The position numbers were made by a program, and so were the translations under genes. The notes beneath the pieces are model-generated. The model was not told the DNA's origin, made no database searches, and was given only the letters and a program-made list of their open reading frames with translations. A stretch of DNA of 64,000 nucleotides from assembly GCA_902522465.1 (NCBI GenBank), contig CABYVV010000002.1:65764-129763 (forward strand), given 5' to 3'. Positions 1 through 64,000 of the stretch are shown here, one piece after another. Positions within the stretch are counted from its first letter, which is position 1. Each line of letters begins with the position of its first letter. This DNA comes from an uncultured Alphaproteobacteria bacterium. Lineage in GTDB: Bacteria; Pseudomonadota; Alphaproteobacteria; Methylaequorales; Methylaequoraceae.

Positions 1-173
1 CAGAACTTATTTCATTGTATTCTTCTTTTAAAGATTCACCAGAATTTTGTATAAATAAAGTAACTTTATGACCAAGTTTTACTAGAACATGAGCAATAGA
101 GCAATTAATTATAAAGTCATTAGAATTGGTAGAAAGTACTAGAAGTCTTTTTTTTTGTTTGGATTTGAGACAT
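1..173 (-). CDS. Hypothetical protein, N-terminal fragment that runs off the window; weak LmbE/PIG-L-like pattern
   Basis: ATG is the complement of 171-173. The translation MSQIQTKKKRLLVLSTNSNDFIINCSIAHVLVKLGHKVTLFIQNSGE resembles the LmbE/PIG-L N-terminus (xLVLSPHPDDxxxGCGG...GHxV), but the HPDD metal motif is replaced by TNSND. It is co-directional with the glycan island. Confidence 0.3.
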
Positions 174-209
174 TTATTATGATTGAATTTTTCTAGAAGT
201 TTAAAATAC

Positions 210-872
210 CTATTTAATGACATAACTTATATAACTTGAATAGGGTAAAGTCTTTATGATGTTTGGTTTATTAGTGAAAAATTCATCAATAGCTTTGTTT
301 GCACCAGGAAAGGCACCATAATCGTCCAAGATCACCACCCCGTTTTTTACTAAATGAGGATAAAGAATATCTAGGCAGAGTTTAGTAGGTTCATACGTAT
401 CTACATCAATATGTAATAAAGAGATTTTTAAATGTTTATTTTCTTTTATAAACTTTGGAAGTGTTTTTAAAATATTTCCTTTTATTAAATCTAAATTATC
501 ATCAACCCCTAATTTTTTATAAATTCTTAATAATTCCTCTTTTTCAATAGATTGATTGCCAGCTTCATTAGTAAAACTTTTCAAATACTTTTTATCATCG
601 GATAAACATTTTTTAGGGAATTTTCCAAAAGTATCAAATGCTATTATCTTTTTTGATGATGAGTGTCCATAAAGTGCTCTTAGTTTTACGAATTGAGACA
701 AAGAAGATCCTTTAAAAACTCCACATTCAATTATTTCACCTGGGATAGCTTTTATTTTATTAAATAACTCAAATCTGCTAATTAGCTTACCAATTCTTTC
801 TACAGGTGCAGAAAGCATGTACGCGTTTTCGTAATCAAAATTATTTTTTATATTAACTACTTTTTTTTTCAT
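210..872 (-). CDS. Class I SAM-dependent O-methyltransferase, TylF/MycF (macrocin-O-methyltransferase) family
   Basis: 220-aa ORF. It has the 'IIECGVFKGSS' glycine-rich SAM loop and the 'LHIDVDTYEPT' and 'VVILDDYG' motifs typical of TylF-type sugar methyltransferases. Its start overlaps the upstream NeuB-like gene by 4 nt. Confidence 0.75.
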   Translation of the reverse strand: MKKKVVNIKNNFDYENAYMLSAPVERIGKLISRFELFNKIKAIPGEIIECGVFKGSSLSQFVKLRALYGHSSSKKIIAFDTFGKFPKKCLSDDKKYLKSFTNEAGNQSIEKEELLRIYKKLGVDDNLDLIKGNILKTLPKFIKENKHLKISLLHIDVDTYEPTKLCLDILYPHLVKNGVVILDDYGAFPGANKAIDEFFTNKPNIIKTLPYSSYISYVIK

Positions 873-1732
873 TTTACTAGTCTTAATTTATCCCTTATTT
901 TTTTTTCTGAATCATAAACTTTCTTAATTCCATCGCCCAAAGATTTTTCCAAAACTCTGATATCTCTGACTAATTTTTTCAAGCCTGTAGGCTCAAGAGA
1001 TGCAGCTTGATCAGTACCCCACATTGATCTGTCCAAGGTAAAGTGTCTTTCAATAAAACAAGCACCTAAAACGCATGCAGCCAAGGTAGTTTGAATTCCA
1101 AGCTCATGTCCAGAATAACCAATGGGATGGTCAAACTCTTCAATGAATTTTGGGATTACATTCAGATTAAGTTCCTCAGATTTACAAGGATATGCACTAG
1201 TAGAATGTGCAATCAGCAACTTTGTATTACTTAAAATTTCTTCTGCTTTTTTTATTTCCTTCATAGTAGACATTCCAGTTGAGAGAATTATAGCTTCTTT
1301 TAATTTAGAGTGTTCTTTTAAAAGTATGTTATCAGTTAAAGAAGCAGATGCAATTTTGTAGGCAACAGGATTAAAATATTTTATAAACTTTAGTGAGTCT
1401 AAGTCCCAGCAAGAAGCAAACCAGTCTATTCCTTTTTTTTTACAATATTTATCAATGAATATATAATCATCACTAGATAACTCAATTTTTTCCCTATACT
1501 CCAAGTAAGAGATTCTTCCCCATGGGGTATCTCTTTCAATTGATTTTTGTTCTTCGGGAACGCAAATTTGAGGAGTTCTTTTTTGAAATTTGACCGCATT
1601 AGCACCTGCTAAATGGGCCTCATCGATAAGCTTTTGCACTAATTTCATATCACCATTATGATTAATGCCAATTTCAGCAATAACATATATTGGATTGGAT
1701 TTACCAATTTTATGTTTACCAATTTTAATCAT
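869..1732 (-). CDS. neuB: NeuB-family nonulosonic (sialic/legionaminic/pseudaminic/KDN-type) acid synthase, short form
   Basis: 287-aa ORF. The N-terminus 'IYVIAEIGINHNGDMKLVQKLIDEAHLAGANAVKFQKR' and the later 'KIASASLTD' and 'YSGHELG' are NeuB TIM-barrel signatures. The ORF ends about 60 aa before canonical NeuB/PseI/LegI, so the SAF/antifreeze-like domain appears absent. The exact sugar specificity is not determinable. Confidence 0.85.
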   Translation of the reverse strand: MIKIGKHKIGKSNPIYVIAEIGINHNGDMKLVQKLIDEAHLAGANAVKFQKRTPQICVPEEQKSIERDTPWGRISYLEYREKIELSSDDYIFIDKYCKKKGIDWFASCWDLDSLKFIKYFNPVAYKIASASLTDNILLKEHSKLKEAIILSTGMSTMKEIKKAEEILSNTKLLIAHSTSAYPCKSEELNLNVIPKFIEEFDHPIGYSGHELGIQTTLAACVLGACFIERHFTLDRSMWGTDQAASLEPTGLKKLVRDIRVLEKSLGDGIKKVYDSEKKIRDKLRLVK

Positions 1733-2900
1733 TTACATTAGATAATATGATATTAGTTAATTCTCTAATAGCTCCATTACCTCCATTTTTTTTCAAAACG
1801 TGATCGACATTTTCCTTAATTAAACTTTCTGCATCATTAGGGCAAAAACTTACACCAACTTTTTGAATGCAATCAATGTCATTGACATCATTTCCTATAA
1901 AAATAACATCTTCATAAATAAGATTATTATTTTTTAACCAGTCATCTAGTATTTCTATTTTTTTACCATTGGTTTGAATACATTCAATATTTAATTTTGT
2001 CGCCCTTTTTTGAACCACGCGATTTCGTTCACTTGAAAGAATTAACAATTTGATATTTAAATTTTCTTTTAATTGTTTTAGCCCCATTCCATCGCTTCGT
2101 GAACACAAAACTAATTCATTACCATCTGAATCTAAATAGACTTTATTATTAGTATGTACTCCATCAAAATCCATTATCAATGCTTTTGGTTGGTTTATAA
2201 TTATTTTATTTTTAATAATAATATTTTTTAAATAAATTTCTGCTATTTCTGCATCTTGATAATCATTAATGTCTAACACCTTCTTTTTGTCTATTAAGAA
2301 TGGTTCACACTTACCGCAAAAACGATACTTATCTTTCAAAAAACTTTTTGTCCTCATAATATAAATTGAACCAGCTTCTAAATATTCTAATGGTCTTTTT
2401 TGTCTCATCAATCTTTTCCTTTGATCATGATTGATTCCTACAAACTTTTTATTGTTTTTTTTCCAAATAAAACCATCAAAAGACGTACATGCAAAGGTTG
2501 AATCAAGCTTATTTTTATTCAAATATTTTATTCCTTTTTCTATATCACAAAACGATATTAAGGGAGATGTACATTGTAAAAAAACAATAATATCCGGATT
2601 AATATTTTTTTTTTTATAATATTTTAGTGTATGAAGAATTGCGCTTTCAGACGATGAGTAGTCACTACTAATTTGTTTTGGTCTTTCAACAATATCTACA
2701 CAAAACCTTTTTGCAAAATCTTTGATTTCATTATCATCTGTTGATACAACTATCTTATCTACTGATTTAACTTTTTTTGACTCCTCTAATGTCCATTGTA
2801 ATAAAGGTTGTTTATTTACAATGTAAAGATTTTTTTTTTTAATTGATTTTGATCCACCTCTAGCAGGAATTATAATAAAAATATTATTTTTTTTTCTCAA
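1725..2900 (-). CDS. neuA: Bifunctional CMP-nonulosonate cytidylyltransferase (NeuA-like, N-terminal) fused to a KdsC-like HAD sugar-phosphate phosphatase (C-terminal)
   Basis: 391-aa ORF. The N-terminus 'IIIPARGGSKSIKKKNL' is the CMP-NeuAc/KDO synthetase P-loop-like motif. The C-terminal ~160 aa, 'LIMDFDGVHTNNKVYLDSDGNELVLCSRSDGMGLKQL...GNDVNDIDCIQKVGVSFCPNDA', matches C0-type HAD phosphatases (KdsC / KDN-9-P phosphatase). Confidence 0.85.
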   Translation of the reverse strand: MRKKNNIFIIIPARGGSKSIKKKNLYIVNKQPLLQWTLEESKKVKSVDKIVVSTDDNEIKDFAKRFCVDIVERPKQISSDYSSSESAILHTLKYYKKKNINPDIIVFLQCTSPLISFCDIEKGIKYLNKNKLDSTFACTSFDGFIWKKNNKKFVGINHDQRKRLMRQKRPLEYLEAGSIYIMRTKSFLKDKYRFCGKCEPFLIDKKKVLDINDYQDAEIAEIYLKNIIIKNKIIINQPKALIMDFDGVHTNNKVYLDSDGNELVLCSRSDGMGLKQLKENLNIKLLILSSERNRVVQKRATKLNIECIQTNGKKIEILDDWLKNNNLIYEDVIFIGNDVNDIDCIQKVGVSFCPNDAESLIKENVDHVLKKNGGNGAIRELTNIILSNVND

Positions 2901-2961
2901 TATTATTTCTCTTCTTTTTATCTTTTATTTATTTCATAATAATAGATTTCTATTTAAACAA

Positions 2962-4281
2962 TTATTTTTTTTTAGAAAAAATATATTCTGAAACTGAATC
3001 TACTACATAATCAAGCATTTGATTATCTGAGCCAGGAAAAACGCCTAACCAAAAAGTATCAAATAGAATTTTTTCTGTATTTTCTAATTTCCCTGAAACT
3101 TTATAAGTTTGACCAATCATATAAGGTTGTTTTAAAATATTTCCTGCAAATAAAAGTCTTGAATGAATATTTTTTTGCTCTAGGTATTTAATTAATTCAT
3201 TTCTGTTAAAATATTTGCTATTTCTAATGGTCAATGGGAACCCAAACCATGAAGGTTCAGTATTAATTGTTTTTCTTGGTAAAATAAAAAATTCTTCTAG
3301 ATCTTTAAATCTTTTTTGCAAATAATTAAAATTGTAGTTCCTTTTTTCAATAAAATTATTAAGTTTTTTTAGCTGTCCTAAACCACATGCTGCTTGCATA
3401 TCTGTAATTTTAAGATTAAATCCTAAATTTGAATAAATATATTTATGATCATAACCTTCTGGAAGATTTCCAAGTTTCCAGCAAAATCTTCGTCCACATG
3501 AGTTGTCTTTACCTGGAGCACAAAAACAATCTCTACCCCAATCTCTAATTGATTCTGCAATTTTCTTTAATTTGATATTATTGGTAAAAACTGCGCCTCC
3601 TTCTCCCATTGTAATGTGGTGAGCTGGATAAAAACTTAAAGTACCAAAGTCTCCAAAAGTACCAACATATTGACCGTTAAATTTTGAACCGAGTGCGTCA
3701 CAAGAATCCTCAATTAGCCATAAATTATATTTTTTGCAAATTTTTACTATAGTCTCTAAATTAAACGGATTTCCGAGAGTATGAGCAAGCATTATGGCCT
3801 TAGTTTTTTTTGTTATTGCACTTTCTATTTTTTCTTCGTCAATATTGTAATTTCCCATTTTAACATCTACAAAAACTGGAACAGCCTTATATAAAAGTAT
3901 TGGATTAATTGTTGTTGGAAAACCTGCAGCGACAGTAATCACCTCATCTCCTGCTTTGATTGCTTTTGAACCAAGTTTAGGTGAAGTAAGACTAGCAAAA
4001 GCAATTAAATTTGCTGAAGATCCTGAATTCACAGTTAATAAATAATTTGTATTAAGAAATGCAGACAATTTCTTTTCAAACTCCAAGTTAAATCTTCCGG
4101 TAGTTAAATGACCATCCAAAGCTGCATTAACCATATTAACTGTTTCTTCATGATCTAAAACTTTTCCAGAAACTAGGACTTTATCAAATCCTGGAGTAAA
4201 AGATTTTTTTGCATATTTAATATTCGAATAATGAATTACTAAATCTGAAATTTTCTTTCTTATGTCATCTAAGTGTTCCAT
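2962..4281 (-). CDS. rfbH: CDP-4-keto-6-deoxy-D-glucose 3-dehydrase (E1; RfbH/DdhC/AscC type), PMP- and [2Fe-2S]-dependent
   Basis: 439-aa DegT/DnrJ/EryC1-fold protein. The PLP-lysine position reads 'SFYPAHHITMGEGG', a Lys-to-His change as in E1 and ColD. Cys194-X57-Cys252-X1-Cys254-X7-Cys262 exactly reproduces the E1 iron-sulfur motif. I counted the spacing by hand from the translation. Confidence 0.85.
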   Translation of the reverse strand: MEHLDDIRKKISDLVIHYSNIKYAKKSFTPGFDKVLVSGKVLDHEETVNMVNAALDGHLTTGRFNLEFEKKLSAFLNTNYLLTVNSGSSANLIAFASLTSPKLGSKAIKAGDEVITVAAGFPTTINPILLYKAVPVFVDVKMGNYNIDEEKIESAITKKTKAIMLAHTLGNPFNLETIVKICKKYNLWLIEDSCDALGSKFNGQYVGTFGDFGTLSFYPAHHITMGEGGAVFTNNIKLKKIAESIRDWGRDCFCAPGKDNSCGRRFCWKLGNLPEGYDHKYIYSNLGFNLKITDMQAACGLGQLKKLNNFIEKRNYNFNYLQKRFKDLEEFFILPRKTINTEPSWFGFPLTIRNSKYFNRNELIKYLEQKNIHSRLLFAGNILKQPYMIGQTYKVSGKLENTEKILFDTFWLGVFPGSDNQMLDYVVDSVSEYIFSKKK

Positions 4282-4284
4282 TAA

Positions 4285-5424
4285 CTAATCTAAATTAATT
4301 TGAAATGGAAAGTTTGGAATCTGGATGATATTAGTAAGACTATCAAATAAATCTACTCTAATCTTCTCTGAAAAGTTATTAGATACATAAATTTGTAGAT
4401 AATTAATACACATTGTTACTTTAAGAATAAGATCTTTTCTGTCCTTAATATCTTTGAGAAAATTTTCAGTTTTTAGTAATCTACATAAATTGTTTGTGAG
4501 AATGTTTATATGACTATTTATTTCATCTGCATCAGTGCTTGTATGAACGTAATGAGGTAAAGATTTAAAAGTTGTAAATATTAAATGATCCCATAAATAA
4601 TATGTTTGATATCTGAAAAAAGAAAGACTTAAGCTCTGTGGTTTGAGAATTTTTAGATTTATTAGATTCTCAATATCATCAATTACATGGAAATATCTCC
4701 ATATCATGTTTTCTTCCAACCATCTTTTCTGTGTTTCTTCTGTCTGAGATTCGTCTTGGGTTTCAACCAAACCAATATCATAGAACAATCCTTTTTTATC
4801 ATGAGAATGTTTTAGAATTGATGCTGAATGAGGGTATGCCGAAGTTATTGAATCTTCAACATTATTATATTGAGTTTTAACAGATTGAGCAAAATCATCA
4901 AAAACCTTTTTAAAAGTTTGACCTTTTAAAATAATACTCGAAATCCAACCTAACATTTCATGATATCCAAACCTATTACAAAGATTAAAGACTTTATCAA
5001 TATATACTTTGGAGGTATTTTTAGATCTTTTCTTTTCACAAATACAAATAAACTCTAGATCGTTTGTATAATTTTTTTTCAAACACTCAAAGATTTTTTG
5101 AAGTGAATTATCCTCTGATAATTTATCATCATCTCCCATAAACCAAACCCATTCAATATCTGGGGATATGATTTTATTAAGATAAAATATATTAGGTTTG
5201 ATGAACTGATTCTCAGGTTTATTATAAATTTTTAAATTACTTCTTTTTTGAGTCTCTTTTTCTAAAAATTCACTTGTTCCATCAGTAGAAGCAATATTTG
5301 AAATAAATAAGGACAATTCTAAATCTTTACAAAAAATTTGATTATCTATCGAATTCAATAAAACTTTTAGTCTTTCTAGTCTGTTATATGTAGGAATTGC
5401 AATTGCAAGTTTAATTTTATTCAT
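4285..5424 (-). CDS. Glycosyltransferase family 2-like protein with an uncharacterised C-terminal domain
   Basis: 379-aa ORF. The N-terminus 'LAIAIPTYNRLERLKVLLNSIDNQ ... ISNIASTDGTSEFL' follows the GT2 pattern (PTYN...DxxSTDxT). The last ~200 aa have no motif I recognise. Confidence 0.6.
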   Translation of the reverse strand: MNKIKLAIAIPTYNRLERLKVLLNSIDNQIFCKDLELSLFISNIASTDGTSEFLEKETQKRSNLKIYNKPENQFIKPNIFYLNKIISPDIEWVWFMGDDDKLSEDNSLQKIFECLKKNYTNDLEFICICEKKRSKNTSKVYIDKVFNLCNRFGYHEMLGWISSIILKGQTFKKVFDDFAQSVKTQYNNVEDSITSAYPHSASILKHSHDKKGLFYDIGLVETQDESQTEETQKRWLEENMIWRYFHVIDDIENLINLKILKPQSLSLSFFRYQTYYLWDHLIFTTFKSLPHYVHTSTDADEINSHINILTNNLCRLLKTENFLKDIKDRKDLILKVTMCINYLQIYVSNNFSEKIRVDLFDSLTNIIQIPNFPFQINLD

Positions 5425-5547
5425 TTTTTTCTTTGCTAAAATTTAATAACATAAATTTACAGCAAAAGTTATGCCACACTTGCCTAATTAGAATAATACA
5501 ATTTTCTTCAATCACTTAACACTGATCTCTAATAATTTAAAATAAGG

Positions 5548-7185
5548 TTAAAGTTTATCAGCTAAATTATTAATGATACTTTTCCATTCTCTTTCATTAT
5601 TTTGCCTTAAGAGTTCAACAGATTGATACCACTCTGTTTTTTTTTCTTTTAAGCCCCATCTCCAGTCAGGAACGTTTGAAATTAGAACTTTGGTTGGTGT
5701 GCCAATTGTACCTGAGATATGAGCTAAGGAAGTATCCACAGTTATTACCTCATCTAATCTAGAAACTATGATTGCAGTATCTATCCAGTTACTTATGAGC
5801 TTATCACATAATATGACATTTTTAAATTTTCTCAGCAAATCACGTTCCTTTTTAGAAATTTCTTTGTCTATAACTAAAAAAGTAATTTTCTTATTTTTAA
5901 AAATTCTACTAAAAAGTTCTAAATCAATAGATCTTGATTCATCAAATAGGTGTTTTTTATTACCCTTCCAGGACACACCAATAATTCTACCTTTTTGTTT
6001 AAACTTTCCTAATTTTTGAATGAGCTCTTCTTTATTTTTTTCTATTTTTTTAAAATTAAACTTAATAGGTGCAGGAGGTTTATCTATCAGATCAAGAATA
6101 AAAGGCAAATTGAGTACAATTGTTTTAAAATCAAAATTTTCTATTTCTTTATTATCAATTTTTTTTATAAATCTTATTTTTTCGCTACCTTCACAACATT
6201 TTAAAAGTGATACAATAGATTCTTTTGGTGCAATAGTTGTAATGGAATGACCCATTTCTTGCAGATAGGGTAAATATCTAAAGAAATTGATGACATCACC
6301 AAAACCTTGTTCCATGAAAACCAAAATTTTATATGATTTTTTTGTCTTAATATGTAACTTATTTAAGTCTTCTAAATCCTCAATTTCTTTTACGTAATTA
6401 TTATTTTCGATTTTTTTCGTATCAATGACATTGTATAAATTTATTCTTCTTGAAGAATTTAATTGATTATATAATTTATAACCCTCAAATCTTTTACCTA
6501 TTCTTAAATAAAAAATAGCTATATCAACCATAATTTCATTGTCATCTGAATAAAGTTTTAAGGCTTTTTTATATATTTCTTCTGCCTCTTCATATCTTGA
6601 TTCCTCTTGTAATAGTGATGCCAAAAGCATAAAATATCTTTTGTGTTTGGGGTTAATTTGTTGAGCAGTTGATAAACACAATTTAGTCATTTGAAGATTT
6701 CTTGTTAAAAAGTAACAAAAACCTAGATCCAACCAGTAAGAGCATTCATGTGGATTTTTCTTTACCGATTTTTCTAAGAAACTTAATGCTTTATATTTTT
6801 CTCCATTGAAAAGTAAATCTTTTCCAATTAGATTCAAAAAAAAAGGATCTTCGGGATGGTATTTAATAGCATTTTTAACAGCATCTGCCATTTTGAAATC
6901 GAACTTTAATTTTATTAGAATTTGAATATAAAGATGATGTGCTGAATGAAATCTTGGTTCATTCTTTATAATATATTCTAATCTTTTGACTGCGTCTATG
7001 ATGTTTCCCTTTGAAAAATCATAAGAGGCAATTGTAAGATTTCCAATATCAAATTTTTTTTTGTTTGTGTACTTATCATAAAAATAATCAAAGCCTTTTA
7101 ATTTTACTGAATTAAAATTTGATTTGTCTCTGATTGACTTTACAAAGTTAGTAATGATTTCAGAATGCGAATTTCTTAGTTCCAT
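5548..7185 (-). CDS. TPR-repeat protein with a C-terminal GT9-like (heptosyltransferase-fold, GT-B) glycosyltransferase domain
   Basis: 545-aa ORF. The N-terminal ~250 aa are TPR-like helical repeats. The C-terminus has 'FMEQGFGDVINFFRYLPYL' and 'VDTSLAHISGTIGTPTKVLISNVPDWRWG...EWYQSVELLRQ', typical of alphaproteobacterial TPR-GT9 proteins. Confidence 0.75.
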   Translation of the reverse strand: MELRNSHSEIITNFVKSIRDKSNFNSVKLKGFDYFYDKYTNKKKFDIGNLTIASYDFSKGNIIDAVKRLEYIIKNEPRFHSAHHLYIQILIKLKFDFKMADAVKNAIKYHPEDPFFLNLIGKDLLFNGEKYKALSFLEKSVKKNPHECSYWLDLGFCYFLTRNLQMTKLCLSTAQQINPKHKRYFMLLASLLQEESRYEEAEEIYKKALKLYSDDNEIMVDIAIFYLRIGKRFEGYKLYNQLNSSRRINLYNVIDTKKIENNNYVKEIEDLEDLNKLHIKTKKSYKILVFMEQGFGDVINFFRYLPYLQEMGHSITTIAPKESIVSLLKCCEGSEKIRFIKKIDNKEIENFDFKTIVLNLPFILDLIDKPPAPIKFNFKKIEKNKEELIQKLGKFKQKGRIIGVSWKGNKKHLFDESRSIDLELFSRIFKNKKITFLVIDKEISKKERDLLRKFKNVILCDKLISNWIDTAIIVSRLDEVITVDTSLAHISGTIGTPTKVLISNVPDWRWGLKEKKTEWYQSVELLRQNNEREWKSIINNLADKL

Positions 7186-7280
7186 CTTTTAATTATTTAT
7201 GATTTTATATTCAGTAAGACAAATACAAATTTTGTGCCAATAGAAAATAGAATTTATTTGATGAAAAATAATGATAAAGA

Positions 7281-8477
7281 TTAGAATTTTGTTTTTTCGT
7301 GAAATCCTTTTGAAGCTAACAAACATAAAAGTAGATAGTAGCTCCCCTGCCACCATTCTAACCAAAAAGAGAAATTAACCAAGGAAGCTCCCCAAAAGTA
7401 TGCATTTAAAAAAATAAGGAAAATGTGAAAATTTACAGAATTATTTATTTTGAAAATTCTAAAATTTATCAAAAATAGGAATAAAACAAATAAAGTTGTT
7501 CCAATTAAACCTGTCTCTAATAGAAGTTCAAAAAAGAAATTATGAGGATGGCTGGGAATAAAATTCATATCTCCAGTAAATTTAATTCCAATATCCTCTT
7601 GACTTCCTTCAATAAAATTTGATGAGTCTGGACCATATCCAAATAACGGTTTGTTCTTAAATTTATCAAATGTAAAACCCCAAATAATTTGCCGATGAGC
7701 ATCAACTATATTGAGTGGTATTTTATATTCAAAATTAGTCATATAATTTTTATCAAATCTATTTGGTAAATTACTTATAAAAATATTTGTAAGGAAAATT
7801 ACTATTGAAAATGAAATAAAAATTATCGAATTTTTGTAAAATGATGATTTTACATATTTTTTGAATAAAAAATAAATTATACAAAACATAGTCCCTACTA
7901 ACAAGCCAAGAAGGCTAGAAGCTGATCCAGTCATAAAAATGTTAGGAATTAGAAGAACAGAAGAAATTAAATTTAGTTTAGATTTAAAGAAGTATAAATT
8001 TAAAATTGTTATCAAAGAGATAATATTCATATAACCTTTAAACATAACTAGTTCATTTGAATTATAATTGACAATGTTATAGGTAAAGATAAGTACTGAG
8101 TTAAAAAGAATACTTAAAGATAGTGTTTTGAATAAAAGTTCTAAATTACTTTTATTTCGATGAAAAATCAAAAATGTCAAAAAAGAGAAAAAAAGAAATA
8201 TAATGAGATAAATTAAAACTGAAAAAGATCTATTTATTTCAATAGAATTAATTGAGGAAAATAAAAATGATATAAAAAAAAAACAAATTAGATAAACATC
8301 AAAGGTTTTTGTTTGCTTAATAACCTTCTTTAATTCTTTTATGATTAGACTTTTATTAGTTGCTAATAAAATTAAAATACCTAAGCCAACGGAAATACCA
8401 AATGCAATTTTATTTATGATCAAGAATGTAAAAGAAAATCCAATTAAAATTATTGAGTACCCTGAAAAATTTTTCAT
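7281..8477 (-). CDS. O-antigen ligase / polymerase-like (WaaL/Wzy_C family) polytopic membrane protein
   Basis: 398-aa highly hydrophobic ORF with about 10 predicted TM segments. The periplasmic-loop motif 'IPSHPHNFFFELLLETGLIG' matches the Wzy_C/O-antigen ligase signature (HxHNxxLexxxexG). Confidence 0.7.
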   Translation of the reverse strand: MKNFSGYSIILIGFSFTFLIINKIAFGISVGLGILILLATNKSLIIKELKKVIKQTKTFDVYLICFFFISFLFSSINSIEINRSFSVLIYLIIFLFFSFLTFLIFHRNKSNLELLFKTLSLSILFNSVLIFTYNIVNYNSNELVMFKGYMNIISLITILNLYFFKSKLNLISSVLLIPNIFMTGSASSLLGLLVGTMFCIIYFLFKKYVKSSFYKNSIIFISFSIVIFLTNIFISNLPNRFDKNYMTNFEYKIPLNIVDAHRQIIWGFTFDKFKNKPLFGYGPDSSNFIEGSQEDIGIKFTGDMNFIPSHPHNFFFELLLETGLIGTTLFVLFLFLINFRIFKINNSVNFHIFLIFLNAYFWGASLVNFSFWLEWWQGSYYLLLCLLASKGFHEKTKF

Positions 8478-8484
8478 TATGATA

Positions 8485-8736
8485 TTAAAAAATAATAATA
8501 ATTATTATCCATCCAATAAATATTGAAACCAATACGAAAACAAATACCTTAAATATTGAATTTAAACGAGTTAAAAGTTTTTCTTTACTGAATCTTGAAA
8601 AAAAAAAAACAATTAATTTTCTTAAATTATTTATTATTAATAGGACAAATGCTCCTATAAAAAAATAAAAAATTAATTTTAAAATATTGAAGTAGAAGCC
8701 AATCTCTTTTTGCCATTCAGCAATTATGTCCAGCAT
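8485..8736 (-). CDS. Small hypothetical membrane protein
   Basis: 83-aa ORF with two hydrophobic stretches. It sits directly upstream of the WaaL-like gene and is co-directional with it. I recognise no motif. Confidence 0.4.
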   Translation of the reverse strand: MLDIIAEWQKEIGFYFNILKLIFYFFIGAFVLLIINNLRKLIVFFFSRFSKEKLLTRLNSIFKVFVFVLVSIFIGWIIIIIIF

Positions 8737-8737
8737 G

Positions 8738-8878
8738 TCAGGAATTTATTGAGTTTTGCTCACAGGTTGAGCAAATCTGATAGTCAATTGATCTTTTTGG
8801 ATATATAGTATTTATTTCGTCTGAGTACACCCAGAAGACTGAGCCACATTTTTGGCACTCAATCCAGAGTTTCTCCAT
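8738..8878 (-). CDS. Unannotated small zinc-ribbon-like protein (46 aa)
   Basis: Hand translation of the minus strand gives MEKLWIECQKCGSVFWVYSDEINTIYPKRSIDYQICSTCEQNSINS, with two CxxC pairs (CQKC...CSTC). It fills the gap next to the 83-aa ORF. It is below the size cut-off of the ORF track. Confidence 0.4.
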   Translation of the reverse strand: MEKLWIECQKCGSVFWVYSDEINTIYPKRSIDYQICSTCEQNSINS

Positions 8879-9048
8879 AATAGAAATTATTAACTTGATT
8901 TAAGTTTATCAAGTACTTTTGCGAATATTCCTTGAAGTTCTTCTTTTTTAAGTTTTTTAGGATCAACTTTGATTTTTTTTGCCATTTTTATTTCCTTCCA
9001 AAGTAATATATATTATTCTTTGAAAAATAACCTGTCAATAAAGAAATA

Positions 9049-9462
9049 ATGCCACATATATTTGAAACTTTATCATTTGAGACCAAAAATAAGATTTTTA
9101 TTGACGTGACTAGTGAAATTGAAAAAGTAATAAAAAGTAAATCTGTAAAAAACGGAATTTTAATTTTGTCAATTCTTCATACAAGTTGTTCATTATTAAT
9201 TCAAGAGAACGCTGACAATTCCGTTCAAGAAGATATTAGAAACTTTTTAGAGGATATCGCACCGGAAAAAAATTACATACATAATTCTGAAGGACCTGAT
9301 GATATGCCAGCACATCTCAAAACACTCTTAACACAAACTCATCTAAGTTTAAGTGTGATGAATGGAAAACTTATACTCGGAACTTGGCAGGGAATTTTTT
9401 TGTTAGAACACAGAATTGCTAAAAGAACCAGGTATATTAATATCCATATTTTAGTTGATTAA
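9049..9462 (+). CDS. yjbQ: YjbQ/UPF0047 family protein (secondary thiamine-phosphate synthase-like)
   Basis: 137-aa ORF. 'ILSILHTSCSLLIQENADNSVQEDI', 'PDDMPAHLKTLLTQTHLSLSV' and 'GTWQGIFLLEHR' are the conserved YjbQ motifs. Confidence 0.85.
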   Translation: MPHIFETLSFETKNKIFIDVTSEIEKVIKSKSVKNGILILSILHTSCSLLIQENADNSVQEDIRNFLEDIAPEKNYIHNSEGPDDMPAHLKTLLTQTHLSLSVMNGKLILGTWQGIFLLEHRIAKRTRYINIHILVD

Positions 9463-9464
9463 TA

Positions 9465-10013
9465 ATGGTATTATTAAATTCTGACATATGTGATTTCAAT
9501 AAAGAAATAGTAGACTTTGAACTTAAGAATATTAACGGTGAAATTTATAATTCGAATAATTTACTTGGTGACAAAGGAACCTTAATAATGTTTATATGCA
9601 ACCATTGCCCCTACGTTAAGGCAATTATTGAAAAATTAGTTGAAACAACAATCGAACTGAAGAATTATGGAATTAATTCAGTGGCAATTATGCCAAATGA
9701 CGTTAAAAACTATCCAGAGGATAGTTTTGAAAATATGCAAAAATTTGCTGAATCAAATCATTTTAACTTTCCTTATCTAATTGATGATACTCAAGAGGTA
9801 ACAAAAAAATACGAGGCTGTATGTACTCCAGATTTTTTTGGTTTTAATCAAGATAAAAAATTACAATATCGAGGAAGAATATTTGAACTTAAAAATCTTA
9901 AAATTGTGAATTATAACAATGAACTTTTAGACGCAATGAAACTTGTTAGTAAATATAAGACAGGTCCAAAAAAACAATTCCCTAGTATTGGATGTAGTAT
10001 TAAATGGAAATAA
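9465..10013 (+). CDS. Thioredoxin-fold thiol-disulfide oxidoreductase (AhpC/TSA-redoxin-like, CxxC)
   Basis: 182-aa ORF with a 'FICNHCPYV' CxxC active site, plus 'VAIMPND' and 'CTPDFFGF...YRGR' motifs of the thioredoxin-like family. Confidence 0.75.
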   Translation: MVLLNSDICDFNKEIVDFELKNINGEIYNSNNLLGDKGTLIMFICNHCPYVKAIIEKLVETTIELKNYGINSVAIMPNDVKNYPEDSFENMQKFAESNHFNFPYLIDDTQEVTKKYEAVCTPDFFGFNQDKKLQYRGRIFELKNLKIVNYNNELLDAMKLVSKYKTGPKKQFPSIGCSIKWK

Positions 10014-10020
10014 GGTGAGC

Positions 10021-10692
10021 TTATAACTTTTTTATTATATCATAACTATTTTCTTCTACAAAATCAGGTGCCATATAAAATTGACTTAGAATTTTTTCAT
10101 ATCTACTAATAAATGCTGTATTTAAGCCAGCCAATTTAGCACCATTTATATCCCAGCCATGGACTGCAATCATTAAAGTCTCTTGTTTTTTTGTTTTCAT
10201 TATTTTACAGGCATGTGAGTAAACTTTTTTATGTGGTTTCCAAAGTTTGACCTCACTTATCGAGAAACAACGATCTACATATTTTTCTAAATTATTTTTT
10301 TTTAATAATTTTTGAGTATTTTCTTCTGACCCATTAGTTAGTGTAACTACTTTAATCTTTTTTTTTTTTAAAAGTTTTAAGGATTTTTTTATATCATTAT
10401 GAATTTTCAAATTTTCAAATCCTTTCATTATGTTTGTAATTATTTCTTCAGTTACGGGTTTTTTATTTTGCAACAAAATTTTTTTAAGTTCATTAATCCC
10501 TATCAAAGAAAAATCCATATACTGACCACTCAAAGAATAGGAGAATCCTTCTTTTAATACAGAGTTAAACCAAACATCAACCAGTCCTTTTTTCAATTTA
10601 TTTATCTGAAACAATCTTTCAATTTCACTTAACGAAAACATAGTTTGATTAACATCAAATATTACTAGTTTTATCTTCATAGAGTAAACCAT
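10021..10692 (-). CDS. HAD-superfamily hydrolase, type II (L-2-haloacid dehalogenase-like)
   Basis: 223-aa ORF. It has a single-Asp motif I 'VIFDVNQTMFS', 'LTNGS', 'WKPHKKVY' and 'VHGWDINGAKLAGL', as in HAD-II dehalogenases. The real start may be the Met at 10680 (MKIKLVIFD). Confidence 0.7.
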   Translation of the reverse strand: MVYSMKIKLVIFDVNQTMFSLSEIERLFQINKLKKGLVDVWFNSVLKEGFSYSLSGQYMDFSLIGINELKKILLQNKKPVTEEIITNIMKGFENLKIHNDIKKSLKLLKKKKIKVVTLTNGSEENTQKLLKKNNLEKYVDRCFSISEVKLWKPHKKVYSHACKIMKTKKQETLMIAVHGWDINGAKLAGLNTAFISRYEKILSQFYMAPDFVEENSYDIIKKL

Positions 10693-10860
10693 ATTTGGCT
10701 ACTTGCCTTTGAATATTATGAACGATCTATTAACCATTATCAATCAGCATTAAAATTGATTATTAAAAATCTTAATATATTTAAACATCGGAAACATCAG
10801 CAAAATATTTTTAACAGATAAAAATAATGACAAATTCGAGTTTTTCATTCACTTATTAAA

Positions 10861-10874
10861 ATTGTAATTACAAT
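10861..10874. promoter_or_regulatory. Perfect 14-bp palindrome ATTGTAATTACAAT, a candidate enhancer/UAS for the flgG sigma54 promoter
   Basis: The self-complementary 14-mer is centred about 146 bp upstream of the -24 GG at 11014. The half-site ATTGTAAT recurs at 11001-11008, immediately upstream of the promoter. Confidence 0.35.
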
Positions 10875-11012
10875 GAAATCTTAATTTTGAAAAGGAAGAT
10901 TTTTTTAATACAATATTTAGCAAAGGCTTGGATATAAAAAATATAATTAAAGAAAAAATAATTTAATATGTAAGAGTTCTATTTTTTAAGTCACAAATTT
11001 ATTGTAATTTAG

Positions 11013-11028
11013 TGGCATGAGGTTTGCA
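11013..11028 (+). promoter_or_regulatory. Sigma54 (-24/-12) promoter of the flgGHIJK(L) operon
   Basis: TGGCATgaggtTTGCA has exactly 10 nt between the GG and GC dinucleotides. It lies about 39 nt upstream of the flgG ATG, in the largest intergenic region of the window. Confidence 0.7.
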
Positions 11029-11066
11029 CATAAATTGCTAAACTTATATCTAGAAAGAGGATTACA

Positions 11067-11855
11067 ATGGCAATTAATGCGATGCATGTAGCAAAAACCG
11101 GTCTAAATGCCCAACAGGTTAGAATGCAAATTATCTCAAATAATTTAGCAAACGTGAACACTAATGGATTTAAAAGAGACAGAGCAAACTTTGAATCCCT
11201 ATTGTATCAGATCATAAGAAGCAGTGGTGCACAAACATCCGTTGATACAGAATTAACTTCGGGCTTTTCAGTCGGTACTGGTGTTAACATCGTGAATTCT
11301 AACAAGTTACATTCACAAGGAAGTATAGTTTCGACTGATAATTCTCTTGATTTAGCCATTGATGGAGGAGGGTTTTTTCAGGTGTTATTACCTGACGGTC
11401 AGGTAGTCTATACCAGAAACGGTGCTTTCTCTAGAAATAATGAAGGTATTTTAACAACAAATAGTGGTTTTATTATTCAGCCTGAAATTGCTATCCCTGC
11501 TGAGGCAACAAAAATAAATGTTTCTGCAGATGGAATAGTATCAGTTCAAATACCTGAACAGGTTGAGGCTCAGGAAGTTGGTCAGCTTCAATTAGCTGAT
11601 TTTCAAAATAGAACTGGGTTACAACCAATAGGAGAGAATTTCTATGTTGAAACAACATCAAGTGGTCCACCCGTTATTGAGAACCCATTTGCGGCAGGTT
11701 TTGGTAAAATCATTCAAGGCGCATTGGAAAGTTCTAATGTAAATGTTGTACAAGAATTAGTTGATATGATTGAAACTCAAAGAGCATATGAAGTAAATTC
11801 AAAAGCAATCACATCTGTTGATGAGATGTTGAGATTTGTAAGTAACAACCTGTAG
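11067..11855 (+). CDS. flgG: Flagellar basal-body distal rod protein FlgG
   Basis: 262 aa. The N-terminus 'AKTGLNAQQVRMQIISNNLANVNTNGFK' and the C-terminus 'SNVNVVQELVDMIETQRAYEVNSKAI' are rod-family signatures. It is followed by flgH and flgI. Confidence 0.95.
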   Translation: MAINAMHVAKTGLNAQQVRMQIISNNLANVNTNGFKRDRANFESLLYQIIRSSGAQTSVDTELTSGFSVGTGVNIVNSNKLHSQGSIVSTDNSLDLAIDGGGFFQVLLPDGQVVYTRNGAFSRNNEGILTTNSGFIIQPEIAIPAEATKINVSADGIVSVQIPEQVEAQEVGQLQLADFQNRTGLQPIGENFYVETTSSGPPVIENPFAAGFGKIIQGALESSNVNVVQELVDMIETQRAYEVNSKAITSVDEMLRFVSNNL

Positions 11856-11857
11856 GA

Positions 11858-12556
11858 ATGAAGATGAGATATTTTTTATTTATTACATTATTTTTTCTTC
11901 AGAGTTGTGCTTCTCACATGCAAGATAGAATTGGTGAGGAATTCCAGAGTATACAACCAGATTACTCTAACTTTGAAAATATAAATAACGCAACTGAAGG
12001 TGCGGTTTACGATGGTGACGGTGGTCTTTTTGCATCCGACAGGAGAGCAAACAGAGTTGGAGATATAATTACGGTAACTTTAGAAGAAACTGTTACAGCC
12101 GCTAACTCAGGATCTGAAACACTAGCTAAATCTGATGCATACACTTTTGATCTTCCAGAGGCATTATTTGGTCCTTCATCATTAATTGGAAAATTATTAT
12201 TTCCTGGAGGGGTTAAAGAAGGAAATCTTCAAGGTGGTACAACTCAAAACTTTACAGGTTCTGGAACTGCAGCTCAAGCTAATAGTATAACGGGTACAAT
12301 ATCAGTAACAATTGTAAGAGTTTATCCAAATGGAAATCTTGAAGTAAAAGGACAAAGAAGGCTTAAATTTAATAGTGGTACAGAATATATCAGACTTGCG
12401 GGCGTTATCAGACCAGATGATATTTCATCAACCAATACGGTTTCATCAAAGAAGGTTGCTGATGCTCAAATTTCTTATACTGGTACTGGTGATATGAATG
12501 ATAGTGTTACAAAGGGATGGTTAAGTAGATATTTTGCTTACGTCTCACCTTTTTAG
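11858..12556 (+). CDS. flgH: Flagellar L-ring lipoprotein FlgH
   Basis: 232 aa. It has a lipoprotein signal with the lipobox 'FLQSC'. '[15 protein letters not shown]', '[30 protein letters not shown]' and 'GWLSRYF' match FlgH. Confidence 0.95.
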
Positions 12557-12563
12557 GATAATT

Positions 12564-13682
12564 ATGAAAAAATTTTTAATGATATTTTGCATTACTTTTC
12601 TAACAAATCAATCAGTCTTTGCTGACAGGATAAAAGATATGGCTTCTTTTGCTGGAGTAAGATCAAATCAACTTGTTGGTTATGGCCTAGTGATTGGTTT
12701 GGCAAAAACTGGTGATGGAAGTGTGAACTTAACTAAACAAAGTATTGCAGCTATGATATCTCAATTTGGTGTGATTGCTAACACAGCAGACATTGATGCT
12801 ACGAACTCCGCAAATGTGATGGTAACGGCAAATCTTCCTCCATTTGCAAAACCAGGTCAAACAATTGACGTAACTGTTTCAACCATTGGAAAAGCAAAGT
12901 CTTTAAAAGGAGGTACTCTTTTGATGACAGCTCTGAAAGGGGCTGATGGAGAAGTTTACGCAATTGCTCAAGGCAATTTAGTTGTTGGAGGATTAGGCGT
13001 TGAGGGTGCTGATGGATCAACTACAATACAAGGAACCCCCACTGTGGGGAGAATTCCTGGTGGAGCAACTGTTGAGAAATTGGTAGAAAATACATTTTTG
13101 GAAAGAGATAATGTTGTGCTAAATTTACATCAAGCTGACTTTTCTCAAGCTAATAGAATTGCAAATACTATTAATGAAACATTTGGACCTGAAGTTGCAA
13201 TTCCAATGGACTCAACCTCAATAAAAGTTAGAACACCTAAAAACCCATCTCAGAAAGTTTCATTTATTGGTTTGCTTGAAAATATAAATTTTGAACCAGT
13301 TACTCCTAAAGCCAAGGTTGTTGTAAATTCAAGAACAGGAACTGTTGTGATAGGTGGCGATGTAAGAATTTCACCGGCAGCGGTTGCTCATGGAAGTTTG
13401 TCAGTAAAAATTCAAGAAGACACTAAGTTGTTATCTGAAGGTACAGGAACGGTGGTTGGAAGTTCTGCTACAGTCTCTGGAACAGCAGCAACAACAGCTG
13501 CAGATACTCAAATAGAAGTTGATGAGGCCCCAGCAAGAGCTTTTGTTTTTGATCCTGGAATAGAGTTGCAAACATTAGTAGATGCTTTAAACGAAACTGG
13601 AACAACAGCAACAGATATGGTCGCAATTCTTGAGGCACTCAGAGAAGCAGGTGCATTAAGAGCTGAACTAATAATAATTTAA
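12564..13682 (+). CDS. flgI: Flagellar P-ring protein FlgI
   Basis: I chose the start at MKKFLMIF (12564) rather than the ORF-track 12534, which would overlap flgH. Signal peptide ends '...SVFA'. The mature '[32 protein letters not shown]' and the C-terminus '[18 protein letters not shown]' are classic FlgI. Confidence 0.95.
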
Positions 13683-13697
13683 CTTATTGGATAAATT

Positions 13698-14003
13698 ATG
13701 GACAACAATCCAATCGCCAAAATCAGACCAATCAATAATTTTGAGCTTTCAACCTCTAAACTTGATAATTTAAATGAAAAATCCGAACTTTCACAGGTTG
13801 CCCAAGAATTTGAATCGTTATTTGTTTATCAAATGTTGAAAAGTGCAAGAAAAGCTAAATTAGCTGAAAGTTTGTTTTCAAATCAAGGTAGCGAAACTTA
13901 TGAGTCTTTATTAGACCAAGAATACTCAAAAACAATTGCCAAAAATCATAGTTTTGGAATTGCTGATGCATTAGTCAGGCAATTTGGAGGAAAAAGAAAA
14001 TAA
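13698..14003 (+). CDS. flgJ: Single-domain FlgJ (rod-binding/rod-capping domain only, no muramidase domain)
   Basis: 101 aa. 'QVAQEFESLFVYQMLKSARKA' and 'YESLLDQEYSKTIAK..GIADALVRQF' match the FlgJ N-terminal rod-binding domain. The ORF ends before any glucosaminidase domain. It sits between flgI and flgK. Confidence 0.85.
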   Translation: MDNNPIAKIRPINNFELSTSKLDNLNEKSELSQVAQEFESLFVYQMLKSARKAKLAESLFSNQGSETYESLLDQEYSKTIAKNHSFGIADALVRQFGGKRK

Positions 14004-17000
14004 ATGCCAAGTTTATTTGATATAGGAAAAAGTGGTCTTCAAGCCTACAGACAATCATTGGCTGTAACAGGTCAGAATATAGCAAACGTCAATACAGACG
14101 GTTATAAAAAAAGAGATGTCGCATTGGAGGAAGTCTCCGGAGCAGGAGGTGGAGTCACAGAGATTTCTGATCAAACTGGTTTGGGAGTAAGAGTTGAACA
14201 AATAAGAAGAGCATTTGATGAGTTTTTAATTGACAAGGCTAGACAAGCCTCTTCAAATTTTAAAAGTGCAGAGTCTTTTTCAGATGAATTAAGAGATTTA
14301 GAAAACTTGTTACTTCCCACAGATAATAATCTTAGTTCATCAATTGGTAATTTTTTTAATTCATTGCAGGATATAGCTGCTTATCCTGACGATCAAGCTG
14401 CAAGAATAGTTGCAATTGAAAAGGGAAAAGATTTGGCAGCTCAATTCAATATGTATTCTGATAGAATTGAAAACCTTAAAAGTCAAATTCTTGATAAAAC
14501 AAAAAATGCTGTCACATCTGTAAATTTAATTTCGACACAAATTTCAAATATTAATGCTAAAATTTTGGCATCAGGGGTTGCAACAGGTGGATCTAACGCT
14601 CTATTAGATCAGCGAGATCTTCTCCTTGATCAGATGGCAGAATTAACACAAATTACAGTTAGGTATGGCAGTAAAGGGCAAGCTGAAGTAAGATTAGGTA
14701 ATACTGGTTCTGGGCCTATAATAATTTCTGATGCCGATAATCCTACAAAAGGAAATGAAACTACAACTAACATAAATGTTTTGGAACAGGCCGGCAGATT
14801 ACAACCAGTTGTTGGTATAGGACAGGTTGCAACAAATCAAATAAAAGCTGGATTAATTAATGGTATGATCAATTCATACGCTCAAGCGGAGGATACAATG
14901 AAAGACATCGATTCTCTAGCTTCACTCTTATCACAAAAATTTAATGAAGTTAATCAGGCTGGTTTAGATCTCGATGGAAAAAATGGAAAACAAATGTTTA
15001 CTGTTTCAAGTCTCGAGGCTGTTGAGAACCCAACAAATAGATCTAGTGTTGGAGTTGCAGTTTTTGTTACTAATCCTTTGGAGATTAAAAATGCTGAATA
15101 TAAAGTTATCTATCATGAAAATGAAGATTTGTGGAAACTCACGTCAGATTTAGATTCAAATGTCACTTCAGGAAAACAAACAATTGATGGTCAGGGTTTT
15201 AAAATTTCTTTTTTCGGTGAGCCATTAGATGGTGATGAATTTTCAATTGTACCGAGTAGTGCCTCTAAAGGGATGGCTTTTTTACTTAATAGGCCCCAAG
15301 ATTTTGCAGCTGGCTCCAAAACTCTTATAAGTTCAAGTTCCTCTAACACAGGAAGCGCCTCACTTGAAGAGATCACACCATTAAAATTTGAGGACAAGAC
15401 CAATATTAAAAATATACAAAGTGTGTTTTCAAATGGTTTAAGTCCTGTCACATCTTCAAAATTTTCAACTGATGGTGGTGCAGCAATTATTCAAGCGGGA
15501 ACATCATTCGTCAATTTAAGTTCATATAAAGCTCAACCTGAAATACAATTTGGACTTTCATCATCTGATTTAACTTCAATAACATCTATAAATGTTACAA
15601 TGGCTGACTCAAGTTCTGTTAACGTTGACCTGACTGGTATTAAATCACTTGAGGAATTAGCTGATGTTTTAAATAGGAGTAGAGACGTTCAAGGAAATGC
15701 TCACAATTTTAGATCTATGGGTCTCTTTGCATCTGGTGGTGGATCAACTCTTACAATTGCAAGTAATGATAAGCAATTTTCTTCAGGAGCAATATCCGCG
15801 GCCTCAACAATTAATGCAAATGTTGTCAATCCGACTGTCACGGCAGCAAGTAAATTACAAATATTTACTAGAGAAGGAAGGCATATTGCTGGTGAGGTTT
15901 TATCGGATTCTGAAATTGCTGAGTTTATGACAGAAGAAAATGGATTCAATAGATTTGCAGAATACAGAGCAGATTATCTCAATGGTACCGGCACAGAAAA
16001 ATATAGGGGTATTGAGGTTTCTCGATCAACTACCGATGGGAATTTTGTTATAAGTTATGGAGCTAATGGTGCTGCAGCAAGTGCACAAAGACATGCTACT
16101 ACTGTTCCTGCTAGCCATGTATCTGCTGCATATACTTTAACAGTAAATTCAACATCAACGGCAAAGTCAAAAAATATCACAGTACCAATTGAATCCTCTG
16201 CTGGTTTTGTAGCAGGACTTATTAATAAAGAAGCCAAAACACTTGGTGTTGAGGCTTTAGCTTCCACAAAAGTAAAAATTTCAGCACCATCTTCTAACGG
16301 GACAGTTTCATTTAATATTTTAAGTAAACCAGGTGTAGGGAATGATGCAGACATAACAGCTTCAATTTTATCAACTGATTTAACAAATCTAGCAAATTCA
16401 ATAAACAATTTTTCGGGAAGAACAGGAGTAATAGCAAATTTATCTTCCGATAAAAAACATATTGTAATGGAAAATGCTGATGGAGATGACATACAAATCT
16501 CTTCGTTTTCCTCTCCTAACACTGTAGAAATGGAAGTACTAAAAAATGACTTTTCATCATTTAGTTCTCCAGTAACCGTAATATTAGATAATACAAATTT
16601 TAAAGCAGCAAGATTTAGTGGAGAATTAGAAATCTCTTCAGCATCTGCGATTAGCACTTCCAATGATGGTGGTTCAACCACTGTTACTGGAACTCAAAAC
16701 GCATTAAAAGATGGTTTTCTGAACATTACTTCTTCAAGTACTGGCGAGGTGAAAACTATTAAGCCAGTTGTTCTTGACGGTGATTTTTCAAATGGACATC
16801 CTGACGGATTAAGTGCATCTAGTTCAGTGTTGTCTTATGGTTTGAAGATTCCAGCTGATGGTAATGGGGCTGAATTTAGTGCAACTGTTGATGTTTCAGC
16901 TTTGGAAGTTTTAGAACCATCTCAAGTTGCAAAAAAAATTGCTGAAGGATTAAGAGCAAACAGCCCATCTGCTGAATTGATTGGTACAGCTGTTGAATCT

Positions 17001-19094
17001 TTACCAAAAGATGGAACAAGTTTTAAAGTGAATCATGATGGTCTTACGTACACTTTAACTATGGAAAATGGAGAGGTTGTTGTATCCGGAGGTGAGAAAG
17101 GTTTAGTTACGGCTTATTTTGAAAATCCAGATCCAATTACTGTAAATACAACTAGCTTGAGTGGGACTCAAACAATTACTTCAACTGAGCATAATCTTGA
17201 AACCGGTGATGCAATTAAATATAATGCAGCTGAGAAAGTCACAGTTGATACAACGGATTTCAGTTCTACTAATACCATTTCCGTTATTAACAGTTTTAGT
17301 GATAATGATCCAGTTGTTTACAAAAAAGGAGGTAATTTACCAATTTCAGGTTTGGTTGATGGTACTACTTATTTTGTTAAAAATAGAACTGCAAATAGTT
17401 TTCAATTATCAGCAACTTCAGGTGGAAGTGTAATAACTATTACAGGTGGTACAGGAGGGAGTGTATCAGATACTTTCGCGAGTCCTCGAAATGGACTAGT
17501 AGACGGACAAACATATTATGTTGTAAAAGTTGATGAACATAATTTTAAACTAGCAAACAATTATACTCTTGCAACGAATAGCACTCCATCAGTTATAACC
17601 ATAGGTTCTAGTAGTGTAGGGGGAAATGCTTCTGATACATTCGATCCTCAAAAAAATCTATATATTTCTGGAGGGAAAACTATTTCAGGATCACAATTTT
17701 CTTTCCCAGTTGACTCTGTAAACGATGAAAATGCAAAATTATTTGGAATGCAAAGTACAAACGTTAAAACCACAATAACTGGTTTGTCTGTAACAACTCC
17801 CGCAGCAAGTAACTCAACACATTTTCATATAAAAATTAAAGATAATACCAATCCAATTGGGGTGTTTGTAAAATCAAATTCTAAAACAATAAATACAACT
17901 GGTGTTGGTGGCTCTTCAACAACTTTAACTTCTACTGGTCATGGTTTTAAAACTGGTGACAAAATAACCTATACTGCAGGAGGAACTCAACTTAACGGTT
18001 TGACGAATGGAACCTCATATTTTGCAAAAGTAGTTGATGCAAATACATTTAGCTTAGCATCATCATTTGCTAATGCAACATCAGATTCTCCAACTCTTAT
18101 ATCATTTGGAGGTGGGAATGGTCATGCCGGAGATACTTTTGCAACAGTTTTTGCAACAGCACTTCTTAATGATAATGCATCAACTCCTGCTTCTGCAGTA
18201 GGAATCACTGCTGAAATTAATCAAGTAAGTGATACTAATGCTCAAATTTCCATTATCAAAGAGGCAGATAAAAAAGAAATTGTTATCGATAGAATTACTT
18301 ACAGTGACGCAGCAACTGCAGAATCTTATGGATTTAAAACTAGTCAATTAAATTTAAATGTTTTAAATGATGAAATAAGGATTAAATCTTTTACATCAGA
18401 TTTATCAGGCTCACATGCTGTTGATTTAGAAGTTCCTTCAAATAGTATAAAATCTCTAATTGGAAATAATTTATCCATTTCGAATATTCCATCTGAAGAT
18501 TTAATTGTTCTTATGACAGGAAATGGTTCAAGAAAAATTGCCTCTGATTATGGAGATGTTCTTCCTAACTTAACCGATGAAGAATTTAAAATTTCAATCG
18601 ATTCAGCAAACAATAGAAAAGTTGAAGTGCTAGATAACAATACAGGTCATAGCATTGCAACAAGATTGATCCCAGATGATGGTATAATTAATGTCGTAGA
18701 AAAATCACTGAGAATTAATGGTGATGCAAAAGTAAATGACTCGTTTACGATATTAAATAATAATGATGGTATTGGTGATAATAGAAATATTTTGAAAATG
18801 ATTGATCTTCAAACCTCAGATGTCAATGGCTTAAATTCTGGAAGTTTTCAGGATATCTTTAATAAAACAGCAACTGAAATAGGAGCTACGGTTAGAAGTA
18901 GTCAAATGGAAGCAGAGGATGCTAGAGCAAGTAAAGACGAAGCTATTGCATTAGAAGATGAGAAATCGGGTGTTTCCCTTGATGATGAAGCATCATCTTT
19001 AATACAGTTCCAACAAGCTTTTTCAGCTAATGCAAGAATAATTCAAACAGCAAGAGAACTTTTTGATTCGTTGATGAGAGTAGTTTCTAGATAA
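14004..19094 (+). CDS. flgK: Giant flagellar hook-associated protein 1 (FlgK), 1696 aa
   Basis: The N-terminus 'SLFDIGKSGLQAYRQSLAVTGQNIANVNTDGYKKR' and the C-terminus 'GVSLDDEASSLIQFQQAFSANARIIQTARELFDSLMRV' are canonical FlgK termini. The ~1400-aa middle contains several flagellin 'IN'-type motifs and a repeated module. It is a single uninterrupted ORF. Confidence 0.9.
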   Translation: MPSLFDIGKSGLQAYRQSLAVTGQNIANVNTDGYKKRDVALEEVSGAGGGVTEISDQTGLGVRVEQIRRAFDEFLIDKARQASSNFKSAESFSDELRDLENLLLPTDNNLSSSIGNFFNSLQDIAAYPDDQAARIVAIEKGKDLAAQFNMYSDRIENLKSQILDKTKNAVTSVNLISTQISNINAKILASGVATGGSNALLDQRDLLLDQMAELTQITVRYGSKGQAEVRLGNTGSGPIIISDADNPTKGNETTTNINVLEQAGRLQPVVGIGQVATNQIKAGLINGMINSYAQAEDTMKDIDSLASLLSQKFNEVNQAGLDLDGKNGKQMFTVSSLEAVENPTNRSSVGVAVFVTNPLEIKNAEYKVIYHENEDLWKLTSDLDSNVTSGKQTIDGQGFKISFFGEPLDGDEFSIVPSSASKGMAFLLNRPQDFAAGSKTLISSSSSNTGSASLEEITPLKFEDKTNIKNIQSVFSNGLSPVTSSKFSTDGGAAIIQAGTSFVNLSSYKAQPEIQFGLSSSDLTSITSINVTMADSSSVNVDLTGIKSLEELADVLNRSRDVQGNAHNFRSMGLFASGGGSTLTIASNDKQFSSGAISAASTINANVVNPTVTAASKLQIFTREGRHIAGEVLSDSEIAEFMTEENGFNRFAEYRADYLNGTGTEKYRGIEVSRSTTDGNFVISYGANGAAASAQRHATTVPASHVSAAYTLTVNSTSTAKSKNITVPIESSAGFVAGLINKEAKTLGVEALASTKVKISAPSSNGTVSFNILSKPGVGNDADITASILSTDLTNLANSINNFSGRTGVIANLSSDKKHIVMENADGDDIQISSFSSPNTVEMEVLKNDFSSFSSPVTVILDNTNFKAARFSGELEISSASAISTSNDGGSTTVTGTQNALKDGFLNITSSSTGEVKTIKPVVLDGDFSNGHPDGLSASSSVLSYGLKIPADGNGAEFSATVDVSALEVLEPSQVAKKIAEGLRANSPSAELIGTAVESLPKDGTSFKVNHDGLTYTLTMENGEVVVSGGEKGLVTAYFENPDPITVNTTSLSGTQTITSTEHNLETGDAIKYNAAEKVTVDTTDFSSTNTISVINSFSDNDPVVYKKGGNLPISGLVDGTTYFVKNRTANSFQLSATSGGSVITITGGTGGSVSDTFASPRNGLVDGQTYYVVKVDEHNFKLANNYTLATNSTPSVITIGSSSVGGNASDTFDPQKNLYISGGKTISGSQFSFPVDSVNDENAKLFGMQSTNVKTTITGLSVTTPAASNSTHFHIKIKDNTNPIGVFVKSNSKTINTTGVGGSSTTLTSTGHGFKTGDKITYTAGGTQLNGLTNGTSYFAKVVDANTFSLASSFANATSDSPTLISFGGGNGHAGDTFATVFATALLNDNASTPASAVGITAEINQVSDTNAQISIIKEADKKEIVIDRITYSDAATAESYGFKTSQLNLNVLNDEIRIKSFTSDLSGSHAVDLEVPSNSIKSLIGNNLSISNIPSEDLIVLMTGNGSRKIASDYGDVLPNLTDEEFKISIDSANNRKVEVLDNNTGHSIATRLIPDDGIINVVEKSLRINGDAKVNDSFTILNNNDGIGDNRNILKMIDLQTSDVNGLNSGSFQDIFNKTATEIGATVRSSQMEAEDARASKDEAIALEDEKSGVSLDDEASSLIQFQQAFSANARIIQTARELFDSLMRVVSR
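17184..18140 (+). repeat. Three copies of a ~55-70-aa protein repeat module inside the FlgK variable region
   Basis: Copies: (17184-17477) 'TEHNLETGDAIKY...ISGLVDGTTYFVKNRTANSFQLSATSGGSVITITGGTGGSVSDTF'. (17478-17642) 'RNGLVDGQTYYVVKVDEHNFKLANNYTLATNSTPSVITIGSSSVGGNASDTF'. (17931-18140) 'TGHGFKTGDKITY...LNGLTNGTSYFAKVVDANTFSLASSFANATSDSPTLISFGGGNGHAGDTF'. Confidence 0.7.
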
Positions 19095-19102
19095 TTAATA
19101 TT

Positions 19103-19118
19103 AGGCATGAAAATTGCT
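19103..19118 (+). promoter_or_regulatory. Sigma54-like motif immediately upstream of flgL (uncertain function)
   Basis: AGGCATgaaaaTTGCT has the correct 10-nt GG-GC spacing. However, the -12 GC is only about 13 nt from the flgL ATG and no SD is visible. It is therefore either a leaderless-type transcript or a coincidence. Confidence 0.35.
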
Positions 19119-19129
19119 AATTTAAACTT

Positions 19130-20410
19130 ATGAAAATAAGTAATAAACTTTTTAATGATCAGCAGCTTGGACAATTTTCCAAAAATATGGAAAAGATACA
19201 AAAAATTCAAGACAAAATTTCATCAGGTAAAAATATAATTTTTGCTTCAGACGACCCTGTAGGAGCGGTTCAGTTGTCCGGTATGAAGGATAATCTGAGT
19301 AGAGTTGGTCGTTTTATTGAGAATTCAAATATTGCATTAGATAGGCTACATTTAATGGATGCAACTATGGAAGCTGTTAATACAGTTTTCATTAGAGCAA
19401 AAGAATTAGCTGTCCAAGCATCCAATGATATCTATGGTGTTATGGATAGAGAGGCAATTGCTATAGAGTTTGATGAGATGAAAAGCGAATTGATGACTTT
19501 GGCCAACACTCAAGATTCTACGGGTACATTTATTTATGCTGGATTTAAGACAAAGACAAGTCCATTCAAAATGAATGCAAATGGTGCGGTTGAATATAAT
19601 GGTGATAGAGGTGTTTTAAATTTACAAGTTACTGAATCTAGATTAATTGAAACATCTATTGATGGAAGTACTGTTTTTCAGGATATCGTTACATCTGAGG
19701 GTGTTTCCACAGATTTATTTGCTGCGTTAGATAATATAAGCAGATCAATCCGAACAGCAGCTGGAGGGGTCGAAGAGGCAAGAGCTAATGGAATTGCAAA
19801 AATTTCTTTAACAAATGCAGATCCTGGTACATATTCTTTTAAAATAACATCTGGTGAAAAATCTTCAGATTTTTCATTGAACATTACAGGAGATGATCTT
19901 ACTGATGTTGCTGCTGCGATCAATGGTGCAAATTTAGATATTACTGCAACATTAGAGGATTCAAATAAAACACTTAAATTAGTAAATTCATTGGGTAAAG
20001 ATATAACCTTAGGTGAATTACAAATTCCTGGTATAAATAAAGCACAAGTTTCTCCAACATCCTTTTTCTCATTTAAGGCAGTTGATGCCGCGGGAAATAA
20101 TTTATCAAATGAACAAACTATTTATGATAAAGATCAAACAATTGCTAGTCGACTTGATGAAATTGTAACAATACAAAGTCACGTTTCAAATCAAAGAGCT
20201 AAAGTCGGTGCGCGAATGAATAGCGCTGAGAGAATTAGAGATATATTAGATGAAAGACAAATTCTAATTAATAAAGATGTAAGTGAGCTTCAAGATGCTG
20301 ACCTTGCAACGCTGGTAACTAATCTTCAATCACAACTTACCAGTCAGGAGGCTTCGCAGAAAGCATTTATTAATATCTCAAAGTTAAATTTGTTTGACTT
20401 CTTAGGATAG
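19130..20410 (+). CDS. flgL: Flagellar hook-associated protein 3 (FlgL)
   Basis: 426 aa. 'IQDKISSGKNIIFASDDPVGA', a central 'DLTDVAAAINGANLDITATLEDSNKTLKL' IN-type motif and the C-terminus 'DADLATLVTNLQSQLTSQEASQKAF' fit FlgL. It follows flgK. Confidence 0.9.
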   Translation: MKISNKLFNDQQLGQFSKNMEKIQKIQDKISSGKNIIFASDDPVGAVQLSGMKDNLSRVGRFIENSNIALDRLHLMDATMEAVNTVFIRAKELAVQASNDIYGVMDREAIAIEFDEMKSELMTLANTQDSTGTFIYAGFKTKTSPFKMNANGAVEYNGDRGVLNLQVTESRLIETSIDGSTVFQDIVTSEGVSTDLFAALDNISRSIRTAAGGVEEARANGIAKISLTNADPGTYSFKITSGEKSSDFSLNITGDDLTDVAAAINGANLDITATLEDSNKTLKLVNSLGKDITLGELQIPGINKAQVSPTSFFSFKAVDAAGNNLSNEQTIYDKDQTIASRLDEIVTIQSHVSNQRAKVGARMNSAERIRDILDERQILINKDVSELQDADLATLVTNLQSQLTSQEASQKAFINISKLNLFDFLG

Positions 20411-20959
20411 TCATAAAAAATCATCAATACTGGGTTCTTTTTTTACTATTTCACCTAATTCATGAAGGTCTTCTTCTTTGGCAATATCCCATCCAGCAGG
20501 AGCTCTTTCGAAGTGACCTGATCTTAGAGAAAAAGAATAAGCTTTAAAATTTTTTACTGATTTATTACTATTGTATTGACGTTCTTTATCCCCTTTAAGA
20601 GAATTCTTAAATATACCTTTAATTTTTCTTTCACTTCTTCCGTCAAACTTAAACTTCCAAAAAACGTAATTTATGGCTAACTCATGAGCCTCAAACATTG
20701 GATTTTTTCTTTCAGAAATAAATCTGAGAATTTCTTCACTTGGTGCAGCAATCTCTATCTCTTCAACGCTTTTGTAGTGATGAGATATTGCATCGGAATA
20801 ATTCTTTGATACCATCTCTAGTGATAGTTGTTTAACAAGGAAATCCTTTACTGTAAGGCCAATACAGATATCGTATATAAATTCTGGACAGAATAATTTT
20901 TCACTCATATCAAAATTACTTATGTAAAGGTAATTATACAATAAAACCCAATAATTCAA
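20411..20959 (-). CDS. Hypothetical protein (orphan) wedged between flgL and the flagellin genes
   Basis: 182-aa ORF that abuts flgL convergently with 0 nt spacing. An alternative start is MSEKLF at 20908. I recognise no motif. Its length makes it very unlikely to be random in this AT-rich (stop-codon-rich) DNA. Confidence 0.5.
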   Translation of the reverse strand: MNYWVLLYNYLYISNFDMSEKLFCPEFIYDICIGLTVKDFLVKQLSLEMVSKNYSDAISHHYKSVEEIEIAAPSEEILRFISERKNPMFEAHELAINYVFWKFKFDGRSERKIKGIFKNSLKGDKERQYNSNKSVKNFKAYSFSLRSGHFERAPAGWDIAKEEDLHELGEIVKKEPSIDDFL

Positions 20960-20985
20960 TTAAAAACTAAATAATTACAAAAAAA

Positions 20986-21012
20986 CTTAACAAATCTGAG
21001 TATGGTCGTTTC
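20986..21012 (+). promoter_or_regulatory. Sigma28(FliA)-like promoter candidate upstream of flagellin 1
   Basis: CTTAA-N14-GTCGTTTC lies 53 nt upstream of the ATG. It shares the GTCGTT -10 core with the sites at 26114 and 27334. The -35 is the weakest of the three. Confidence 0.35.
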
Positions 21013-21064
21013 TATTGTAGCTAATGATTTTTAAAGGTTAATGGAAAATAAAGGAGAATAAATA

Positions 21065-21820
21065 ATGCCATCACTTTCAACATATACAAATGGAGCCGTA
21101 AGTGCAGTTAACGCCTCCACTCAGGCTAGAAGATCTCTAACAGCGTCTATAGCACGCATATCAACAGGTATAAGAACATTACATGGAAATGACCCTGCAG
21201 GTCAATCAGTTGCAAGTAACTTAACTACACAGTCAAGAAGTGCAAATATGGCTGCAAGAAATGCAGAGGACGGAATTTCAACGCTTCAAGCTGCAGAAGC
21301 CGTTTTGTTAGAAATGGCAACTTTAAATACAAGATTAAGAGAATTAGCAGTACAAAAGTTAAATTCAGACTTTTTGTCTGCTGCTCAGGAAAATGCAATA
21401 ACAGCAGAAGAAAGTGCAATAGTTGATGCTGCTGAAAAAATAAGTGAATCAACACTCAACGATAGAGAATTATTATCACCATTTTTGCTTGCCGTTAATA
21501 ATCGCGGAACACTCTCACTAATGGGACCAGTTAAAAAACCAGTTCTACAAAGTGGGGTAAGTAACGTCGACACACAAATGGCGAACATATCCATGGCTTT
21601 GGGGCAAGTTGCTGCGGGAATAAATGCGTTAAAAGGGCATCAAAGTAATATGCATTCATTAACTGCCAACGCACGAGCTGCTGCTTCAAGAATTCAGGAT
21701 ACTGATTTTGCTAAAGAGTCTTCCACTTTAGCACAAAGTAGTATTCTAAACCAATCTGCCTTAGCAATGGTAGCGCAAGCTAACAATGCTATGGGTAATT
21801 TATTAACTTTACTACAATAA
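21065..21820 (+). CDS. Short divergent flagellin (class A, paralog 1)
   Basis: 251 aa. The N-domain 'IARISTGIRTLHGNDPAGQSVASNL...ARNAEDGISTLQAAEAVLLEMATLNTRLRELAVQ' and the C-domain 'RIQDTDFAKESSTLAQSSILNQSALAMVAQANNAMGNLLTLLQ' are flagellin D0/D1 helices. The canonical 'SSGxRIN' is replaced by 'STGIR'. A strong SD 'aaaggag' is present. Confidence 0.85.
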   Translation: MPSLSTYTNGAVSAVNASTQARRSLTASIARISTGIRTLHGNDPAGQSVASNLTTQSRSANMAARNAEDGISTLQAAEAVLLEMATLNTRLRELAVQKLNSDFLSAAQENAITAEESAIVDAAEKISESTLNDRELLSPFLLAVNNRGTLSLMGPVKKPVLQSGVSNVDTQMANISMALGQVAAGINALKGHQSNMHSLTANARAAASRIQDTDFAKESSTLAQSSILNQSALAMVAQANNAMGNLLTLLQ

Positions 21821-21838
21821 TATTAAGGAGAAAATAAT

Positions 21839-22597
21839 ATGACATCTGTAAGTAACGCTGCCGTTGGTGCTTTTCTAGCTGGAAACGCTGCGGCAAAAGC
21901 AAGACACGGCATGAACGAAGCAATTGCTCGATTGTCGACAGGTATAAGATCTATGTATGGCGGTGACGCGGCTGGTGCGTCTGTGGCTCATACTCTGAGA
22001 GCTGATGGACGAAGTGCAGCGATGAGTGCTCGTAACGTTGAGGATGGTATTTCATTCTTACAAGCGGGTGAGTCTGCACTACTGGAAATAGCTGCGCTTA
22101 ATACAAGATTAAGAGAACTTGCAGTTCAAAAACTTAACGCTGCATTTTTAGATGCCAACCAAGAAGCTGCAATCACTGCTGAAGAAAATGCAATTCTTGC
22201 AGCTGGTAATTTAATCGATGCTGCAACACTAAATGATACCGCTCTTTTATCAGCTGCGATAAATTTTACCAGAGATATGGATGGTGCAGTCACAGCATTT
22301 GGTTCAAACGCTGATTTAACCCTAGCATCTGGTATAACTGCAGTAGATAGAGAAATGGGTAAGATATCTAAAGCCCTAGGTTCTCAAGCTGCTGGTATTG
22401 CTGCTCTTAAAGGTCACCAAGGTACATTGTATGGATTAGCTGCAAACGCAGAAGCTGCTGCTGCACGTGTTCAGGATACTGATTTTGCAAGATCATCTGC
22501 AGATCTAGCAAAATTTTCTATCTTGAACCAATCAGCAATGGCTATGGTAGCACAGGCTAACCAAGCTAACGCTGCTGTTTTGGCGGTGCTAAATTAG
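21839..22597 (+). CDS. Short divergent flagellin (class A, paralog 2), Ala-rich and visibly more GC-rich
   Basis: 252 aa and collinear with paralog 1. Shared blocks include 'ARLSTGIR', 'ALNTRLRELAVQKLN', 'AITAEE', 'ALKGHQ', 'QDTDFA' and 'ILNQSAMAMVAQAN'. It lies 18 nt downstream of paralog 1 and has its own SD 'aaggag'. Confidence 0.85.
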   Translation: MTSVSNAAVGAFLAGNAAAKARHGMNEAIARLSTGIRSMYGGDAAGASVAHTLRADGRSAAMSARNVEDGISFLQAGESALLEIAALNTRLRELAVQKLNAAFLDANQEAAITAEENAILAAGNLIDAATLNDTALLSAAINFTRDMDGAVTAFGSNADLTLASGITAVDREMGKISKALGSQAAGIAALKGHQGTLYGLAANAEAAAARVQDTDFARSSADLAKFSILNQSAMAMVAQANQANAAVLAVLN

Positions 22598-22626
22598 ATA
22601 GATAAAATAATACTATCATAAAAGTA

Positions 22627-22663
22627 AAAAAGGAGACTAAATTGCTTAGTCTCCTTTTTTTTT
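22627..22663 (+). terminator. Rho-independent terminator after the tandem short flagellins
   Basis: The stem GGAGACTAA (22632-22640), loop attgc and stem TTAGTCTCC (22646-22654) are followed by a 9-nt T-run. An A-run precedes the hairpin. Confidence 0.8.
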
Positions 22664-22801
22664 CCCTATTTTTTTTTTTTACTTAATAAAAAAAAATCTT
22701 ATCAGCTTAAATGTCAAAAATATAACACTAAATATCGTATTTTTTTCTTTAAAATTCACAATATGAAGTATGTTTTGGATTTTTTTTCCAAATACATAAT
22801 T

Positions 22802-22817
22802 TGGCATTCTAATTGCA
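22802..22817 (+). promoter_or_regulatory. Sigma54 (-24/-12) promoter of the long flagellin / fliD / fliS unit
   Basis: TGGCATtctaaTTGCA has 10-nt GG-GC spacing. It lies 36 nt upstream of the ATG at 22853, with SD 'aaggag' in between. Apart from the 5-nt spacer it is the same as the flgG promoter motif (TGGCAT-N5-TTGCAcA). Confidence 0.7.
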
Positions 22818-22852
22818 CACAACCTATGTGAAAAATTTAAGGAGAAATATAA

Positions 22853-24412
22853 ATGGTTAGCGTAAGCACAGTAAATACTCACGCATCATTGAAGCACATT
22901 ATTAAGACTGAAAGAGAGATGCTCCAAGCAATGGAGAGAATCTCTTCAGGAAAAAGAATAAATAATGCAGGTGATGATGCAGCCGGTGCAGCAATAAGTG
23001 ATAGAATGTTGGCAACGGTGAGAGCTTTAGATATGTCAATTAGAAATGCATCTGATGTATTGTCTATGGCTCAGGTTGCAGAAAGTGCAATCAATGAACA
23101 CTCACAAGCTTTACAAAGAATTAGAGAATTATCAATACAAGCAGCAACTGATATTTTGAATGCTGAACAAAGAATTTATCTACAAACTGAAGCTAACCAA
23201 TTAATTCAAGAAATGGATAGAGTTGCAAGAGATACCACTTTTAATGAAATCGCTGTGCTAGATGGTACTTTTGCTGATAGACGTTTTCAAATCGGATCTC
23301 ATGAAAGAGAAAAAGCAGTTATCTCCGTTGCTAATATGAGAGTTGATAAAATTGGTGCATACCAAAGTTCAACAAGTATGGATGAAGCGGGAACAGCTGG
23401 AAACCTAGCATCAGAGGGTGTAGTAGGTGCCAATGCTTCTGTTACCAGTAGAGTAGTTGATGGAGATGATCTAACAATTACTGGATTAGTAGGACAAACA
23501 ACTATTGACGTAAAAGCTGGGCACTCAGCAAAAGATATTGTTGAGTTAGTTAATGCTAAATTTGATAATACAGGAGTAAGTGCAACTGCAACTACTACTG
23601 TTAAAATGCAGGTAAATAGTTCTGATGCTGCAACAGATCATGTAGTATCTTTTAATTTATACGGTAAAAATACAACTGCTCAGGCAATCTCTGCAACAAT
23701 TAGTGTTGCGGCAACAGTCGGAGCTTCAGATATGACAAACCTTCGTGATGCCATTAACGCCTACACAGCCACTACAGGAGTGAGAGCAACATTAAGCGCT
23801 GATAAATCAAACATTATATTAGTACAAGATGAAGGCGAAGATTTAATAATTGAAACAATTGATTTTGCAACTGTTACAAATGCTAATACTAAATTTACAT
23901 TTACAGCAATGTCTCAAGATCAAACAGATTCTGCAGCGACACAAATTACTACGGCTGTAGATACAAATCATAATAGTGGTAACACTGATTCAGTGAGATT
24001 TACTGGACAAATTACATTTCACTCTTCGCAAACATTTACAATTGCTGGTAATTCCGGTGGTGGTCTTTATGAAGCTGCACCGGGAACAGCTTCTTTAAAC
24101 CAAGTTGCTTCAATTGACATTAGAACTGTAGCAGGTGCTGTTGATGCTTTAAAAGTAATTGATAGAGCACTTGATAGGGTTCATATGGAACGCGCAAAGT
24201 TTGGTGCAATCATGAGTAGGATGAATGTTGTTATTGACAATTTAACAAATGTGTCAACAAACCAAAAGACTTCAAGATCAAGAATTACAGATGCAAACTT
24301 TGCAGCTGAATCAGCTAGACTTGCTAAATCTCAAATTCTACAACAATCTGGAATGAATATGATTTCTCAAGCATCAAGAACTATGCAAAATGTTTTAATT
24401 TTATTTAATTAA
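22853..24412 (+). CDS. fliC: Canonical long flagellin (class B)
   Basis: 519 aa. It has 'MERISSGKRINNAGDDAAGAAISDRM' and 'LQRIRELSIQAA', a Thr/Ser/Ala-rich central domain with IN-type motifs ('MTNLRDAINAYTATTGVRATLSADKSNIILV'), and the C-terminus 'RITDANFAAESARLAKSQILQQSGMNMISQA'. Confidence 0.92.
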   Translation: MVSVSTVNTHASLKHIIKTEREMLQAMERISSGKRINNAGDDAAGAAISDRMLATVRALDMSIRNASDVLSMAQVAESAINEHSQALQRIRELSIQAATDILNAEQRIYLQTEANQLIQEMDRVARDTTFNEIAVLDGTFADRRFQIGSHEREKAVISVANMRVDKIGAYQSSTSMDEAGTAGNLASEGVVGANASVTSRVVDGDDLTITGLVGQTTIDVKAGHSAKDIVELVNAKFDNTGVSATATTTVKMQVNSSDAATDHVVSFNLYGKNTTAQAISATISVAATVGASDMTNLRDAINAYTATTGVRATLSADKSNIILVQDEGEDLIIETIDFATVTNANTKFTFTAMSQDQTDSAATQITTAVDTNHNSGNTDSVRFTGQITFHSSQTFTIAGNSGGGLYEAAPGTASLNQVASIDIRTVAGAVDALKVIDRALDRVHMERAKFGAIMSRMNVVIDNLTNVSTNQKTSRSRITDANFAAESARLAKSQILQQSGMNMISQASRTMQNVLILFN

Positions 24413-24442
24413 ACTAGTGCTTTTTTAGGACGTTAAAATAGC

Positions 24443-26110
24443 ATGACCTCCGTAAACAACAGACCTGAAATTCTTACTAAGTTAGGTGTCGGATCAGGTC
24501 TTGATACCACCGCACTTATTGAAGCCTTAGTAAATGCTGAAACTGAAGGTGTTAAAGAAACACTAGACAATAAAGAAATTGAGTATAAGGCTCAGATTTC
24601 AGCCTTTTCTCAAATCAAAAATAATTTGAAGACTTTTAATGATAATTTAGAGATTATACAAAGTAATAACGCCCTAGGATATGCAGGATCAACTTCTGAC
24701 AAAACTATTGCAACTTTTACTGTAAATGGAAATCAAGCCTCCCAAGCAGTAAACTCTTCTTTAACTGTAACCTCTCTGGCAACTGCACATACGCTCACAG
24801 GACCGTCTTTGCCTTCGGCAAGTTCAACTGTTGGAGCAAGACAAATTAGTATTTCCTTTGGTACATGGTCTGCAGATCCAACTCAAGGAGGAGGGCAGAG
24901 TCATACCTCCAATGGAATGTCTACAATTACTGTAAATCCATCCTCTACTACTACGTTGATGCAATTAAGGGATATGATAAACAGTGCCGCTTCAGATTCA
25001 AATAGCGATGGTGAGCAAGATGTAACTGCGACAATTTTGTATGATGGTTCAAATTATATGTTATCACTTAAAAGTCAATTCGGAGCAGCTAATGAAATGA
25101 AAATTACCGACAATCATGCATCTTCACCTGTATATGCTTATGATACTTCTGATGGAGCGCAATTAACACAAAGAGTGGCAGGAACAAATGCCGCTTTTAC
25201 AGTTGATGGGATAAGTATGACAAGAACATCAAATAGTATTGATGATTTATTTGCAGGAATGACTTTAGATTTATTGGCAACATCGGATTCGGCTGTAACT
25301 ATTAAAAGTGAAGTTGATCTGGCTTCTGCGAGAAGTGCAATTACTGATTTTGTAACAACTTATAATGATGTAATGAAATCGTTACAAAGCTATAGAGAAT
25401 CTGATCCAACTGATGACGAGAGAAATGGCTTGCTTGCAGGTGATTCATTATTGAGAAGTATTATGAACGAAATGAGAAATAGTAGTGGAACAGCAATTAA
25501 TGGATATGAGGGTGGTCCTTACTATCTATCCAATATGGGTGTAAAGACCATGAGAGACGGAACTTTAAGTTTTGCAGATCCTGCTATGCTAGAAAGACAA
25601 TTTAAAAATAATGCAGAATCTTTGAGAAGTTTTTTTAAAGACCAGATTGTAAGTGATAATACTGATATAATTCCAAAAAGGTACAGCGTAGCAGACACTA
25701 AACCAGGTTCTTATGCAGTATCAGTTAGTTCAGGAACTGCTACAATTGGTGGCGTTTCAACAACTCAATCAGGTTCATTATATACTGTTGCATCAGGAGA
25801 TCCTAATGGAATAGCACTAGAGATCAATTCAAGTAATACGACAGGCACTGTTCATTATGGAAGAAGTTTTATAACTTTATTGCAAGACAAACTTGATACT
25901 TTCTTAAAATTTAATGGTTTAATTTCCAGTAAAGTGGACGGTGCTAACAAACGTTTATCTGCGTTAGCTGAAAAACAATCAAATCTTGAAGATAGAATTG
26001 CATCATTGTATAGTAGGTATGAAACACAATACTCTGCGATGGAAAGCACTATTGCAGGACTAAATGAAACTTCTAGTTTGCTTGAAAACGCTTTTAAAAG
26101 AAACGATTAA
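24443..26110 (+). CDS. fliD: Flagellar filament cap protein FliD
   Basis: 555 aa. 'LGVGSGLDTTALIEALVNAE', 'FTVDGISMTRTSNSIDDLFAGMTLDL' and the C-terminal coiled coil 'RIASLYSRYETQYSAMESTIAGLN' are FliD hallmarks. Confidence 0.92.
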   Translation: MTSVNNRPEILTKLGVGSGLDTTALIEALVNAETEGVKETLDNKEIEYKAQISAFSQIKNNLKTFNDNLEIIQSNNALGYAGSTSDKTIATFTVNGNQASQAVNSSLTVTSLATAHTLTGPSLPSASSTVGARQISISFGTWSADPTQGGGQSHTSNGMSTITVNPSSTTTLMQLRDMINSAASDSNSDGEQDVTATILYDGSNYMLSLKSQFGAANEMKITDNHASSPVYAYDTSDGAQLTQRVAGTNAAFTVDGISMTRTSNSIDDLFAGMTLDLLATSDSAVTIKSEVDLASARSAITDFVTTYNDVMKSLQSYRESDPTDDERNGLLAGDSLLRSIMNEMRNSSGTAINGYEGGPYYLSNMGVKTMRDGTLSFADPAMLERQFKNNAESLRSFFKDQIVSDNTDIIPKRYSVADTKPGSYAVSVSSGTATIGGVSTTQSGSLYTVASGDPNGIALEINSSNTTGTVHYGRSFITLLQDKLDTFLKFNGLISSKVDGANKRLSALAEKQSNLEDRIASLYSRYETQYSAMESTIAGLNETSSLLENAFKRND

Positions 26111-26113
26111 AAA

Positions 26114-26141
26114 CTAAATTATTCTAAAATTTTGTCGTTAT
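26114..26141 (+). promoter_or_regulatory. Sigma28(FliA)-like promoter candidate upstream of fliS paralog 1
   Basis: CTAAA-N15-GTCGTTAT lies 29 nt upstream of the ATG, with SD 'aggag' in between. Compare the enterobacterial TAAA-N15-GCCGATAA. Confidence 0.5.
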
Positions 26142-26170
26142 GCTCTATATAACTTTTTATAGGAGCAGTA

Positions 26171-26566
26171 ATGTCAAATGGAGAAAATACAGATAGCATC
26201 TTTTTAATTGATAACAAAGAAGCTACTGTTAATGCAATTAATAACATCAAGAATATAATAAAAATCACACTTGGTCAGATTGAACAGTTAAAATCAGATA
26301 AAGCTCATAGTGCCGAATTTACTAAATTGTGTGAAAATACAATTAAAAATTTATTCATGTTAATAGATACAATTGACAAGGAGAAAAACTCGTCATTATC
26401 GAAAGATCTTGACTATCTATACAAACATTGTCTTTTTTCTGTAATAAGAGTAAGAGATCATAAAGATTTTGATTTTCTCGACGGTTGTATCCAAATTTTA
26501 GGTGAAATAACTGAAGGTTGGGATAGAGTAGGTTCAGCTGTTGAGAAAGCCCCTGCTTTTGGTTAA
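26171..26566 (+). CDS. fliS: FliS-like flagellin export chaperone, paralog 1
   Basis: 131 aa. 'IKNLFMLIDTIDKEKNSSLSKDLDYLYKHCLFSVIRVRDHKDFDFLDGCIQILGEITEGWDRV' follows the FliS helix 3-4 pattern (L..LD.e.g.el..nL..LY.Y....L..a......l.e....l..l.eaW). It is positioned after fliD. Confidence 0.75.
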   Translation: MSNGENTDSIFLIDNKEATVNAINNIKNIIKITLGQIEQLKSDKAHSAEFTKLCENTIKNLFMLIDTIDKEKNSSLSKDLDYLYKHCLFSVIRVRDHKDFDFLDGCIQILGEITEGWDRVGSAVEKAPAFG

Positions 26567-26572
26567 CTTTTT

Positions 26573-27337
26573 ATGTCCCTAGCATTATACCCAGCTATTA
26601 AACTTGGAGATAACCAAGAAAAGATTAAAAGATCAATATCTAGGCTGACCACTGGATTAAATATTTTAGCGGGTGCAACATCTGGTGAATTTGCTGAAGG
26701 AATTTCTTTACATGCAGAGGGAAAATCAAATCAAAAAGTGATTTCAACTACAAATGTTGGCCTTGATTTGTTAAAGACGGCTGAATCAGCTCTTATAGAG
26801 TTGGCTGCACTTGCTACTCGTTTAAGAGAAATTGGTATAGCAGACACAGTCTCTTCAAATAGCGCATCAGATACCGCAGCGCTGAATGCAGAGGCTATCG
26901 CTGTAAGCGACAGTATTGATGATATTGTATCTACAGCAAAGTTTCATAATTTAGCGCTTTTATCAACTGGTGCGAGAACACTGGCTACAGTCAAAGACGG
27001 AGGTGGAAATACAACTACAATTAAAACTACAGCAGGTATAACAGCCACTAACATAACAGATGCAACCAACTCTAATACTACAGCAGACACTGCAATTGGT
27101 GAAATTGAAACATCATTAGGTCATGTTGCCGGTCATATAAATTCTTTGGGTGCATATCAGAACACAGCTAATGCATTAGCTTCGATTGAATTAGAGTCTG
27201 CAGCAAAATTAATGGATACTAATTTTGCGCTCGAAACAGCAAAATTAATGAAAAAAAACCTAATCCAAAAATATGCCACCTCAATGGTAGCAAAAGCCAA
27301 TGAAATTGAAGAAAATAAAAAATTATTAATTCTCTAA
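26573..27337 (+). CDS. Short, highly divergent flagellin-like protein (class C)
   Basis: 254 aa. 'ISRLTTGLNILAGATSGEFAEGISL', 'LLKTAESALIELAALATRLREIG', 'LGAYQNTANAL' and 'MDTNFALETAKLMKKNLIQKYATSMVAKAN' align with flagellin N and C helices. It starts 6 nt after fliS paralog 1. Confidence 0.7.
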   Translation: MSLALYPAIKLGDNQEKIKRSISRLTTGLNILAGATSGEFAEGISLHAEGKSNQKVISTTNVGLDLLKTAESALIELAALATRLREIGIADTVSSNSASDTAALNAEAIAVSDSIDDIVSTAKFHNLALLSTGARTLATVKDGGGNTTTIKTTAGITATNITDATNSNTTADTAIGEIETSLGHVAGHINSLGAYQNTANALASIELESAAKLMDTNFALETAKLMKKNLIQKYATSMVAKANEIEENKKLLIL

Positions 27338-27360
27338 ACTTTTATTTTTTAGGTCGTTTA
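27334..27360 (+). promoter_or_regulatory. Sigma28(FliA)-like promoter candidate upstream of fliS paralog 2
   Basis: CTAAA-N14-GTCGTTTA lies 16 nt upstream of the ATG at 27377, with SD 'aaggag' following. Confidence 0.45.
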
Positions 27361-27376
27361 CATTAATAAAGGAGTT

Positions 27377-27778
27377 ATGGAAATGAAAAATAAACAAACA
27401 GAACACAAAGAAAGTAAACAAAATCCAAACAATGTGCCAAGCGCACAAGAACAATATAATATAATTCTTAAACTTTATAAAGGTTTGCATGATAACCTTG
27501 AAGAATTGTATAAGAAATCTAAGGATAAAAATTCTTCAACAAAAACTAGTCAATTAGCCTATAAAGTTGACAGAATAGCATCAGGACTTCATCTCACCCT
27601 TAATTTTGAAGATGAAAAGACTGTAAAGATTAGTGAGAATTTCAGAGAATTATATAGACATGTAAGATTTGCTATGAAAATGATTTATGAAAAACAAGAG
27701 TATAAATTTTTGAATTCTGCGCGAGATGTTGCTAGGACTCTTTATCAATCCTGGGCAAAAATAAAACCAACTATTTAA
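27377..27778 (+). CDS. FliS-like flagellin export chaperone, paralog 2
   Basis: 133 aa. 'QEQYNIILKLYKGLHDNLEEL', 'IASGLHLTLNFEDEKTVKISENFRELYRHVRFAMKMIYEKQEYKFLNSARDVARTLYQSWAKI' shows the FliS four-helix pattern. It directly follows the class C flagellin. Confidence 0.7.
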   Translation: MEMKNKQTEHKESKQNPNNVPSAQEQYNIILKLYKGLHDNLEELYKKSKDKNSSTKTSQLAYKVDRIASGLHLTLNFEDEKTVKISENFRELYRHVRFAMKMIYEKQEYKFLNSARDVARTLYQSWAKIKPTI

Positions 27779-27817
27779 CATTTGTTATTTTTTCTTAATG
27801 CCATAGAATAAAATTTA

Positions 27818-29524
27818 ATGGTAGTAAGAATTGTTTCAGTGATTCTGACTGGACTAGTGGTAGGCTCATCAGTAGCAGTGCTAGTCCAAGTCTTTCTTTT
27901 TCTGGTAAACTATCTGTCAAATTTATTAAGGACAGACTACACGGAACTGCTTAATCAACATCACTTTAGTGTAAATGAATTAGTAATAAAAATAATCTTT
28001 TTCTTTTTAATTGTTCCATTTTTAGTTGGTCTTGTTGTTGGTATAATAAGAAATTTTAATAAGGGAAAAAGGTGGCACGGTCCGCCAGACGTCATTCTCT
28101 CAGTTCATAAAGATGATGAAGAGTTAAATGTTAAATCAGGTTTTTTGACATCTATTGCTTCTATTTTATCTATTTCATGTGGAAGCTCTGTGGGTCAATA
28201 TGGTCCCTTGGTGCACTTTGGAGGTACTATTGGTGCTGAGATAAAAAAATTGTTTTCCTATGCACCTGACTACAAAATTTTAGTTAGTTCAGGAGTTGCT
28301 GCAGCAATTTCTGCAGGTTTTGGTGCACCTCTAGCGGGATTAATTTATGCTCGAGAAGTAGTCCTCAGGCATCAATCTCTCGCAAGTTTTTCTCCAATTT
28401 TATTATCATCTATAATATCGTATTTTTTTACTGTTGAAGTCTTTAATTATGAACCCACTTTTGATATTCCATTAGTAACGGGAAACAGCCCAATAAACAT
28501 AATTTTCATAATAATTGGTGGGATCTTTGCAGGACTTATGGCGAGTCTTTATTCGTATCTTTTGACAAATAAAAATTTTAATTTTATGAATAACCTTGGT
28601 TCCAGACCCTATCTTACGCCTGCTTATGCCGGCCTGATTTGTGGAATCATAGCAATTAAGTTCCCAGAAGTAACAGGTATTGGTTCTGAAACAATTAACG
28701 ATTTATTAAATAATAGAGTTGAATTAACTTCAGCTATGATTTTCTTATTCTTAAAGTTATTTTTGACAACTGTTTGTATTCGAATGGGCTTAGTGGGTGG
28801 TATATTTGCTCCAGCTTTATTTTTAGGAGCTAGTTTGGGAGTAATTACAGCAGGTCTTGCATCAATTATTTCAACAGATATCAATCCTTTTTTACTGATT
28901 TTATCGTCTATGTCCGCGCTTGGAAGTTGTATTATTGGCGGACCAATAGCTAATGTTTTGATTATTTTCGAGCTAACATCAAATTACCAAGCTGCTTTGT
29001 CAGCAGGTATCTGTATAGTCGTTGCAACAATTGTTTCATCGCAACTGATAGGACAATCTACATTTGATCAACTTTTAAACAATAGAAATATAGATATAAC
29101 TGTAGGAAGAGACATATTATTTCTTCAAAGAAAAAAGATAAAAGATATTGTAGATAAAAACTTTCTCAGGCTAGGTGGTGAACTTTCAGTAAAAGAAGCG
29201 ATTGAAAAATTTAAAGAACTTGAATGTAGTGAGGGATATTATGTAGGACTTAATGATAAACTCTTGGGAAAGATTTCACTTCCCAAATTATTGTCTTGCA
29301 AATTAGATTCAAAAATAAGAGATGTGAAAAAAACAAAGTTCCTTAAAATAAATGATGAAGAAGATCTGTCAAATACAATTGAAAAATGTAAAGATTTTGT
29401 TGGAGAATCAATCCCTGTGGTAGACAATAAAGGAAAGATAGTAGGAATATTTAGTGAAAATGATCTTTTTGTTAGTTATTTAGAAGCTGAAGAATTTAGG
29501 GCTGACATTGAAACTAAATCGTGA
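27818..29524 (+). CDS. ClC-family anion channel/transporter homolog with a C-terminal CBS pair; non-canonical selectivity-filter residues
   Basis: 568 aa. 'GSSVGQYGPLVHFGGTIG' aligns to the GxEGP motif. 'GGIFAPALFLGA' is the GxFxP motif. 'ELTSNYQ' carries the conserved central Tyr. The C-terminal ~140 aa is CBS-like. The GSGIP position reads 'WHGPPDV'. Confidence 0.85.
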   Translation: MVVRIVSVILTGLVVGSSVAVLVQVFLFLVNYLSNLLRTDYTELLNQHHFSVNELVIKIIFFFLIVPFLVGLVVGIIRNFNKGKRWHGPPDVILSVHKDDEELNVKSGFLTSIASILSISCGSSVGQYGPLVHFGGTIGAEIKKLFSYAPDYKILVSSGVAAAISAGFGAPLAGLIYAREVVLRHQSLASFSPILLSSIISYFFTVEVFNYEPTFDIPLVTGNSPINIIFIIIGGIFAGLMASLYSYLLTNKNFNFMNNLGSRPYLTPAYAGLICGIIAIKFPEVTGIGSETINDLLNNRVELTSAMIFLFLKLFLTTVCIRMGLVGGIFAPALFLGASLGVITAGLASIISTDINPFLLILSSMSALGSCIIGGPIANVLIIFELTSNYQAALSAGICIVVATIVSSQLIGQSTFDQLLNNRNIDITVGRDILFLQRKKIKDIVDKNFLRLGGELSVKEAIEKFKELECSEGYYVGLNDKLLGKISLPKLLSCKLDSKIRDVKKTKFLKINDEEDLSNTIEKCKDFVGESIPVVDNKGKIVGIFSENDLFVSYLEAEEFRADIETKS

Positions 29525-29861
29525 AATCAATACTATTTCTCTGTTGTTTTGATGTGGTTTTTAGTGAAGATATCATCAAATATTTTGTAGCACTTTCACT
29601 ATGAAAATAAATAGGGCTAAAAAGTTCTCTAGCCTTAAAGAATGCCTCAGTGCTAATCCCAATGCTAGGTGCTAACTTTGGACTATATATTTTTCTTTTA
29701 AATAACTCTGAATTTTCCCTATCATAGGAACTCAGATTATGATTATCATCGACTTCTCTAATAATATTCCTATTTACGATCGGATGTGGCACACCTTTTG
29801 CTACATTATCTACAAACTGGTTGGAAACAGGATCCACGTAGTTATAATTAGGATTAATCAT
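29514..29861 (-). CDS. Hypothetical protein (orphan) in the flagellar locus
   Basis: 115-aa ORF that fills the whole ClC-to-fliS3 gap and overlaps the ClC stop by 11 nt. I recognise no motif. It carries a sigma54 promoter motif on its antisense strand, so its coding status is uncertain. Confidence 0.4.
   Translation of the reverse strand: MINPNYNYVDPVSNQFVDNVAKGVPHPIVNRNIIREVDDNHNLSSYDRENSELFKRKIYSPKLAPSIGISTEAFFKARELFSPIYFHSESATKYLMISSLKTTSKQQRNSIDFTI
29787..29802 (+). promoter_or_regulatory. Sigma54 (-24/-12) promoter of the fliS paralog 3 operon
   Basis: TGGCACaccttTTGCT is a full consensus match with 10-nt GG-GC spacing. It lies 76 nt upstream of the ATG at 29878. Confidence 0.65.
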
Positions 29862-29877
29862 TTTGAAATAATAACCT

Positions 29878-30264
29878 ATGAAATTAAGTCAAGCAAAGAA
29901 ATATTATAAAAAAAGTCAAAATGATGGATTAGATCATGTTAATCCATATGAAATTTTTAAGAAAATTAACTATGAATTACTTCGAGCTTTAAAAATAGTT
30001 TCGGAAAAAATTGAAGAAAAAAAAATTGATGAAGTTAGACAAAAAAACTTCACAAAAGCACTAACAATAATTTATACGCTTCAAACAAGCCTTGATTTTG
30101 ATAAGGAATTAAACCTTTCATCTGATTTATTCAGATTCTACGAATTTTGTAGAAAAAAACTAATAGAGGGTATAACAGGTATGAAAAGTAAAGAAATTAT
30201 TAAATCTGCCGTTAATTTAGATAAAATGTTTAATTTTAATTATATGACAAAGATGGAGTCTTAA
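29878..30264 (+). CDS. FliS-like flagellin export chaperone, paralog 3
   Basis: 128 aa. 'AKKYYKKSQNDGLDHVNPYEIFKKINYELLRAL' and 'FTKALTIIYTLQTSLDFDKELNLSSDLFRFYEFCRKKLIEG' closely follow the FliS consensus (a..Y....v...sP.eL...ly......l..a ... kA..Ii.eL..sLd.e.g.el...L..lY.y....L). Confidence 0.75.
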   Translation: MKLSQAKKYYKKSQNDGLDHVNPYEIFKKINYELLRALKIVSEKIEEKKIDEVRQKNFTKALTIIYTLQTSLDFDKELNLSSDLFRFYEFCRKKLIEGITGMKSKEIIKSAVNLDKMFNFNYMTKMES

Positions 30265-30597
30265 ATGTTATCCGATAAATTTATCCAAGATGATTTTACT
30301 GACAACGAAAACTTATCAAAGCAAATAACTCGGCTTGAAGAATTAAGTATTTCAATGACTAAATTGATTGAAAATGGAAACCCACATAAAATAAGTCATT
30401 TGGAGAAAATAAGACAAAAAATCCTCAAGGATATCATTAAAAATAAAAAACCAATAACGAAAAACCTTCAACCAAAAGTTTCAAATATAATAAATTTGAA
30501 TAATAATATGATTGAAGAAGTTAAAAAAGCTAAGACAAAAACCCTTGGAGAAATAAAAAAGAAAATAAGCTTTTACAAATCATATAGTAATTCCTAA
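30265..30597 (+). CDS. Hypothetical helical/coiled-coil protein, possibly a FliT-like chaperone
   Basis: 110-aa Lys/Glu-rich ORF, translationally coupled to fliS paralog 3 (taaATG). The FliT-like assignment rests on position only. No diagnostic motif is present. Confidence 0.4.
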   Translation: MLSDKFIQDDFTDNENLSKQITRLEELSISMTKLIENGNPHKISHLEKIRQKILKDIIKNKKPITKNLQPKVSNIINLNNNMIEEVKKAKTKTLGEIKKKISFYKSYSNS

Positions 30598-30649
30598 AAA
30601 TTTATATTCTTTTCCATTCAAATACATAAGACCTTATGTTTTGAAAATT

Positions 30650-30683
30650 GAGAGCAAAAAAAAGTTGCTTTCTTTTAATTTTT
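30650..30683 (+). terminator. Rho-independent terminator closing the flagellar locus
   Basis: The stem GAGAGCAA (30650-30657), loop aaaaaag and stem TTGCTTTC (30665-30672, one G-U pair) are followed by TTTTAATTTTT. Confidence 0.6.
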
Positions 30684-30860
30684 AAAAATAAATAAAGACT
30701 TATGATTAAATTCTTTAATTAAAAATTTTATTTGTTTAGTGAGGATAAAAGTATTTAATTTGAATAAAATATGAAAATTATTAAACAAAAAGAGAGTCGT
30801 AGTATTGAAATAAAAAAAATGCTAAGAGATTAGGAAGTCATTTCAAAACTTTTTGTAAAA

Positions 30861-31754
30861 ATGGATAGGTTTAGTTTAATATTTTTCATTTTTTTTTTTT
30901 TAATCTTAAGTTTTTCATTTCCTGATTTTTTTAAAGACCAAACATACTTCATACCTTATCTATTAGGTTTTGTAATGTTTGGAATGGGGACAACCCTAAA
31001 AATAGATGAGATTAAATTCATTCTTAAAAACCCCGAATGGGCTTTAATTACAACTTTTTTACAATTTTCTATAATGCCTACCCTGGCCTTATTAATTTGT
31101 CATTTTTTTGAATTTTCAAAAGAAATTACACTTGGCTTTATAATTTTAGGTGCTTGTCCTGGTGGTACAGCCTCAAATGTAATAGCATATATTTGTAAAG
31201 CAAATTTATCATTATCAATTTTCTGCACTTTTGCTTCAACTATATTGGCAGTTTTTTTTACACCTATGATTATTTACTTGTTTGCCGATGAAAATATTAA
31301 TATTGATATTTTTAGTTTAATAAAGTCGACTTTTTTTATAGTTTTCATACCAGTATTTGCAGGAGTAATTATTAAGCTAAGTCTTAAAAATAGAAAATTG
31401 AGTTTACTGAAATTTTTCCCTTTATTTTCTGAGATTATTATTGCTTTAATAATTGCAATTATATTCTCAATAAATTTCGATAATTTAAGTAATGTATCAT
31501 TATTAATTGTTATTGGTGTAATATTTCACAATTTATTTGGCCTTTTTATAGGTCTTATGACTGCAAACTTATTGAAGTTCCCAGAAGATGTAAAAAAAAC
31601 TGTTGCAATAGAGGTTGCGATGCAGAACTCTGGGTTGGGAATGACGTTAGCGCTAATTCACTTTACAAAAATAGTCGCACTTCCGTCTGCACTTTTCAGT
31701 CTGTGGCATAATATTTCTGCATCAATCCTTGTTTATTTCTGGAAAAAAAAATAA
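30861..31754 (+). CDS. Bile acid:Na+ symporter (BASS/SBF) family transporter
   Basis: 297-aa polytopic ORF. 'LGACPGGTASNVIAY' and 'VAIEVAMQNSGLGMTLA' are BASS family signatures. Confidence 0.85.
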   Translation: MDRFSLIFFIFFFLILSFSFPDFFKDQTYFIPYLLGFVMFGMGTTLKIDEIKFILKNPEWALITTFLQFSIMPTLALLICHFFEFSKEITLGFIILGACPGGTASNVIAYICKANLSLSIFCTFASTILAVFFTPMIIYLFADENINIDIFSLIKSTFFIVFIPVFAGVIIKLSLKNRKLSLLKFFPLFSEIIIALIIAIIFSINFDNLSNVSLLIVIGVIFHNLFGLFIGLMTANLLKFPEDVKKTVAIEVAMQNSGLGMTLALIHFTKIVALPSALFSLWHNISASILVYFWKKK

Positions 31755-31788
31755 ATTAATTAATAAATGTTTAAAAAAGGAATAACAA

Positions 31789-32019
31789 ATGAGAATTAGT
31801 GCAAAAAATCAAATTGAAGGAAGGGTTACATCAGTAATTCATGGATCGAGTTACTCCAGAGTATCGGTGGAGCAAACTGATGCTGATGGAAATCCTACAG
31901 GAAGTTTTATTCATGCTGCAGTACCAGTTGATATTGCTAAAGATATGGATTTAGGAAAAGGAAATCATGTGACATGTATTTTTCCTGCAGCAGCTGTAAT
32001 AATTGGAAAACACCAATAA
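31789..32019 (+). CDS. mop: Mop/TOBE-domain molybdate/tungstate-binding protein
   Basis: 76 aa. 'MRISAKNQIEGRVTSVIHG...V..A.V....AKDMDLGKGNHVTCIFPAAAVIIG' matches the single-TOBE Mop pattern (ISARNqL.G.V..i..G.v...V........i.a.it..s...L.L..G..v.a.iKas.V.l). Confidence 0.8.
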   Translation: MRISAKNQIEGRVTSVIHGSSYSRVSVEQTDADGNPTGSFIHAAVPVDIAKDMDLGKGNHVTCIFPAAAVIIGKHQ

Positions 32020-32025
32020 AAATAA

Positions 32026-32721
32026 GTGGGCATTTTTGCTGATTCATTTAAACTTATTCTGTCATTAGATACAGATTTATTTGAAATAATTTGGCTGTCT
32101 CTCAAAGTTTCAATGACAGCATTGGGTATCTCTTGTGCTCTGGGTCTTCCCATAGCTGGTATTTTTTCATCAACAAATTTTTATGGAAAAAAAACAATTT
32201 TAATGTTTTTTAATGCAATGATGGCATTACCACCTGTTTTTGTGGGCCTAATTCTATATATAATTTTTTCTCAAACTGGTCCCATGGGTTTCTTGAATAT
32301 TTTGTATACACCAACAATTATGGTTATTGCCCAAATAATAATTATTATTCCAATAATAATCTCAGTTAGTGTAGAAATTTTAGAACATATATTTCAAGAA
32401 TATAAAGACATTTTTGAGACATTCGAGGTTGACTTAATTCATAGAATTAAGACAACGGTTTATGATGCCAGAATTCCACTAATTACTTGTATTTTAACCG
32501 GATTAGGTCGAGCATTGTCAGAAGTAGGGGCTATAATTATTGTGGGTGGAAATATTATTCATCACACAAGGGTAATGACTACAACAATAGCACTAGAAAC
32601 TTCGAAAGGAAACCTGTCGATGGCTATGTCACTTGGAATTGTTTTAATTTTTATTTCTATTTCAATTAATTTTATGGTCATGATGATGAAAATTATAGCA
32701 AAAAAGTATTCTTATGATTGA
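32026..32721 (+). CDS. ABC transporter permease, tungstate/oxyanion TupB-like
   Basis: 231 aa with a GTG start. 'GLGRALSEVGAIIIVGGNIIHHTRVMTTTIALETSKGN' resembles the TupB-type permease signature (GRAisEVGa..mvGGNI...Tr.lTTaIaLEt.kG). Confidence 0.7.
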   Translation: MGIFADSFKLILSLDTDLFEIIWLSLKVSMTALGISCALGLPIAGIFSSTNFYGKKTILMFFNAMMALPPVFVGLILYIIFSQTGPMGFLNILYTPTIMVIAQIIIIIPIIISVSVEILEHIFQEYKDIFETFEVDLIHRIKTTVYDARIPLITCILTGLGRALSEVGAIIIVGGNIIHHTRVMTTTIALETSKGNLSMAMSLGIVLIFISISINFMVMMMKIIAKKYSYD

Positions 32722-33415
32722 TAATAGAACTAGGATGTTAATCAAAAATCTTAATTATAAAGTTAATCAAGAAACATTTTTTGAAAACCTATCAATAAAT
32801 TTTTTACCCCATGGAATAAGTGTAATTCTAGGTCCTAACGGTGCTGGAAAATCACTTATTACAAAAATTCTAAAAGGAATAATTAAACCAGAGGGGATAG
32901 AGGTTTCAGTGACAATAAATAATATGAAGCCAGAGATAGGGTATTTGTCACAAAATATAGTTTTTCTTAGAAGGAATGTTTTCAATAATCTCGCATATCC
33001 AATGCAAATCAGAGGATTATCAAAAAAGATAATTTCAGAAAGAGTAAATTTCTTATTAAATCATTTTGATTTTACAAAAAGTAAAGATATATCTGCTAGA
33101 AATTTGTCTAAAGGTAATAAACAATATTTGTCTTTTATAAGAGCATTAGTAAATGATCCCAAAGTACTTATTCTTGATGAACCAACATCAAATTTGGATA
33201 TGAACTATACAAAAAAAATAGAAACTTATCTTTTAACTAAAAAGAAGAATACTAAAATAATCATGGTAACACATGATCTATTTCAGGCAAAAAGATTAGC
33301 AGATGAAATTGTTTTTATGAACAATGGAAAGTTAGTTGAAATCTCAAAAACTAAATCTTTTTTAAAATCTTCCAATAAGCTTGTTAAAAAATTTTTAAAT
33401 GGAAGCTTGTTTTAA
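32714..33415 (+). CDS. ABC transporter ATP-binding protein (TupC-like partner)
   Basis: 233 aa. It has Walker A 'GPNGAGKS', the signature 'LSKGNKQ', Walker B 'VLILDEPTSNLD' and an H-loop 'VTHD'. Its start overlaps the permease by 8 nt. Confidence 0.85.
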   Translation: MIDNRTRMLIKNLNYKVNQETFFENLSINFLPHGISVILGPNGAGKSLITKILKGIIKPEGIEVSVTINNMKPEIGYLSQNIVFLRRNVFNNLAYPMQIRGLSKKIISERVNFLLNHFDFTKSKDISARNLSKGNKQYLSFIRALVNDPKVLILDEPTSNLDMNYTKKIETYLLTKKKNTKIIMVTHDLFQAKRLADEIVFMNNGKLVEISKTKSFLKSSNKLVKKFLNGSLF

Positions 33416-33418
33416 AAT

Positions 33419-33820
33419 TTAATTAACTTGAAAACTTTCAATAATTTGAAGAGTTAATCTTGTGAAGAAATAAGTGCAATTTAAGCTAATAATGAACATA
33501 ATAAAAATTCTAAAACTTTTATCCAATTGTTCTCCTATCCAATTTATAAACCTTGTTGACTGAGAAATTTTGATACAGACTTCGAAAATCATCAAAAAAG
33601 AAAACAGAAAATTTAAAATTTGAATCTGAATTACATCATAATTCTCTAGTATCAGAACAGACAAAAATATAAACGATATTGAAAACATAAGAAGAAACAA
33701 TAAACAATTTTTTTTATCTCTTAATATTTTTTGAATGAATCTTCCTTGCAATTCAAAAATTTCTGAAACTAATGCTAGAGCTAAAATAAGCAAAAAATGG
33801 AGAAATAATAAAATTGACAA
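33419..33820 (-). CDS. Hypothetical membrane protein
   Basis: 133-aa ORF with about 4 hydrophobic segments. I recognise no motif. Confidence 0.45.
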   Translation of the reverse strand: MSILLFLHFLLILALALVSEIFELQGRFIQKILRDKKNCLLFLLMFSISFIFLSVLILENYDVIQIQILNFLFSFLMIFEVCIKISQSTRFINWIGEQLDKSFRIFIMFIISLNCTYFFTRLTLQIIESFQVN

Positions 33821-33833
33821 AAATAAGGCTAAA

Positions 33834-34061
33834 TTATTTATTTTTTTTATCCTTATTTGAGAAACTTCTTGTAGATAACTGAAAAAGTAAGGCTACAAAT
33901 AAAATTGCAAATACATAAAAAATTATAAAACCCACAGAATTGTCTTGCATTGATTTATGAAGATCATCTTGAGAACATAAAATATCTTCTCTTATAGTTT
34001 TGAAGTCCTTATCACAAAACTTGAATGTGTTTTTGTTGTTTATTTTTGATTCTTCTTTCAA
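33834..34061 (-). CDS. Hypothetical small single-pass membrane protein
   Basis: 75-aa ORF with one C-terminal TM segment ('GFIIFYVFAILFVALLFQL') and a Lys-rich tail. Confidence 0.4.
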   Translation of the reverse strand: MKEESKINNKNTFKFCDKDFKTIREDILCSQDDLHKSMQDNSVGFIIFYVFAILFVALLFQLSTRSFSNKDKKNK

Positions 34062-34062
34062 T

Positions 34063-34272
34063 TTAAATTTCTATTTCTATTTCACCTTTAATAGTCTCGC
34101 TTAGTTCTAAATCTTTTGAGGATATTTTTGCTTCAACTATTATAGTTTTTGAATTGTGTATTTTTCCAGCTTTTACGCTTTCTCTCACGGCGTTTTCAAT
34201 GCTCCTTTGAGATGTTATACCTACGTTCTTAAGAAATTTTCTAACTGAAATATTTAGTTTATCTTCATTCAT
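34063..34272 (-). CDS. Small conserved-looking soluble protein of unknown function
   Basis: 69 aa. 'LNISVRKFLKNVGITSQRSIENAVRESVKAGK' resembles a small proteobacterial DUF family whose exact identifier I do not recall with certainty. It lies 1 nt from the next ORF. Confidence 0.5.
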   Translation of the reverse strand: MNEDKLNISVRKFLKNVGITSQRSIENAVRESVKAGKIHNSKTIIVEAKISSKDLELSETIKGEIEIEI

Positions 34273-34315
34273 ATAATTACAATAATTTTAAAAAAGAAAT
34301 TGTAAAGAATTAGAT

Positions 34316-35392
34316 CTATTTTTTTTTAAAACAAACCAAATGATCAACATTGATTGGTGTTTTTATGCCAAATTCTTCATTCTTTTCATGAAGATGTTGA
34401 TGATGTGAATCTACAAGAACGGGAATGTATTCTTTATTGGGAGTTTTAAGCGTGTAAATAAAATTTGTACCTCTAAATTTTCTATCAACAATCTTTAATT
34501 TTAAGTCGCTAGTATCGTCATGTTGTAAATCTTCAGGTTGAATGAGTAATTTAACTGAATTTCCGATACTAAATGGATTTAAATTTGAGCACCCAAACTT
34601 TCCATTAATTATTCCAAGATTTTTATGCTGAAGTTGCGTTTTTGATAATATACGTACATTAACAAGGGTTCCTCTTTTTAGAAAGTTTACTACATCAAGT
34701 GAATTTGGAAAGTGGTAGACATTGTATGGAGTATCAAATTGTTGTAAGATGTTGTTGATTATAATTCCGCATTTGTCTGCCAGATAAAAAGCTTCATTGG
34801 GGTCATGAGTTACAATGATAGCTGAAGTTTTTGTTTTTTTCAGAATGTCTTTAATTGTTTTTTGTAATTCTTCTTTTAGTATCTGATCTATATTAGAAAA
34901 TGGTTCATCTAGTAACAATAAGTCAGGTGCAGAAATTAGTGATCTCGCAAGTGAAACTCTCTGAGCTTCCCCAGAGCTTATTTCATGTGGAAATTTATTT
35001 TTAATTTGTCTTAATTTAAAAAGTTCTAGAAGTTGGTTAGGTGAATACAAAAATTTTCTTGTATTCTCTTTTTGTAAACCGATTTTTATATTTTCAATTA
35101 CATTCTTATGAGGAAATAAACAGTTATCTTGAAATGATAAAGCTATTTTTCTTTTTTCTGGGTTAATCGACAAGTTTGCAGAAGATAACAGTTTTCCATC
35201 AAGCCATATTTCTCCGCTTTTTAGTCGCTCTAGACCTGCAATTGTCCTTAAAATTGTAGTTTTTCCAACACCCGAGGGGCCAAGCAAACATGTGATTTCA
35301 CCTTTATTGGTTATGTTAAAATTTATTCCTTTAACATTGTGTTCCTTATTTGATGAAAATGTTGCATTTAGAACTTCAAAAAATCTTTTCAT
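34316..35392 (-). CDS. fbpC: Fe3+ ABC transporter ATP-binding protein (FbpC/SfuC type) with a C-terminal TOBE-like domain
   Basis: 358 aa. It has Walker A 'GPSGVGKTT', the signature 'ISSGEAQRVSLAR' and Walker B 'LLLLDEPFSNID'. It is the last gene of the binding protein-permease-ATPase operon. Confidence 0.85.
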   Translation of the reverse strand: MKRFFEVLNATFSSNKEHNVKGINFNITNKGEITCLLGPSGVGKTTILRTIAGLERLKSGEIWLDGKLLSSANLSINPEKRKIALSFQDNCLFPHKNVIENIKIGLQKENTRKFLYSPNQLLELFKLRQIKNKFPHEISSGEAQRVSLARSLISAPDLLLLDEPFSNIDQILKEELQKTIKDILKKTKTSAIIVTHDPNEAFYLADKCGIIINNILQQFDTPYNVYHFPNSLDVVNFLKRGTLVNVRILSKTQLQHKNLGIINGKFGCSNLNPFSIGNSVKLLIQPEDLQHDDTSDLKLKIVDRKFRGTNFIYTLKTPNKEYIPVLVDSHHQHLHEKNEEFGIKTPINVDHLVCFKKK

Positions 35393-35405
35393 AATTTTTT
35401 ATAGT

Positions 35406-37037
35406 TTATTTTTTGATCTCAAAAAAGTATTTATATGAGATTAATATCAATATACTGGACCAAAAAATTAAAAACATTGATGGAATTGATGCAGCTTCAA
35501 TTAAATCTTGAGATGCAAATTGGTAAGCCTTTGAAGAAAAGGTGTCAAAATTAAAGGGTCTCAATATCAATGTAATTGGAAGTTCCTTTAAAATTTCGAT
35601 AGCTATAAGAACAAAAATGAAAAAAACATTTTTTTTCAAGATTGGCCAATGAACTTTAGAAAACATCGTAAATTTATTGAAACCAATTAGATATGCAGAT
35701 TCATCAATAGAATAATTTATTTTTAGATAATTTGATTTGATGCTGTTAAAGGAAATTGAGTAAAATCTAAAGAAATATCCTATAATCAGACCTAAAAATG
35801 TTCCTATGAAAACAGATTTAAGGTTAATGTTAAAATAATTACTAATAATTGAAAAGAAACTGATAATTGAAACTGAAATTATAATTCCTGGAATTGCATA
35901 CCCTGAAATTGACAATGTTGATAAAAAACCGAGTAATTTGCTTTTTAGTACACGATTACCAAAATTGGCTGTAAAAGAAAAAAATATAATTAAAAGTGAA
36001 GTAAAAAAAATCAAAATAAAAGTGTTTAAGTTTAATTTAAGAAGATTGAGACTTTCAAAGTACTCAGGAAATTTATATGACCAAAATATCATTTGTGAAA
36101 ATGGAAAAATAAAGCTTATGAAAAAAAGTATGAAACAGAATAAAAAAGCAGCAAAAGCACTAGCTCCTGTTAACTTTTTTTTATAATTACTGCTATCATT
36201 TTTTAATTGGTGAAATTTGGAATTTTTTCTTGATATGTTTTCAATTACAAAAAAAAATAAAATGAAAATTAACAATATTAAAGATAGCAAATTAGATTTT
36301 TTTAAATCATCAAATACAAACCAAGTGTTATAAATTTCAGTTGTAAATGTAGAAACACCAAAATATGAAACTGTTCCAAAGTCTGCCAATGTTTCCATTG
36401 CCACAAGACTTATACCAACAAAAATCGCAGGTCTGGCACATGGGATTACGACATAAAATAGTTGCTTTAACGAACTAAAGCCTAAGCTCTTGCTTAAATC
36501 AAGTAGGTTGGCTGATTGATTTAAAAATGAAGTTTTCGATAATAAAAATAAATATCCGTATAATGTAAAGGATAAGGATAATATACAATAAGTTAAAGGT
36601 GACAAATCTGGTAAAAAAATATTGGCATCATGTAGTCCAAAGAAATTTGATAAAAGTGAATATCCTAATCCAAAGTTTTCCAAAAAAGCCGATAGAGAAT
36701 AACCAAAAATATATGGTGGAATTGCAAAAGACAAAATTAGAGCATATCCGAAAAAATTTGCCCCTGGAAAGTCAAAAAAAGTAACAAGATAGGCAGATAA
36801 TACACCAAAAATAAAGGTAAGAATAATAACCCAAAAAAGAATTATTAATGAGTTTTTTAAGAATTCAAAAAACCATTTAAATTCAGAAATTGCATATGTG
36901 TAATCTGTTGTCATTGAATTTATGATTATCGAACAGAGTGGTATTATCGTAAAAATACTAATAGACAACACAATTGCGTATAATGTTTTACTTGTATTCA
37001 AAAAATTATAGGAACTTTTCAATTTTTTTAGTTCCAT
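35406..37037 (-). CDS. fbpB: Fe3+ ABC transporter permease (FbpB/SfuB type, duplicated permease domains)
   Basis: 543-aa protein with about 12 TM segments and two tandem permease halves, a size typical of FbpB/SfuB. It overlaps the binding-protein gene by 10 nt. Confidence 0.85.
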   Translation of the reverse strand: MELKKLKSSYNFLNTSKTLYAIVLSISIFTIIPLCSIIINSMTTDYTYAISEFKWFFEFLKNSLIILFWVIILTFIFGVLSAYLVTFFDFPGANFFGYALILSFAIPPYIFGYSLSAFLENFGLGYSLLSNFFGLHDANIFLPDLSPLTYCILSLSFTLYGYLFLLSKTSFLNQSANLLDLSKSLGFSSLKQLFYVVIPCARPAIFVGISLVAMETLADFGTVSYFGVSTFTTEIYNTWFVFDDLKKSNLLSLILLIFILFFFVIENISRKNSKFHQLKNDSSNYKKKLTGASAFAAFLFCFILFFISFIFPFSQMIFWSYKFPEYFESLNLLKLNLNTFILIFFTSLLIIFFSFTANFGNRVLKSKLLGFLSTLSISGYAIPGIIISVSIISFFSIISNYFNINLKSVFIGTFLGLIIGYFFRFYSISFNSIKSNYLKINYSIDESAYLIGFNKFTMFSKVHWPILKKNVFFIFVLIAIEILKELPITLILRPFNFDTFSSKAYQFASQDLIEAASIPSMFLIFWSSILILISYKYFFEIKK

Positions 37038-38041
37038 TTGGCTTGGCGCATTAGTTCAAATGCCTTCTTTTGCCATTTTCCATAAGATAATACATTTGTT
37101 GTATTGTCTTGCTTGAAATTTGAACCCAATTTTTGAATTAACTCAGATGGTTGAACTGCGTCAATTATTGGGTATTCATAAGTATTGTTTACAATATGTT
37201 TTTGAGCTTTTGATGTGAGAAGAAATTCAATGAATTTTATTGCATTTTCTGTGTTCGGTGAATGTGTCAGAATGCCTACACCTGAAATGTTCATGTGGGT
37301 ACCTCGATTGTTTTGATTAGGAAAAAGCGGTTTTACTTTTTCACTGGCTTTCTTTTGTCCTTCACCTTTTTGTCCTGAAGCCATTAAAGCATAATAATAT
37401 GTATTAGCTATAGCAAATTTTGATTCACCTGCGGCAACAGATAGAATTTGTGCCCTATCATTTCCTGTTGGTTGGCGAGAGAAATTTTTAACGAGACCAT
37501 TTAGCCAATTTTTTGTAAAATTCAATCCTTTGTTTTCAATAATGGAAGAAACTAATGATTGATTATAGACGTTGTTAGATTGTCTTATTGCAATTGAATT
37601 TCTATATTGTGGATTGGATAGATCATCATAACTCAAATCCTTTATATCTTCATATTTTGTAAACTCTGGATTGAAAAAAATAATTCTTGCTCTTTTTGTA
37701 ATACCTACCCAATGAGAAGATCTAAATTGTTTTGGGACTTTTTTTTTAATAGATAAGGATCCAATTCTTTTAAATAATCCTTTTTCTTGTGCTGATACTA
37801 GTCTACCTGCGTCAGCTAAAAAGAAAACATCTCCTTCGCAGGATCTTCCTTCTTCAATAATTCTTTTTTCAAGAGGTTTGGATTTTCCTGAGATGACATT
37901 GACTTTGATTCCTGTTTGCTCTGAAAATTCATTATAAAGCTTAAGATCGGATTCGTAATGCCTTGTTGTAAACAAATTAACTTCATTGGCAGACAGGGTT
38001 TGTAGACTAAAAAATAATATAAAAATAGATAAAAAGCTCAT
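37028..38041 (-). CDS. fbpA: Periplasmic Fe3+-binding protein (FbpA/SfuA/IdiA family)
   Basis: 337 aa with the signal peptide 'MSFLSIFILFFSLQTLSA'. 'NLFTTRHYESDLKLY', 'DVFFLADAGRL' and 'ANTYYYA' fit the ferric-binding protein family. Confidence 0.85.
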   Translation of the reverse strand: MSFLSIFILFFSLQTLSANEVNLFTTRHYESDLKLYNEFSEQTGIKVNVISGKSKPLEKRIIEEGRSCEGDVFFLADAGRLVSAQEKGLFKRIGSLSIKKKVPKQFRSSHWVGITKRARIIFFNPEFTKYEDIKDLSYDDLSNPQYRNSIAIRQSNNVYNQSLVSSIIENKGLNFTKNWLNGLVKNFSRQPTGNDRAQILSVAAGESKFAIANTYYYALMASGQKGEGQKKASEKVKPLFPNQNNRGTHMNISGVGILTHSPNTENAIKFIEFLLTSKAQKHIVNNTYEYPIIDAVQPSELIQKLGSNFKQDNTTNVLSYGKWQKKAFELMRQAKWN

Positions 38042-38049
38042 GATTCAAT

Positions 38050-38068
38050 GATAATGATTATTATTATT
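38050..38068. promoter_or_regulatory. Fur-box-like site upstream of the Fe3+ ABC operon
   Basis: GATAATGATTATTATTATT matches 16 of 19 positions of the classical Fur box GATAATGATAATCATTATC (hand alignment). It lies 8 nt upstream of the fbpA start. AT-rich background raises the chance-match rate. Confidence 0.45.
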
Positions 38069-38109
38069 ATTGAATAACTTTTTGCTTATGTTTTGTCAAC
38101 AATGAAAGT

Positions 38110-38142
38110 TGCAGGGAGACTGTGCTCCCTGCATTTTTTTTT
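38110..38142. terminator. GC-rich hairpin with flanking A/T runs downstream of ibpA (bidirectional-type terminator)
   Basis: The stem TGCAGGGAG (38110-38118), loop actgtg and stem CTCCCTGCA (38125-38133) are followed by T9 on the plus strand. On the minus strand the hairpin directly follows the ibpA stop. Confidence 0.6.
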
Positions 38143-38143
38143 G

Positions 38144-38572
38144 TTATTTAATCGAAATGATTTTTGGCTTTTTGTGGTCAGGAATTATTTTTTCTAATTT
38201 GATTTTTAGCATTCCGTCCCTAAGTTCAGCCGTTTTGACTTGTATTTCGTCTGATAGAGTAAAACTTCTTTCAAAGGATCTTTGAGAGATTCCTTGATGA
38301 ATTAAATTTTTTGAATTTAGATCTGTATTATCTTTTACGACCGATCTAACAGTAAGCTTGCTATCTGCATGCTCAATCTCTATCTGACTTTTGTTAAAAC
38401 CAGCTAAAGCCATCTCAATTGTATAATGATAATCATCATTTTTTACAATATTGTATGGTGGGTAGCCGGTTGAGTTGAAATCCATTTCAAATAGTCGGTC
38501 AAAAAGGTCATCAAAGCCGACTGAAAATGGCATAAATTTAGTTTTATCAATTGTAGATAAGTTGTTTTGCAT
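38144..38572 (-). CDS. ibpA: Small heat-shock protein, Hsp20/IbpA family
   Basis: 142 aa. 'GYPPYNIVKNDDYHYTIEMALAGFNKSQIEIEHADSKLTV' and 'ISQRSFERSFTLSDEIQVKTAELRDGMLKIKLEK' form an alpha-crystallin domain closely following IbpA/IbpB. Confidence 0.92.
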   Translation of the reverse strand: MQNNLSTIDKTKFMPFSVGFDDLFDRLFEMDFNSTGYPPYNIVKNDDYHYTIEMALAGFNKSQIEIEHADSKLTVRSVVKDNTDLNSKNLIHQGISQRSFERSFTLSDEIQVKTAELRDGMLKIKLEKIIPDHKKPKIISIK

Positions 38573-38633
38573 TATTTATCTCCTTATAAAGCAAGATTAT
38601 TATTATTGTGTCCCTGTAAGGCAACACATGTAT

Positions 38634-38662
38634 AATATAGTGACATATTGACATAATGTCAA
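38634..38662 (-). promoter_or_regulatory. Sigma70-type promoter of ibpA (-35 TTGACA, 17-nt spacer, -10 TATATT)
   Basis: The minus strand reads TTGACA(38662-38657)-TTATGTCAATATGTCAC-TATATT(38639-38634). It lies about 60 nt upstream of the ATG. The -35 and spacer lie inside the 29-bp palindrome. Confidence 0.55.
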
Positions 38663-38669
38663 TATGTCA
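38641..38669. promoter_or_regulatory. 29-bp perfect palindrome built of four TGACAT hexamers (candidate operator)
   Basis: TGACAT-AT-TGACAT-A-ATGTCA-AT-ATGTCA has 14-nt arms, a 1-nt centre and no mismatches. It lies between the slt stop and ibpA and overlaps the ibpA -35 and spacer. Confidence 0.6.
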
Positions 38670-38697
38670 TACAAAATTTGCATATTTTATGCCAATT

Positions 38698-40635
38698 TTA
38701 GATGTATAAGTCTACATTATACTTTTTTTGATAAACTCTTAGATTTGATAATACTTTTTGAACATAAAATCTTGTTTCAGAAATTGGAATTGATTCAATC
38801 CAATTCTCGTAGCTAATCTCTTTTGTTCTTGGATCACCATATCTCTTAACCCAAATTTTAACTCTATTGGGACCTGCATTATAAGCAGCTAGTGCTAATG
38901 GTAATGATTTATTAAATCTTATAAGCATTTCATTAATATAAGTTGTTCCAAGAAGAATGTTGTATTGTGGATTTCTAGTTAACTTTTTCTTGTAATATCT
39001 AATTTTCAAATCCCTAGCAACTTTTTTGGCTGTAAATGGCATTAATTGCATTAGCCCTCTTGCACCTGCAGAACTGTATGCACTAATTGAAAAGTTGCTT
39101 TCTTGATGAATAATTGCATGAATAAGTGCTATGGTTGGTTTAGAGTTTTGATATTTTTTTGGAATTAATTCATTTATTTCTGGATAAGAATATTTTAAAG
39201 AGGGTTCATTAAGTTTTTTTGACAATTTACCTAGAATATTTTTATCTGAAAGTTTGTTAGCTAGATCTAGCGTGTAGAATTTTTCATTGTCAATAGATGA
39301 CATCTTAAAAATCTTTTCAAAAAAAGGATAACTCTTTTGAATTTTTTGCTTAGATTCAATAATTATATTAATAACTTCAATCAAATCACTGTACTTTTCA
39401 GGTTTTTTAAGATTATGAGATTTTTCGTCAATATCGAAAGAACCCATCTTTAGTGAAGCATTTTGCCCGTAGAATGAAAATTTATTTTTGGAGGATTCTT
39501 TTAACCACTTGTTAACGGTGGATTTATTAGATTTTTTTTTGATATGAACCAAAGCTAGCCAATAAGACGACTTAGCTCTAAAATTGTTATCTGAATTATT
39601 GAATACATTCTCAAAGTGTTTTATTGCATTGTCGTTTTTTTTTAAATGATGAAAAGCTACCCACCCGGCAAGCCATTCAGCCTCTAGGCCAGACTCAGTA
39701 TTTAATGGCAGATTATGTTTTTTTAGAATTTGATACGCTTGTAAAAAATCTTTTTTATTAAGAAGTCTTCTGATTATTATTCTCGAATTTATCCACCAAT
39801 TTCTTACATTTGTAATTTTTTCAGGAGGATTTAATAATAAATCTGATGCAGTATTGAGTTTAGCTTTTCTTCTCCATCTCATCCTCTCATATATTAATCC
39901 TGCATCATTTTTTAGATTTTGAGGTACATTTTTGATTAACTGAGATACGTTTCCTGTTCTTCTGCTCAAACCTAATCTAGCTTCTCCTAATTTTCTATAA
40001 TCTCCTTTAATTCTATTCAATGTCCTTCTTGCTGAAATATTCTTACCTTCGTAAATTAATCTTTCAAATCTTTTCCAGTTATCATTTTGATTCCAAAATT
40101 TACTGTATTTTCTTATAAAATATTTTTGTTGTTTATAAGTCAGGTCAGAATTAATCCAGATATCGACAATTCTTTTCTTTTTATTTATTGTAACTCCTGT
40201 ATCCATTAATGCCTCAAGAAAATCAATTTTACCTTTTGAAGTTTGCGGCGGATTAGAATTATACCAACTTAATACTTTAGAATTGTTAACCGAATCATTA
40301 ATAGACGATTCGATTTTTTTAATAATTTTGTTTGAATAAGGCCAATGTTTGTGATTCTTATAAAAATTTTCTAGGTAATCAAATGTGTGATTACTTCCAG
40401 GTCTAGTTATATCGAGCCATTTAATGTAGGAGGCCAAGTCCTTATTTTCATAATCTTCGGCTAAAGCAATAGCCATAGTCCAATTTTGTTTTTTTATTTG
40501 ATCGAAGACATCTTGATAAATAGCAATTTTTATTTCAGGTCTTGCCTCAGGTTTTGGAGAATCTAATGCAAATGAGAAATCTGAAATTAAAAGGATTAAA
40601 AAAAATATTTTGATTCTTTTAAACACTCTTATCAT
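38698..40635 (-). CDS. slt: Soluble lytic murein transglycosylase (Slt70 family)
   Basis: 645 aa with a signal peptide and a long superhelical N-terminal region. The C-terminal catalytic block 'ALIHAIIHQESNFSISAYSSAGARGLMQLMPFTA' and 'AAYNAGPNRV' is present. Confidence 0.9.
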   Translation of the reverse strand: MIRVFKRIKIFFLILLISDFSFALDSPKPEARPEIKIAIYQDVFDQIKKQNWTMAIALAEDYENKDLASYIKWLDITRPGSNHTFDYLENFYKNHKHWPYSNKIIKKIESSINDSVNNSKVLSWYNSNPPQTSKGKIDFLEALMDTGVTINKKKRIVDIWINSDLTYKQQKYFIRKYSKFWNQNDNWKRFERLIYEGKNISARRTLNRIKGDYRKLGEARLGLSRRTGNVSQLIKNVPQNLKNDAGLIYERMRWRRKAKLNTASDLLLNPPEKITNVRNWWINSRIIIRRLLNKKDFLQAYQILKKHNLPLNTESGLEAEWLAGWVAFHHLKKNDNAIKHFENVFNNSDNNFRAKSSYWLALVHIKKKSNKSTVNKWLKESSKNKFSFYGQNASLKMGSFDIDEKSHNLKKPEKYSDLIEVINIIIESKQKIQKSYPFFEKIFKMSSIDNEKFYTLDLANKLSDKNILGKLSKKLNEPSLKYSYPEINELIPKKYQNSKPTIALIHAIIHQESNFSISAYSSAGARGLMQLMPFTAKKVARDLKIRYYKKKLTRNPQYNILLGTTYINEMLIRFNKSLPLALAAYNAGPNRVKIWVKRYGDPRTKEISYENWIESIPISETRFYVQKVLSNLRVYQKKYNVDLYI

Positions 40636-40713
40636 AAAATCTTATTATTATTTCCTAGAAAATATTTAACAATAAGAATATTATAATTATTTTATTGTCT
40701 AAAATGGAGCAAA

Positions 40714-41598
40714 ATGATATTTAGTGGATCAATCCCAGCTGTAATAACGCCATTTACCCAAAATTTTGAAATTGATTTTGATAAGCTACAACAACACATA
40801 GACTTTTTAATTTCAGAAGGATCTCATGGTCTTGTTTCATGTGGTACGACTGGAGAATCTCCAACGCTTAGTCATGATGAACACAAGAAAGTAACAGAAT
40901 TTATAATAAAAAAAAGCGATGCACGTGTTCCTGTAATGGCAGGTTGTGGATCCAATTCTACAGAAGAAACGTTAGAGTTGGTGAAACATGCCAGGAAGGC
41001 AAAAGCTAGTGGTACACTTCTAGTAACACCTTATTACAACAAGCCTACAGAGGAAGGACTTTATAAACACTATAAAAAAATTGCTGATGAATGTAATAAT
41101 ATTCCAATTTACCTGTATGATATTCCTGGAAGATCAGTTGTAAAAATATCTAGAGATTTAATGAAGAAATTATCCAAGATTCCAAATATTGTTGGAGTTA
41201 AAGATGCAACCTCGGATTTGACTGCACCAATGGATGTGATAGTAAATTGTGGGAAAAATTTTCATCAGTTATCAGGTGAAGATGCAACATTTTTAGCATT
41301 TTTGATAAATGGCGGTGTAGGATGTATTTCTGTAACAGCCAATGTTGTTCCTAAACTTTGTGCAGAAATTTATAATTCTTGGGTCAGAGGTAATGTAAAA
41401 AAATCAATGAAACTAAATCAATTATTGTATCCTCTAAATAGAGCACTTTTTTTGGAATCAAGTCCTTGCCCAGTTAAATATGCTTTAAGTAAATTAAACA
41501 AGTGTGAAAACATATTAAGGCTACCTTTAACTTCTGTTAATAAAAATACAAAAAATGAGATTGACTTAGTTTTGAAAAAACTTCAATTAATTAAATAA
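40714..41598 (+). CDS. dapA: 4-hydroxy-tetrahydrodipicolinate synthase
   Basis: 294 aa. 'GSIPAVITPF', 'GLVSCGTTGESPTLSHDEH', 'LLVTPYYNKP' and 'YDIPGRS' are DapA motifs. Confidence 0.95.
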   Translation: MIFSGSIPAVITPFTQNFEIDFDKLQQHIDFLISEGSHGLVSCGTTGESPTLSHDEHKKVTEFIIKKSDARVPVMAGCGSNSTEETLELVKHARKAKASGTLLVTPYYNKPTEEGLYKHYKKIADECNNIPIYLYDIPGRSVVKISRDLMKKLSKIPNIVGVKDATSDLTAPMDVIVNCGKNFHQLSGEDATFLAFLINGGVGCISVTANVVPKLCAEIYNSWVRGNVKKSMKLNQLLYPLNRALFLESSPCPVKYALSKLNKCENILRLPLTSVNKNTKNEIDLVLKKLQLIK

Positions 41599-41601
41599 TA
41601 G

Positions 41602-42060
41602 GTGACTAGATCTAATCTTATAATTGCTCAAAATAAAAAAGCAAAATTCAATTATCAAATAATTGAGAAGATTGAAGCGGGGATAGTTCTTAAAGGTTCA
41701 GAGGTAAAGTCAATAAGAAGGGGGAAAGTTGCAATAGAAAATTCTTATGCAGTAGAAAAAAAAGGAGAGTTTTGGATTATGAACCTTTATGTTGATCTAA
41801 AAGAACACCAAAAAAATATAGATAATGTTGAGAACCTTAGGCCAAAAAAAATTTTACTAAATAAAAATGAGATTAACAAAGTTAATATTAAAATCAAACA
41901 AAGCGGATTTACAATGGTACCTATAGATCTTCATTATAATAAAAAAGGATTCATAAAAGTTTTGTTAGGAATTTCTAAAGGAAGAAAGAAAAGTGATTTA
42001 AGAGAGTATAAAAAACAACAAGATTGGAAAAGAGAAAAGGCAAGATTAGAAAAAAAATGA
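41602..42060 (+). CDS. smpB: SsrA-binding protein SmpB
   Basis: 152 aa with a GTG start. 'IAQNKKAKFNYQIIEKIEAGIVLKGSEVKSIR' and the basic C-terminal tail are canonical SmpB features. Confidence 0.95.
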   Translation: MTRSNLIIAQNKKAKFNYQIIEKIEAGIVLKGSEVKSIRRGKVAIENSYAVEKKGEFWIMNLYVDLKEHQKNIDNVENLRPKKILLNKNEINKVNIKIKQSGFTMVPIDLHYNKKGFIKVLLGISKGRKKSDLREYKKQQDWKREKARLEKK

Positions 42061-42557
42061 TATTGATAGCAATAGGCTCAAATTTATTTTCAAAAATTTA
42101 TGGTAATCCTTACCAAAATTGTATGAAAGCTGTAGAGTTTATAGAGAAAAAATTTAAAATTGAGAAAATTTCAAAATTTTATAAAACTGAACCTGTTCCA
42201 AAATCGAACCAGCCTTGGTATGTTAACGGAGTTGTTAGTATAGAAACTAAATACTCACCAAATGACATACTTAATATTTTAATGAATATTGAGAAAACTT
42301 TTTTAAGAGTTCGTAGCGTTAAGAATGAACCAAGAGTAATTGATTTAGATTTATTAACTTATAAAAGAGTAATTTTGAATGAACCTGATCTGATTATTCC
42401 ACATCCTCGAATGCATTTGAGAAAATTTGTGATACAGCCTGTTTGTGATATAGACGAATCTTGGATTCATCCAGTTTTAAATATAAGTGCACAAAAACTT
42501 TTAAAATCACTTGCATTACAACAAATTTTTAATATAAATGAAGATTGTCATGGCTAG
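42057..42557 (+). CDS. folK: 2-amino-4-hydroxy-6-hydroxymethyldihydropteridine diphosphokinase (HPPK)
   Basis: I chose the start at [10 protein letters not shown] (ATGA overlap with the smpB stop) rather than the ORF-track 42024. '[10 protein letters not shown]' and '[21 protein letters not shown]' are HPPK motifs. Confidence 0.9.
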
Positions 42558-43011
42558 AGTTACAACAGAAGATTGCACTACATCAATACCAAATAGATTT
42601 CAACTTGTTATATACGCATGTAATAGAGCCAGAGATTTAACTTCTGGATCGCAAGCAGGTGTTTCGATTGATAATGATAAAAATACAGTTATAGCACTAA
42701 GAGAAATTGCAGAAAAAAAAATAGATCTTATAAAAACTTGGGAATCGATTGTCAATGCTGCACAGAAATATCAACCAGTGGAAGAAACTGATATTGACGA
42801 GGATGAAACTGTGCCTATGAACGAAAATGCTTCACAAGTATCCTTTGATAATTTTGAAAAAGAAAACGCATCTGAAAAGAAAAGAAAAAAAATATACATG
42901 ACACAGAATGAAATTCAAAAATTAATATCTCAAAAAAAAAGCAATAATACAAAAGAAGAAGATGCAATAGATGGAGAAGAATCTTCTGAAGCAGAAGCAG
43001 TAGAAAAATAA
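42550..43011 (+). CDS. rpoZ: DNA-directed RNA polymerase subunit omega with an extended acidic/Lys-rich C-terminus
   Basis: The start is at MARVTTEDC. '[16 protein letters not shown]' and '[15 protein letters not shown]' are RpoZ motifs. It sits immediately upstream of spoT, as in many Proteobacteria. Confidence 0.92.
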
Positions 43012-43061
43012 AAAAATAAATTCGTATTTGAATATTTCTTATTTTATCATAAAATTTTCTT

Positions 43062-45200
43062 GTGTTAAGACAAGTAGAACTAATTGAAAAGGTAAAATCC
43101 TACGACCCAAATGTAGAAGAGGAACTTTTAAACAAAGCTTATGTTTTTTCCATGCGAGCACATGGCAGTCAAAAAAGAGCATCCGGAGATCCATTCTTTT
43201 CTCATCCTCTAGAGGTGGCTGGTATATTAGCTGACCATAAGTTTGATTCAAAAACTATTATAACTGCTCTTCTACATGATGTAGTTGAAGATACAACTTT
43301 TAATCTAAATGATATAAAATTAAACTTTGGTCTAGAAATAACAGCCTTAGTTGATGGTGTAACAAAACTATCTAATTTTGAAGGAAGATCAGCTAAATTT
43401 AACCAAGCCGAGAATTTCAGAAAATTATTACTTGCTACATCAAGGGATATTAGAGTTCTATTTGTAAAGTTAGCAGATAGACTTCATAATATGCGGACTT
43501 TAAATTTTATAAAAGATTTAGAAAAAAGAAGAAAAATATCATTTGAGACCCTGGAAATCTATTCGCCGTTAGCTGAACGACTTGGTATGGAAGAAATAAG
43601 AAAAGAATTAGATGATCTCAGTTTTAAAATTATTGAACCAGAACTTAGGGATTCTATAATTCAAAGGTTATCTTTACTGAGACAACAAGATGAAGATGTT
43701 TTAGATAAAATTATCAAAGATATTGAAGAATTTTTAAATAAACAAAATTTAAATTTCAAAGTTTTTGGACGACAAAAAACTCCTTATTCGATCTGGAAAA
43801 AAATGAAAGTCAAATCTGTGAATTTTTCGCAATTATCAGATATTATGGCTTTTACAATTTTAGTGGATGCTTCCAAAAAATGTTATGAAGTTTTGGGTTT
43901 GTTACATCAATTTTATTCTTATGTTCCAGGAAGATTTAAAGATTATATTTCAACACCAAAACCCAACGGTTATCAGTCCATACATACAACTCTTATTGGA
44001 CCATTGAATCAAAGAATTGAAATTCAAATTAGAACATTTGAAATGAATGAAAAAGCAGAATTTGGGATAGCAGCCCATTGGATATATAAAGATAAAGTTA
44101 ACCCAAAGGATGGAAAGCAATACAGATGGATGAGACAAATTCTAGATATTATTGATCAATCTCATGAACCAGAGGAATTTCTTGAACATACTAAAATGCA
44201 GATGCATGCAGATCAAGTTTTTGTTTTCACGCCAAAAGGTGATTTGGTGGCTTTGCCAAAAGGTGCAATGCCCCTAGATTTTGCTTTTTCAGTTCATTCA
44301 GATATTGGTTCTTCTTGTATTGGAGTAAAAATAAATAATTCAATGAAACCACTTAACACAAGGTTAAAGAATGGTGATCAAGTAGAAATTATCTGTGGTG
44401 ATGAAAATACTTTCACAACAAGATGGCTAGATTTAACAATTACAGGAAAAGCAAGAGCATGTATAAAAAGATTTTTACATATCAAAGAAGATGATGACTT
44501 TAAAAAACTAGGTAAAGAAATTTTGATTAACCAATTTAAAAATCAGAAAATTAGATACTCGGAGAGAAACATAAAGACAGTTATTGATAAACTTAATATT
44601 AAAAATATAGATGAGTTGTTTAAATCAATCGGCAGTGGAAAAATTACTTCAGAAAAAATAATTTCCTCTATGTTTCCTGAAAAAAAATTATTAAAGAAAA
44701 ATAACAAGATTATTCTTTTAAATCAAATAAGAGAAAAAAAAGAGAAAAATGAACAACCTTTAATCCTTAAAGGTTTGACTCCTGGTATGAGCATCCATTT
44801 CGCAAACTGTTGTAATCCTATACCTGGAGATGATGTGGTTGCATTTATTGTAAAAGGTAAAGGGCTGATAATACATCAAATTTCATGTGATGAGCTAAAG
44901 AACCAAAGATCTGATAAATCAAAGACAGTTAAAGTTTCTTGGGAAAATCTTCTCACTAAAAGAAATGAATTTGTTGGAAAGTTGAATGTTACTATTAAAA
45001 ATAAAATTGGCTCATTAGGCGTTTTATCTTCAATAATAGCAAAGTCTTTGAGTAACATAAGAAATCTGAAAATTACTGATAGAAATAGTGATTTCTTTAA
45101 AATTAATATTGATATCGATGTGAAAAATAAAAATCATTTAAGTAAGGTGATTGTATCTTTGAGGACGTCAGACTTTGTTGACAGTGTCTCAAGATTATAA
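43062..45200 (+). CDS. spoT: Bifunctional (p)ppGpp synthetase/hydrolase (RelA/SpoT homolog)
   Basis: 712 aa with a GTG start. It has the HD domain 'HPLEVAGILA...LLHDVVEDT', the synthetase block 'GRQKTPYSIWKKM...YQSIHTTL', a TGS region and a C-terminal ACT-like region. Confidence 0.95.
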   Translation: MLRQVELIEKVKSYDPNVEEELLNKAYVFSMRAHGSQKRASGDPFFSHPLEVAGILADHKFDSKTIITALLHDVVEDTTFNLNDIKLNFGLEITALVDGVTKLSNFEGRSAKFNQAENFRKLLLATSRDIRVLFVKLADRLHNMRTLNFIKDLEKRRKISFETLEIYSPLAERLGMEEIRKELDDLSFKIIEPELRDSIIQRLSLLRQQDEDVLDKIIKDIEEFLNKQNLNFKVFGRQKTPYSIWKKMKVKSVNFSQLSDIMAFTILVDASKKCYEVLGLLHQFYSYVPGRFKDYISTPKPNGYQSIHTTLIGPLNQRIEIQIRTFEMNEKAEFGIAAHWIYKDKVNPKDGKQYRWMRQILDIIDQSHEPEEFLEHTKMQMHADQVFVFTPKGDLVALPKGAMPLDFAFSVHSDIGSSCIGVKINNSMKPLNTRLKNGDQVEIICGDENTFTTRWLDLTITGKARACIKRFLHIKEDDDFKKLGKEILINQFKNQKIRYSERNIKTVIDKLNIKNIDELFKSIGSGKITSEKIISSMFPEKKLLKKNNKIILLNQIREKKEKNEQPLILKGLTPGMSIHFANCCNPIPGDDVVAFIVKGKGLIIHQISCDELKNQRSDKSKTVKVSWENLLTKRNEFVGKLNVTIKNKIGSLGVLSSIIAKSLSNIRNLKITDRNSDFFKINIDIDVKNKNHLSKVIVSLRTSDFVDSVSRL

Positions 45201-45212
45201 TTATTTAATAAT

Positions 45213-45677
45213 ATGAACCTGGCAAGCCTGTCTAGATTACTAAGACTTTTAAAAATGAAAATCTATAGAATAAGAGATTTTCCAGAATCTGTCGCAATTG
45301 GTTTAGCATGGGGAACTGCTGTTTCGTTTACACCACTCTTGGGTTTTCATTTGATAATTTGTTATCTGGGTACAGTCTTAATGCGTGGTAATTTGATAGC
45401 TGCGACAGTAGGTTCAGTTATTGGGAATCCATGGACTTTCCCCCTTTTTTTTTATTTTGCATATAAACTTGGTTTGATATTTATTTTTGCTCCATTGGAA
45501 GAATATGAATTTTCTATTAATTTCTTACTTTTAAATTTTAATAAACTATTTTTACCAACACTTTTAGGAAGTGCCCCTATTGCAATTATTGTATGGTTTA
45601 TTACTTATAAAACTAGTAAGTTTTATTTAGAAAAAAGATTTTATGAAAAAAGAAATACGACTAGGGGTAAACATTGA
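45213..45677 (+). CDS. DUF2062-family membrane protein
   Basis: 154 aa. 'PESVAIGLAWGTAVSFTPLLGFHLIICYLGTVLMRGNLIAATVGSVIGNPWTFP' matches the DUF2062 core. Confidence 0.75.
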   Translation: MNLASLSRLLRLLKMKIYRIRDFPESVAIGLAWGTAVSFTPLLGFHLIICYLGTVLMRGNLIAATVGSVIGNPWTFPLFFYFAYKLGLIFIFAPLEEYEFSINFLLLNFNKLFLPTLLGSAPIAIIVWFITYKTSKFYLEKRFYEKRNTTRGKH

Positions 45678-46377
45678 TCATGTTGCTACTTTAAGAAATG
45701 CAAGAAACGAAGATTTCCCGAATCTTTTAGAGGTAGTTAAATTACTCGAAAAAATTAATGTTGATTTAATAACCGTCCATTTAAGAGAAGATAGAAGACA
45801 CATCAAAGATGTTGATGTCGAAGTTATAAAAGAAAATAATATTTTACCTTTAAACTTAGAAATGGCAGCGACACAGGAAATGAAAAACATTTGCCTTAAA
45901 ACCAAACCATATTCTTGCTGTATTGTTCCAGAGAGGAGGGAGGAGTTAACCACAGAAGGAGGGTTAAATGTAAAAGATCAAAAAGTCTATTTGAGTGATT
46001 TTGTTCCTGAAATTCTGTCTGCTGGAATAAAATTATCTTTATTTGTTGATCCTGACCTCGACCAAATTGAGTCAGCAGCAAGTTTGGGTGTAAAAGTTGT
46101 AGAGATTCACACAGGAAAATATTCTAGATGTTTTGGAAAAAAAGATCACTTAAATGAATTAAAAAGAATTCAAGACGCTGCATTCTTATGCAAAAAATTA
46201 GGAATCGATTGTCATGCCGGTCATGGCTTAAATTTTGAAAATGTAAAAGAGATTTCTGAGATTGAAAATGTGATTGAGTTAAATGTAGGGCATTTTCTTA
46301 TTTCTCATTCAATTTTTAATGGCTTAGAACAAACCGTTAAAAATTTTATGAAAATAATAAATCATGCTAGTATTTAA
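45643..46377 (+). CDS. pdxJ: Pyridoxine 5-prime-phosphate synthase
   Basis: 244 aa. 'RLGVNIDHVATLRNAR', 'ITVHLREDRRHI', 'NLEMA' and 'HAGHGLN' are PdxJ motifs. It overlaps the DUF2062 gene by 35 nt. Confidence 0.95.
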   Translation: MKKEIRLGVNIDHVATLRNARNEDFPNLLEVVKLLEKINVDLITVHLREDRRHIKDVDVEVIKENNILPLNLEMAATQEMKNICLKTKPYSCCIVPERREELTTEGGLNVKDQKVYLSDFVPEILSAGIKLSLFVDPDLDQIESAASLGVKVVEIHTGKYSRCFGKKDHLNELKRIQDAAFLCKKLGIDCHAGHGLNFENVKEISEIENVIELNVGHFLISHSIFNGLEQTVKNFMKIINHASI

Positions 46378-46401
46378 GTTTTTTTGTAATAAAATTCAAA
46401 A

Positions 46402-47166
46402 ATGAAAAATACTTTTTTTAAAGAAAAAACTAAAGATAACAAGCTTAAGAAGAATATTATTTCTTTTACTTACGCAATTATTGCTGCCCTTCTAATAAGA
46501 AGTTTTTTATTTGAACCATTTAGTATTCCCTCCGGCTCAATGTATCCTAATTTAAAGGTTGGAGATTATTTATTTGTGTCTAAATATTCGTACGGATTTT
46601 CTAAACATTCACTTCCATTTAGTATACCCTTAATACCTGGAAGAATCTTTTCAAAAGAACCTAAAAGAGGAGAAATCGCAGTATTTAAAACCCCTGAAGA
46701 TAACAGAACTGATTATATAAAAAGAATAATTGGTCTTCCAGGAGATGAATTAGAATTAAAGAATAATTTAATCTATATTAATAATAACCCGATCAAAACA
46801 TTGAAAATAACAGAGGAGAAATATAAATCTTTTGAAGTTGACAAAATTAAAGAGACACTTCCTAATAATTATGCGTACGATGTTTATGAATTTAAATCAA
46901 CAATTTTAGGATTAAATACTAACAATTTTAAAAAAATTAAGATTCCAGAAAATAAATTTTTTGTACTTGGTGATAATAGAGATAATTCACAGGACAGTAG
47001 ATTTATAGGACTAATACCAAGAGATAATTTGGTTGGTCGAGCTGAGATAGTATTTGTATCTTTTGATGTGGAAATTGGAAGTTTTATCAAATTTTGGACT
47101 TGGTTTCCTGCATTAAGAAAAGATAGATTAATTGTGAGCCTTCTTCCTGAAAAAGAAAATGAGTAG
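46402..47166 (+). CDS. lepB: Signal peptidase I
   Basis: 254 aa. It has the catalytic Ser box 'IPSGSMYPNL', the Lys box 'YIKRIIGLPGD' and 'VLGDNRDNSQDSRF'. Confidence 0.95.
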   Translation: MKNTFFKEKTKDNKLKKNIISFTYAIIAALLIRSFLFEPFSIPSGSMYPNLKVGDYLFVSKYSYGFSKHSLPFSIPLIPGRIFSKEPKRGEIAVFKTPEDNRTDYIKRIIGLPGDELELKNNLIYINNNPIKTLKITEEKYKSFEVDKIKETLPNNYAYDVYEFKSTILGLNTNNFKKIKIPENKFFVLGDNRDNSQDSRFIGLIPRDNLVGRAEIVFVSFDVEIGSFIKFWTWFPALRKDRLIVSLLPEKENE

Positions 47167-47818
47167 TTTTTTTGAATTAACTCATAAAATTAATTATGAA
47201 TTTAAAGATCATAATCTTCTTGAAAAAGCTCTTACACACTCAAGTTATAGAAAAATAAATGAAAACTATGAAAAATTAGAGTTTCTTGGAGATAGAGTTC
47301 TAGGTCTTACAATTTCAAAAAAAATATATTTTACTTTTGATCAAGATTCCGAAGGGGATCTCGCTAAAAAATTAGCTTTACTAGTTTGTAAAAAAACATT
47401 AATAAAAATTGCAAATAAAATTAATCTAGATAAATTTTTAAGATTTTCAAAAGAGATAGGAGAAAAACCACTCGAATCAATCAAAGCAAACTCTATGGAA
47501 GCTTTAATTGGCGCAATTTTTTTAGACTCAGGATTTACTTCAACTGAAAAAATTGTTCTCGATTTATGGGAAGAAGAAATTGAAAAAATAGACCTATCTC
47601 AGCATGATCCTAAATCAAGGTTACAAGAGTGGTGTTTAAAAAGAAAAAAACTTCCAACTTATAAAATTATAAGTAAAAAAGGTCCAGATCATGAGCCAGA
47701 ATTTACAATAAGTGTGGCCTTTGACGGAGAACTCTTTGCAATTGGCAAGGGAAAAAATAAACAAGACGCAGAGATAAATGCTGCTAGTATTCTTTTAAAA
47801 AAAATTGAAAAATATTAA
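47159..47818 (+). CDS. rnc: Ribonuclease III
   Basis: 219 aa. It has the signature 'NYEKLEFLGDRVLGL', 'MEALIGAIFLDSG' and a C-terminal dsRBD 'DPKSRLQEWC...GKGKNKQDAE'. Confidence 0.95.
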   Translation: MSSFFELTHKINYEFKDHNLLEKALTHSSYRKINENYEKLEFLGDRVLGLTISKKIYFTFDQDSEGDLAKKLALLVCKKTLIKIANKINLDKFLRFSKEIGEKPLESIKANSMEALIGAIFLDSGFTSTEKIVLDLWEEEIEKIDLSQHDPKSRLQEWCLKRKKLPTYKIISKKGPDHEPEFTISVAFDGELFAIGKGKNKQDAEINAASILLKKIEKY

Positions 47819-48647
47819 AAAAAAATGCGGAGTTGTACTTTTTATCGGGCTTCCAAATGCTGGAAAATCGACATTATTGAACTCTATTATAAAAAAGAAA
47901 ATATCTATTGTTAGTTCAAAAGTTCAAACAACAAAAGACCAAATCTCAGGAATACTCACTAAAGGTGATACTCAAATTATTTTTACAGATACTCCAGGAA
48001 TTATTGAAAATAAAAGATTCTTTAATAAGCATTATTCAAGAATGGTTGTTAACAAAGAGTTTGAAATAGACTTAAATTGTTTAGTTATTGACTTAAAAAG
48101 AGATATTAACAAAAAAGAAATATCTATTTTTAGAGAGTTATTAAAAAGATTTAATAGAAATATTTTAGTTTTAAATAAAATTGATCTAGTTAAGAAAGAA
48201 AGACTATTTGAAATTTCCAACCTTCTTAACTCAAAATTTAACTTTATCGAAACCTTCATGATATCCGCAAAAAAGAAAAAGGGTATTGAATTTTTTATTA
48301 AAAAATTAATTAATAATATACCAAATAGAGAATGGATTTATAATGAGGGAATTCTTACGGACAAAGATATTAATTATCAAATTTCCGAAATAACAAGAGA
48401 GAAGGTTTTTAAATTACTTAATAAAGAAATACCTTACAGTGTCAATATTGTAACAGAGATTGAAAATAACAAACAAATTGCAACTGTAAAGCAGCAAATA
48501 TTAGTAAAAAAAAAATCTCAGAAATCAATAATAATTGGAAAAAATGGTGAAAAAATTAAAATGATAGGCACCAAATCAAGGATAGATATTGAAAAACTTT
48601 TAGAAAAAAAAATTTTTTTAGATTTGATTGTACAAACAAAAGATTAA
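47805..48647 (+). CDS. era: GTPase Era
   Basis: 280 aa. It has G1 'GLPNAGKSTLLN', G3 'DTPG', G4 'NKIDL' and a C-terminal KH domain 'IIIGKNGEKIKMIG'. Confidence 0.93.
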   Translation: MKNIKKKCGVVLFIGLPNAGKSTLLNSIIKKKISIVSSKVQTTKDQISGILTKGDTQIIFTDTPGIIENKRFFNKHYSRMVVNKEFEIDLNCLVIDLKRDINKKEISIFRELLKRFNRNILVLNKIDLVKKERLFEISNLLNSKFNFIETFMISAKKKKGIEFFIKKLINNIPNREWIYNEGILTDKDINYQISEITREKVFKLLNKEIPYSVNIVTEIENNKQIATVKQQILVKKKSQKSIIIGKNGEKIKMIGTKSRIDIEKLLEKKIFLDLIVQTKD

Positions 48648-48649
48648 TT

Positions 48650-49354
48650 ATGAAAATTATTGATGAAGGATTCTTTTTATATTCAAAAAAGTTTGGCGAA
48701 AAGTCAAAGATAATTTACATTTTTTCAAAAGAGAATGGTTTAATAAAAGGTTTAACAAGAGACTCACGAAGAAATAATATTAATTTTATAAATCTCGACA
48801 GAATTTTATTTACATGGAGTTCAAGAAATGTGAATGCTTTGGGATATTTAAAATGTGAACAGAAATATTCAAGATATTTAGATGATTATTTGTTTTCCAT
48901 TATTAAAGCTGCAGCATCAGAACTTTGTTTAAGATTTTTACCACAATGGGAAAAAAATTTAAATATTTTTAATGATTTAGAAAATTTGATTTCCCTAAAA
49001 AAAAAAAATAATTATTTTTTAATTGGCAAATATATAGATTGGGAAATTAACCTATTAAAAAATTTAGGATATAGATTAAATATTGATTACTGTTGTATAT
49101 CTGGAAAAAAAAATGAAACTTATTTTCTTTCACCTAAAACTGGTAATGCGGTAAGTTATGAAATAGGAAAAAAATATTCACATAAATTATTTAAAATACC
49201 ATTATGTATGAAAGAGGGTTTTAAAAAAGATAATTATAATGATTATATGGATGCAATGAAAATAAATCTTTTTTTTTTTCAAAAGATTTTGGAAAAGAAA
49301 AATTTTAATTTAATTTTTCGCAATCAAATCATAAAATTTTTTTACAATTTATGA
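48650..49354 (+). CDS. recO: DNA repair protein RecO
   Basis: 234 aa. Its position after rnc-era, an N-terminal OB-fold-like region ('GFFLYSKKFGEKSKIIYIFSKENGLIKG') and a Cys-containing zinc region ('DYCCISGKK') fit RecO. The sequence is divergent. Confidence 0.75.
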   Translation: MKIIDEGFFLYSKKFGEKSKIIYIFSKENGLIKGLTRDSRRNNINFINLDRILFTWSSRNVNALGYLKCEQKYSRYLDDYLFSIIKAAASELCLRFLPQWEKNLNIFNDLENLISLKKKNNYFLIGKYIDWEINLLKNLGYRLNIDYCCISGKKNETYFLSPKTGNAVSYEIGKKYSHKLFKIPLCMKEGFKKDNYNDYMDAMKINLFFFQKILEKKNFNLIFRNQIIKFFYNL

Positions 49355-50065
49355 GTTTATACTGATCCAGTTCTCATTTCTGTAATATTCAATATTATTA
49401 TATGATGATTTATAATTCATGTTTTTGGATTCCTTAACCCAATAACCTAAATAGAGGTAAGGGCTTTTCTTTTCTTTCATATTTTTAATGATCCTTAGGA
49501 TCAGATTTTTACCAAGACCTCTCTTACTAAGATTTGGATCAAAAAAACTATAAACGGCTGAATATCCGTCTTTCAGAATATCTAAAAGTATAGATCCATA
49601 TAGTTTATTTTCTGAGTCAACTAAATCATAAGTAATGGTTTTGTTGATAGATTTATGAAAAAAACCAATAAATTCGGCTTCCGTCATGGTTTTCATTGAA
49701 CCTTTAGAATGCCTTACCTTACAATATTGCTTGAATAGATCATATCTATTTTTGTTATAATTATTGTTAACAACCAGAGTTAAATCTTTATTTAATCTTA
49801 AATTCCTTTTATTGCTTTTTGTAAAAACAAATTCTTTTATATTTATTCTAGATGAAATACATGAGTTGCAGTCCCTACAGGAAGGAATATACATGTGATT
49901 ATAATTTCTTCTAAAGCCCTTTCTAGTGAGTTCTGAAACAATTTCACCAGACTCAGGATATGCTATACTTACGTAAACTCTTTTCTCAAGTTTTCCTTTA
50001 ATATAAGAGCAAGGAAACTCAATTGAGCTTTTTAAAAGTAGTTCATTTAATTTTACAGTACCCAT
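49349..50065 (-). CDS. bpt: Aspartate/glutamate leucyltransferase (Bpt; bacterial Ate1-type N-end-rule transferase)
   Basis: 238 aa. 'FPCSYIKGKLEKR', 'GFRRNYNHMYIPSCRDCNSCISSRI' and 'SAVYSFFDP...GLGKNLIL...YLYLGYWV' are ATE N/C domain motifs. Confidence 0.88.
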   Translation of the reverse strand: MGTVKLNELLLKSSIEFPCSYIKGKLEKRVYVSIAYPESGEIVSELTRKGFRRNYNHMYIPSCRDCNSCISSRINIKEFVFTKSNKRNLRLNKDLTLVVNNNYNKNRYDLFKQYCKVRHSKGSMKTMTEAEFIGFFHKSINKTITYDLVDSENKLYGSILLDILKDGYSAVYSFFDPNLSKRGLGKNLILRIIKNMKEKKSPYLYLGYWVKESKNMNYKSSYNNIEYYRNENWISINS

Positions 50066-51424
50066 TTAATTTATCATAATTATTTGTAGGTCGGCTACAT
50101 TAGTATTAGTTCCTTCAATTATTACAAGTGAATTAATTTTTTTCAATACCTCATATGAGTTATTATTATTCAATTCATTTTCAAGTTTGAAACATGTACT
50201 TTTATTTATAAAACTTAAGCTTTTATGATTTACAATTGCTCCTGCAGCATTAGTTGGACCATCCCTGCCATCTGTTCCCACTGAAAGGAGTGTGAATTCA
50301 AGTTTTGGTAAATATTTATTAGCATATTTAATAAAATGTAATGCAAACTCTTGGTTTCTTCCTCCTTTTCCATTTCCTTTAATTTTTACTGTACTTTCTC
50401 CACCTGAAATAAGAATCACTGGTTTTTTAAGTTTTTCTTTTTTAATATCATTTACAAATTTTCTTGCTAGATATATCACATCACCTTCAACATTTGTTTT
50501 CCAAATTTTTGAAAAAAGTTTCTTTGACTTACACATTTGGTTTACATTTTGTAAACAGAAACTATTACTTCCTACAAGTGTGTTTTCGACTTTATTAAAT
50601 AAATAACTATTTTTTTTTGGTGTTTCTAATTTATTATCATAGATCCCCCTGTTTATATGATTTATTACAGCTGGTGGAGTTTTATCCCAAATTTTATATT
50701 TTTGAAGAATTTTTTTTACATCCTTGAATGAAGTGTTGTCTGGGACTGTTGGTCCACTTGCAATTGAACTTAAATCATCGCCAATTACATCTGAAAGAAT
50801 GAAGGTATGTACTCTTGCTGGATAAGACATTTTCAAAAAATTGCCTCCTTTGATTTTTGATAAATGCTTTCGCACAGTATTGATCTCCTTTATATTTGCT
50901 CCACAAGCTAATAAGAATTTGTTTATCTGAATTTTTTCCTCAAGAGATATATCTGCTGACGGATATGGTAGAAGAGATGACCCTCCACCCGAGAGAAATA
51001 ATAAAATCAAAGAATCATCATCAAGAACGTTAAGTTTTTTTTCCAAATATTTTGCCGCAATTAATCCATTTTTATTTGGTACAGGATGCCCAGATTTGAA
51101 ACATTTGAATCCAGAAACTGTGCTGAAATTTTCCTGATTAACTACTATAATTCCTTCTAAAATATTTTTTTGTGATTTTTTTAAAATGGATAGTGCAGTC
51201 TTTCCCATGTCGACAGACGCTTTTCCGATACATATAGGCATAACATTTTTAAAACTTGAATATTCTTTTTTTTTGTTACCATTAAAAATAATTACTTTAT
51301 TTTTGGTAACTTTAAGAAACTTTTTTAAAAAATTTTTCGGTTGAACAGATGACACACCATGTTTGAATAATTCAAGTAATAATTTATTATGGTTATCAAA
51401 AACTCTATGTGAGTTTATAAGCAA
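50066..51424 (-). CDS. ttuD: Glycerate 2-kinase / hydroxypyruvate reductase-like protein (DUF4147 + MOFRL; TtuD family)
   Basis: 452 aa. 'PICIGKASVDM', 'LFLLSGGGSSLL', 'INTVRKHLSKIKGG', 'ISGGESTV', 'GKGGRNQEFAL' and 'GTDGRDGPTNAAGA' are TtuD/GckA signatures. Confidence 0.88.
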   Translation of the reverse strand: MLINSHRVFDNHNKLLLELFKHGVSSVQPKNFLKKFLKVTKNKVIIFNGNKKKEYSSFKNVMPICIGKASVDMGKTALSILKKSQKNILEGIIVVNQENFSTVSGFKCFKSGHPVPNKNGLIAAKYLEKKLNVLDDDSLILLFLSGGGSSLLPYPSADISLEEKIQINKFLLACGANIKEINTVRKHLSKIKGGNFLKMSYPARVHTFILSDVIGDDLSSIASGPTVPDNTSFKDVKKILQKYKIWDKTPPAVINHINRGIYDNKLETPKKNSYLFNKVENTLVGSNSFCLQNVNQMCKSKKLFSKIWKTNVEGDVIYLARKFVNDIKKEKLKKPVILISGGESTVKIKGNGKGGRNQEFALHFIKYANKYLPKLEFTLLSVGTDGRDGPTNAAGAIVNHKSLSFINKSTCFKLENELNNNNSYEVLKKINSLVIIEGTNTNVADLQIIMIN

Positions 51425-52399
51425 TTAAACCACTCTATCTCTAGGTTCTTTTCCATCAAAAAATGATGATATATTTGAGAACACTCTCATTCCCATTGCT
51501 TCTCTTGTTTCTTCAGTGGCACTTCCAAGATGGGGTAAAAGAAATACATTCTTTAATTCTAGCAATCTTGAATTTACTTTGGGTTCCTCTTCATAAACAT
51601 CGAGACCAGCTCCATTTATTAACTTCTTTTCTAATGCTGTGACTAAATCATCTTCAACAACGATATCACCTCTTGCAGTATTGATAAGATAACTAGTTTT
51701 TTTCATTTTCGAAATTTTCTCTAGATTGATTAAACCTTTCGTTTCTTTTGTTGAAGGACAATGCAAAGAAACAAAATCTGAATCCTTCAATAAATCATCA
51801 ATACTACTGCATGCTTGTGCGTTAAATTTTTCGGCTATTTCATAATTTTTAAAATATGGATCGTAATAAACGATTCTCATATTAAAACCAAAATGAGCTT
51901 TATGAGCAACAGCCTGTGCAATTCTTCCCATACCTATCAAACCTAAAACTTTATCAGTTATTTTTGTGCCCATCATGTGAGTTGGCCTCCATCCTGTCCA
52001 TTCTTTTTTTCTGACGTGAAACTCTCCCTCGGAGGCTCTTCTGCCTGCTCCTAGTATTAATAGCATTGCAATGTCTGCAGTACAGTCCGTTAAGACCTCG
52101 GGTGTGTTTGTTACAACAACGCCGTTTTTTTTTGCTGATTCTATATCAATGTTGTTAAATCCAACACCAAAGTTTCCGATAATTTTTGAACGTCTATTTT
52201 TAGAAGAAATAATCTCATCATTAATTGTATCGGTAACTGTAGGAAGCAAAGCATCATAGTTATCTATTGCTTCAATCAACTCGGCTTTAGATAAAGGATT
52301 GTCATTTTCATTTAATGTGACATCAAAAGTGTCCTTCAACTTATTTTCTACTGAACTAGGCCACTTCCTTGTCACTAATACTTTGAACTTTTGAGTCAT
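51425..52399 (-). CDS. D-2-hydroxyacid dehydrogenase (glyoxylate/hydroxypyruvate reductase)
   Basis: 324 aa. It has the NAD-binding 'LGLIGMGRIAQAVAHKA', 'LINTARGDIVVEDDL', 'GAGLDVYEEEP' and 'LLPHLGSAT'. It lies between the aminotransferase and glycerate kinase genes. Confidence 0.9.
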   Translation of the reverse strand: MTQKFKVLVTRKWPSSVENKLKDTFDVTLNENDNPLSKAELIEAIDNYDALLPTVTDTINDEIISSKNRRSKIIGNFGVGFNNIDIESAKKNGVVVTNTPEVLTDCTADIAMLLILGAGRRASEGEFHVRKKEWTGWRPTHMMGTKITDKVLGLIGMGRIAQAVAHKAHFGFNMRIVYYDPYFKNYEIAEKFNAQACSSIDDLLKDSDFVSLHCPSTKETKGLINLEKISKMKKTSYLINTARGDIVVEDDLVTALEKKLINGAGLDVYEEEPKVNSRLLELKNVFLLPHLGSATEETREAMGMRVFSNISSFFDGKEPRDRVV

Positions 52400-53582
52400 T
52401 TTCTAGGGCCTTTCTCCAATATTCAGAAGCAGCAGCAACACCACTTCCAGGTTTTACATTAATACCTGAATCAATCATTGCCATTTCAGCTCCATTAATA
52501 AAGGCTGAAGCTTGAAGTTCATTTAAATCACCTAGATGGCCTATTCTAAATACCTTTCCAGCAACTTCGGTTAGTCCAGCACCAAGTGAAAGATGATATT
52601 TATTAAAGGCGGTTGAAAGCACTTTTTTTGCATCTTTATCTTCAGGTACAACTATTGCTGATACTGTGTCTGAGTACCAATATGGATCTTTAGCACATAA
52701 TTTTAGTTCCCAGCCCTCTATAACTGCTTTTCTGACTCCTTCAGCAATTCTGTGATGTCTTTTGAAAACATTTTCTAGCCCTTCTTCAAAAATCATGTTA
52801 CAGGACTCTTGCAATGCTCTTAACATTGGAATTTGAGGCGTGTAAGGAAAATAACCATCTTTGTTTGTAGCAATTTGATCTTCCCATGAATAATAACATC
52901 TTTTTAGCTGAGCTTTTTTATGTGCTTCGAGAGCTTTTTGACTTACGCACATAATTGCCATACCAGAAGGTAACATGAAACCTTTTTGTGAGCCTGAAAT
53001 AGCACAATCAACACCCCACTCATCCATTCTAAAGTCAATGGAAGCTATGGAGCTTACGCCGTCAACAAATAGAAGCGCTGGATGATTAGCAGCGTCCATA
53101 GCCTTTCTTATATCTTCAACGTGAGAAGTTACACCAGTCGCAGTTTCGTTTTGTGTAACACAAACAACTTTGATTTTATGTTCAGTGTCATTTTTAAGAG
53201 TTTTTTCAACTTCTTCGGGAGGGGTACCTGTTCCCCATTCTCTTTCTACCATTTGAGTGTCTAAACCCAGTCTTTTGAACATATCGGCCCACAAATGACT
53301 AAACTGTCCATACCGATAAATTAAAACTTTTTCATCTGGGGACATTGTATTTATTATTGCAGACTCCCAAGCACCTGTCCCTGATCCTGGAAATAAAAAT
53401 ACTGTGCCAGATTCGGATTTAAAAACTTTTTTTACATCTTTGTACAAAGGTATTGTTAAATTTGGAATCTCTGGGTTTCTTTGATCCTCTGATGAAATGT
53501 GCATAGCATTTAATATTCTTTCAGGTATATTAGTTGGACCTGGAATTGCTATATGAAATCTACCTGGGTGCGTTCTTGACAT
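52356..53582 (-). CDS. sgaA: Serine--glyoxylate / alanine--glyoxylate aminotransferase (class V, AGXT family)
   Basis: 408 aa. 'GPTNIPERILNAM', 'FPGSGTGAWESA', the 'ISGSQKGFMLPSG' PLP-Lys motif and 'FRIGHLG' are present. The 3-prime end overlaps the downstream dehydrogenase start by 44 nt. Confidence 0.9.
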   Translation of the reverse strand: MSRTHPGRFHIAIPGPTNIPERILNAMHISSEDQRNPEIPNLTIPLYKDVKKVFKSESGTVFLFPGSGTGAWESAIINTMSPDEKVLIYRYGQFSHLWADMFKRLGLDTQMVEREWGTGTPPEEVEKTLKNDTEHKIKVVCVTQNETATGVTSHVEDIRKAMDAANHPALLFVDGVSSIASIDFRMDEWGVDCAISGSQKGFMLPSGMAIMCVSQKALEAHKKAQLKRCYYSWEDQIATNKDGYFPYTPQIPMLRALQESCNMIFEEGLENVFKRHHRIAEGVRKAVIEGWELKLCAKDPYWYSDTVSAIVVPEDKDAKKVLSTAFNKYHLSLGAGLTEVAGKVFRIGHLGDLNELQASAFINGAEMAMIDSGINVKPGSGVAAASEYWRKALENDSKVQSISDKEVA

Positions 53583-53654
53583 TATAACCTCCTAATTTGT
53601 ATGACATATCTTTTTTTAATCTTATAATTTTCAAAAATCAAGTTCATTATGATT

Positions 53655-54659
53655 TTATTGATTCAACCACTCCGCAACCTGATTTGAAAAGTATGAAAAA
53701 ATTATGTCTGCACCTGATCTCTTAATACAACTCAGGCTCTCCAAAACACAATCCTTTAAATTTATAAGATCATTATCAGCAGCATTTTTTATTAAATAGT
53801 ACTCACCGCTCACTTGAAAAGCTGCTATGGGGATTAAGCATCTCTCTCTTAAATCTCTGATAATGTCTAAATAATAACCGGCTGGTTTAACCATAATAAT
53901 ATCTGCTCCTTCAGAAATATCTTCCAAGGATTCTTTAATTGCTTCTCTTCTATTTCTGAAGTCAATTTGATATGAATGTTTTTTTGATTGTCCAAGGTTT
54001 TTTTTGCTTCCCAATATATCTCTAAAAGGAGAATAAAAATTAGAACAAAATTTTGAGCTGTAAGAAAGTATCAAAGTATTATGTAAACCTTTTGTTTCTA
54101 AATTTTCTCTTATGAGTTTTATTCTTCCATCCATCATGTCGCTAGGAGCTACTATGCTACAACCAGCTTCAGCAAAATTCATCGCCATTTTTGATAAAAC
54201 ATCAAGAGTAGAGTCATTTTTTATTTTTCCGTCTGAATCAATTATTCCATCATGGCCACTTAATGTATAGGAATCTAGTGCAATATCACAAATTGTAGTG
54301 ATACCTGGGAACTCTCTATTTATGGATTTTATTGCCCTACAAATAAGATTTTTCTTGTTAAAACTTTCTTCAGCCTTATCTGATTTTTTTTCATCTAAAA
54401 CTACTGGAAACAAAGCTATTGTTTTTACTCCATATTTTACTGAATATTCCAATTTCTTTAAAAGCTCAGTTATTGTATGACGCCTTAGACCAAGTGGTTT
54501 GGAAACTTGTGGATGATCCTTTTCTTCTCTAACAAAATATGGCATCACAAGATCACTGGCTTTAAGGTCGGTTTCAGAAACCATATCTCTTATATTATCT
54601 CTTGTTCGCAATCTTCTTCCTCTGTGATAAGGAAAGCCTCTGCTGATAAAATTTTTCAT
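53655..54659 (-). CDS. hemB: Porphobilinogen synthase (ALA dehydratase), Asp-rich (zinc-independent type) metal site
   Basis: 334 aa. 'RRLR...IRDMVSET', 'DIALDSYTLSGHDGI' (Asp in place of the Cys-rich zinc site), 'VAPSDMMDGR', 'YSSKFCSNFYSPFRD' and 'IMVKPA' are HemB motifs. Confidence 0.95.
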   Translation of the reverse strand: MKNFISRGFPYHRGRRLRTRDNIRDMVSETDLKASDLVMPYFVREEKDHPQVSKPLGLRRHTITELLKKLEYSVKYGVKTIALFPVVLDEKKSDKAEESFNKKNLICRAIKSINREFPGITTICDIALDSYTLSGHDGIIDSDGKIKNDSTLDVLSKMAMNFAEAGCSIVAPSDMMDGRIKLIRENLETKGLHNTLILSYSSKFCSNFYSPFRDILGSKKNLGQSKKHSYQIDFRNRREAIKESLEDISEGADIIMVKPAGYYLDIIRDLRERCLIPIAAFQVSGEYYLIKNAADNDLINLKDCVLESLSCIKRSGADIIFSYFSNQVAEWLNQ

Positions 54660-55937
54660 TTAGATTTTATTAAGTGCTTGCTCCAAATCTGCAATAATAT
54701 CATCAATATGCTCAATACCAATAGAAAGTCTTACATAACCAGGTGTAACCCCAGAAGAAATTTTTTCGTCGTCAGATAATTGAGAATGAGTTGTGGATGC
54801 AGGATGTATTGCTAATGATCTTGCATCTCCAATGTTAGCGACGTGGTATAGAAGCTTTAAATTGTCAATAAACTTTTTTCCAGCATTTTCACCATCTTTT
54901 AACTCAAATCCCAGTAAGGCACCTGAACCTCCAGACATGTAATTGTCACATCTATCTTTATGAACTCCTGACATTAATGAAGGATATATAACTTTTTGAA
55001 TTTTATTATGAGAGGTTAGATATTCTGCAACTTTCTCAGCATTTTCACAATGTCTTTGCATCCTTAATGGTAACGTTTCAAGACCTTGAATAAAAGTGAA
55101 AGCATTGAAGGGGCTCATGGATGAACCATAGTCTCTGAGAAGAATCACTCTGGCTCTCAATATATAAGCAATCGGACCAAGAGGTTTAGCTGCTTGAGAC
55201 CAGACTGCTCCGTGATAACTTGGATCTGGGGAATTAAGCATTGGGAATCTATCTCCAGCTGATTCCCAATCAAAATTTCCTCCATCAACAATCAGACCAC
55301 CAATAGATAATCCATGCCCTCCAATATATTTGGTTGTGGAATAAACAACAATATTAGCCCCATGAGAAATTGGTTTGCAAATATAGGGTGCAGCTGTGTT
55401 ATCCATTATCAAAGGTACCTGATGTTTTTTCCCTATCTTAGAAACTTCATTGATTGGGAAAACATTTAATTTTGGATTAGGAAGAGTTTCTGCGTAGATA
55501 CATCTTGTTTTTTTATCAATTGCATTTTCAAATTGTTCAGGTTTTGTTGGATCTACAAATCTGCATTCTATTCCCATCTCTTTTAAGGTATTAGAAAAAA
55601 GATTCCATGTTCCGCCGTATAAATCTGTTGAACTTATAAAATTATCTCCAGAGTGACATATATTTTGTATCGAAAAAGCTGAAGCAGCCTGTCCTGAACT
55701 AACTGCCATTGCCGCTACTCCTCCGTCTAATTTTGCCATTCTTTCTTCAAGAACTGCGCATGTTGGATTCATAATTCTTGTATAAATATTACCAAGTTCC
55801 TGAAGAGAAAATAATTTTGATGCATGATCTGTATTATTAAATTGATATGATGTAGTTTGATAGATAGGTACAGCTACTGATGTTGTTGTTTCATCTCTTC
55901 TGTGTCCGGCATGTAATACAATAGTTTCTTCTTTCAT
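54660..55937 (-). CDS. metY: O-acetylhomoserine sulfhydrylase (aminocarboxypropyltransferase)
   Basis: 425 aa. 'TSVAVPIYQTTSYQF', 'YTRIMNPT', the 'STTKYIGGHG' PLP-Lys motif and 'LSIGIEHIDDIIADLEQAL' are MetY/Cys-Met PLP family motifs. Confidence 0.93.
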   Translation of the reverse strand: MKEETIVLHAGHRRDETTTSVAVPIYQTTSYQFNNTDHASKLFSLQELGNIYTRIMNPTCAVLEERMAKLDGGVAAMAVSSGQAASAFSIQNICHSGDNFISSTDLYGGTWNLFSNTLKEMGIECRFVDPTKPEQFENAIDKKTRCIYAETLPNPKLNVFPINEVSKIGKKHQVPLIMDNTAAPYICKPISHGANIVVYSTTKYIGGHGLSIGGLIVDGGNFDWESAGDRFPMLNSPDPSYHGAVWSQAAKPLGPIAYILRARVILLRDYGSSMSPFNAFTFIQGLETLPLRMQRHCENAEKVAEYLTSHNKIQKVIYPSLMSGVHKDRCDNYMSGGSGALLGFELKDGENAGKKFIDNLKLLYHVANIGDARSLAIHPASTTHSQLSDDEKISSGVTPGYVRLSIGIEHIDDIIADLEQALNKI

Positions 55938-55975
55938 AGATCTTCTCTGATTTGTTTAATATAATATAGTAAACT

Positions 55976-57139
55976 GTGAAGAAAATAATATCAAAAAAAA
56001 AAATACATTCTAGAAAGTTTGAAAATTTTGATCATAGTCTCTCGAACCAACGAGATAACCATGGATTTATTAAATATAAAGGAAAAAAACTTTTCAATCT
56101 AGCTAGTAATGATTATTTAGGGTTATCTACAGATAAACAAGTAGCAAATGAATCAATTAAATGGCTAAATAAATATGGATCTAGTCTTTCATCATCTAGG
56201 CTGGTCACTGGAAATTTAGACAAAATCGGTGAAATTGAAAGATTGTTAAGTAATTTTACTAATCATGAAAAAACAATTATTGTTGGGAATGGTTTTTTAC
56301 TCAATTCAACTTTAATTCCTACATTGACTGGAAACTCACTTGGAAAAAGAAGTAAATTCTATATTTTTTCTGATAAATTAAACCATGCTAGTATTAATTA
56401 TGGTTGTTTATTTTCACGACAAAAATGTTTCAGGTATGAACACCTTGATTTAAATCATTTAGAATTTCTTTTAAAAAAAGTTCCTATTAATTCTCCTAAA
56501 ATAATAATATCTGAAACTTTATTTAGTATGGATGGCGATTTTGTGAATATAAATGGAATTAGAATGATAGCAAAAAAATATAATTGTATTCTCTATTTAG
56601 ATGAAGCGCATGCTTTGGGAGTTTATGGGAAAGTTGGTTTTGGTGTGGCAACTGATAACAAGAAAATTGAAAATGAAATTGTAATTGGAACATTTAGCAA
56701 AGCATTTGGAAGCTATGGTTCATTTGTTTCGTGTTCGAAAAAAATATACAAAGATATTATTAATAACTGTAGTGGTCTAATTTATTCTACAGCACTACCT
56801 CCATCGGTCCTTGGGTCAATATATGCTAGTGTTAAAAAAGTTCCAAAAAAAACAGATACAAGAAAAAGAATAAAAAAAAATTATAACTTAGTTTTAGAAT
56901 ATTTGAAGAAACTTTCATTCAACACAGGTGGATCGAATTCACATATTATTCCAATTATTTTTGAAAGCGATAATAAATTAAAAAAATTCAGCAATCTTTT
57001 CTTTGATAAAGGGTTTTATGTAAAAGAGATTAGATATCCGACTGTTCCTAAAAACAAAGAAAGAATAAGACTTTCAATTACGGCCAATATGAAAAAAAAT
57101 ATTCTTACCAATTTCCTAAGAACGATTAAGGAGTTTTAA
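55976..57139 (+). CDS. bioF: 8-amino-7-oxononanoate synthase
   Basis: 387 aa with a GTG start. 'NLASNDYLGLS', 'DKLNHASI', 'LYLDEAHALGVYG', 'GTFSKAFGSYG' and 'YPTVPKNKERIRLSI' are BioF motifs. Confidence 0.92.
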   Translation: MKKIISKKKIHSRKFENFDHSLSNQRDNHGFIKYKGKKLFNLASNDYLGLSTDKQVANESIKWLNKYGSSLSSSRLVTGNLDKIGEIERLLSNFTNHEKTIIVGNGFLLNSTLIPTLTGNSLGKRSKFYIFSDKLNHASINYGCLFSRQKCFRYEHLDLNHLEFLLKKVPINSPKIIISETLFSMDGDFVNINGIRMIAKKYNCILYLDEAHALGVYGKVGFGVATDNKKIENEIVIGTFSKAFGSYGSFVSCSKKIYKDIINNCSGLIYSTALPPSVLGSIYASVKKVPKKTDTRKRIKKNYNLVLEYLKKLSFNTGGSNSHIIPIIFESDNKLKKFSNLFFDKGFYVKEIRYPTVPKNKERIRLSITANMKKNILTNFLRTIKEF

Positions 57140-57144
57140 ATAAA

Positions 57145-57807
57145 ATGAAACTCGATTTTTATTTTGTTCACGGTTGGGGTTTTGATCAGTCGTTTTGGGA
57201 CCCTGTATGTAATAAAATTAAAGAAAGTGGAATGTCAGGAATTACAGAAACAATTGACCTAGGATTTTTTTCAAACAAAGTTGTAAATTTTGAATTTAAA
57301 GAAATTAATAAAAAAAGTATATTTATTGTGCATTCCTATGGCTTGAATTGGTTTTTAAAAAATAACATAAAATGTAACGCTGTTATAAATTTTTTCGGTG
57401 TACCAAGTTTTTTAAGATTTCAGCAAGATCCTCGTGTAGTAAAAAAAATAATGGATGGAATGGCACAAAAACTTACAACAAATCCGGCTATAGTGCTGAA
57501 AGACTTTTATAGGAAATGCAATATAAAATATGAAGTAAATAAAAAAATTCACGTTAAGAATTGTTTGATGTCATTAAAACAATTAAAAAACGAAGATCTT
57601 ACAAATAATTTTAATAATTTGAAATGTAAAGTATTTTCAATTTTTTCGTTTGGTGATAATGTTTTAAAGTTAAACAAAGAAAATTTGGATTCGATAAAAA
57701 ATAAGAATCATAATATTAGTTTTGTAGAAAATCTAGAACACGGATTTCCCAAAAACAATCCAGAATTGTGTTGTAAGATGATCAAAAAAATTCTAATGAG
57801 ACTTTAG
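57145..57807 (+). CDS. Alpha/beta-hydrolase, putative pimeloyl-[ACP] methyl ester esterase (BioH-like by position)
   Basis: 220 aa. 'YFVHGWGFDQSFW' resembles the BioH N-terminus. The nucleophile elbow reads 'VHSYG' instead of GxSxG. It sits between bioF and bioC. Confidence 0.6.
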   Translation: MKLDFYFVHGWGFDQSFWDPVCNKIKESGMSGITETIDLGFFSNKVVNFEFKEINKKSIFIVHSYGLNWFLKNNIKCNAVINFFGVPSFLRFQQDPRVVKKIMDGMAQKLTTNPAIVLKDFYRKCNIKYEVNKKIHVKNCLMSLKQLKNEDLTNNFNNLKCKVFSIFSFGDNVLKLNKENLDSIKNKNHNISFVENLEHGFPKNNPELCCKMIKKILMRL

Positions 57808-57808
57808 T

Positions 57809-58558
57809 ATGAGTGTTTTTAAGCAAAAAGTTGAATACTCCTTTGATAGAGGTAGTGTGAATTATGATTCTTACTCAAAACTTCAAAAAGATGTTTTAAA
57901 AGAGCTACTACACTTTTTTTCTCAGGAATTTAAAGATAACAAAATAGAAAAATCTTTACTTGAGTTAGGGTCTGGTACGGGAGAGAGTTTTAAGATGATA
58001 TCAAAGAAACTATCTTTAAAAAAAATTCACTTAATTGATATTTCAAAAAAAATGATTGATAAATCAAGAATTAAAATTCTAGACAAACGAGTGGGTTTTT
58101 ATCATAAAGACTTTGACACATTACAAAATTTTGGTGACTTTGATTTAATCTTTTCTAATATGTCAATACATTGGTCAAATGATTTATCAAAACTTTTAAA
58201 AAGAATCCTTAATACAATAAAAAAAAACTCTCATTTGATAGTTTCTTTTCCAAATTCTAAAAGTTTCAATGATATTGAAGAGTCTCAAAAAAAATATATA
58301 AATCATTTTCCTGAAATAGGGGATTTAATAAAAATATTTGATAACGACAAATTTTTTTTTAAGCTTAAAGAAAAAGTTCATAAACAAAGCTTCCGAAACT
58401 TTTTTCACTTTTTAAAAAACTTAAAACTGACAGGTGCAAATGTTAGTAATAATAAGATTTCGAACTCTAGAGGTATTTTTGAAATAAGAGATTATAAAAA
58501 GACAATAAATACTTCTTTTAATATTAGTTATCTATTTTTAAAAAAAATAAGAGATTAA
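57809..58558 (+). CDS. bioC: Malonyl-[ACP] O-methyltransferase
   Basis: 249 aa. 'FDRGSVNYDSYSKLQ', the SAM motif 'LLELGSGTGE' and 'DLIFSNMSIHW' fit BioC. It lies within the bio operon. Confidence 0.85.
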   Translation: MSVFKQKVEYSFDRGSVNYDSYSKLQKDVLKELLHFFSQEFKDNKIEKSLLELGSGTGESFKMISKKLSLKKIHLIDISKKMIDKSRIKILDKRVGFYHKDFDTLQNFGDFDLIFSNMSIHWSNDLSKLLKRILNTIKKNSHLIVSFPNSKSFNDIEESQKKYINHFPEIGDLIKIFDNDKFFFKLKEKVHKQSFRNFFHFLKNLKLTGANVSNNKISNSRGIFEIRDYKKTINTSFNISYLFLKKIRD

Positions 58559-58560
58559 TT

Positions 58561-59196
58561 ATGGGGGGGTTTTTTATATCAGGAACAGATACAAATGTTG
58601 GGAAAACAATTGTTGCATCAATTATTGTAAATAAATTAGATGCAATCTATTACAAACCAATACAATGTGGAGTAGACAGAAAAGGTTGCAAAGATTCTGA
58701 TATTATAAAAAAAAATTGTAAACAACATACTGTTTGGAACGAAACATATTTTTTTAAAAATCCCTTAAGCCCAAATATTGCTGCAATTAAAGAAGGAAAA
58801 GAGGTTAAAATGAATAAATTCAAAAAAATAGGAGATAAAAATATAAAAAAACAAATTATAATTGAGGGTGCTGGAGGGTTAAATGTTCCAATAAATGATA
58901 AAAAACTAGTAGTTGATTTGGTGAATTTTTTTAACTTACCACTCATTTTGGTTTGTAGAACAGGACTTGGAACTATAAATCACACTTTGCTGTCGATTGG
59001 CTTATTGAAGAGTAAAAAAGTTAAACTTCATGGATTGATTTTTGTTGGAAAGAGAATTAAAGAAACTCAGGAGACTATTATAGATTTTGGCAAAAAAATT
59101 TATGGAAAAGAAATAAATATCTTAGGAAGAATTCCTAAAAAAAAAATAATTAATAAAAATGTTATCAATGAAATGAAAAAATATATAAATTTATGA
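58561..59196 (+). CDS. bioD: Dethiobiotin synthetase
   Basis: 211 aa. It has the P-loop 'FISGTDTNVGKT', 'YKPIQCG' and 'IIEGAGGLNVPI'. Confidence 0.92.
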   Translation: MGGFFISGTDTNVGKTIVASIIVNKLDAIYYKPIQCGVDRKGCKDSDIIKKNCKQHTVWNETYFFKNPLSPNIAAIKEGKEVKMNKFKKIGDKNIKKQIIIEGAGGLNVPINDKKLVVDLVNFFNLPLILVCRTGLGTINHTLLSIGLLKSKKVKLHGLIFVGKRIKETQETIIDFGKKIYGKEINILGRIPKKKIINKNVINEMKKYINL

Positions 59197-60491
59197 ATAA
59201 TGAAATTTTAAAAAAAGATAAATCATACCTTTGGCATCCTTTCACTCAATCAAAAACTTCTTATGATCCAATTGTAATTGAATCTGCAAAAGGAGAAAAA
59301 CTTTTTGATTCCAAAGGAAATGAATACATAGACTTGATTTCCTCATGGTGGATAAATACACATGGTCATTGTAGAGATGAGATGATTAATAGTGTATCTA
59401 ATCAATCTAAGAAACTTGAACAGGTTCTCTTCGCAGGTTTTACTCATAAACCTGCAGTTGATTTAGCACAAAAACTAGTTCACATTACTCCTAAAAATTT
59501 GAAGAGAGTGTTTTATTCTGATAATGGTTCAACTTCAGTAGAAATCGCAATGAAAGTAGCAGTTCAATACTGGTTTAACAAAGGAAAAAAAAAAACTAAA
59601 TTCGTTGCACTCAAGGGTGGTTATCATGGTGATACATTTGGTGCAATGTCAGTTGGAAGAACATCAGGATTTTATGAACCTTTTAATGACATGCTAAATG
59701 AATGCTTTTTTTTCTCTTTTCCTGAAATTTGGAAAGGAAATAATGAACTACAGAAAAATGAATTGAAAGCATTTGACGAAGTAAGAAAAATTATTAAAGA
59801 AGAAAAAGATCAAATTGCAGCAGTAATTTTAGAACCACTAGTTCAAGGAGCCGTTGGAATGAAAATTTGTAGAAAAGAATTTTTATCAGAAATTGTAAGA
59901 ATGTTTAAAGAATCAGGAATAATTGTAATTTTTGACGAAGTAATGACTGGTTTTGGAAGAACTGGTAAAATGTTTGCCTCAAACTTTATAAAAGAGCAGC
60001 CTGATATTATGTGTTTGGCAAAATCACTAACTGGTGGTTTTATTCCCTTAGCTGCAACAGTTTTTAGTGAACAAATTCATAGAGAATTTGTTGCAATGGA
60101 TTTTAAAAAAACTTTCCTTCATGGACATACTTTTTCAGCGAATCCAGTAGCTTGTTCTGCTGCATTAACATCTCTAAAATTATTTGATGAAGATAAAACT
60201 TTTAAGAAAATCAAGTTGATAAATAAAATCCATTTAGAATGTCTAAATGAGTTATCCAGAAATTCAAATATTTCAAAAGTTAGAATACTTGGAACCATTG
60301 CAGCATTCGATTACCAAAAGGTTTCCAATGTTTATGGATCATCAGAGAGTTTATTACTAAGACAAAAGTTCTTGGATAATGGTTTGTTGCTAAGACCAAT
60401 TGGGAATACAATTTATTTGATGCCACCATACTGCATACAAGAAAAAGTTTTAAAACAATCATATGAAAAATTAATAGAAATTTTGCAGTAA
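59193..60491 (+). CDS. bioA: Adenosylmethionine-8-amino-7-oxononanoate aminotransferase
   Basis: 432 aa. 'LWHPFTQ', 'DLISSWWINTHGH', 'FYSDNGSTSVEIAMK', 'IFDEVMTGFGRTGKMFA' and 'CLAKSLTGG' are BioA motifs. Confidence 0.95.
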   Translation: MNNEILKKDKSYLWHPFTQSKTSYDPIVIESAKGEKLFDSKGNEYIDLISSWWINTHGHCRDEMINSVSNQSKKLEQVLFAGFTHKPAVDLAQKLVHITPKNLKRVFYSDNGSTSVEIAMKVAVQYWFNKGKKKTKFVALKGGYHGDTFGAMSVGRTSGFYEPFNDMLNECFFFSFPEIWKGNNELQKNELKAFDEVRKIIKEEKDQIAAVILEPLVQGAVGMKICRKEFLSEIVRMFKESGIIVIFDEVMTGFGRTGKMFASNFIKEQPDIMCLAKSLTGGFIPLAATVFSEQIHREFVAMDFKKTFLHGHTFSANPVACSAALTSLKLFDEDKTFKKIKLINKIHLECLNELSRNSNISKVRILGTIAAFDYQKVSNVYGSSESLLLRQKFLDNGLLLRPIGNTIYLMPPYCIQEKVLKQSYEKLIEILQ

Positions 60492-60516
60492 TTATTTTTT
60501 CGTTTAAACTTGAATC

Positions 60517-61941
60517 ATGTTTGAAAACTTAGATTATAAAATTGAGACTTTCTTGAAGCCCATCTCTGATTTAATTACTAATGTAGTATTCGGGAGTTTC
60601 ACAATACTTGGAAACCAGATTCCGTTTATTGTATTATGGTTAGTTTTTGCAAGTCTTTATTTTTCTTTCTATTTTAATTTTGTAAATATATTTTACTTCA
60701 AAAGAGCACTAAAAGTTGCTTTTGGTAAATATGACAACCCTAATCATCCTGGAGAGATAACTCATTTTCAGTCTTTTACTGCTGCGATGTCAGGTACAAT
60801 TGGCCTTGGCAATATTGCCGGTGTGGCAGTGGCAATTTCTATAGGAGGGCCAGGAGCTATGCTTTGGATGATCATAACAGCTTTTTTTGGAATGACATTA
60901 AAATTTGTAGAAGTAAGTTTAGGACATAAATACAGAGTTATTCATGAAGATGGAACTGTTTCTGGAGGGGCAATAAGGTATCTTTCAGATGGTCTTGGAC
61001 AACTTGGATATGTGAAAATTGGAAAATTATTAGCAGTTTTTTTTGCTATTTGTTGTATAGGTGGATCATTTGGTGGAGGCAATATGTTCCAAGCAAATCA
61101 GGCATTTCAGCAAATTGTAGAGGCAACTGGTTCACAAAACAGTCCATTTTATAATAAAGGTTGGCTTGGAGGTTTAATTTTTGCTGTAATTGTTGGTGCT
61201 ATAATTATTGGCGGAATAAAGTCTATAGGAAAAGTGACAGAAAAATTAGTTCCATTGATGGCTTTTGTTTATATTATATCCTGCCTGTATATTATACTTT
61301 CCAATTTTTCTTTACTTCCAGAAACTTTTGGTAAGATTTTCATCAATGCCTTTAGTATAGATGCATCTGTCGGGGGATTGATTGGATCTTTAATTGCTGG
61401 TGTAAAAAGAGCTGTTTTTTCTAATGAGTCTGGAATTGGATCGGCACCGATTGCGTATGCTGCTGCAAAAAGTGACAATCACCTTAATACCGGTTTTATG
61501 TCTTTATTATCTCCTGTAGTTGATACTATTATAGTTTGTTCAATGACAGCTTTAGTAATTGTAATAACTGGTGTTTATGAAAATGATTCAGGTATTCAAG
61601 GTGTTGAATTGACTTCTAGAGCATTTCAGTCTGTTTTAAGTTGGTTCCCCACAATTCTAGCATTAGCAATAACTTTGTTTGCAATTTCCACACTTATTAC
61701 ATGGTCCTATTATGGTTTGCGATGTTGGACATACTTGTTTGGAATTGGAAAAATTAGCAAATATTCTTTTAAGTTAATTTTTCTAAGTTTTACAGTAATT
61801 GGCGCATCAATGAATCTTGAGAGTGTTATCAATTTTTCAGATTCAATGATCTTTGCCATGTCAGTTCCAAATATTATAGGATTGTATTTTTTATCTTCTG
61901 AACTGAAGAAAGATATAACTAAACTAGAGGGTAAATATTAA
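60517..61941 (+). CDS. Alanine/glycine:cation symporter (AGCS family)
   Basis: 474-aa polytopic ORF. 'GEITHFQSFTAAMSGTIGLGNIAGVAVAISIGGPGAMLWM' and 'RAVFSNESGIGSAPIAYAAAK' are AGCS signatures. Confidence 0.92.
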   Translation: MFENLDYKIETFLKPISDLITNVVFGSFTILGNQIPFIVLWLVFASLYFSFYFNFVNIFYFKRALKVAFGKYDNPNHPGEITHFQSFTAAMSGTIGLGNIAGVAVAISIGGPGAMLWMIITAFFGMTLKFVEVSLGHKYRVIHEDGTVSGGAIRYLSDGLGQLGYVKIGKLLAVFFAICCIGGSFGGGNMFQANQAFQQIVEATGSQNSPFYNKGWLGGLIFAVIVGAIIIGGIKSIGKVTEKLVPLMAFVYIISCLYIILSNFSLLPETFGKIFINAFSIDASVGGLIGSLIAGVKRAVFSNESGIGSAPIAYAAAKSDNHLNTGFMSLLSPVVDTIIVCSMTALVIVITGVYENDSGIQGVELTSRAFQSVLSWFPTILALAITLFAISTLITWSYYGLRCWTYLFGIGKISKYSFKLIFLSFTVIGASMNLESVINFSDSMIFAMSVPNIIGLYFLSSELKKDITKLEGKY

Positions 61942-61942
61942 A

Positions 61943-62377
61943 ATGGAAAAAATAGTTATTGCAAGCGACCATGCAGGCTTTGAATTAAAGAAAATATTTA
62001 TCGATAATTCAGAAATCAAATCAAGATTTTTAGATTTAGGTCCATTTTCGTCAGAATCAGTTGATTATCCTGATTATGCTAAAAAACTATCACTATTGAT
62101 TCAAACCAGTGAATATAAAAAAGGTGTTTTAATTTGTGGTTCAGGAATTGGTATGTCAATGGTTGCTAATAGATTTGATAATGTTAGAGCTGCGTTGTGT
62201 ATGAATCAAGAAATGGCAAGGTTGTCTAGGCAACACAACAATGCAAATATTTTAGTTTTAGGTTCAAGGTTGATTTCTGCAGCAGAAGCTATTAAATGTT
62301 TAATAGTCTTTCTTGATACTAATTATGAAGGTGGACGTCATCAGGCTAGACTTGATAAATTTAATTTAGTAGGATAA
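61943..62377 (+). CDS. rpiB: Ribose-5-phosphate isomerase B
   Basis: 144 aa. '[13 protein letters not shown]', '[17 protein letters not shown]', '[17 protein letters not shown]' and '[12 protein letters not shown]' are RpiB/LacAB motifs. Confidence 0.93.
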
Positions 62378-62396
62378 TAATTTAAACGGAGACAAC

Positions 62397-63680
62397 ATGA
62401 CAGCACAAGTTTTTTTTGAGAGTAGTCTAACGCAGACAGACCCAGCAGTACTAGATGCCATTAAAAATGAGTATCACAGACAAAATGATCAGATTGAATT
62501 AATTGCATCAGAGAATATAGTTTCTAAAGCAGTTTTAGAAGCTCAAGGTACAATCCTAACTAACAAATACGCTGAAGGCTATTCAGGTAAGAGGTATTAT
62601 GGTGGTTGTGAGCATGTTGACGTTGTTGAAGATATATGTATTGAAAGGATTAAAAAGCTTTTTAACGCTGGATATGCTAATGTACAGGTTCACTCAGGGT
62701 CTCAGGCCAATCAAGCAGTTTTTCTTGCATTACTTAAACCTGGCGACACAATTATGGGTATGTCTCTCGCAGCAGGTGGTCACCTAACCCACGGGGCACC
62801 TCCTAACGAATCTGGTAAATGGTTTAACGCAATACAGTACGGAGTAAAAAAAGATACTGCACTTATCGATTATGAAGAGGTAGAAAGCTTAGCTCTTGAA
62901 CATAAACCCAAACTTTTAATTGCTGGAGGATCATCTTATCCTCGAATTATTGACTTCAAAAAATTTAAGGACATTGCCGATAAAGTTGGAGCATTATTTC
63001 TTGTCGATATGGCTCATTTTGCAGGACTTGTGGCTACTGGACTTTATCCAAATCCGTTAGAGTTTGCAGACGTTGTTACTTCTACAACCCATAAAACATT
63101 AAGAGGGCCAAGAGGTGGTATTATTTTGACAAATGATGAAGGTCATGCAAAAAAAATTAATTCTGCAGTTTTTCCAGGACTACAAGGAGGTCCTCTAATG
63201 CATGTTATATGTGCTAAGGCTGTGGCATTTGGGGAAGCACTTCAACCAGACTTTAAAAAATACATTGAATCAGTTGTATCAAACTCTAAAACTTTATCAG
63301 ATGTAATGCTTGAAAGAGGTTTAGAAGTTGTTTCAGGCGGAACCGATACTCATTTAGTTCTTGTGGATTTAAGACCTAAGAATCTTACTGGTAAAGCAGC
63401 AGAGAAATCTCTAGAAAATGCTGGTATTACATGTAACAAGAACGGTGTGCCTTTTGACCCTCAAAGTCCATTTGTAACTTCTGGAATTAGGTTGGGTACT
63501 CCTGCAGGAACAAGCAGGGGATTTGGAACAGAGGAATTTAAAATCGTAGGTAATTTGATTGGTGACGTTTTAGACGGTCTATCCTTAAATCCGGATGACA
63601 ACTCAAAAGTTGAAAAGGAAGTAAAATCAAAAGTAAAATCTTTATGTGGAAAATTTCCTATTTATAGTACTGCTATATAA
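62397..63680 (+). CDS. glyA: Serine hydroxymethyltransferase
   Basis: 427 aa. '[39 protein letters not shown]' and '[16 protein letters not shown]' are canonical GlyA motifs. Confidence 0.97.
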
Positions 63681-63734
63681 TAGACAATTAAATACGACTA
63701 AAAAAGATGCTTGATTTTTGTAAGGAAGCTATGT

Positions 63735-64000
63735 ATGAGATGCCCATTTTGCGGTCATGACGAAACACAAGTCAAAGATTCAAGACCATCTGAAGACAAC
63801 AGTTCAATAAGAAGAAGAAGACAATGCCCCGCGTGTGCTGCTAGATTCACTACTTTTGAAAGAGTTCAGTTAAGAGAGTTAATGGTAATTAAGAAAGATG
63901 ACTCAAGAACAGTATTTGATAGAGAAAAACTTGTCAGATCTATTCACATATCATGTAGAAAAAGGCCAGTAAATGCAGATCAAATTGAGCTAGTAGCAAA
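63735..64000 (+). CDS. nrdR: Transcriptional repressor NrdR (N-terminal part; runs off the window)
   Basis: Hand translation gives [66 protein letters not shown]. This is the NrdR zinc ribbon plus the start of the ATP-cone. Confidence 0.9.

What the first reader, a model, noticed from the sequence alone, without database searches (positions are those of the whole stretch)
210..8477. Minus-strand glycan island combining nonulosonic-acid and 3,6-dideoxyhexose chemistry, 2 kb from the flagellar locus
Seven or eight co-directional, tightly packed genes make up the island. In transcription order these are a WaaL/Wzy-like membrane protein, a TPR-GT9 glycosyltransferase, a GT2, an E1-type 3-dehydrase, a NeuA-phosphatase fusion, a NeuB-like synthase, a TylF-type O-methyltransferase and a partial LmbE-like ORF. 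Together they imply synthesis, CMP-activation, methylation and transfer of an acidic nine-carbon sugar, plus a dideoxyhexose. Flagellin O-glycosylation with pseudaminic or legionaminic-type sugars is well established in Campylobacter, Helicobacter, Aeromonas and Caulobacter. The class B flagellin here has a Ser/Thr-rich exposed domain. Whether this island decorates flagellins, LPS/capsule, or both is open. The nucleotidyltransferase, 4,6-dehydratase and E3 reductase needed with E1 are not in the window and may lie beyond position 1.
Basis: partly seen in the sequence, partly recalled or inferred. Interest (0 to 1): 0.7.

Follow-up and report, generated by a model that had tools for sequence, protein, structure and literature searches.

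The report
Replaceable flagellar glycosylation island, proximal part
The flagged genes are real and form the first third of a ~20 kb sugar-making and sugar-attaching gene island beside the flagellar genes of an uncultured marine alphaproteobacterium; it most likely decorates the flagellar filament with unusual sugars, and related species carry a different version at the same site.

Summary
Window 210-8477 (minus strand) carries seven tightly packed genes: Wzy_C membrane protein, TPR + GT-B glycosyltransferase, GT2, true E1/RfbH 3-dehydrase, CMP-nonulosonate synthetase fused to a KdsC-type phosphatase, short NeuB, and a TylF methyltransferase. The eighth, partial ORF (1-223) is not LmbE-like. 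It is the N-terminus of a 497-aa GT-B enzyme of the KpsC/KpsS (CMP-Kdo transferase) superfamily.

A 99.95%-identical SAG contig extends the locus beyond position 1. Also present are a YerE-like ThDP enzyme, an SDR, a radical-SAM enzyme, a methyltransferase and a second TPR-GT paralog.

In about 13 related species genomes the slot between flgKJIHG and guaAB holds alternative cassettes. One relative has only a FliB flagellin lysine methylase plus a TPR-GT. Another lineage keeps its cassette on the fliS/flagellin side of the flagellar cluster.

Best reading (about 0.6): a replaceable flagellin glycosylation island with FlmG-like protein glycosyltransferases. It would attach a C-branched 3,6-dideoxyhexose and a methylated Kdn/Neu-type sugar made through a 9-phosphate intermediate, not Pse/Leg. 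No glycan has been observed, and an LPS target is not excluded. This is a new variant of a known kind.

The parts
1..223 (-). First 74 codons of a 497-aa GT-B glycosyltransferase (orf497) of the KpsC/KpsS (PF05159) superfamily. Its start overlaps the TylF stop by 14 nt. It is the candidate CMP-nonulosonate transferase. It is not LmbE-like.
   Evidence: Translation matches L001:10650-12143. The protein itself has no Pfam or NCBIfam hit. However, 7/16 close and 31/44 sampled distant relatives hit PF05159. The AF2 model has pLDDT 86 and a GT-B fold. Its best TM-scores are to the CMP-Kdo transferases WbbB (8csf) and KpsC (8fux). An R-x-H-P motif is invariant.
210..872 (-). TylF-family SAM-dependent O-methyltransferase, 220 aa.
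   Evidence: PF05711 E 5.4e-21, PF13578 E 1e-12. It overlaps NeuB by 4 nt. It occurs only in the cassette type that also has NeuA/NeuB.
869..1732 (-). Short-form NeuB-family ulosonate synthase, 287 aa, lacking the C-terminal SAF/antifreeze-like domain.
   Evidence: PF03102 E 9e-76. TIGR03569 gives 258.8 bits and PseI 190 bits, both below their cutoffs. [quoted passage not shown]
1725..2900 (-). Bifunctional CMP-nonulosonate synthetase (residues ~1-225) fused to a KdsC/KDN-9-P-type HAD phosphatase (residues ~235-390).
   Evidence: PF02348 E 6e-25. PseF model 122 bits, KDN-9-P phosphatase NF058599 107 bits, KdsC TIGR01670 101.6 bits. PDB hits are NeuA structures for the N-half, and 3mmz, 3e8m and the mouse CMAS C-domain 3ewi for the C-half.
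2962..4281 (-). E1-type CDP-6-deoxy-D-xylo-4-hexulose 3-dehydrase (RfbH/DdhC/AscC).
   Evidence: NF011936 696.1 bits against a cutoff of 423. It has the C194-X57-C252-X1-C254-X7-C262 [2Fe-2S] motif and His at the PLP-lysine position.
4285..5424 (-). GT2-family glycosyltransferase, 379 aa. Only the N-terminal ~120 aa match the family; the C-terminal 250 aa are unassigned.
   Evidence: PF00535 E 2.8e-11. It is 78-79% identical in relatives that carry the same cassette.
5548..7185 (-). TPRGT1: an N-terminal TPR array (~50-245) plus a compact C-terminal GT-B domain (~286-545). The architecture resembles FlmG/OGT/SPINDLY. It is the candidate flagellin O-glycosyltransferase.
   Evidence: TPR Pfam hits. 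The AF2 model has pLDDT 89.1. Foldseek top hits are the TPR + GT-B protein glycosyltransferases SPINDLY and OGT. GT9-like signals are weak. Homologs are flagellar-linked in about 13 alphaproteobacterial genomes and in Geotalea.
7281..8477 (-). Wzy_C (O-antigen ligase/polymerase family) polytopic membrane protein, 398 aa. It is a conserved edge gene of the slot and its role is unresolved.
   Evidence: PF04932 66.9 bits. It has no NCBIfam or PDB sequence match. It is present next to the type A, type B and minimal cassettes at 51-70% identity, and absent next to type C.
8485..8736 (-). 83-aa hydrophobic ORF directly upstream of Wzy_C. It may be a real small membrane protein.
   Evidence: ORF listing. 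An 83-aa gene is called at the same position in L007. No family hit.
22853..24412 (+). 519-aa flagellin with a central surface domain. It is the most likely glycan acceptor. Shorter flagellins lie at 21065-21820, 21839-22597 and 26573-27337.
   Evidence: Flagellin_N, Flagellin_IN and Flagellin_C domains. Ser+Thr make up 22-34% per 50-aa window in the central domain.
11067..20410 (+). Adjacent flagellar genes: flgG, flgH, flgI, a rod-binding (FlgJ-like) gene, a giant 1696-aa FlgK and FlgL. They form the conserved left flank of the island slot.
   Evidence: Pfam hits. The same order holds in L003, L008-L018 and L028.

Best explanation
Window 1-8477 is the flagellum-proximal third of a ~20 kb replaceable flagellar glycosylation island. 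The island fills a fixed slot between the flagellar cluster (flgK-J-I-H-G, then HAD/AhpC/YjbQ) and guaA-guaB in an uncultured, low-GC marine alphaproteobacterium.

Proposed working:

1. Deoxyhexose branch. RfbF and RfbG (beyond position 1) make CDP-4-keto-6-deoxy-D-glucose. The E1 dehydrase (2962-4281) removes O-3, drawing electrons from an unidentified general reductase because no E3 is encoded nearby. A YerE-like ThDP carboligase and an SDR then add and reduce a carbon branch at C-4. The product would be a yersiniose-like CDP-sugar.

2. Nonulosonate branch. Short NeuB condenses PEP with a hexose-6-phosphate (Man-6-P or ManNAc-6-P). The phosphatase half of the NeuA fusion removes the 9-phosphate and the cytidylyltransferase half makes the CMP-sugar. 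TylF O-methylates the sugar at an unknown stage.

3. Transfer, in the cytoplasm before export. TPRGT1 (and its paralog TPRGT2) dock on flagellin through the TPR array and O-glycosylate Ser/Thr of the exposed domain. From co-occurrence, the donor is probably the CDP-derived sugar. GT2 and the KpsC-like orf497 (CMP-sugar donor) would extend the glycan.

What is shown: gene identities, synteny, cassette replacement and flagellar linkage.
What is inferred: the acceptor, the exact sugars, which transferase uses which donor, and the order of steps.
For: Gene identities.

Extension: L001 is 99.95% identical to window 1-10872. It carries RfbF, RfbG, a 634-aa ThDP enzyme, an SDR, a radical-SAM/SPASM enzyme, a methyltransferase and TPRGT2.

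YerE-like enzyme: the best PDB match of the ThDP enzyme is JanthE (8rph, 324 bits, end to end), against 240 bits for acetolactate synthase. 8rph is the crystal structure of a YerE-like enzyme (PMC12188165). YerE acts on CDP-4-keto-3,6-dideoxy-D-glucose (PMC9306805; PMC12247030).

Flagellar association:
- TPRGT1 homologs sit beside flgG..flgK in 9 species-representative genomes (L008-L010, L012, L013, L015, L017, L018, L028). Two more, L011 and L014, show the same cassette bounded by guaA-guaB and, in L014, AhpC/YjbQ, but have no flagellar genes in view because the contig flank is short. In the SAT45 lineage (L004-6, L016) the homolog sits on the opposite, flagellin/fliD/fliS side.
- In L028 the same slot holds only a FliB flagellin lysine-N-methylase (NF038110, 201.7 bits against a cutoff of 85), a TPRGT2 ortholog, a conserved 295-aa ORF and a methyltransferase.
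- In Geotalea sp. SG265 two TPR-GT9 homologs lie between motAB and a flagellin/flbT pair.

Architecture: TPRGT1 is TPR + GT-B, like FlmG, whose TPR domain binds flagellin (PMC7591256). Its fold matches are the TPR-GT protein O-glycosyltransferases SPINDLY and OGT.

Co-occurrence logic: RfbF/RfbG and TPRGT1 are present in cassette types A, B and C. NeuA/NeuB/TylF/orf497 occur only in type A.

Phosphorylated route: pathways that use sugar-6-phosphates need a phosphatase, and most bacterial NeuB routes do not (PMC6200933). Window NeuB is 36% identical to the characterised Kdn-9-P synthetase, which is also a short form.

No gene in the island matched a Wzx, Wzz, WecA/WbaP or KpsMTED family. About 14 of 17 genes have a family assignment, and none of the unassigned ones is a plausible flippase by size or hydrophobicity, apart from the 83-aa ORF.
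Against: - No glycan has been observed and the organism is uncultured.
- Three unrelated genes (YjbQ, AhpC, HAD) separate the island from flgG.
- A Wzy_C (O-antigen ligase family) gene heads the island. This is what an LPS locus would have, and cytoplasmic flagellin glycosylation does not need it.
- All YerE-type branched sugars described so far are LPS or secondary-metabolite components.
- GT9 is classically an LPS-core family and PF05159 a capsule family.
- Direct sequence homology between TPRGT1 and Caulobacter FlmG could not be tested.
- 4 of 6 distant TPR-GT homolog loci (Thiomargarita, Tepidisphaeraceae, Polaromonas, Pelagibacteraceae) show no flagellar genes within 10 kb.
- E3 is missing.
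- NeuB is equally similar to a Kdn-9-P synthase and to an uncharacterised short NeuB, so the sugar identity is not fixed.
Confidence: 0.6

Rival explanations
1. The island is an LPS/LOS (or capsule) glycan island that merely lies near the flagellar genes. GT9-like, GT2 and KpsC-like transferases would build a short oligosaccharide, containing a yersiniose-like sugar and a nonulosonate, on lipid A-core or a lipid carrier. The Wzy_C protein would ligate or polymerise it.
For: - The Wzy_C gene is conserved at the island edge.
- YerE-type sugars are so far known from LPS.
- The only PDB sequence hit of the TPRGT1 GT domain is the LPS heptosyltransferase WaaF.
- orf497 belongs to the capsule-associated PF05159 superfamily.
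- Hypervariable O-chain islands are the commonest replacement islands in marine bacteria (PMC4033161, listed; the specific claim rests on my own knowledge).
Against: - No Wzx, Wzz, ABC exporter or initiating phosphoglycosyltransferase was found in ~20 kb.
- TPR arrays are not a feature of LPS heptosyltransferases, but they are the flagellin-binding module of FlmG.
- In one lineage the cassette moved to the other side of the flagellar cluster and stayed beside flagellin/fliS, without a Wzy_C gene.
- In L028 the slot holds a flagellin lysine methylase.
Confidence: 0.2
2. The island has a dual use. It supplies activated sugars to both flagellin (through the TPR-GTs) and a lipid-linked surface glycan (through Wzy_C, GT2 and orf497). 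Shared Pse/Leg pools of this kind serve flagellin and O-antigen in Aeromonas.
For: Protein-directed (TPR-GT) and lipid/LPS-type (Wzy_C, PF05159) components occur together in one co-directional gene string. Shared flagellum/LPS sugar pathways are cited in PMC7591256.
Against: - Wzy_C is kept unchanged in position beside cassettes with entirely different sugar genes, and beside the minimal cassette that has no sugar genes. This suggests it is a neighbour and not a functional partner.
- There is no export machinery in the island.
Confidence: 0.13
3. The island supports general periplasmic protein O-glycosylation. A lipid-linked glycan would be transferred en bloc by the Wzy_C protein acting as a PglL/PilO-type oligosaccharyltransferase.
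For: From established knowledge, PglL-type O-OTases carry the Wzy_C domain. The Wzy_C protein here matches no WaaL-specific curated model.
Against: - No flippase or initiating transferase is present.
- The TPR-GTs are predicted soluble cytoplasmic enzymes.
- Flagellins are exported through the flagellar type III channel and do not pass through the periplasm.
Confidence: 0.04

Closest known systems
FlmG-type flagellin glycosylation of Caulobacter crescentus and Brevundimonas subvibrioides (PMC7591256; bioRxiv 10.1101/2022.03.25.485807)
   Same: - It occurs in an alphaproteobacterium.
- It uses a soluble two-module enzyme with an N-terminal TPR array and a C-terminal GT-B domain.
- It depends on a NeuB-family synthase and a CMP-synthetase.
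- It serves several flagellin paralogs.
   Different: - FlmG uses CMP-Pse or CMP-Leg made by six-enzyme pathways from UDP/GDP-GlcNAc. Those genes are absent here.
- There are two paralogous TPR-GTs, and by co-occurrence they track a CDP-deoxyhexose pathway, not the nonulosonate genes.
- The GT domain is distantly GT9-like.
- Sequence homology to FlmG was not tested.
Yersiniose A pathway of the Yersinia pseudotuberculosis O:VI O-antigen (DdhA-D, YerE, YerF), and YerE-like ErwE/JanthE
   Same: - It has RfbF/DdhA, RfbG/DdhB and an E1/DdhC with the same Fe-S motif.
- It has a ThDP enzyme of the decarboxylase superfamily. Its closest solved relative is the YerE-like enzyme JanthE.
- It has an adjacent SDR.
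   Different: - There is no E3/DdhD.
- The context is flagellar, not an O-antigen cluster with wzx/wzy.
- A radical-SAM/SPASM enzyme and a methyltransferase sit in the same sub-cluster.
- The donor keto-acid, and so the branch length, is unknown.
Kdn pathway of Bacteroides thetaiotaomicron (BT1713-1715) and Prymnesium parvum; vertebrate CMAS
   Same: - It combines a NeuB-family synthase, a KdsC-type 9-phosphate phosphatase and a CMP-synthetase.
- The synthase is a short form, as in P. parvum.
- The cytidylyltransferase-phosphatase fusion mirrors the vertebrate CMAS domain order.
   Different: - Substrate specificity is untested.
- NeuB is only 36% identical to the P. parvum enzyme and is equally close to an uncharacterised short NeuB (6ncs).
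- A TylF methyltransferase and a KpsC-like transferase are translationally coupled to it.
Replacement flexible genomic islands for flagellar glycosylation in Alteromonas (PMC4033161, PMC3458243)
   Same: - The chromosomal slot is fixed and lies next to flagellar genes.
- Different strains or species carry non-homologous glycosylation cassettes between conserved flanks.
   Different: - The host is a streamlined, uncultured alphaproteobacterium, not a copiotrophic gammaproteobacterium.
- The enzyme families differ: TPR-GT instead of Maf-type, CDP-sugar chemistry, and two alternative ThDP branching systems.
KpsC/KpsS and WbbB retaining beta-Kdo transferases (GT107/GT99)
   Same: - orf497 has a GT-B fold with its best TM-scores to these enzymes.
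- It has an invariant HP motif.
- Its relatives hit PF05159.
- Its donor is expected to be a CMP-activated 2-keto-3-deoxy acid.
   Different: - orf497 itself falls below Pfam detection.
- There is no kpsMTED export system nearby.
- It is coupled to NeuA/NeuB, so the donor is probably a nine-carbon sugar.
- The acceptor is probably a protein-linked glycan, not a lipid.

Membership tests
Flagellin glycosylation island | Nucleotide-sugar biosynthesis and glycosyltransferase genes are clustered next to flagellar structural genes, and the linkage is conserved in relatives. | tested here: met
   The island starts 2.6 kb from flgG. The linkage is kept in 9 species-representative genomes on the flgG side and in the SAT45 lineage on the flagellin/fliS side.
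Flagellin glycosylation island | Flagellin carries O-linked glycan. | not testable with these tools
   This needs intact-mass or glycopeptide MS. The only sequence-level hint is 22-34% Ser+Thr in the central domain of the 519-aa flagellin.
Flagellin glycosylation island | Cassette content varies between strains or species while the flanks are conserved. | tested here: met
   Types A, B and minimal all lie between YjbQ/Wzy_C and guaA-guaB.
FlmG-class flagellin glycosyltransferase | N-terminal TPR domain plus C-terminal GT-B domain in one soluble protein. | tested here: met
   Pfam TPR hits. The AF2 model, pLDDT 89, has helical repeats at 7-239 and two Rossmann-like lobes at 286-545. Foldseek top hits are SPINDLY and OGT.
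FlmG-class flagellin glycosylation | Detectable sequence homology to C. crescentus FlmG (CCNA_01524). | not tested
   The FlmG sequence could not be obtained.
FlmG-class flagellin glycosyltransferase | The donor is CMP-pseudaminic or CMP-legionaminic acid. | tested here: inconclusive
   No PseB/C/H/G or LegB/C/H/G genes are in the island. TPRGT1 orthologs occur in cassettes B and C, which lack NeuA/NeuB but have RfbF/RfbG. This argues for a different donor.
FlmG-class flagellin glycosylation | The TPR domain binds flagellin. | not testable with these tools
   This needs two-hybrid or pull-down assays.
CDP-3,6-dideoxyhexose pathway (rfbFGH / ddhABCD / asc) | Glucose-1-P cytidylyltransferase and CDP-glucose 4,6-dehydratase. 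| tested here: met
   TIGR02623 425.7 bits (cutoff 300) and TIGR02622 449.7 bits (cutoff 278), on L001:18604-19368 and L001:17534-18607.
CDP-3,6-dideoxyhexose pathway | E1 3-dehydrase with a PMP-type His and the C-X57-C-X-C-X7-C [2Fe-2S] motif. | tested here: met
   NF011936 696 bits. Cys194/252/254/262 and the A-H-H-I-T motif at 219-223. The motif definition comes from my own knowledge of the Yersinia E1 literature.
CDP-3,6-dideoxyhexose pathway | Dedicated E3 (DdhD/AscD) [2Fe-2S] flavoprotein reductase. | tested here: not met
   There is none among the called genes of L001 or L007, and none among the ten further window ORFs scanned. The rest of the genome was not searched.
YerE/YerF-type C-branching of deoxy-keto sugars | A ThDP enzyme of the decarboxylase superfamily that is closer to YerE-like enzymes than to acetolactate synthase, next to genes that make CDP-4-keto-3,6-dideoxyglucose. 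| tested here: met
   It scores 324 bits end to end against JanthE (8rph) and 240 bits against ALS II. 8rph is the YerE-like enzyme JanthE. It is below every ALS curated cutoff.
YerE/YerF-type C-branching | YerF-type NAD(P)H side-chain reductase. | tested here: inconclusive
   A 364-aa extended SDR lies beside the ThDP gene, but it matches no specific model.
Pse/Leg nonulosonate pathways | A NeuB-family synthase that reaches the PseI or NeuB/LegI curated cutoff, plus upstream dehydratase, aminotransferase, acetyltransferase and hydrolase genes. | tested here: not met
   PseI 190 bits (cutoff 340) and NeuB 259 bits (cutoff 400). No upstream genes are in the island.
Phosphorylated (Kdn/Neu5Ac-9-P) nonulosonate pathway | Synthase plus a KdsC-family 9-phosphate phosphatase plus a CMP-synthetase. 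| tested here: met
   The domain fusion is at 1725-2900 and NeuB at 869-1732. The phosphatase requirement is described in PMC6200933. Substrate specificity was not tested.
Classical Wzx/Wzy O-antigen cluster | Wzx flippase, Wzz chain-length regulator and an initiating phosphoglycosyltransferase. | tested here: not met
   None was found among the ~17 island genes. Only a Wzy_C-domain protein is present.
KpsC/KpsS (PF05159) CMP-ulosonate transferases (for orf497) | Pfam PF05159 match. | tested here: inconclusive
   orf497 and its closest homologs give no hit. However, 7/16 family members and 31/44 profile-retrieved relatives do.
KpsC/KpsS (PF05159) CMP-ulosonate transferases (for orf497) | GT-B fold with an HP motif. 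| tested here: met
   AF2 pLDDT 86. The best TM-scores are to WbbB 8csf (TMt 0.49) and KpsC 8fux (TMt 0.51). H322-P323 is invariant.

The most novel reading that the evidence does not exclude
Flagellin, and perhaps the giant Ser/Thr-rich FlgK, of these abundant uncultured marine alphaproteobacteria is O-glycosylated directly from a CDP-activated, ThDP-branched 3,6-dideoxyhexose. The enzyme would be a TPR-GT9-like protein. This would be the first YerE-type branched sugar outside LPS or antibiotics, and the first CDP-sugar-dependent protein O-glycosyltransferase. A KpsC-like enzyme would then cap the glycan with a methylated Kdn-type sugar. Alternative cassettes at the same slot reach a branched sugar through a different ThDP superfamily (split transketolase). 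That would imply selection for branched deoxysugars on the filament together with constant turnover of their exact structure.
Probability: 0.3. Interest if true: 0.72.

Novelty: new variant of a known kind. Interest (0 to 1): 0.55.

Why it matters
Flagellar glycosylation islands and FlmG-type enzymes are known, so the category is not new. This locus would extend it in three ways.

1. It would put LPS-type branched 3,6-dideoxyhexose chemistry into a flagellar context.
2. It offers three untested enzyme candidates. These are a TPR-GT9-like protein glycosyltransferase that probably uses a CDP-sugar, a KpsC-like transferase coupled to a nine-carbon sugar pathway, and a bacterial NeuA-phosphatase fusion with a short NeuB. 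All are of interest for glycoengineering.
3. It shows that even streamlined, uncultured oligotrophic marine bacteria keep a hypervariable slot for filament decoration. This fits phage or grazer-driven diversification and gives a concrete marker locus for glycotype population studies in SAG and metagenome data.

Tried and rejected
**Readings tested and rejected**
- LmbE-like reading of the edge ORF. It is rejected: there is no such hit, and the evidence points to a KpsC/KpsS-type GT-B protein.
- Pse/Leg pathway. It is rejected for the island: both synthase models are below cutoff and there are no upstream genes.
- Classical O-antigen cluster. It is not supported: there is no wzx, wzz or initiating transferase.
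- Guess that the organism is AEGEAN-169/HIMB59. This is weakly rejected. The clade's genome paper never mentions flagella. Records only say 'uncultured Alphaproteobacteria' or 'Rickettsiales bacterium'.
- GC anomaly as a sign of recent transfer. Island GC is 25-29%, but several housekeeping stretches of the window are equally low.

**Searches that found nothing useful**
- E3 reductase. It was looked for among island genes and ten other window ORFs and not found.
- Rfam scan of the window: no RNA families.
- Promoter and terminator scan of 1-11100. It was no better than shuffles (78 sites against 73 +/- 8 expected; 1 terminator against 2.5), so no operon boundaries were called.
- PDB sequence searches for Wzy_C and orf497: nothing.
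- NeuB specificity. The protein is equally similar to the Kdn-9-P synthetase and to 6ncs, so specificity is unresolved.

- The whole-protein profile search of TPRGT1 against PDB was swamped by TPR hits. It was redone with the GT domain only.
It was repeated with the close family A4.
- Contig look-ups for P0054 (182 kb contig, probably the window's own lineage) and P0082 (Caballeronia) failed. The far end of the island in the window's own genome is therefore inferred from L007 and L028.
- The FlmG sequence is not in the paper supplements.

Full report
**1. The observation**

Window 210-8477 holds seven complete minus-strand ORFs, separated by -14 to +123 bp.

| Coordinates | Assignment | Evidence |
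|---|---|---|
| 7281-8477 | Wzy_C membrane protein | PF04932, 66.9 bits |
| 5548-7185 | TPR repeats plus an unassigned C-terminal half | TIGR02193 heptosyltransferase I only at E 0.0057 |
| 4285-5424 | GT2 | PF00535 |
| 2962-4281 | RfbH/E1 | NF011936, 696 bits, cutoff 423 |
| 1725-2900 | cytidylyltransferase + KdsC/KDN-9-P-type HAD phosphatase | |
| 869-1732 | NeuB | E 9e-76; 287 aa, so no SAF/antifreeze-like domain |
| 210-872 | TylF | PF05711 |

- E1 carries Cys194-X57-Cys252-X-Cys254-X7-Cys262 and a His at the Schiff-base lysine position. To my knowledge these are the hallmarks of the PMP/[2Fe-2S] 3-dehydrase.
- The flagellar locus is real: flgG 11067, flgH, flgI, a rod-binding protein, a 1696-aa FlgK, FlgL, four flagellin-family genes, FliD and FliS paralogs.
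- Three unrelated genes (YjbQ, AhpC-type, HAD) fill the 2.6 kb between the island and flgG.

**2. What lies beyond position 1**

- An exact-protein look-up with TylF returned contig CACALT010000011.1 of the SAG assembly GCA_902533395.1 (L001). It is 99.95% identical to window 1-10872 and continues 9.8 kb past position 1.
- The edge ORF (window 1-223) is the start of a 497-aa protein. After it come, in order:
  - a radical-SAM/SPASM enzyme (488 aa);
  - a methyltransferase (299 aa);
  - a ThDP enzyme (634 aa);
  - an SDR (364 aa);
  - CDP-glucose 4,6-dehydratase (TIGR02622, 449.7 bits, cutoff 278);
  - glucose-1-P cytidylyltransferase (TIGR02623, 425.7 bits, cutoff 300);
  - a second TPR protein.
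No E3 reductase was found there or in ten further window ORFs.
- The ThDP enzyme is below all acetolactate-synthase cutoffs. Its best solved relative by a wide margin is 8rph (324 bits, end to end, against 240 bits for ALS II).
- 8rph is JanthE, a YerE-like enzyme (PMC12188165). YerE adds a two-carbon branch from pyruvate to CDP-4-keto-3,6-dideoxy-D-glucose, which is the E1 pathway product. YerF then reduces the branch (PMC9306805; PMC12247030).
- The dideoxyhexose here is therefore probably a C-4-branched, yersiniose-like sugar.

**3. The edge ORF is a glycosyltransferase, not LmbE**

- The 497-aa protein has no Pfam, NCBIfam or PDB sequence hit of its own.
- Among its homologs, 7 of 16 hit PF05159 (Capsule_synth, the KpsC/KpsS family).
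- A profile search of 1.84 billion representatives found 7135 relatives at E <= 0.001. Of 44 sampled, 31 hit PF05159.
- An AlphaFold model of the 79%-identical P0035 (pLDDT 86) is a GT-B fold. Its best TM-scores are to the CMP-Kdo transferases WbbB and KpsC.
- An R-x-H-P motif is invariant.
- The gene overlaps the TylF stop and occurs only together with NeuA/NeuB/TylF.
- I infer that it transfers the CMP-activated nine-carbon sugar.

**4. The TPR proteins**

- The AlphaFold model of TPRGT1 (pLDDT 89.1) shows a TPR solenoid (about 7-239) and a compact two-lobed GT-B domain (286-545).
- The best structural matches are SPINDLY and OGT, which are TPR + GT-B protein O-glycosyltransferases.
- A profile of the GT domain alone hits only the heptosyltransferase WaaF in PDB (E 0.046). 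Several distant family members carry PF01075. The GT9 relationship is therefore distant.
- The second TPR protein is a true paralog: 25% identity over 410 aa including the GT domain, E 2e-42.
- Caulobacter FlmG has the same architecture. Its TPR half binds flagellin and its GT-B half sets donor specificity (PMC7591256 and bioRxiv 10.1101/2022.03.25.485807).
- I could not obtain the FlmG sequence, so homology is untested.

**5. Comparative context**

- A scan of one genome per GTDB species with the TPRGT1 family found 17 loci. I mapped these, together with contigs from exact-protein look-ups, by tblastn.
- The host clade is labelled only 'uncultured Alphaproteobacteria' (GORG SAGs) or 'Rickettsiales bacterium' (MAGs).
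- The slot is constant: flgK-J-I-H-G | (HisPhos) | HAD | AhpC | YjbQ | Wzy_C | cassette | guaA | guaB. Its contents differ.

| Cassette | Loci | Contents |
|---|---|---|
| Type A | window, L001, L003/9, L007, L008, L010, L027 | TPRGT1-GT2-E1-NeuA/HAD-NeuB-TylF-orf497-rSAM-MT-ThDP-SDR-RfbG-RfbF-TPRGT2-orf296-MT |
| Type B | L011-L015, L017, L018 | TPRGT1 (about 43% id)-split transketolase-SDR-TylC3-type C-methyltransferase-RfbG-RfbF-GT2 |
| Minimal | L028 | FliB flagellin lysine-N-methylase (NF038110, 201.7 bits, cutoff 85)-TPRGT2 ortholog-orf295-MT |
| Type C | L004-6, L016 | Like B, plus E1 and a radical-SAM enzyme. It lies on the other side of the flagellar cluster, directly after flagellin-fliD-fliS-flagellin-fliS-CLC-fliS, and has no Wzy_C. 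|

- In Geotalea sp. SG265, a distant phylum, two TPR-GT9 homologs sit between motAB and a flagellin/flbT pair.
- Four other distant homolog loci show no flagellar genes.
- Within type A, biosynthetic genes are 87-94% identical to the window. TPRGT1 (52%) and Wzy_C (57%) are the most diverged.

**6. The nonulosonate branch**

- No Pse or Leg upstream enzymes and no NeuC are present. NeuB is below both the PseI and the NeuB/LegI cutoffs.
- The cytidylyltransferase is fused to a KdsC-type phosphatase. Its solved relatives include the B. thetaiotaomicron KDN-9-P phosphatase and the C-terminal domain of mouse CMAS.
- Phosphatases are needed only in routes that start from sugar-6-phosphates (B. thetaiotaomicron, P. 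parvum, humans; PMC6200933).
- Window NeuB is 36% identical (151 bits) to the characterised, equally short P. parvum Kdn-9-P synthetase. It is just as close to the uncharacterised short NeuB 6ncs.
- A Kdn or Neu5Ac-type sugar made through a 9-phosphate intermediate, then O-methylated by TylF, is therefore plausible but not established.

**7. Interpretation**

The best-supported reading is a replaceable flagellar glycosylation island. Its cytoplasmic TPR-GTs would modify flagellin. Four results favour flagellin over LPS:
- the protein-binding TPR module;
- linkage to flagellar genes on either side of the cluster;
- a flagellin methylase occupying the same slot in a relative;
- the absence of any flippase, chain-length regulator, exporter or initiating transferase.

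Against this:
- the Wzy_C gene is present;
- YerE sugars, GT9 and PF05159 all have LPS or capsule pedigrees;
- E3 is missing;
- there is no chemical evidence at all.

I put the flagellar model at about 0.6, an LPS/LOS island at about 0.2, dual use at about 0.13 and PglL-type glycosylation at about 0.04.

**8. Novelty**

The following are all published:
- flagellar glycosylation islands;
- FlmG-type enzymes;
- replacement islands next to flagellar genes in marine bacteria (Alteromonas; PMC4033161);
- YerE-type branching.

The combination here is not:
- TPR-GT9-like enzymes tracking a CDP-3,6-dideoxyhexose/ThDP-branching pathway;
- a KpsC-like transferase coupled to a short NeuB and a NeuA-phosphatase fusion;
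- two different ThDP superfamilies in alternative cassettes of one slot.

I rate it a new variant of a known kind, of moderate interest.

Noticed in passing
window 14004-19094 (+): FlgK is 1696 aa, several times the usual size. It has a long central insert with up to 36% Ser+Thr per 50 aa. Relatives have versions of 1696-1788 aa. It could be a second glycosylation target or an unusual hook-filament junction.
   Followed up: partly
window 21065-27778 and 29878-30264 (+): There are four flagellin-family genes (251, 252, 519 and 254 aa; the last has only the N-domain by Pfam) and three FliS-like chaperone genes. The two TPR-GT paralogs might each serve a different flagellin class.
   Followed up: no
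window 27818-29524 (+): A CLC chloride channel with a CBS domain is embedded between the second and third FliS genes. The arrangement is conserved in the SAT45 lineage (L004-L006, L016).
   Followed up: no
L028:8691-9938 (GCA_036337355.1): A FliB flagellin lysine-N-methylase (NF038110, 201.7 bits) occupies the slot between Wzy_C and the TPRGT2 ortholog in a relative that has no sugar-biosynthesis genes there.
   Followed up: yes
L004:11631-15473; L012-L018 around 11.6-15.5 kb: Alternative cassettes pair RfbF/RfbG with a split transketolase and a TylC3-type C-methyltransferase instead of the YerE-like enzyme. Two ThDP superfamilies therefore appear to do sugar branching at the same locus.
   Followed up: partly
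L001:12149-14519 (beyond window position 1): A 488-aa radical-SAM/SPASM enzyme and a 299-aa methyltransferase are co-oriented with the YerE-like gene. They are 91-94% and 79-87% conserved across type A relatives. Their role in sugar tailoring is unknown. Type C has a different radical-SAM enzyme next to E1.
   Followed up: no
window 10692-11067: The histidine-phosphatase gene found between flgG and the HAD gene in all relatives is absent from the window genome. Only 375 bp remain there.
   Followed up: no
window 8485-8736 (-): An 83-aa hydrophobic ORF lies directly upstream of Wzy_C. The same ORF is called at the same place in L007. It has no family.
   Followed up: no
L007:20318-21208, L028:11552-12439, L027:11350-12267: A conserved ~296-aa protein with no family always follows TPRGT2 (64-95% identity) and is followed by a methyltransferase. 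It may be a fixed partner module of TPRGT2.
   Followed up: partly
L019 (Thiomargarita MAG) and L020 (Tepidisphaeraceae MAG): Three tandem TPR-GT paralogs occur with no flagellar genes within 10 kb. The wider family is therefore not exclusively flagellar.
   Followed up: partly

Follow-up and report, generated by a model that had tools for sequence, protein, structure and literature searches.

A conserved late-flagellar locus in 'Methylaequor', an uncultured streamlined marine methylotroph

Introduction

Does a complete block of late flagellar genes in a small, AT-rich marine genome belong to a working flagellum, and in which organism? The window analysed here, a stretch of 64 kb, comes from an extremely compact, AT-rich marine alphaproteobacterium, a genome style usually tied to non-motility, as the initial annotation had recognised. 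It carries a late-flagellar block on the plus strand (11067-30597) with flgG-H-I-J-K-L, four flagellins, fliD and three fliS, all identified by Pfam. We consider it likely that the region serves a functional, chromosomally resident flagellum of 'Methylaequor' (sp902522465) as its late-gene module, with genes for the distal rod, the L and P rings, the junction of hook and filament, the filament itself, the cap and the chaperones. The flagellar machine is of a known kind, and the novelty lies in a host lineage in which a flagellum is undescribed.

Classification of the host

The single-cell genome AG-898-B20 (GCA_902533395.1) shares 100% protein identity with the window over 15.5 kb, and its GTDB classification is o__TMED127; g__GCA-2691245; s__sp902522465 (PMC12542740 supplement). 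Other members of GCA-2691245 have FlgG 99-100% and FlgI 93-96% identical to those of the window. Carriers of the locus that are listed as TMED127 include AG-911-L17, AG-892-F10, AG-891-J16, CM1_5m.P40, MED652, SAT45, MED723 and AG-343-F10, and a further copy (L026) belongs to TMED13, a named TMED127 genus (PMC12542740). The locus also lies on contigs of 1.54 and 1.62 Mb.

TMED127 is the proposed order 'Methylaequorales', comprising obligate methylotrophs, and GCA-2691245 is its genus "Methylaequor", an uncultured, abundant, lanthanide-dependent obligate methylotroph of the surface ocean with a genome of ~1.5 Mb and proteorhodopsin (PMC12542740). The order accounts for several percent of surface-ocean metagenomic reads. 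Its proposed role is that of principal lanthanide-dependent oxidiser of methanol in oligotrophic seawater, the source of the methanol being given as unknown (PMC12542740). The window encodes glycerate 2-kinase, hydroxypyruvate/glyoxylate-reductase-like and serine/aspartate-glyoxylate-aminotransferase-like proteins and glyA (NCBIfam), which fit the serine cycle described for Methylaequorales and are consistent with this placement. The xoxF methylotrophy island is not within the 64-kb window. The housekeeping annotations made initially were confirmed by NCBIfam, and the likeness to Pelagibacterales that had been drawn from them stands for genome style and old NCBI labels but not for classification, which in GTDB is o__TMED127, an uncultured lineage and not a well-known flagellated genus. 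NCBI labels for these genomes include 'Pelagibacteraceae bacterium TMED13' and 'Rickettsiales bacterium MED652'. No description of motility in 'Methylaequor' was found in the literature searched, and the one genomic paper on the order, which lists highly transcribed genes, mentions neither flagella nor motility (PMC12542740).

Gene content of the flagellar locus

Pfam confirmed the set of rod, ring, junction, filament, cap and chaperone genes that had been proposed from the sequence, and the locus is intact. Its features are as follows.

11067-11855, plus: FlgG, distal rod (Pfam)
11858-12556, plus: FlgH, L ring (Pfam)
12564-13682, plus: FlgI, P ring; likely start 12564 (Pfam)
13698-14003, plus: FlgJ, 101 aa, rod-binding domain only, without muramidase (Pfam)
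14004-19094, plus: FlgK, hook-filament junction protein 1, 1696 aa (Pfam)
19130-20410, plus: FlgL (Pfam)
20411-20908, minus: conserved 165-aa gene separating flgL from the flagellins; found in every locus, identity 42-99%
21065-21820 and 21839-22597, plus: short flagellins 1 and 2, 251 and 252 aa (Pfam)
22626-22660: 16-bp perfect hairpin after the short flagellins, A and T runs on its flanks (terminator scan)
22853-24412, plus: long flagellin, 519 aa, with IN motifs (Pfam)
24443-26110, plus: FliD, cap (Pfam)
26171-26566, plus: FliS-1 (Pfam)
26573-27337, plus: third short flagellin-like protein (Pfam)
27377-27778, plus: FliS-2 (Pfam)
27818-29524, plus: ClC-type chloride channel with CBS domain, inside the flagellar block (Pfam)
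29878-30264, plus: FliS-3 (Pfam)
30265-30597, plus: 110-aa ORF, unassigned by Pfam, where a FliT-type chaperone would be expected
30650-30672, plus: terminator-like hairpin and T-run closing the locus (terminator scan)

The terminator scan thereby recovered the terminator placed at 30650 in the initial annotation, and AGGAG-type Shine-Dalgarno sequences are seen upstream of genes, as had been reported. The 374-bp gap at 10693-11066 is confirmed, and no other ORF-free gap is larger; the gap at 33821-34315 exceeds 374 bp, yet contains ORFs of 69 and 75 aa. The hairpin at 22626-22660 reads as a bidirectional terminator on its sequence. The 165-aa gene has no family match. A minus-strand ORF at 29514-29861, overlapping the fliS-3 promoter element, is probably not a gene. 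Both the ClC/CBS gene and the minus-strand 165-aa gene were missing from the initial annotation; the chloride-channel gene breaks up the flagellar block, and this was counted against reading the block as a functional module.

The two adjoining short flagellins share 55% identity, the three FliS paralogs are highly divergent from one another, and the best solved-structure matches of the flagellins are Vibrio FlaA-D and the Pseudomonas B-type flagellin. This gene set points to a multi-flagellin filament in which every class of flagellin is served by its own FliS.

FlgK consists of ordinary N- and C-terminal FlgK domains around an insert of ~1200 aa that starts near residue 415, and it is full length (1689-1794 aa) in all representatives whose flgK gene is complete. 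Neither a Pfam match nor a relative among solved structures was obtained for the insert. Giant FlgK proteins also occur in the PS1 clade/Rhodobiaceae (1432 aa) and in Puniceispirillales/SAR116 (1421 and 2125 aa), with inserts homologous to that of TMED127 at 27-38% identity; relatives of the giant FlgK fall into 112 clusters (at 50% identity) with E below 1e-30, and the TMED127 proteins, at 61-65% identity, form a group of their own as against the PS1 and SAR116 giants. We found no functional study of the insert in the literature searched.

A second flagellar locus

The initial annotation had noted that the locus starts abruptly at flgG, with no flgA-F. This holds locally but not genome-wide. 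The single-cell genome GCA_902599235.1 encodes on contig CACKEP010000015.1 a GlyA identical to that of the window, and on contig CACKEP010000012.1 a second flagellar locus with the following content.

CACKEP010000012.1 (L180): flgE-D-C-B, DUF2802, flgM, flgA, FlgT_N-like, LPP20/FlgP-like, flhA, flhF, flhG, fliA, flgF

Of the genes suggested for a search elsewhere in the genome, flgB-F, flhA and fliA are in this locus. The link between the two loci is made by one single-cell assembly and by consistency across the lineage, not by one contiguous genome. A related lineage, with an FlhA 82% identical to the query, shows the same architecture of the second locus. FlgE of the second locus has ~1300 aa. 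FlgK of 1696 aa and FlgE of ~1300 aa are two to three times the usual size of these proteins.

Over the two loci the axial parts are complete (FlgB, C, F, G, D, E, K, L, flagellin and FliD), the ring proteins FlgH and FlgI and the chaperone FlgA are present, the export apparatus is represented by FlhA, and fliA and flgM provide dedicated regulators. The second locus supplies flgB, C and F for the proximal rod, flgD and the ~1300-aa flgE for the hook, flgA and flgM, together with FlgT/FlgP-like outer-ring proteins, the export-gate protein FlhA, FlhF and FlhG for polar placement, and the sigma-28 factor FliA. The gene set suggests a polar flagellum organised like those of Vibrio, Pseudomonas and Campylobacter. 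The genes fliE/F/G/H/I/J/K/L/M/N/P/Q/R, flhB, motA/B, rpoN and che were not seen in the loci examined, to which the search was confined; the first ~475 of the 1535 annotated CDS of AG-892-F10, the part of Table S5 consulted, include no flagellar genes.

Promoter motifs

Sigma-54-type elements were searched with the motif GGCAY-N5-TTGC. Five matches were found in the 64-kb window (0.59 expected), three in the second locus (0.18 expected) and three in L184, a locus that continues the sugar island described below (0.04 expected), and none of the 100-shuffle sets reached the observed counts. All matches lie, correctly oriented, upstream of flagellar or island operons. Those of the window, with the sigma-28-like elements, are listed here.

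5462-5475, minus: sigma-54-type -24/-12 element GGCATAACTTTTGC, 38 bp upstream of the GT2 operon
11014-11027, plus: sigma-54-type element, 40 bp upstream of flgG
19104-19117, plus: sigma-54-type element before flgL
22803-22816, plus: sigma-54-type element before the 519-aa flagellin
29788-29801, plus: sigma-54-type element before fliS-3
20987-21011, plus: variant sigma-28-like motif before the first short flagellin, conserved across genera
24410, 26115 and 27335, plus: sigma-28-like motifs before fliD, fliS-1, the third short flagellin-like gene and fliS-2

The element GGCATAACTTTTGC upstream of the GT2 operon is also found in three other loci (L007, L012 and L021), and L184 has two further sigma-54-type elements upstream of other island operons. 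In the TMED127 loci the motif keeps its place before flgG, in all of them, and before flgL, and in the loci that reach that far also before the long flagellin, while the 5-nt spacer varies. The sigma-28-like motif TAAA-N13-17-GWCGTT matches exactly three times over the 64 kb, each time directly before one of the genes fliD, fliS-1 and fliS-2, and a variant of it precedes flgM in another locus (L181). Sigma-70 sites show no excess in the window (81 found, 80.8 expected), so the dedicated promoters claimed initially find no support from sigma-70 sites but do from the sigma-54-type and sigma-28-type motifs. Judged by these motifs, sigma-54 would drive the operons of flgB, flhA, flgF, flgG, flgL, the long flagellin and fliS-3, as well as three operons of the adjoining sugar island; FliA would drive the short flagellins, fliD, fliS-1, fliS-2 and flgM.

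A probable glycosylation island

Upstream of the flagellar block lies an island, 20 kb or more in length, which runs past the start of the window and continues in L184. It is strain-variable, in fact hypervariable. Within the window it comprises the following genes.

210-872, minus: TylF-type methyltransferase (Pfam)
869-1732, minus: NeuB (Pfam)
1725-2900, minus: CMP-sugar synthetase/HAD (Pfam)
2962-4281, minus: DegT-type aminotransferase (Pfam)
4285-5424, minus: GT2 (Pfam)
5548-7185, minus: TPR protein, 545 aa, with a faint GT9-like C-terminal match (E = 0.058)
7281-8477, minus: Wzy_C/O-antigen-ligase-like membrane protein
within 5548-8736, minus: conserved 83-aa ORF

The five genes at 210-5424 form one sugar-biosynthesis operon on the minus strand, likely a nonulosonic-acid (flagellin glycan) pathway by its gene content. 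Taken over the window and L184, a Pse/Leg-type set is present, with NeuB-type synthase, CMP-sugar synthetase, PseB/LegB-type dehydratase and aminotransferase (Pfam). The TPR, Wzy_C-like and 83-aa genes are shared by every locus of the genus, with identities of only 41-70%, and the segment 5548-8736 is the conserved edge of the variable island. Because island and flagellar operons have the sigma-54-type motif in common and adjoin one another, the island probably glycosylates the flagellins; the Wzy_C/O-antigen-ligase-like gene means that a role in cell-surface polysaccharide (LPS or capsule) is possible instead. The functional unit probably reaches upstream of 10693, since the GT2 operon carries the flagellar-type sigma-54 motif.

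Conservation, selection and alternative explanations

The locus was found in 32 species-representative genomes, with FlgI identities of 84-97%, and spans at least three named GTDB genera (GCA-2691245, TMED13 and GCA-2710765); the flanking gene sets recur around it, though rearranged. The flagellar genes have a GC3 of 0.192 and housekeeping genes one of 0.198, and codon preferences are identical in the two sets. GC content steps up at the borders (0.32-0.37 inside, 0.25-0.30 outside), which is due to codon positions 1 and 2, that is, to proteins rich in Ala, Gly, Ser and Thr. Values of dN/dS, only rough because dS is saturated (>1), are 0.001-0.008 for FlgG, 0.02-0.04 for FlgI, 0.03-0.07 for FlgH, 0.04-0.09 for FlgK, 0.025-0.05 for FlgL, 0.001-0.17 for the flgG-H-I-J group and ~0.05 for the 165-aa gene, against 0.11-0.28 for the adjacent YjbQ, AhpC-like, HAD and Wzy_C genes. 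The flagellar genes are under strong purifying selection and are more constrained than their neighbours.

These data bear on where the locus came from. Recent acquisition of a genomic island by horizontal transfer into one strain would agree with the GC step and with the hypervariable island next door, but the GC excess is confined to codon positions 1 and 2, GC3 and codon usage match housekeeping genes, and the same neighbourhood in 32 species representatives of at least three genera contradicts it. No tRNA or Rfam match was found in the window, and no integrase or transposase family among the ORFs scanned (Pfam, NCBIfam), in keeping with the initial observation of edges free of integrase, tRNA and IS. 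We therefore regard recent transfer as very improbable, and the earlier view of a resident system is borne out. That another organism's flagellar genes were joined to a streamlined genome by assembly or binning is scarcely credible: mis-binning does occur, one copy of the locus lying in the bin 'Flavobacteriales bacterium SP47', but the same housekeeping junctions are seen again in over 20 independent single-cell genomes, as well as in MAGs of several studies and on long-read contigs measuring 0.5-1.6 Mb, which already contradicts an artefact. Nor is the host at all likely to be a flagellated member or sister of SAR11/Pelagibacterales or AEGEAN-169/HIMB59. Genome style and the NCBI names quoted above favour it, whereas the GTDB strings (PMC12542740 supplement) put the identical single-cell genome and its relatives in o__TMED127, the single-cell genome identifiers are missing from the HIMB59 and SAR116 genome tables, and the AEGEAN-169 and HIMB59 papers do not mention flagella.

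The most serious rival is a remnant or repurposed partial system that has lost its motor or export core and makes no working flagellum. It draws on the failure to observe fliF/G/M/N/P/Q/R, flhB and motAB in any locus examined and on the silence of the published genome description of the order about motility (PMC12542740). Yet ~36 kb of useless genes should decay in a streamlined 1.5-Mb genome, and these are intact in Illumina-based assemblies; gene breaks appear only in nanopore-based contigs, where non-flagellar neighbours are also broken. The stronger constraint on the flagellar genes and the conserved sigma-54 and sigma-28 promoter motifs likewise speak against decay, and FlhA, FlhF, FlhG, FliA, FlgM and FlgA have no role without flagellar assembly. 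We judge a remnant unlikely and prefer the module of a functional, resident flagellum.

Significance

We tentatively propose, in a case that falls just short of an even balance, that this streamlined oligotroph, which ranks among the most abundant in tropical surface waters of the ocean, swims, with a sigma-54/sigma-28 polar flagellum taking up ~4% of a 1.5-Mb genome, an outsized hook and junction and a strain-variable flagellin-glycan island in its flagellar regulon, and that swimming serves to reach patchy methanol from phytoplankton. If true, this would break the working rule that streamlined free-living bacterioplankton are non-motile, run counter to the association of genome streamlining with non-motility, and give the 'LPS-type' hypervariable island of such genomes a new reading as a locus of flagellar-surface diversity. 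Ecology models would change as well, with cells seeking point sources such as the phycosphere or particles rather than awaiting a diffuse supply; a Great Barrier Reef study counted TMED127 among its 'streamlined oligotroph' indicators and put flagellar motility on the copiotroph side. Enrichment based on motility or chemotaxis suggests itself as a path to a first culture. The value of the finding lies in the host and in side features, namely the giant FlgK and FlgE and a glycosylation island apparently under sigma-54 control.

Comparison with known systems

The features of Vibrio, Pseudomonas, Rhodobacter and Caulobacter used here are established background. The contiguous order flgG-H-I-J-K-L is common to the polar systems of Vibrio and Pseudomonas, to Fla1 of Rhodobacter sphaeroides and to this host. 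With these systems it also has in common the flhA-flhF-flhG-fliA cluster of the second locus, FlgT- and FlgP/LPP20-like outer-ring proteins by flgA-flgM, several flagellins and, here as motifs, the two-sigma pattern of sigma-54 structural operons with sigma-28 flagellins and flgM. It differs from them in its deep-branching alphaproteobacterial host with a 1.5-Mb genome, in a FlgJ without muramidase, in FlgK and FlgE of two to three times the usual size and in three highly divergent FliS paralogs.

Caulobacter crescentus resembles this host in being alphaproteobacterial, in a polar flagellum (here predicted), in sigma-54-type flagellar promoters and in several short flagellins (~250-270 aa) without outer domains. 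The NeuB, CMP-synthetase and aminotransferase with an adjacent TPR protein recall its FlmG-dependent pseudaminylation, though here the C-terminal glycosyltransferase match of the TPR protein is faint and glycosylation is only predicted. To our knowledge C. crescentus is without FliA/sigma-28 and FlhF/FlhG, which are present here, and its gene order is different. Like OM43 and SAR11, this host has a small AT-rich genome of high coding density, a free-living life in the surface ocean and proteorhodopsin (PMC12542740 for this host). Those two groups are described as non-motile and without flagellar genes (established background and PMC8547437); unlike them, this lineage carries at least 36 kb of flagellar genes and a glycosylation island of at least 20 kb, probably co-regulated.

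Flagellar gene set

Pfam scans of all ORFs between 10 and 31.8 kb recovered an uninterrupted plus-strand series of flg and fli genes, so the late-flagellar locus proposed in the initial annotation is real. The GC content, 0.25-0.30 across the window, is 0.32-0.37 at about 12-30 kb. The 374-bp gap noted before flgG is real and ORF-free, a terminator-like hairpin lies at 30650-30672 where a terminator had been placed, and neither a tRNA nor any Rfam match was found. The housekeeping genes that had been named were confirmed by NCBIfam.

Table. Gene content of the flagellar block, in order (11067-30597; plus-strand genes identified by Pfam)
flgG, flgH, flgI; + strand; start of the uninterrupted series
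flgJ; + strand; 101 aa, rod-binding domain only
flgK (1696 aa), then flgL; + strand
20411-20908; - strand; conserved gene of 165 aa
two short flagellins (251 and 252 aa); + strand
flagellin of 519 aa with IN motifs; + strand
fliD, then fliS-1 (26171-26566); + strand
third short flagellin-like gene, 3' of fliS-1; + strand
fliS-2 (27377-27778); + strand
27818-29524; + strand; ClC-type chloride channel with CBS domain
fliS-3 (29878-30264), then an ORF of 110 aa; + strand

The chloride channel gene thus sits between two fliS genes, on the strand of the flagellar genes. The 165-aa gene between flgL and the flagellins is present in every locus of the host order (TMED127, see below) with a dN/dS of about 0.05; its protein gave no family or structure match, and a single-sequence AlphaFold model reached a pLDDT of only 35. 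A soluble lytic transglycosylase of 645 aa is encoded at 38698-40635 (- strand), and its C-terminal domain scores 149 bits against the NCBIfam model 'flagellar assembly lytic transglycosylase', below the cut-off of 234. As FlgJ has no muramidase domain, an enzyme of this sort is needed for the rod to pass through the peptidoglycan. Elsewhere, two small ORFs of 75 aa (with a hydrophobic segment) and 69 aa occupy what appears to be the longest intergenic gap of the window (33834-34272, - strand).

Classification of the host

The exact FlgG protein occurs in 86 blocks of public assemblies, among them many GORG single-cell genomes (SAGs) and, from Great Barrier Reef seawater, a long-read contig of 1.54 Mb. 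Relatives of FlgI (84-97% identity) were found in 32 species-representative genomes, under record titles such as 'Rickettsiales bacterium', 'uncultured Alphaproteobacteria bacterium AG-...' and 'Pelagibacteraceae bacterium TMED13'. Every gene compared between the window and SAG AG-898-B20 (GCA_902533395.1) is 100% identical, and GTDB assigns this SAG to g__GCA-2691245, s__sp902522465. TMED13 is a genus of the GTDB order TMED127, for which the name 'Methylaequorales' has been proposed (Glass et al. 2025, PMC12542740), and the supplementary genome table of that study lists AG-911-L17, AG-892-F10, AG-891-J16, CM1_5m.P40, MED652, AG-343-F10, SAT45 and MED723 as o__TMED127; all eight carry the flagellar locus. 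The 'Pelagibacterales-like' frame of the initial annotation therefore fits the style of the genome and its earlier labels at NCBI, but not the lineage.

Members of TMED127 are described as free-living, with genomes of about 1.5 Mb and proteorhodopsin, and as obligately methylotrophic via XoxF and the serine cycle (PMC12542740). The serine-cycle genes of the window, encoding glycerate 2-kinase and hydroxypyruvate/glyoxylate-reductase-like, serine/aspartate-glyoxylate-aminotransferase-like and GlyA proteins (50066-53582, - strand, and 62397-63680, + strand), independently agree with this identity. The window also holds a full biotin operon (55976-60491: bioF, an ORF without assigned function, bioC, bioD, bioA).

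Three other hosts were considered and rejected: AEGEAN-169/HIMB59, whose papers nowhere mention flagella and whose genome tables lack the SAG identifiers; a low-GC SAR116, for which the SAG identifiers are likewise missing and the estimated genome of 2.4 Mb is too large; and the Mitibacteraceae, basal flagellated Rickettsiales that are reported to be larger, with a higher GC. One TMED127 flagellar locus (PBAP01000021.1; FlgG 100%, FlgI 96% identical) is deposited in the MAG 'Flavobacteriales bacterium SP47', where the contig is probably mis-binned.

Residency and selection

The initial annotation had taken the locus for a resident system, and the alternative of a recent mobile island is rejected. 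GC3 is 0.192 in flagellar and 0.198 in housekeeping genes, with the same codon usage, and the flagellar GC excess falls in the first and second codon positions, owing to the abundance of Ala, Gly, Ser and Thr in axial flagellar proteins. The gene order from flgG to the flagellins is kept in every locus that covers this block. In the genus of the window the upstream flank consists of Wzy_C, yjbQ, an ahpC-like gene and a HAD gene, whereas in other genera an SBF transporter, tupBC, an ABC importer, ibpA, slt, dapA and smpB adjoin flgG in opposite orientation; the same SBF-to-smpB genes follow fliS-3 in the window, and AG-404-M02 carries both sets upstream of the block. The flank differences are thus local rearrangement inside one neighbourhood and do not reflect insertions at different places. 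The 374-bp gap is itself a variable slot, the window aligning with its two edges only; relatives carry there a His_Phos_1-type ORF or a sulfotransferase-domain gene of about 590 aa. The latter, 585-600 aa long and just upstream of flgG, was seen in some genomes (loci L007 7905-9662, L012 ~6086, L013 ~6038 and L042 ~6060), the slot being empty in the species of the window.

That the block is a remnant is unlikely. The dN/dS ratios are rough since dS is saturated, but their ranking is clear, and the FlgG protein is 99-100% identical across the genus, against only 44-84% for neighbouring genes. Broken ORFs do occur, mainly in nanopore-based contigs and to some extent in one short-read MAG (locus L020); where they do, the non-flagellar neighbours are broken too.

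Table. dN/dS between the window and four other species of its genus (dS saturated; ratios rough)
FlgG; 0.001-0.008
FlgI; 0.017-0.041
FlgL; 0.025-0.05
FlgH; 0.03-0.07
FlgK; 0.04-0.09
flagellins; 0.14-0.22
neighbours (yjbQ, ahpC-like, HAD, Wzy_C); 0.11-0.28

A second flagellar locus

No further part of the flagellum was found within 10 kb past either end of the window. A metagenome collection was searched for FlhA with an AT-biased DNA pattern, the invariant FHIPEP motif MPGKQMxID written in the codons of the host, which pulled 120 loci containing two related groups of low-GC alphaproteobacterial flhA. The first group showed no demonstrable link with TMED127: its genomes are missing from the TMED127 table, and its Mb-scale contigs never coincide with the FlgI-bearing contigs. 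One of its FlhA clusters holds MarineAlpha9_Bin4 and TMED93, and the sister bin MarineAlpha9_Bin3 is listed as o__TMED109; the group probably belongs to another order. This different low-GC marine alphaproteobacterial lineage of about 1.3-1.5 Mb (loci L165-L171, e.g. ERZ28548062 boult_4__contig_1846_pilon, 1.48 Mb) shows the architecture of the second locus tabulated below, with flgP/flgT-like genes, flgA and flgM followed by divergent flhA-flhF-flhG-fliA and flgF, so a second streamlined order may be flagellated too.

In the second group, one cluster representative (P0415), with 82% identity to the query, carries the name 'Rickettsiales bacterium', and another representative, P0396, lies on contig CACKEP010000012.1 of SAG GCA_902599235.1. 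Contig CACKEP010000015.1 of the same SAG encodes the exact GlyA of the window with the same bioC-bioD-bioA-AGCS-rpiB neighbours, which links this flhA group to the window's kind of genome. The flagellar functional unit is probably larger than was first drawn.

Table. Second flagellar locus (L180, SAG GCA_902599235.1), in order
flgE (>1301 aa, truncated where the locus ends), flgD, flgC, flgB, two genes without assignment
DUF2802, a gene without assignment, flgM, flgA
LysM/FimV-like protein, FlgT_N-like protein, LPP20/FlgP-like lipoprotein
divergent: flhA, flhF, flhG (MinD/ParA type), fliA, a gene without assignment
flgF; opposite strand

A related lineage (L181, FlhA 82% identical to the query) has the same gene order and an FlgE of 1276 aa. 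In the loci examined, genes for the MS ring, the C ring, FliPQR/FlhB, FliI and the stator were not observed. A position of this locus next to the sugar-biosynthesis island described below was rejected, there being no sequence overlap and the 10 kb upstream of the window still being island.

Unusual structural proteins

In all TMED127 representatives whose flgK is complete, the protein measures 1689-1794 aa. Solved FlgK structures match the two ends of the protein, and its insert of about 1200 aa matched no solved structure and no Pfam family; self-BLAST reported no internal repeats, and relaxed Pfam thresholds gave nothing usable for the insert or for the small ORFs without family. An exhaustive, profile-free search with the insert returned 112 clusters at E < 1e-30, most of them FlgK-sized proteins (1300-2100 aa) whose match begins near residue 415. 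The named members belong to the PS1 clade/Rhodobiaceae and the Puniceispirillales (SAR116), and giant junction proteins are therefore common to marine planktonic Alphaproteobacteria, though little studied. The giant FlgK is paralleled in TMED127 by a giant FlgE of about 1276 to >1301 aa (L180 1-2933, - strand; L181 1-3250, - strand), roughly triple the length of the enterobacterial protein.

The four flagellin-type genes are 28-55% identical and, judged by their sequences, are old paralogs; the three FliS proteins share only 19-35%. Such divergent sets suggest dedicated chaperone-flagellin pairs.

Promoters and the sugar island

A sigma-70 scan gave no excess over chance, and a sigma-28 search that allowed mismatches told little until it was restricted to a motif read from the spacers. 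The -24/-12 core of sigma-54 promoters, GGCAY-N5-TTGC, occurs five times in the window against 0.59 expected, a count reached in none of 100 shuffles.

Table. Sigma-54-type sites in the window
flgG; 40 bp upstream
flgL; upstream
long flagellin; 37 bp upstream
fliS-3; upstream
GT2-DegT-CMP-synthetase-NeuB-methyltransferase operon (210-5424, - strand); 38 bp upstream

The flgG and flgL sites recur at the same positions in TMED127 loci, with GGCAY and TTGC conserved and the spacer variable, as does the long-flagellin site in those loci extending that far; the inserted sulfotransferase-domain gene has a sigma-54-type motif of its own. The second locus has three matches to the element (0.18 expected), which lie ahead of flgB, flhA and flgF. 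The motif CTAAA-N14-15-GTCGTT(T/A), resembling a sigma-28 promoter, has three exact matches in the 64 kb, all just upstream of fliD, fliS-1 and fliS-2; one variant, ahead of the first short flagellin, is shared between genera, and a further variant lies in front of flgM.

The island spans at least 20 kb, comprising window positions 1-8736 and, upstream of the window, L184 10650-20663. It encodes NeuB, a CMP-sugar synthetase, a PseB/LegB-like dehydratase, a DegT aminotransferase, a radical-SAM enzyme, a TPP enzyme, methyltransferases, GT2, TPR proteins and Wzy_C, and its content varies between strains of one genus. L184 (20.7 kb) holds three sigma-54-type matches against 0.04 expected: the GT2 site once more, and two ahead of further sugar-biosynthesis operons within the 10 kb that precede the window, making three island operons with the flagellar-type motif. 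The shared motif would place this nonulosonic-acid/glycosyltransferase island in the flagellar regulon, with flagellin glycosylation as its simplest putative role; given the Wzy_C-type gene, a role in surface polysaccharide is also possible.

Comparison with known systems

NCBI automatic annotation already labels these proteins as flagellar. In the searched part of the literature naming TMED127, flagella and motility are never discussed with regard to the order, and the first ~475 genes in Table S5 of PMC12542740 include no flagellar genes. A recent reef study counts TMED127 among the indicators of streamlined oligotrophs and groups flagellar motility with the copiotrophs. The machine is of a known kind, and the novelty lies in its host and the implication for the ecology of that host. 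Among solved structures, Vibrio FlaA-D and the Pseudomonas B-type flagellin are the best relatives for the flagellins, and the two promoter motifs, together with fliA and flgM, fit the two-sigma flagellar hierarchy of Vibrio, Pseudomonas and Campylobacter.

Follow-up and report, generated by a model that had tools for sequence, protein, structure and literature searches.

Genes and Predicted Promoters of the Flagellar Locus

The window, a stretch of 64,000 nucleotides from a small uncultured marine alphaproteobacterium, encodes flagellar genes from flgG to fliS3, and further sigma-54-type sites precede a glycosyltransferase gene and an Hsp20 gene (Table 1). The flagellar genes of the window end with fliS3 and the ORF behind it, a unit whose gene order is conserved in the family, and transporter genes come next. 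The initial annotation had flagged four sigma-54 -24/-12 motifs, upstream of flgG, flgL, the long flagellin gene and fliS3; sequences, coordinates and downstream genes were all as claimed and the GG-N10-GC spacing is exact at each site.

Table 1. Genes, predicted promoters and related features of the window.
Feature	Position	Strand	Evidence or remark
Family-2 glycosyltransferase, glycan island	4285-5424	-	
Sigma-54 promoter, glycosyltransferase, TGGCATAACTTTTGCT	5461-5476	-	strict pattern, matrix scan
Sigma-54 promoter, flgG-flgH-flgI-flgJ-flgK unit, TGGCATGAGGTTTGCA	11013-11028	+	strict pattern
flgG	11067-11855	+	Pfam
flgH	11858-12556	+	Pfam
flgI	12534-13682	+	Pfam
Rod-binding flgJ-like	13698-14003	+	Pfam
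flgK, giant, 1696 aa	14004-19094	+	Pfam
Sigma-54 promoter, flgL, AGGCATGAAAATTGCT	19103-19118	+	A replaces T before GG
flgL, hook-filament junction protein	19130-20410	+	TIGR02550, Pfam
Sigma-28-type promoter, two small flagellin genes, CTTAAC-N12-GGTCGTTTC	20985-21012	+	
Small flagellin 1	21065-21820	+	
Small flagellin 2	21839-22597	+	
16-bp hairpin flanked by T/A runs	22626-22660		
Candidate activator-binding site, GTCAAAAATATAAC	22713-22726		one mismatch from GTCA-N6-TGAC
Sigma-54 promoter, long flagellin, TGGCATTCTAATTGCA	22802-22817	+	strict pattern
Long flagellin, 519 aa	22853-24412	+	Flagellin_N, Flagellin_IN, Flagellin_C
Sigma-28-type promoter, fliD	24410-24436	+	kept in 6 other genera
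fliD	24443-26110	+	
Sigma-28-type promoter, fliS1 and small flagellin	26115-26141	+	
fliS1	26171-26566	+	
Small flagellin behind fliS1	26573-27337	+	
Sigma-28-type promoter, fliS2	27335-27360	+	
fliS2	27377-27778	+	
115-aa conserved gene, divergent from fliS3	29514-29861	-	variable N-terminal part holds fliS3 promoter
Sigma-54 promoter, fliS3 and 110-aa ORF, TGGCACACCTTTTGCT	29787-29802	+	strict pattern
fliS3, third FliS paralog	29878-30264	+	Pfam FliS
110-aa ORF behind fliS3	30265-30597	+	
Hsp20	38144-38572	-	
Weaker sigma-54-type site, TTGGCATAAAATATGCA	38679-38695	-	matrix scan; TATGC replaces TTGC

Transcripts are predicted to start near 11039 for flgG (leader of ~28 nt with the Shine-Dalgarno sequence AGAAAGAGGA), near 22828 for the long flagellin (leader of ~25 nt with AAGGAG) and near 29813 for fliS3 (leader of ~65 nt). 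The proposal that sigma-54 drives the flagellar units applies to only some of them; promoters of the sigma-28 type precede fliD, fliS1, fliS2 and the small flagellins. At the position of the small flagellin promoter, CTAAAC-N13/14-AGTCGTTTA is kept in five other genera. The hairpin at 22626 is a terminator between the small flagellin unit and the promoter of the long flagellin, and six other genera have a hairpin and T-run immediately 5' of the sigma-54 site of the long flagellin.

Statistics and Conservation of the Sigma-54 Sites

The strict pattern TGGCAY-N5-TTGCW matched four times in the window where 0.14 matches were expected, a number reached in none of 100 shuffles, which bears out the earlier view that recurrence by chance is unlikely. 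One of the four, the glycosyltransferase site on the minus strand, had been overlooked. The whole genome holds 16 strict matches, and for 11 of these an ORF begins on the same strand no more than 150 nt downstream; when the same half-sites were searched genome-wide at nine other spacings (spacers of 1-4 and 6-10 nt), 0-9 matches were obtained, with 0-1 upstream. In a matrix scan the long flagellin site had the top score of the genome and the top 24 matches were nearly all intergenic or upstream, whereas lower-scoring ones lay inside genes. This matrix was built from the genome's own sites and then ranks those sites, a bias from which only the strict-pattern counts and the control with other spacers are free. 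The matrix revealed no extra sigma-54 site within 11013-29802.

Upstream of flgG, GGCAY-N5-TTGC is kept at 35-40 nt in all 45 related genomes, SAR116 and IMCC14465 included, while the flanks diverge, and the motif is the only invariant block upstream of flgG in these genomes and upstream of flgL, the long flagellin and fliS3 across several genera. Ten genomes of the genus and six other genera share the long flagellin site. At the position of the 5461-5476 site no conservation was seen in relatives, whose glycan island differs. The weaker site lies 107 nt upstream of the Hsp20 gene, and in another genus the Hsp20 ortholog is preceded by TGGCAATAAATTTGC at a distance of 102 nt.

Genome-wide, the sites are not restricted to flagellar genes, a point that the initial annotation had raised for checking. 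The regulon contains ~24 sites, of which roughly 16 are flagellar and 5 belong to glycan genes, together with glnB, amtB, hsp20 and two unknown ones. Sigma-54 sites also precede bactofilin genes, a lytic transglycosylase gene and a gene for a lipoprotein of the LPP20 family, to which FlgP belongs.

Predicted Promoters Abutting the Start Codon

The flgL site had been called weaker, yet it is conserved as well as the other sites. Its GC element is separated from the ATG by 12 nt, in agreement with the earlier remark that it lies too near the ATG for a leader, and with a predicted start near 19129 the flgL mRNA is predicted to be leaderless or nearly so. The start codon itself appears right, because TIGR02550 aligned from residue 3 (231.8 bits, cut-off 127.2). 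The site and its 11-13 nt geometry are kept in nine genomes of the genus and four other genera; in two of the latter ~1.9 kb is inserted between flgK and flgL and the geometry is unchanged. Across the 24 sites the GC-to-ATG distance is bimodal (binomial P ~5e-6), with 11-13 nt at seven sites, namely flgL and six more, and 24-107 nt elsewhere. All 23 genomes compared have the flgF-like site, 22 of them with the short geometry. Leaderless translation requires an AUG start codon (PMC3616915), and the start codon is ATG at all seven short-geometry sites. This geometry, which is conserved across genera, would imply leaderless mRNAs. Read-through from flgK may also supply flgL.

The fliS3 Site Within a Divergent Gene

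The fliS3 site lies antisense inside the divergent 115-aa gene, as noted before, at about codons 20-25. In 19 genomes this ORF is intact with a length of 106-125 aa; the C-terminal half is conserved, and the protein had no match in Pfam and NCBIfam. Among 17 distinct sequences from at least nine genera, TGGCA.A....TTGC is the sole fully invariant block upstream of fliS3. The bases of TGGCA and TTGC never change, even at third-codon positions of the ORF, although the peptide encoded antisense differs between sequences (AKGVP, ANHMP, AIGMP). The coding overlap could add to the conservation of this site. A sigma-70-like match, TTGGAA-16-TATAAT, is present at 29821-29848, between the site and fliS3.

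RpoN, Activators and a Proposed Hierarchy

The genome encodes RpoN, as had been predicted, with the activator-interacting (AID), core-binding (CBD) and DNA-binding (DBD) domains and the sequence ARRTVAKYR, which we take to be the RpoN box. One rpoN copy was found, located in the flagellar locus. FliA scored above the TIGR02479 cut-off. The expected enhancer-binding protein is represented by three proteins with an intact GAFTGA motif (FleQ-like, FleT-like and NtrC); the motif is absent from NtrX. The FleQ-like activator consists of an AAA+ domain and an HTH, without N-terminal domain, and its gene is divergent from that of the FleT-like activator; the latter gene is preceded by a sigma-54 site of its own, with fliE-F-G-H-I-(J) behind it. 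The FleT-like activator has an AAA+ domain, no HTH and a 125-residue N-terminal part. A receiver domain was found in neither flagellar activator, and against the FlbD/FlgR models they reached 272-298 and 253-270 bits (cut-off 750). Of the types suggested earlier (FlbD, FleQ or FlrC), the FleQ/FleT type of Rhodobacter (Cereibacter) sphaeroides fits, but FlbD and FlrC do not. Nor does the comparison with the minimal regulator set of Pelagibacter hold, as the whole family is flagellated and rpoN and flgI co-occur throughout it. Four sigma factors were found here.

The candidate activator-binding site at 22713 lies 90 nt upstream of the GG of the long flagellin promoter, and the block GTCAAAAA..TAACAC at this box is kept in the genus. 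Three other sigma-54 promoters have a perfect GTCA-N6-TGAC box, at -111, -78 and -126; no box with another half-site spacing was found near sigma-54 sites. With one mismatch allowed there are eight boxes in 9.6 kb, against ~1.8 expected. Most sigma-54 sites, among them those of flgG, flgL and fliS3, lack a recognisable box between -300 and +100.

We infer the following order of events. RpoN-RNA polymerase would bind the GG and GC elements and form a closed complex. The FleQ-like activator would bind GTCA-N6-TGAC-type boxes further upstream and turn on the operon of the FleT-like gene and fliE-F-G-H-I-(J), after which both activators, probably jointly, would open the flgB, flgF-like, flgG, fliK and flhA promoters and also those of flgL, the long flagellin, fliS3 and the flagellar glycan genes. 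Transcription of the small flagellins together with fliD, fliS1 and fliS2 would come later, through FliA (sigma-28). At flgL and the six other sites with the promoter fused to the start codon, the mRNA would begin with the AUG or have no more than 1-2 nt in front of it, and translation would do without a Shine-Dalgarno sequence.

Alternative Explanations

That the motifs are functionless chance matches in AT-rich DNA is hardly conceivable. GG-N10-GC by itself has 147 matches in the window and low-scoring matrix matches are about as frequent as in shuffled sequence, but the strict matches far exceed expectation, they gather upstream of genes with the correct spacing only, and the motif is an invariant island amid diverged intergenic DNA in up to 45 genomes. 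This reading is ruled out by the comparison of spacers and by conservation. It also seems very unlikely that the 29787 site is kept by the antisense protein and the 19103 site as a flgK-flgL junction signal, with fliS3 and flgL expressed from other promoters or by read-through. The former does lie inside a conserved ORF with a sigma-70-like match downstream, and flgL begins only 35 nt past flgK. Against this stand the variable peptide at 29787, the persistence of the flgL site and its distance where flgK is ~1.9 kb away, and the same geometry at six unrelated genes.

Somewhat less improbable, though still unlikely, are real sigma-54 promoters under another activator logic, either a single activator or a two-component system like FlbD/FliX or FlrBC/FleSR. 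The best partial scores of both flagellar activators are to generic or FlbD models, a hetero-oligomer is suggested by gene order only, and the FleT-like extension has an unknown fold; on the other side are the missing receiver domains, the scores below the FlbD/FlgR cut-offs and the R. sphaeroides gene order (PMC7277832). It is very probable that the four flagged motifs are true sigma-54 promoters, belonging to a flagellar hierarchy like that of R. sphaeroides. We consider it likely that these and the 5461-5476 site are functional within a regulon of ~24 sites that forms the middle tier of a Fla1-homologous hierarchy.

Comparison With Known Systems

In R. sphaeroides a FleT-first fliEFGHIJ operon with a sigma-54 promoter lies divergent from the HTH activator (PMC7277832), and FleT has no HTH (PMC10084136); both traits recur here. 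The likeness to Fla1 (RpoN2, FleQ, FleT, FliA) is one of gene arrangement, domains and promoter types: rpoN lies in the flagellar locus, and rod, hook and export genes stand behind sigma-54 sites while fliD and flagellins have sigma-28-type promoters (PMC7277832, PMC10084136). The nearest outgroups (SAR116, IMCC14465 and MAGs labelled Paracoccaceae or Rhodobacteraceae) have 71-76% identical flgG with the same promoter. In contrast to R. sphaeroides, one rpoN was found instead of four; unlike Fla1, the long flagellin, a fliS paralog, glycan genes, bactofilins and the lytic transglycosylase are behind sigma-54 sites, the FleT-like protein has 125 additional N-terminal residues, said to be missing from R. 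sphaeroides FleT, and seven promoters abut the start codon.

The two sigma-54 tiers followed by sigma-28 resemble the four-tier polar hierarchy of Vibrio and Pseudomonas (FlrA/FleQ, FlrBC/FleSR, FliA). As in V. cholerae, where flaA is in the sigma-54 tier and the other flagellins in the sigma-28 tier (PMC12607845), one flagellin is set apart, and the GTCA-N6-TGAC of the putative upstream boxes agrees with the FleQ consensus of Pseudomonas, GTCaNTAAATTGAC (PMC6120874). The LPP20 lipoprotein gene behind a sigma-54 site is a further point in common. Unlike in those genera, the master activator lacks the FleQ N-terminal domain and the flagellar activators lack a receiver domain. Caulobacter crescentus, likewise an alphaproteobacterium, uses sigma-54 under FlbD/FliX control for its late (class III/IV) flagellar genes, flagellins among them. 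FlbD carries a receiver domain, and a FliA tier is not known from Caulobacter, whereas here both flagellar activators lack a receiver domain, their scores are far under the FlbD cut-off and FliA and sigma-28-type promoters are present.

Leaderless mRNAs are known from Alphaproteobacteria; in Sinorhizobium meliloti, for example, 171 were mapped, with the start codon at the 5' end, always AUG, and without Shine-Dalgarno (PMC3616915). The short-geometry transcripts would be alike, with AUG at the predicted 5' end and no Shine-Dalgarno, as judged from geometry only. Our literature search found no paper linking leaderless mRNAs to sigma-54 promoters, and the link suggested here likewise comes from promoter geometry. 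The system is of a known kind in a new lineage, and the unexpected extra in this familiar design is that several sigma-54 promoters lie directly against the start codon.

Sigma-54-Type Motifs in the Flagellar Locus

The four motifs that the initial annotation had assigned to sigma-54 all lie at the positions it gave, with their GG and GC doublets exactly 10 nt apart, and its names for the genes downstream agree with our profile matches; the fliS3 site does lie antisense inside a 115-aa ORF (Table). The spacing by itself is uninformative, with 147 matches to GG-N10-GC in the window. Both doublets sit within TGGCAC-N5-TTGCW, reportedly the consensus of Barrios et al. from 1999, with A for T before the GG at flgL. 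The strict pattern TGGCAY-N5-TTGCW occurs four times in the window against 0.14 expected, and none of 100 shuffles reached four. The fourth of these matches, before a glycosyltransferase gene, had been overlooked.

Across the assembly (1.33 Mb, 30% G+C, 87% complete, about 94% coding) the strict pattern was found 16 times, and 11 of these matches lie within 150 nt upstream of an ORF on the same strand. When the same half-sites were separated by spacers of 1–4 or 6–10 nt, each spacer gave 0–9 matches, with 0–1 upstream of a gene. Chance, which had already been thought an unlikely source of the recurrence, is ruled out by this control, which depends on no model: genome-wide, only the correct spacer produces an upstream excess. 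For ranking only, we used a matrix derived from the genome's own sites, a circular procedure; about 24 sites came out on top, nearly all intergenic or upstream, with lower-scoring matches inside genes. Between 11013 and 29802 the matrix returned only the four motifs already noted.

Table. Promoter motifs and associated features of the flagellar locus and of other loci (plain numbers, window coordinates; C1 to C19, contigs of the same genome)
Feature	Position	Strand	Remarks
Sigma-54 motif TGGCATGAGGTTTGCA	11013-11028	+	GG-N10-GC; flgG downstream
Sigma-54 motif AGGCATGAAAATTGCT	19103-19118	+	GG-N10-GC; A for T before GG; flgL downstream
Sigma-54 motif TGGCATTCTAATTGCA	22802-22817	+	GG-N10-GC; 519-aa (long) flagellin downstream
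Sigma-54 motif TGGCACACCTTTTGCT	29787-29802	+	GG-N10-GC; third FliS paralog (fliS3) downstream; antisense within ORF 29514-29861
Sigma-54 site	5461-5476	-	Strict match; 36 nt before family 2 glycosyltransferase (GT2) gene 4285-5424 (-)
Sigma-54 sites, glycan genes	C2:57166, C2:60182, C19:7229
Sigma-54 site, glycan gene	C6:62437	-
Sigma-54-type site	38679-38695	-	TATGC for TTGC; 107 nt before Hsp20 gene 38144-38572 (-)
Sigma-54 site	C1:177711-177726	-	Strong; no ORF behind
Sigma-54 site	C5:50652-50669	-	Between rpoN and transglycosylase gene
Sigma-28-type promoter	20985-21012		Small flagellins
Sigma-28-type promoter	24410-24436		fliD
Sigma-28-type promoter	26115-26141		fliS1
Sigma-28-type promoter	27335-27360		fliS2
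90-aa ORF	C5:54484-54756	-	Sigma-28-type site before it
Leader of first small flagellin	21013-21064		2–3 repeats of GTTAATGGA or GTTAATGA
Sigma-70-like match	29821-29848		Near fliS3
Candidate activator box GTCAAAAATATAAC	22713-22726		90 nt upstream of long-flagellin promoter; conserved in genus
FlgK	14004-19094	+	1696 aa
1301-aa protein	C9:21508-25413		Rod/hook-type N-terminus
ClC chloride channel	27818-29524	+	CBS domains; between fliS2 and fliS3
115-aa ORF	29514-29861	-
182-aa ORF	20411-20959	-
110-aa ORF	30265-30597	+

RpoN, Activators and Other Sigma Factors

The initial annotation had predicted that the genome encodes RpoN and at least one enhancer-binding protein, and both were found. 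RpoN carries the activator-interacting, core-binding and DNA-binding domains (PF00309, PF04963 and PF04552, all above cut-offs) and the sequence ARRTVAKYR, which we take to be the RpoN box. The genome encodes four proteins with the sigma-54-interaction domain (PF00158); three contain GAFTGA, among them NtrC with its receiver, AAA+ and HTH domains, and the motif is absent from the NtrX-like protein. Two of the four are encoded in the flagellar cluster on contig C5, about 20 kb from rpoN, which itself lies among flagellar genes. The FleQ-like activator (353 aa) has its AAA+ domain at the very N-terminus, followed by HTH_8. Divergent from its gene is that of the FleT-like activator (385 aa), with a sigma-54 site of its own. 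In the FleT-like protein the AAA+ domain is preceded by 125 residues that match no Pfam family, and no HTH_8 match was found in Pfam. Downstream follow fliE, fliF, fliG, fliH and fliI and then, as sixth gene after the start of the operon, a 137-aa ORF in the fliJ position that has no Pfam match.

Of the activator types that had been proposed (FlbD, FleQ or FlrC), the FleQ type is favoured by domain content and gene order. Activators of the FlbD or FlrC type were rejected because neither flagellar protein has a receiver domain (no Response_reg match); their scores were 272 and 298 bits with the FlbD model and 253 and 270 bits with the FlgR model, against a cut-off of 750 in both cases. The gene for FliA, in a third flagellar cluster, scores above the TIGR02479 cut-off, and the only other sigma-70-family genes found are one RpoD-like and one RpoH-like, assigned by size. 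The lineage retains four sigma factors.

Content of the Predicted Regulon

It had been asked whether sigma-54 matches are restricted to flagellar genes; the genome scan showed that they are not. About 16 sites are flagellar. They precede the FleT-like operon, fliK, the fliO-P unit, the operon after flhB, flhA, an LPP20 lipoprotein gene (LPP20 presumably being the family to which FlgP belongs), flgB, a flgF-like rod gene, flgG, flgL, the long flagellin, fliS3, a lytic transglycosylase and bactofilins, with two weaker sites. Five further targets are glycan or modification genes: an RfbF-like nucleotidyltransferase, a ThDP enzyme, the GT2 glycosyltransferase, a methyltransferase and a TPR protein. 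Judged from sequence, this suggests that flagellar glycosylation is co-regulated with flagellar assembly. The sites of the glycan genes adjoin the flagellar locus; that of the GT2 gene is absent from relatives, whose island differs.

The other targets are glnB and amtB, which are classical NtrC targets, an Hsp20 gene and two sites without a known gene. Dependence of glnB on RpoN has been described in S. meliloti (PMC3616915). At the Hsp20 gene, another genus carries a better sigma-54-type site in the corresponding position; the leader includes a long palindrome (TGACATATTGACAT/TATGTCAATATGTCA), and its Rfam matches were at chance level only. Behind the site on contig C1, the next 156 nt form stem-loops (z = -3.0) and have no Rfam match, and this site may drive a sigma-54-dependent small RNA. 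Between rpoN and the transglycosylase gene, the sigma-54 site leads into AAGGAG and a 56-codon ORF; this spacer has no match in Rfam, nor has the whole window at gathering thresholds. One sigma-54 system is thus common to flagellum, flagellar glycan, nitrogen and heat-shock genes.

Sigma-28-Type Motifs and Other Candidate Promoters of the Locus

Sigma-54 was said to drive the flagellar units of the locus. This applies to flgG, flgL, the long flagellin and fliS3, and not to the small flagellins, fliD, fliS1 and fliS2. A sigma-28-type motif, CTAAAC-N13/15-GTCGTTTA, stands before two small flagellins, fliD, fliS1 with a third small flagellin, and fliS2, so sigma-54 is not the driver of the whole locus. 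Before the small flagellins and fliD the motif is conserved in five to six other genera. The 90-aa ORF on contig C5 that also has such a site could be flgM. The repeats in the leader of the first small flagellin recur in every genus examined (loci L135–L140) and may be the binding site of a post-transcriptional flagellin regulator.

Other promoters were also considered. Matches to a sigma-70-like consensus are unenriched between 10600 and 30400 (80 against 79.8 expected), and such a scan therefore cannot assign alternative promoters; the match near fliS3 could be an additional promoter of that gene. The flgL gene can also be transcribed by read-through from flgK.

FlgK and the 1301-aa protein of contig C9, which is probably FlgE, are far longer than usual, and FlgK shares an internal region of about 30% identity with the long flagellin (tblastn cross-matches). 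In seven other genera of the family the ClC gene is found at this position too.

Predicted Promoters Fused to Start Codons

The flgL site had been described as nearly touching the ATG. Its GC-to-ATG distance is indeed 12 nt, and the same geometry recurs: at seven of the 24 sigma-54 sites the distance is 11–13 nt (12 for flgL, transglycosylase, bactofilin, flgF-like gene and glnB; 13 for the methyltransferase; 11 for the TPR protein), while all others have 24–107 nt. Seven of 24 sites in one 3-nt bin has a binomial P of about 5e-6. Most genes of the distant group have a Shine-Dalgarno-like purine run; fliS3 has none. The start codons are secure: the TIGR02550 alignment of FlgL begins at residue 3, and the canonical MKKVEA stands at the N-terminus of the PII protein. 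Among relatives the geometry persists at flgL, and at the flgF-like gene in 22 of 23 genomes of ten genera, among them four genomes with two extra codons, through which an ATG still stands at 12 nt. Three loci of relatives (L008, L009 and L016) carry a different gene of 396 aa in a variable island, about 2.4 kb upstream of flgG; it too has a sigma-54 site, with the ATG 11–12 nt after the GC, so that the fused geometry is reused in variable DNA.

By convention the C of the GC is at -12, which places the predicted transcript start at, or 1–2 nt before, the AUG. The recurrence of this distance at seven sites indirectly favours transcription starting where expected. All seven close-set start codons are ATG, and leaderless translation requires an AUG start (PMC3616915). 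We found no paper in which leaderless mRNAs are connected with sigma-54 promoters. When TATAAT-like hexamers were scanned by position ahead of start codons, the result gave no clear indication of leaderless genes driven by sigma-70. Of 349 genes preceded by a gap of 60 nt or more, only about one fifth have a Shine-Dalgarno-like tetramer at -14 to -8, and initiation independent of Shine-Dalgarno sequences may be common in this genome.

A Predicted Promoter Inside a Divergent Gene

At fliS3, 17 distinct sequences, drawn from at least nine genera, have TGGCA.A....TTGC as their sole fully invariant block. In the divergent 115-aa protein this block falls within the variable N-terminal region, where it is read as AKGVP, ANHMP or AIGMP. 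Since the block is invariant, third-codon positions included, while the peptide varies, the constraint is on the DNA; it seems that the promoter determines the Ala and Met/Val-Pro of the protein, and not vice versa. The 115-, 182- and 110-aa ORFs are conserved, with fixed places in the flagellar locus throughout the family; Pfam and NCBIfam offer no usable match for any of them, only a single chance-level NCBIfam match for the 110-aa ORF. The 115-aa protein carries a conserved C-terminal motif (...STEAFLKSRxLFxPxYFHNE..TKYxMIS).

Two things go beyond textbook knowledge: the conserved fusion of promoter and start codon, and the promoter embedded in coding sequence. We lean towards the joint reading that in this family about one third of the sigma-54 promoters are fused to the start codon and yield leaderless mRNAs, and that the fliS3 promoter is embedded in a divergent gene and partly dictates its amino acids. 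If start mapping confirms the fused geometry, nature would offer here a clean example of leaderless translation linked to enhancer-dependent transcription, and the geometry could usefully guide the annotation of start codons and sigma-54 regulons in genomes of this kind.

Conservation in Relatives

The relatives compared are uncultured marine Alphaproteobacteria whose NCBI labels disagree. A site GGCAY-N5-TTGC lies 35–40 nt upstream of flgG in all 45 genomes examined, including SAR116, IMCC14465 and MAGs labelled Rhodobiaceae or Paracoccaceae, in which FlgG is 71–76% identical; the flanking DNA is unconserved. Ten genomes of the genus retain the long-flagellin site, as do six other genera, and it always lies directly 3' of the hairpin-plus-T-run terminator of the preceding small flagellin gene. 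The flgL site is retained in the genus and four other genera, two of which have an insertion of about 1.9 kb between flgK and flgL. The flgL geometry was compared within the genus and these four genera, as the flgG-centred loci of SAR116 and other outgroups yielded no FlgL.

In the family, rpoN is present in 19 of 25 genomes and flgI in 20. Absences are nearly confined to MAGs of 54–80% completeness, with the exception of one genome (G024, 84%) in which flgI is missing and other flagellar genes are present. Nothing usable was found in the literature on flagella in AEGEAN-169 or HIMB59.

Candidate Activator Boxes

Perfect GTCA-N6-TGAC boxes stand upstream of three promoters, at a distance of 111 nt for the FleT-like gene, 78 nt for the fliO unit and 126 nt for the LPP20 lipoprotein gene. 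With at most one mismatch, eight boxes occur in the 9.6 kb around sigma-54 sites against about 1.8 expected, near five to six of the 24 sites, the long flagellin included; half-sites at any other spacing were not found near any sigma-54 site. The box equals the Pseudomonas FleQ consensus, GTCaNTAAATTGAC (PMC6120874, PMC8125075). Its reading as an activator site is tentative, as no box of this type was seen at flgG, flgL or fliS3.

Comparison With R. sphaeroides Fla1

The reading of the observed sites as sigma-54 promoters is supported, and we infer from them start sites, RpoN dependence and activator assignment. Together they offer a nearly complete wiring diagram of motility in uncultured small-genome marine alphaproteobacteria, with a promoter class for each gene and candidate activators with their sites. 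The hierarchy would run from sigma-54 through a second sigma-54 tier to sigma-28, and so be of the Fla1 type known from R. sphaeroides, here in a streamlined marine lineage that is new. In Fla1, FleQ and sigma-54 turn on fleT-fliEFGHIJ, FleQ and FleT together turn on the next class, fliA included, and FliA transcribes fliC and fliD (PMC7277832). The likeness rests on domain content and gene order: here too an activator gene without HTH heads a fliEFGHIJ-type operon with a sigma-54 promoter, an HTH-bearing master activator is present, and rpoN lies within the flagellar locus. On two points the comparison is divided. FliA is encoded, and sigma-28-type motifs are conserved before the small flagellins and fliD, but the long flagellin stands behind a sigma-54 site. 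FleT of R. sphaeroides lacks both an N-terminal domain and an HTH (PMC10084136); the FleT-like protein has no HTH_8 match but does have a 125-residue N-terminal part.
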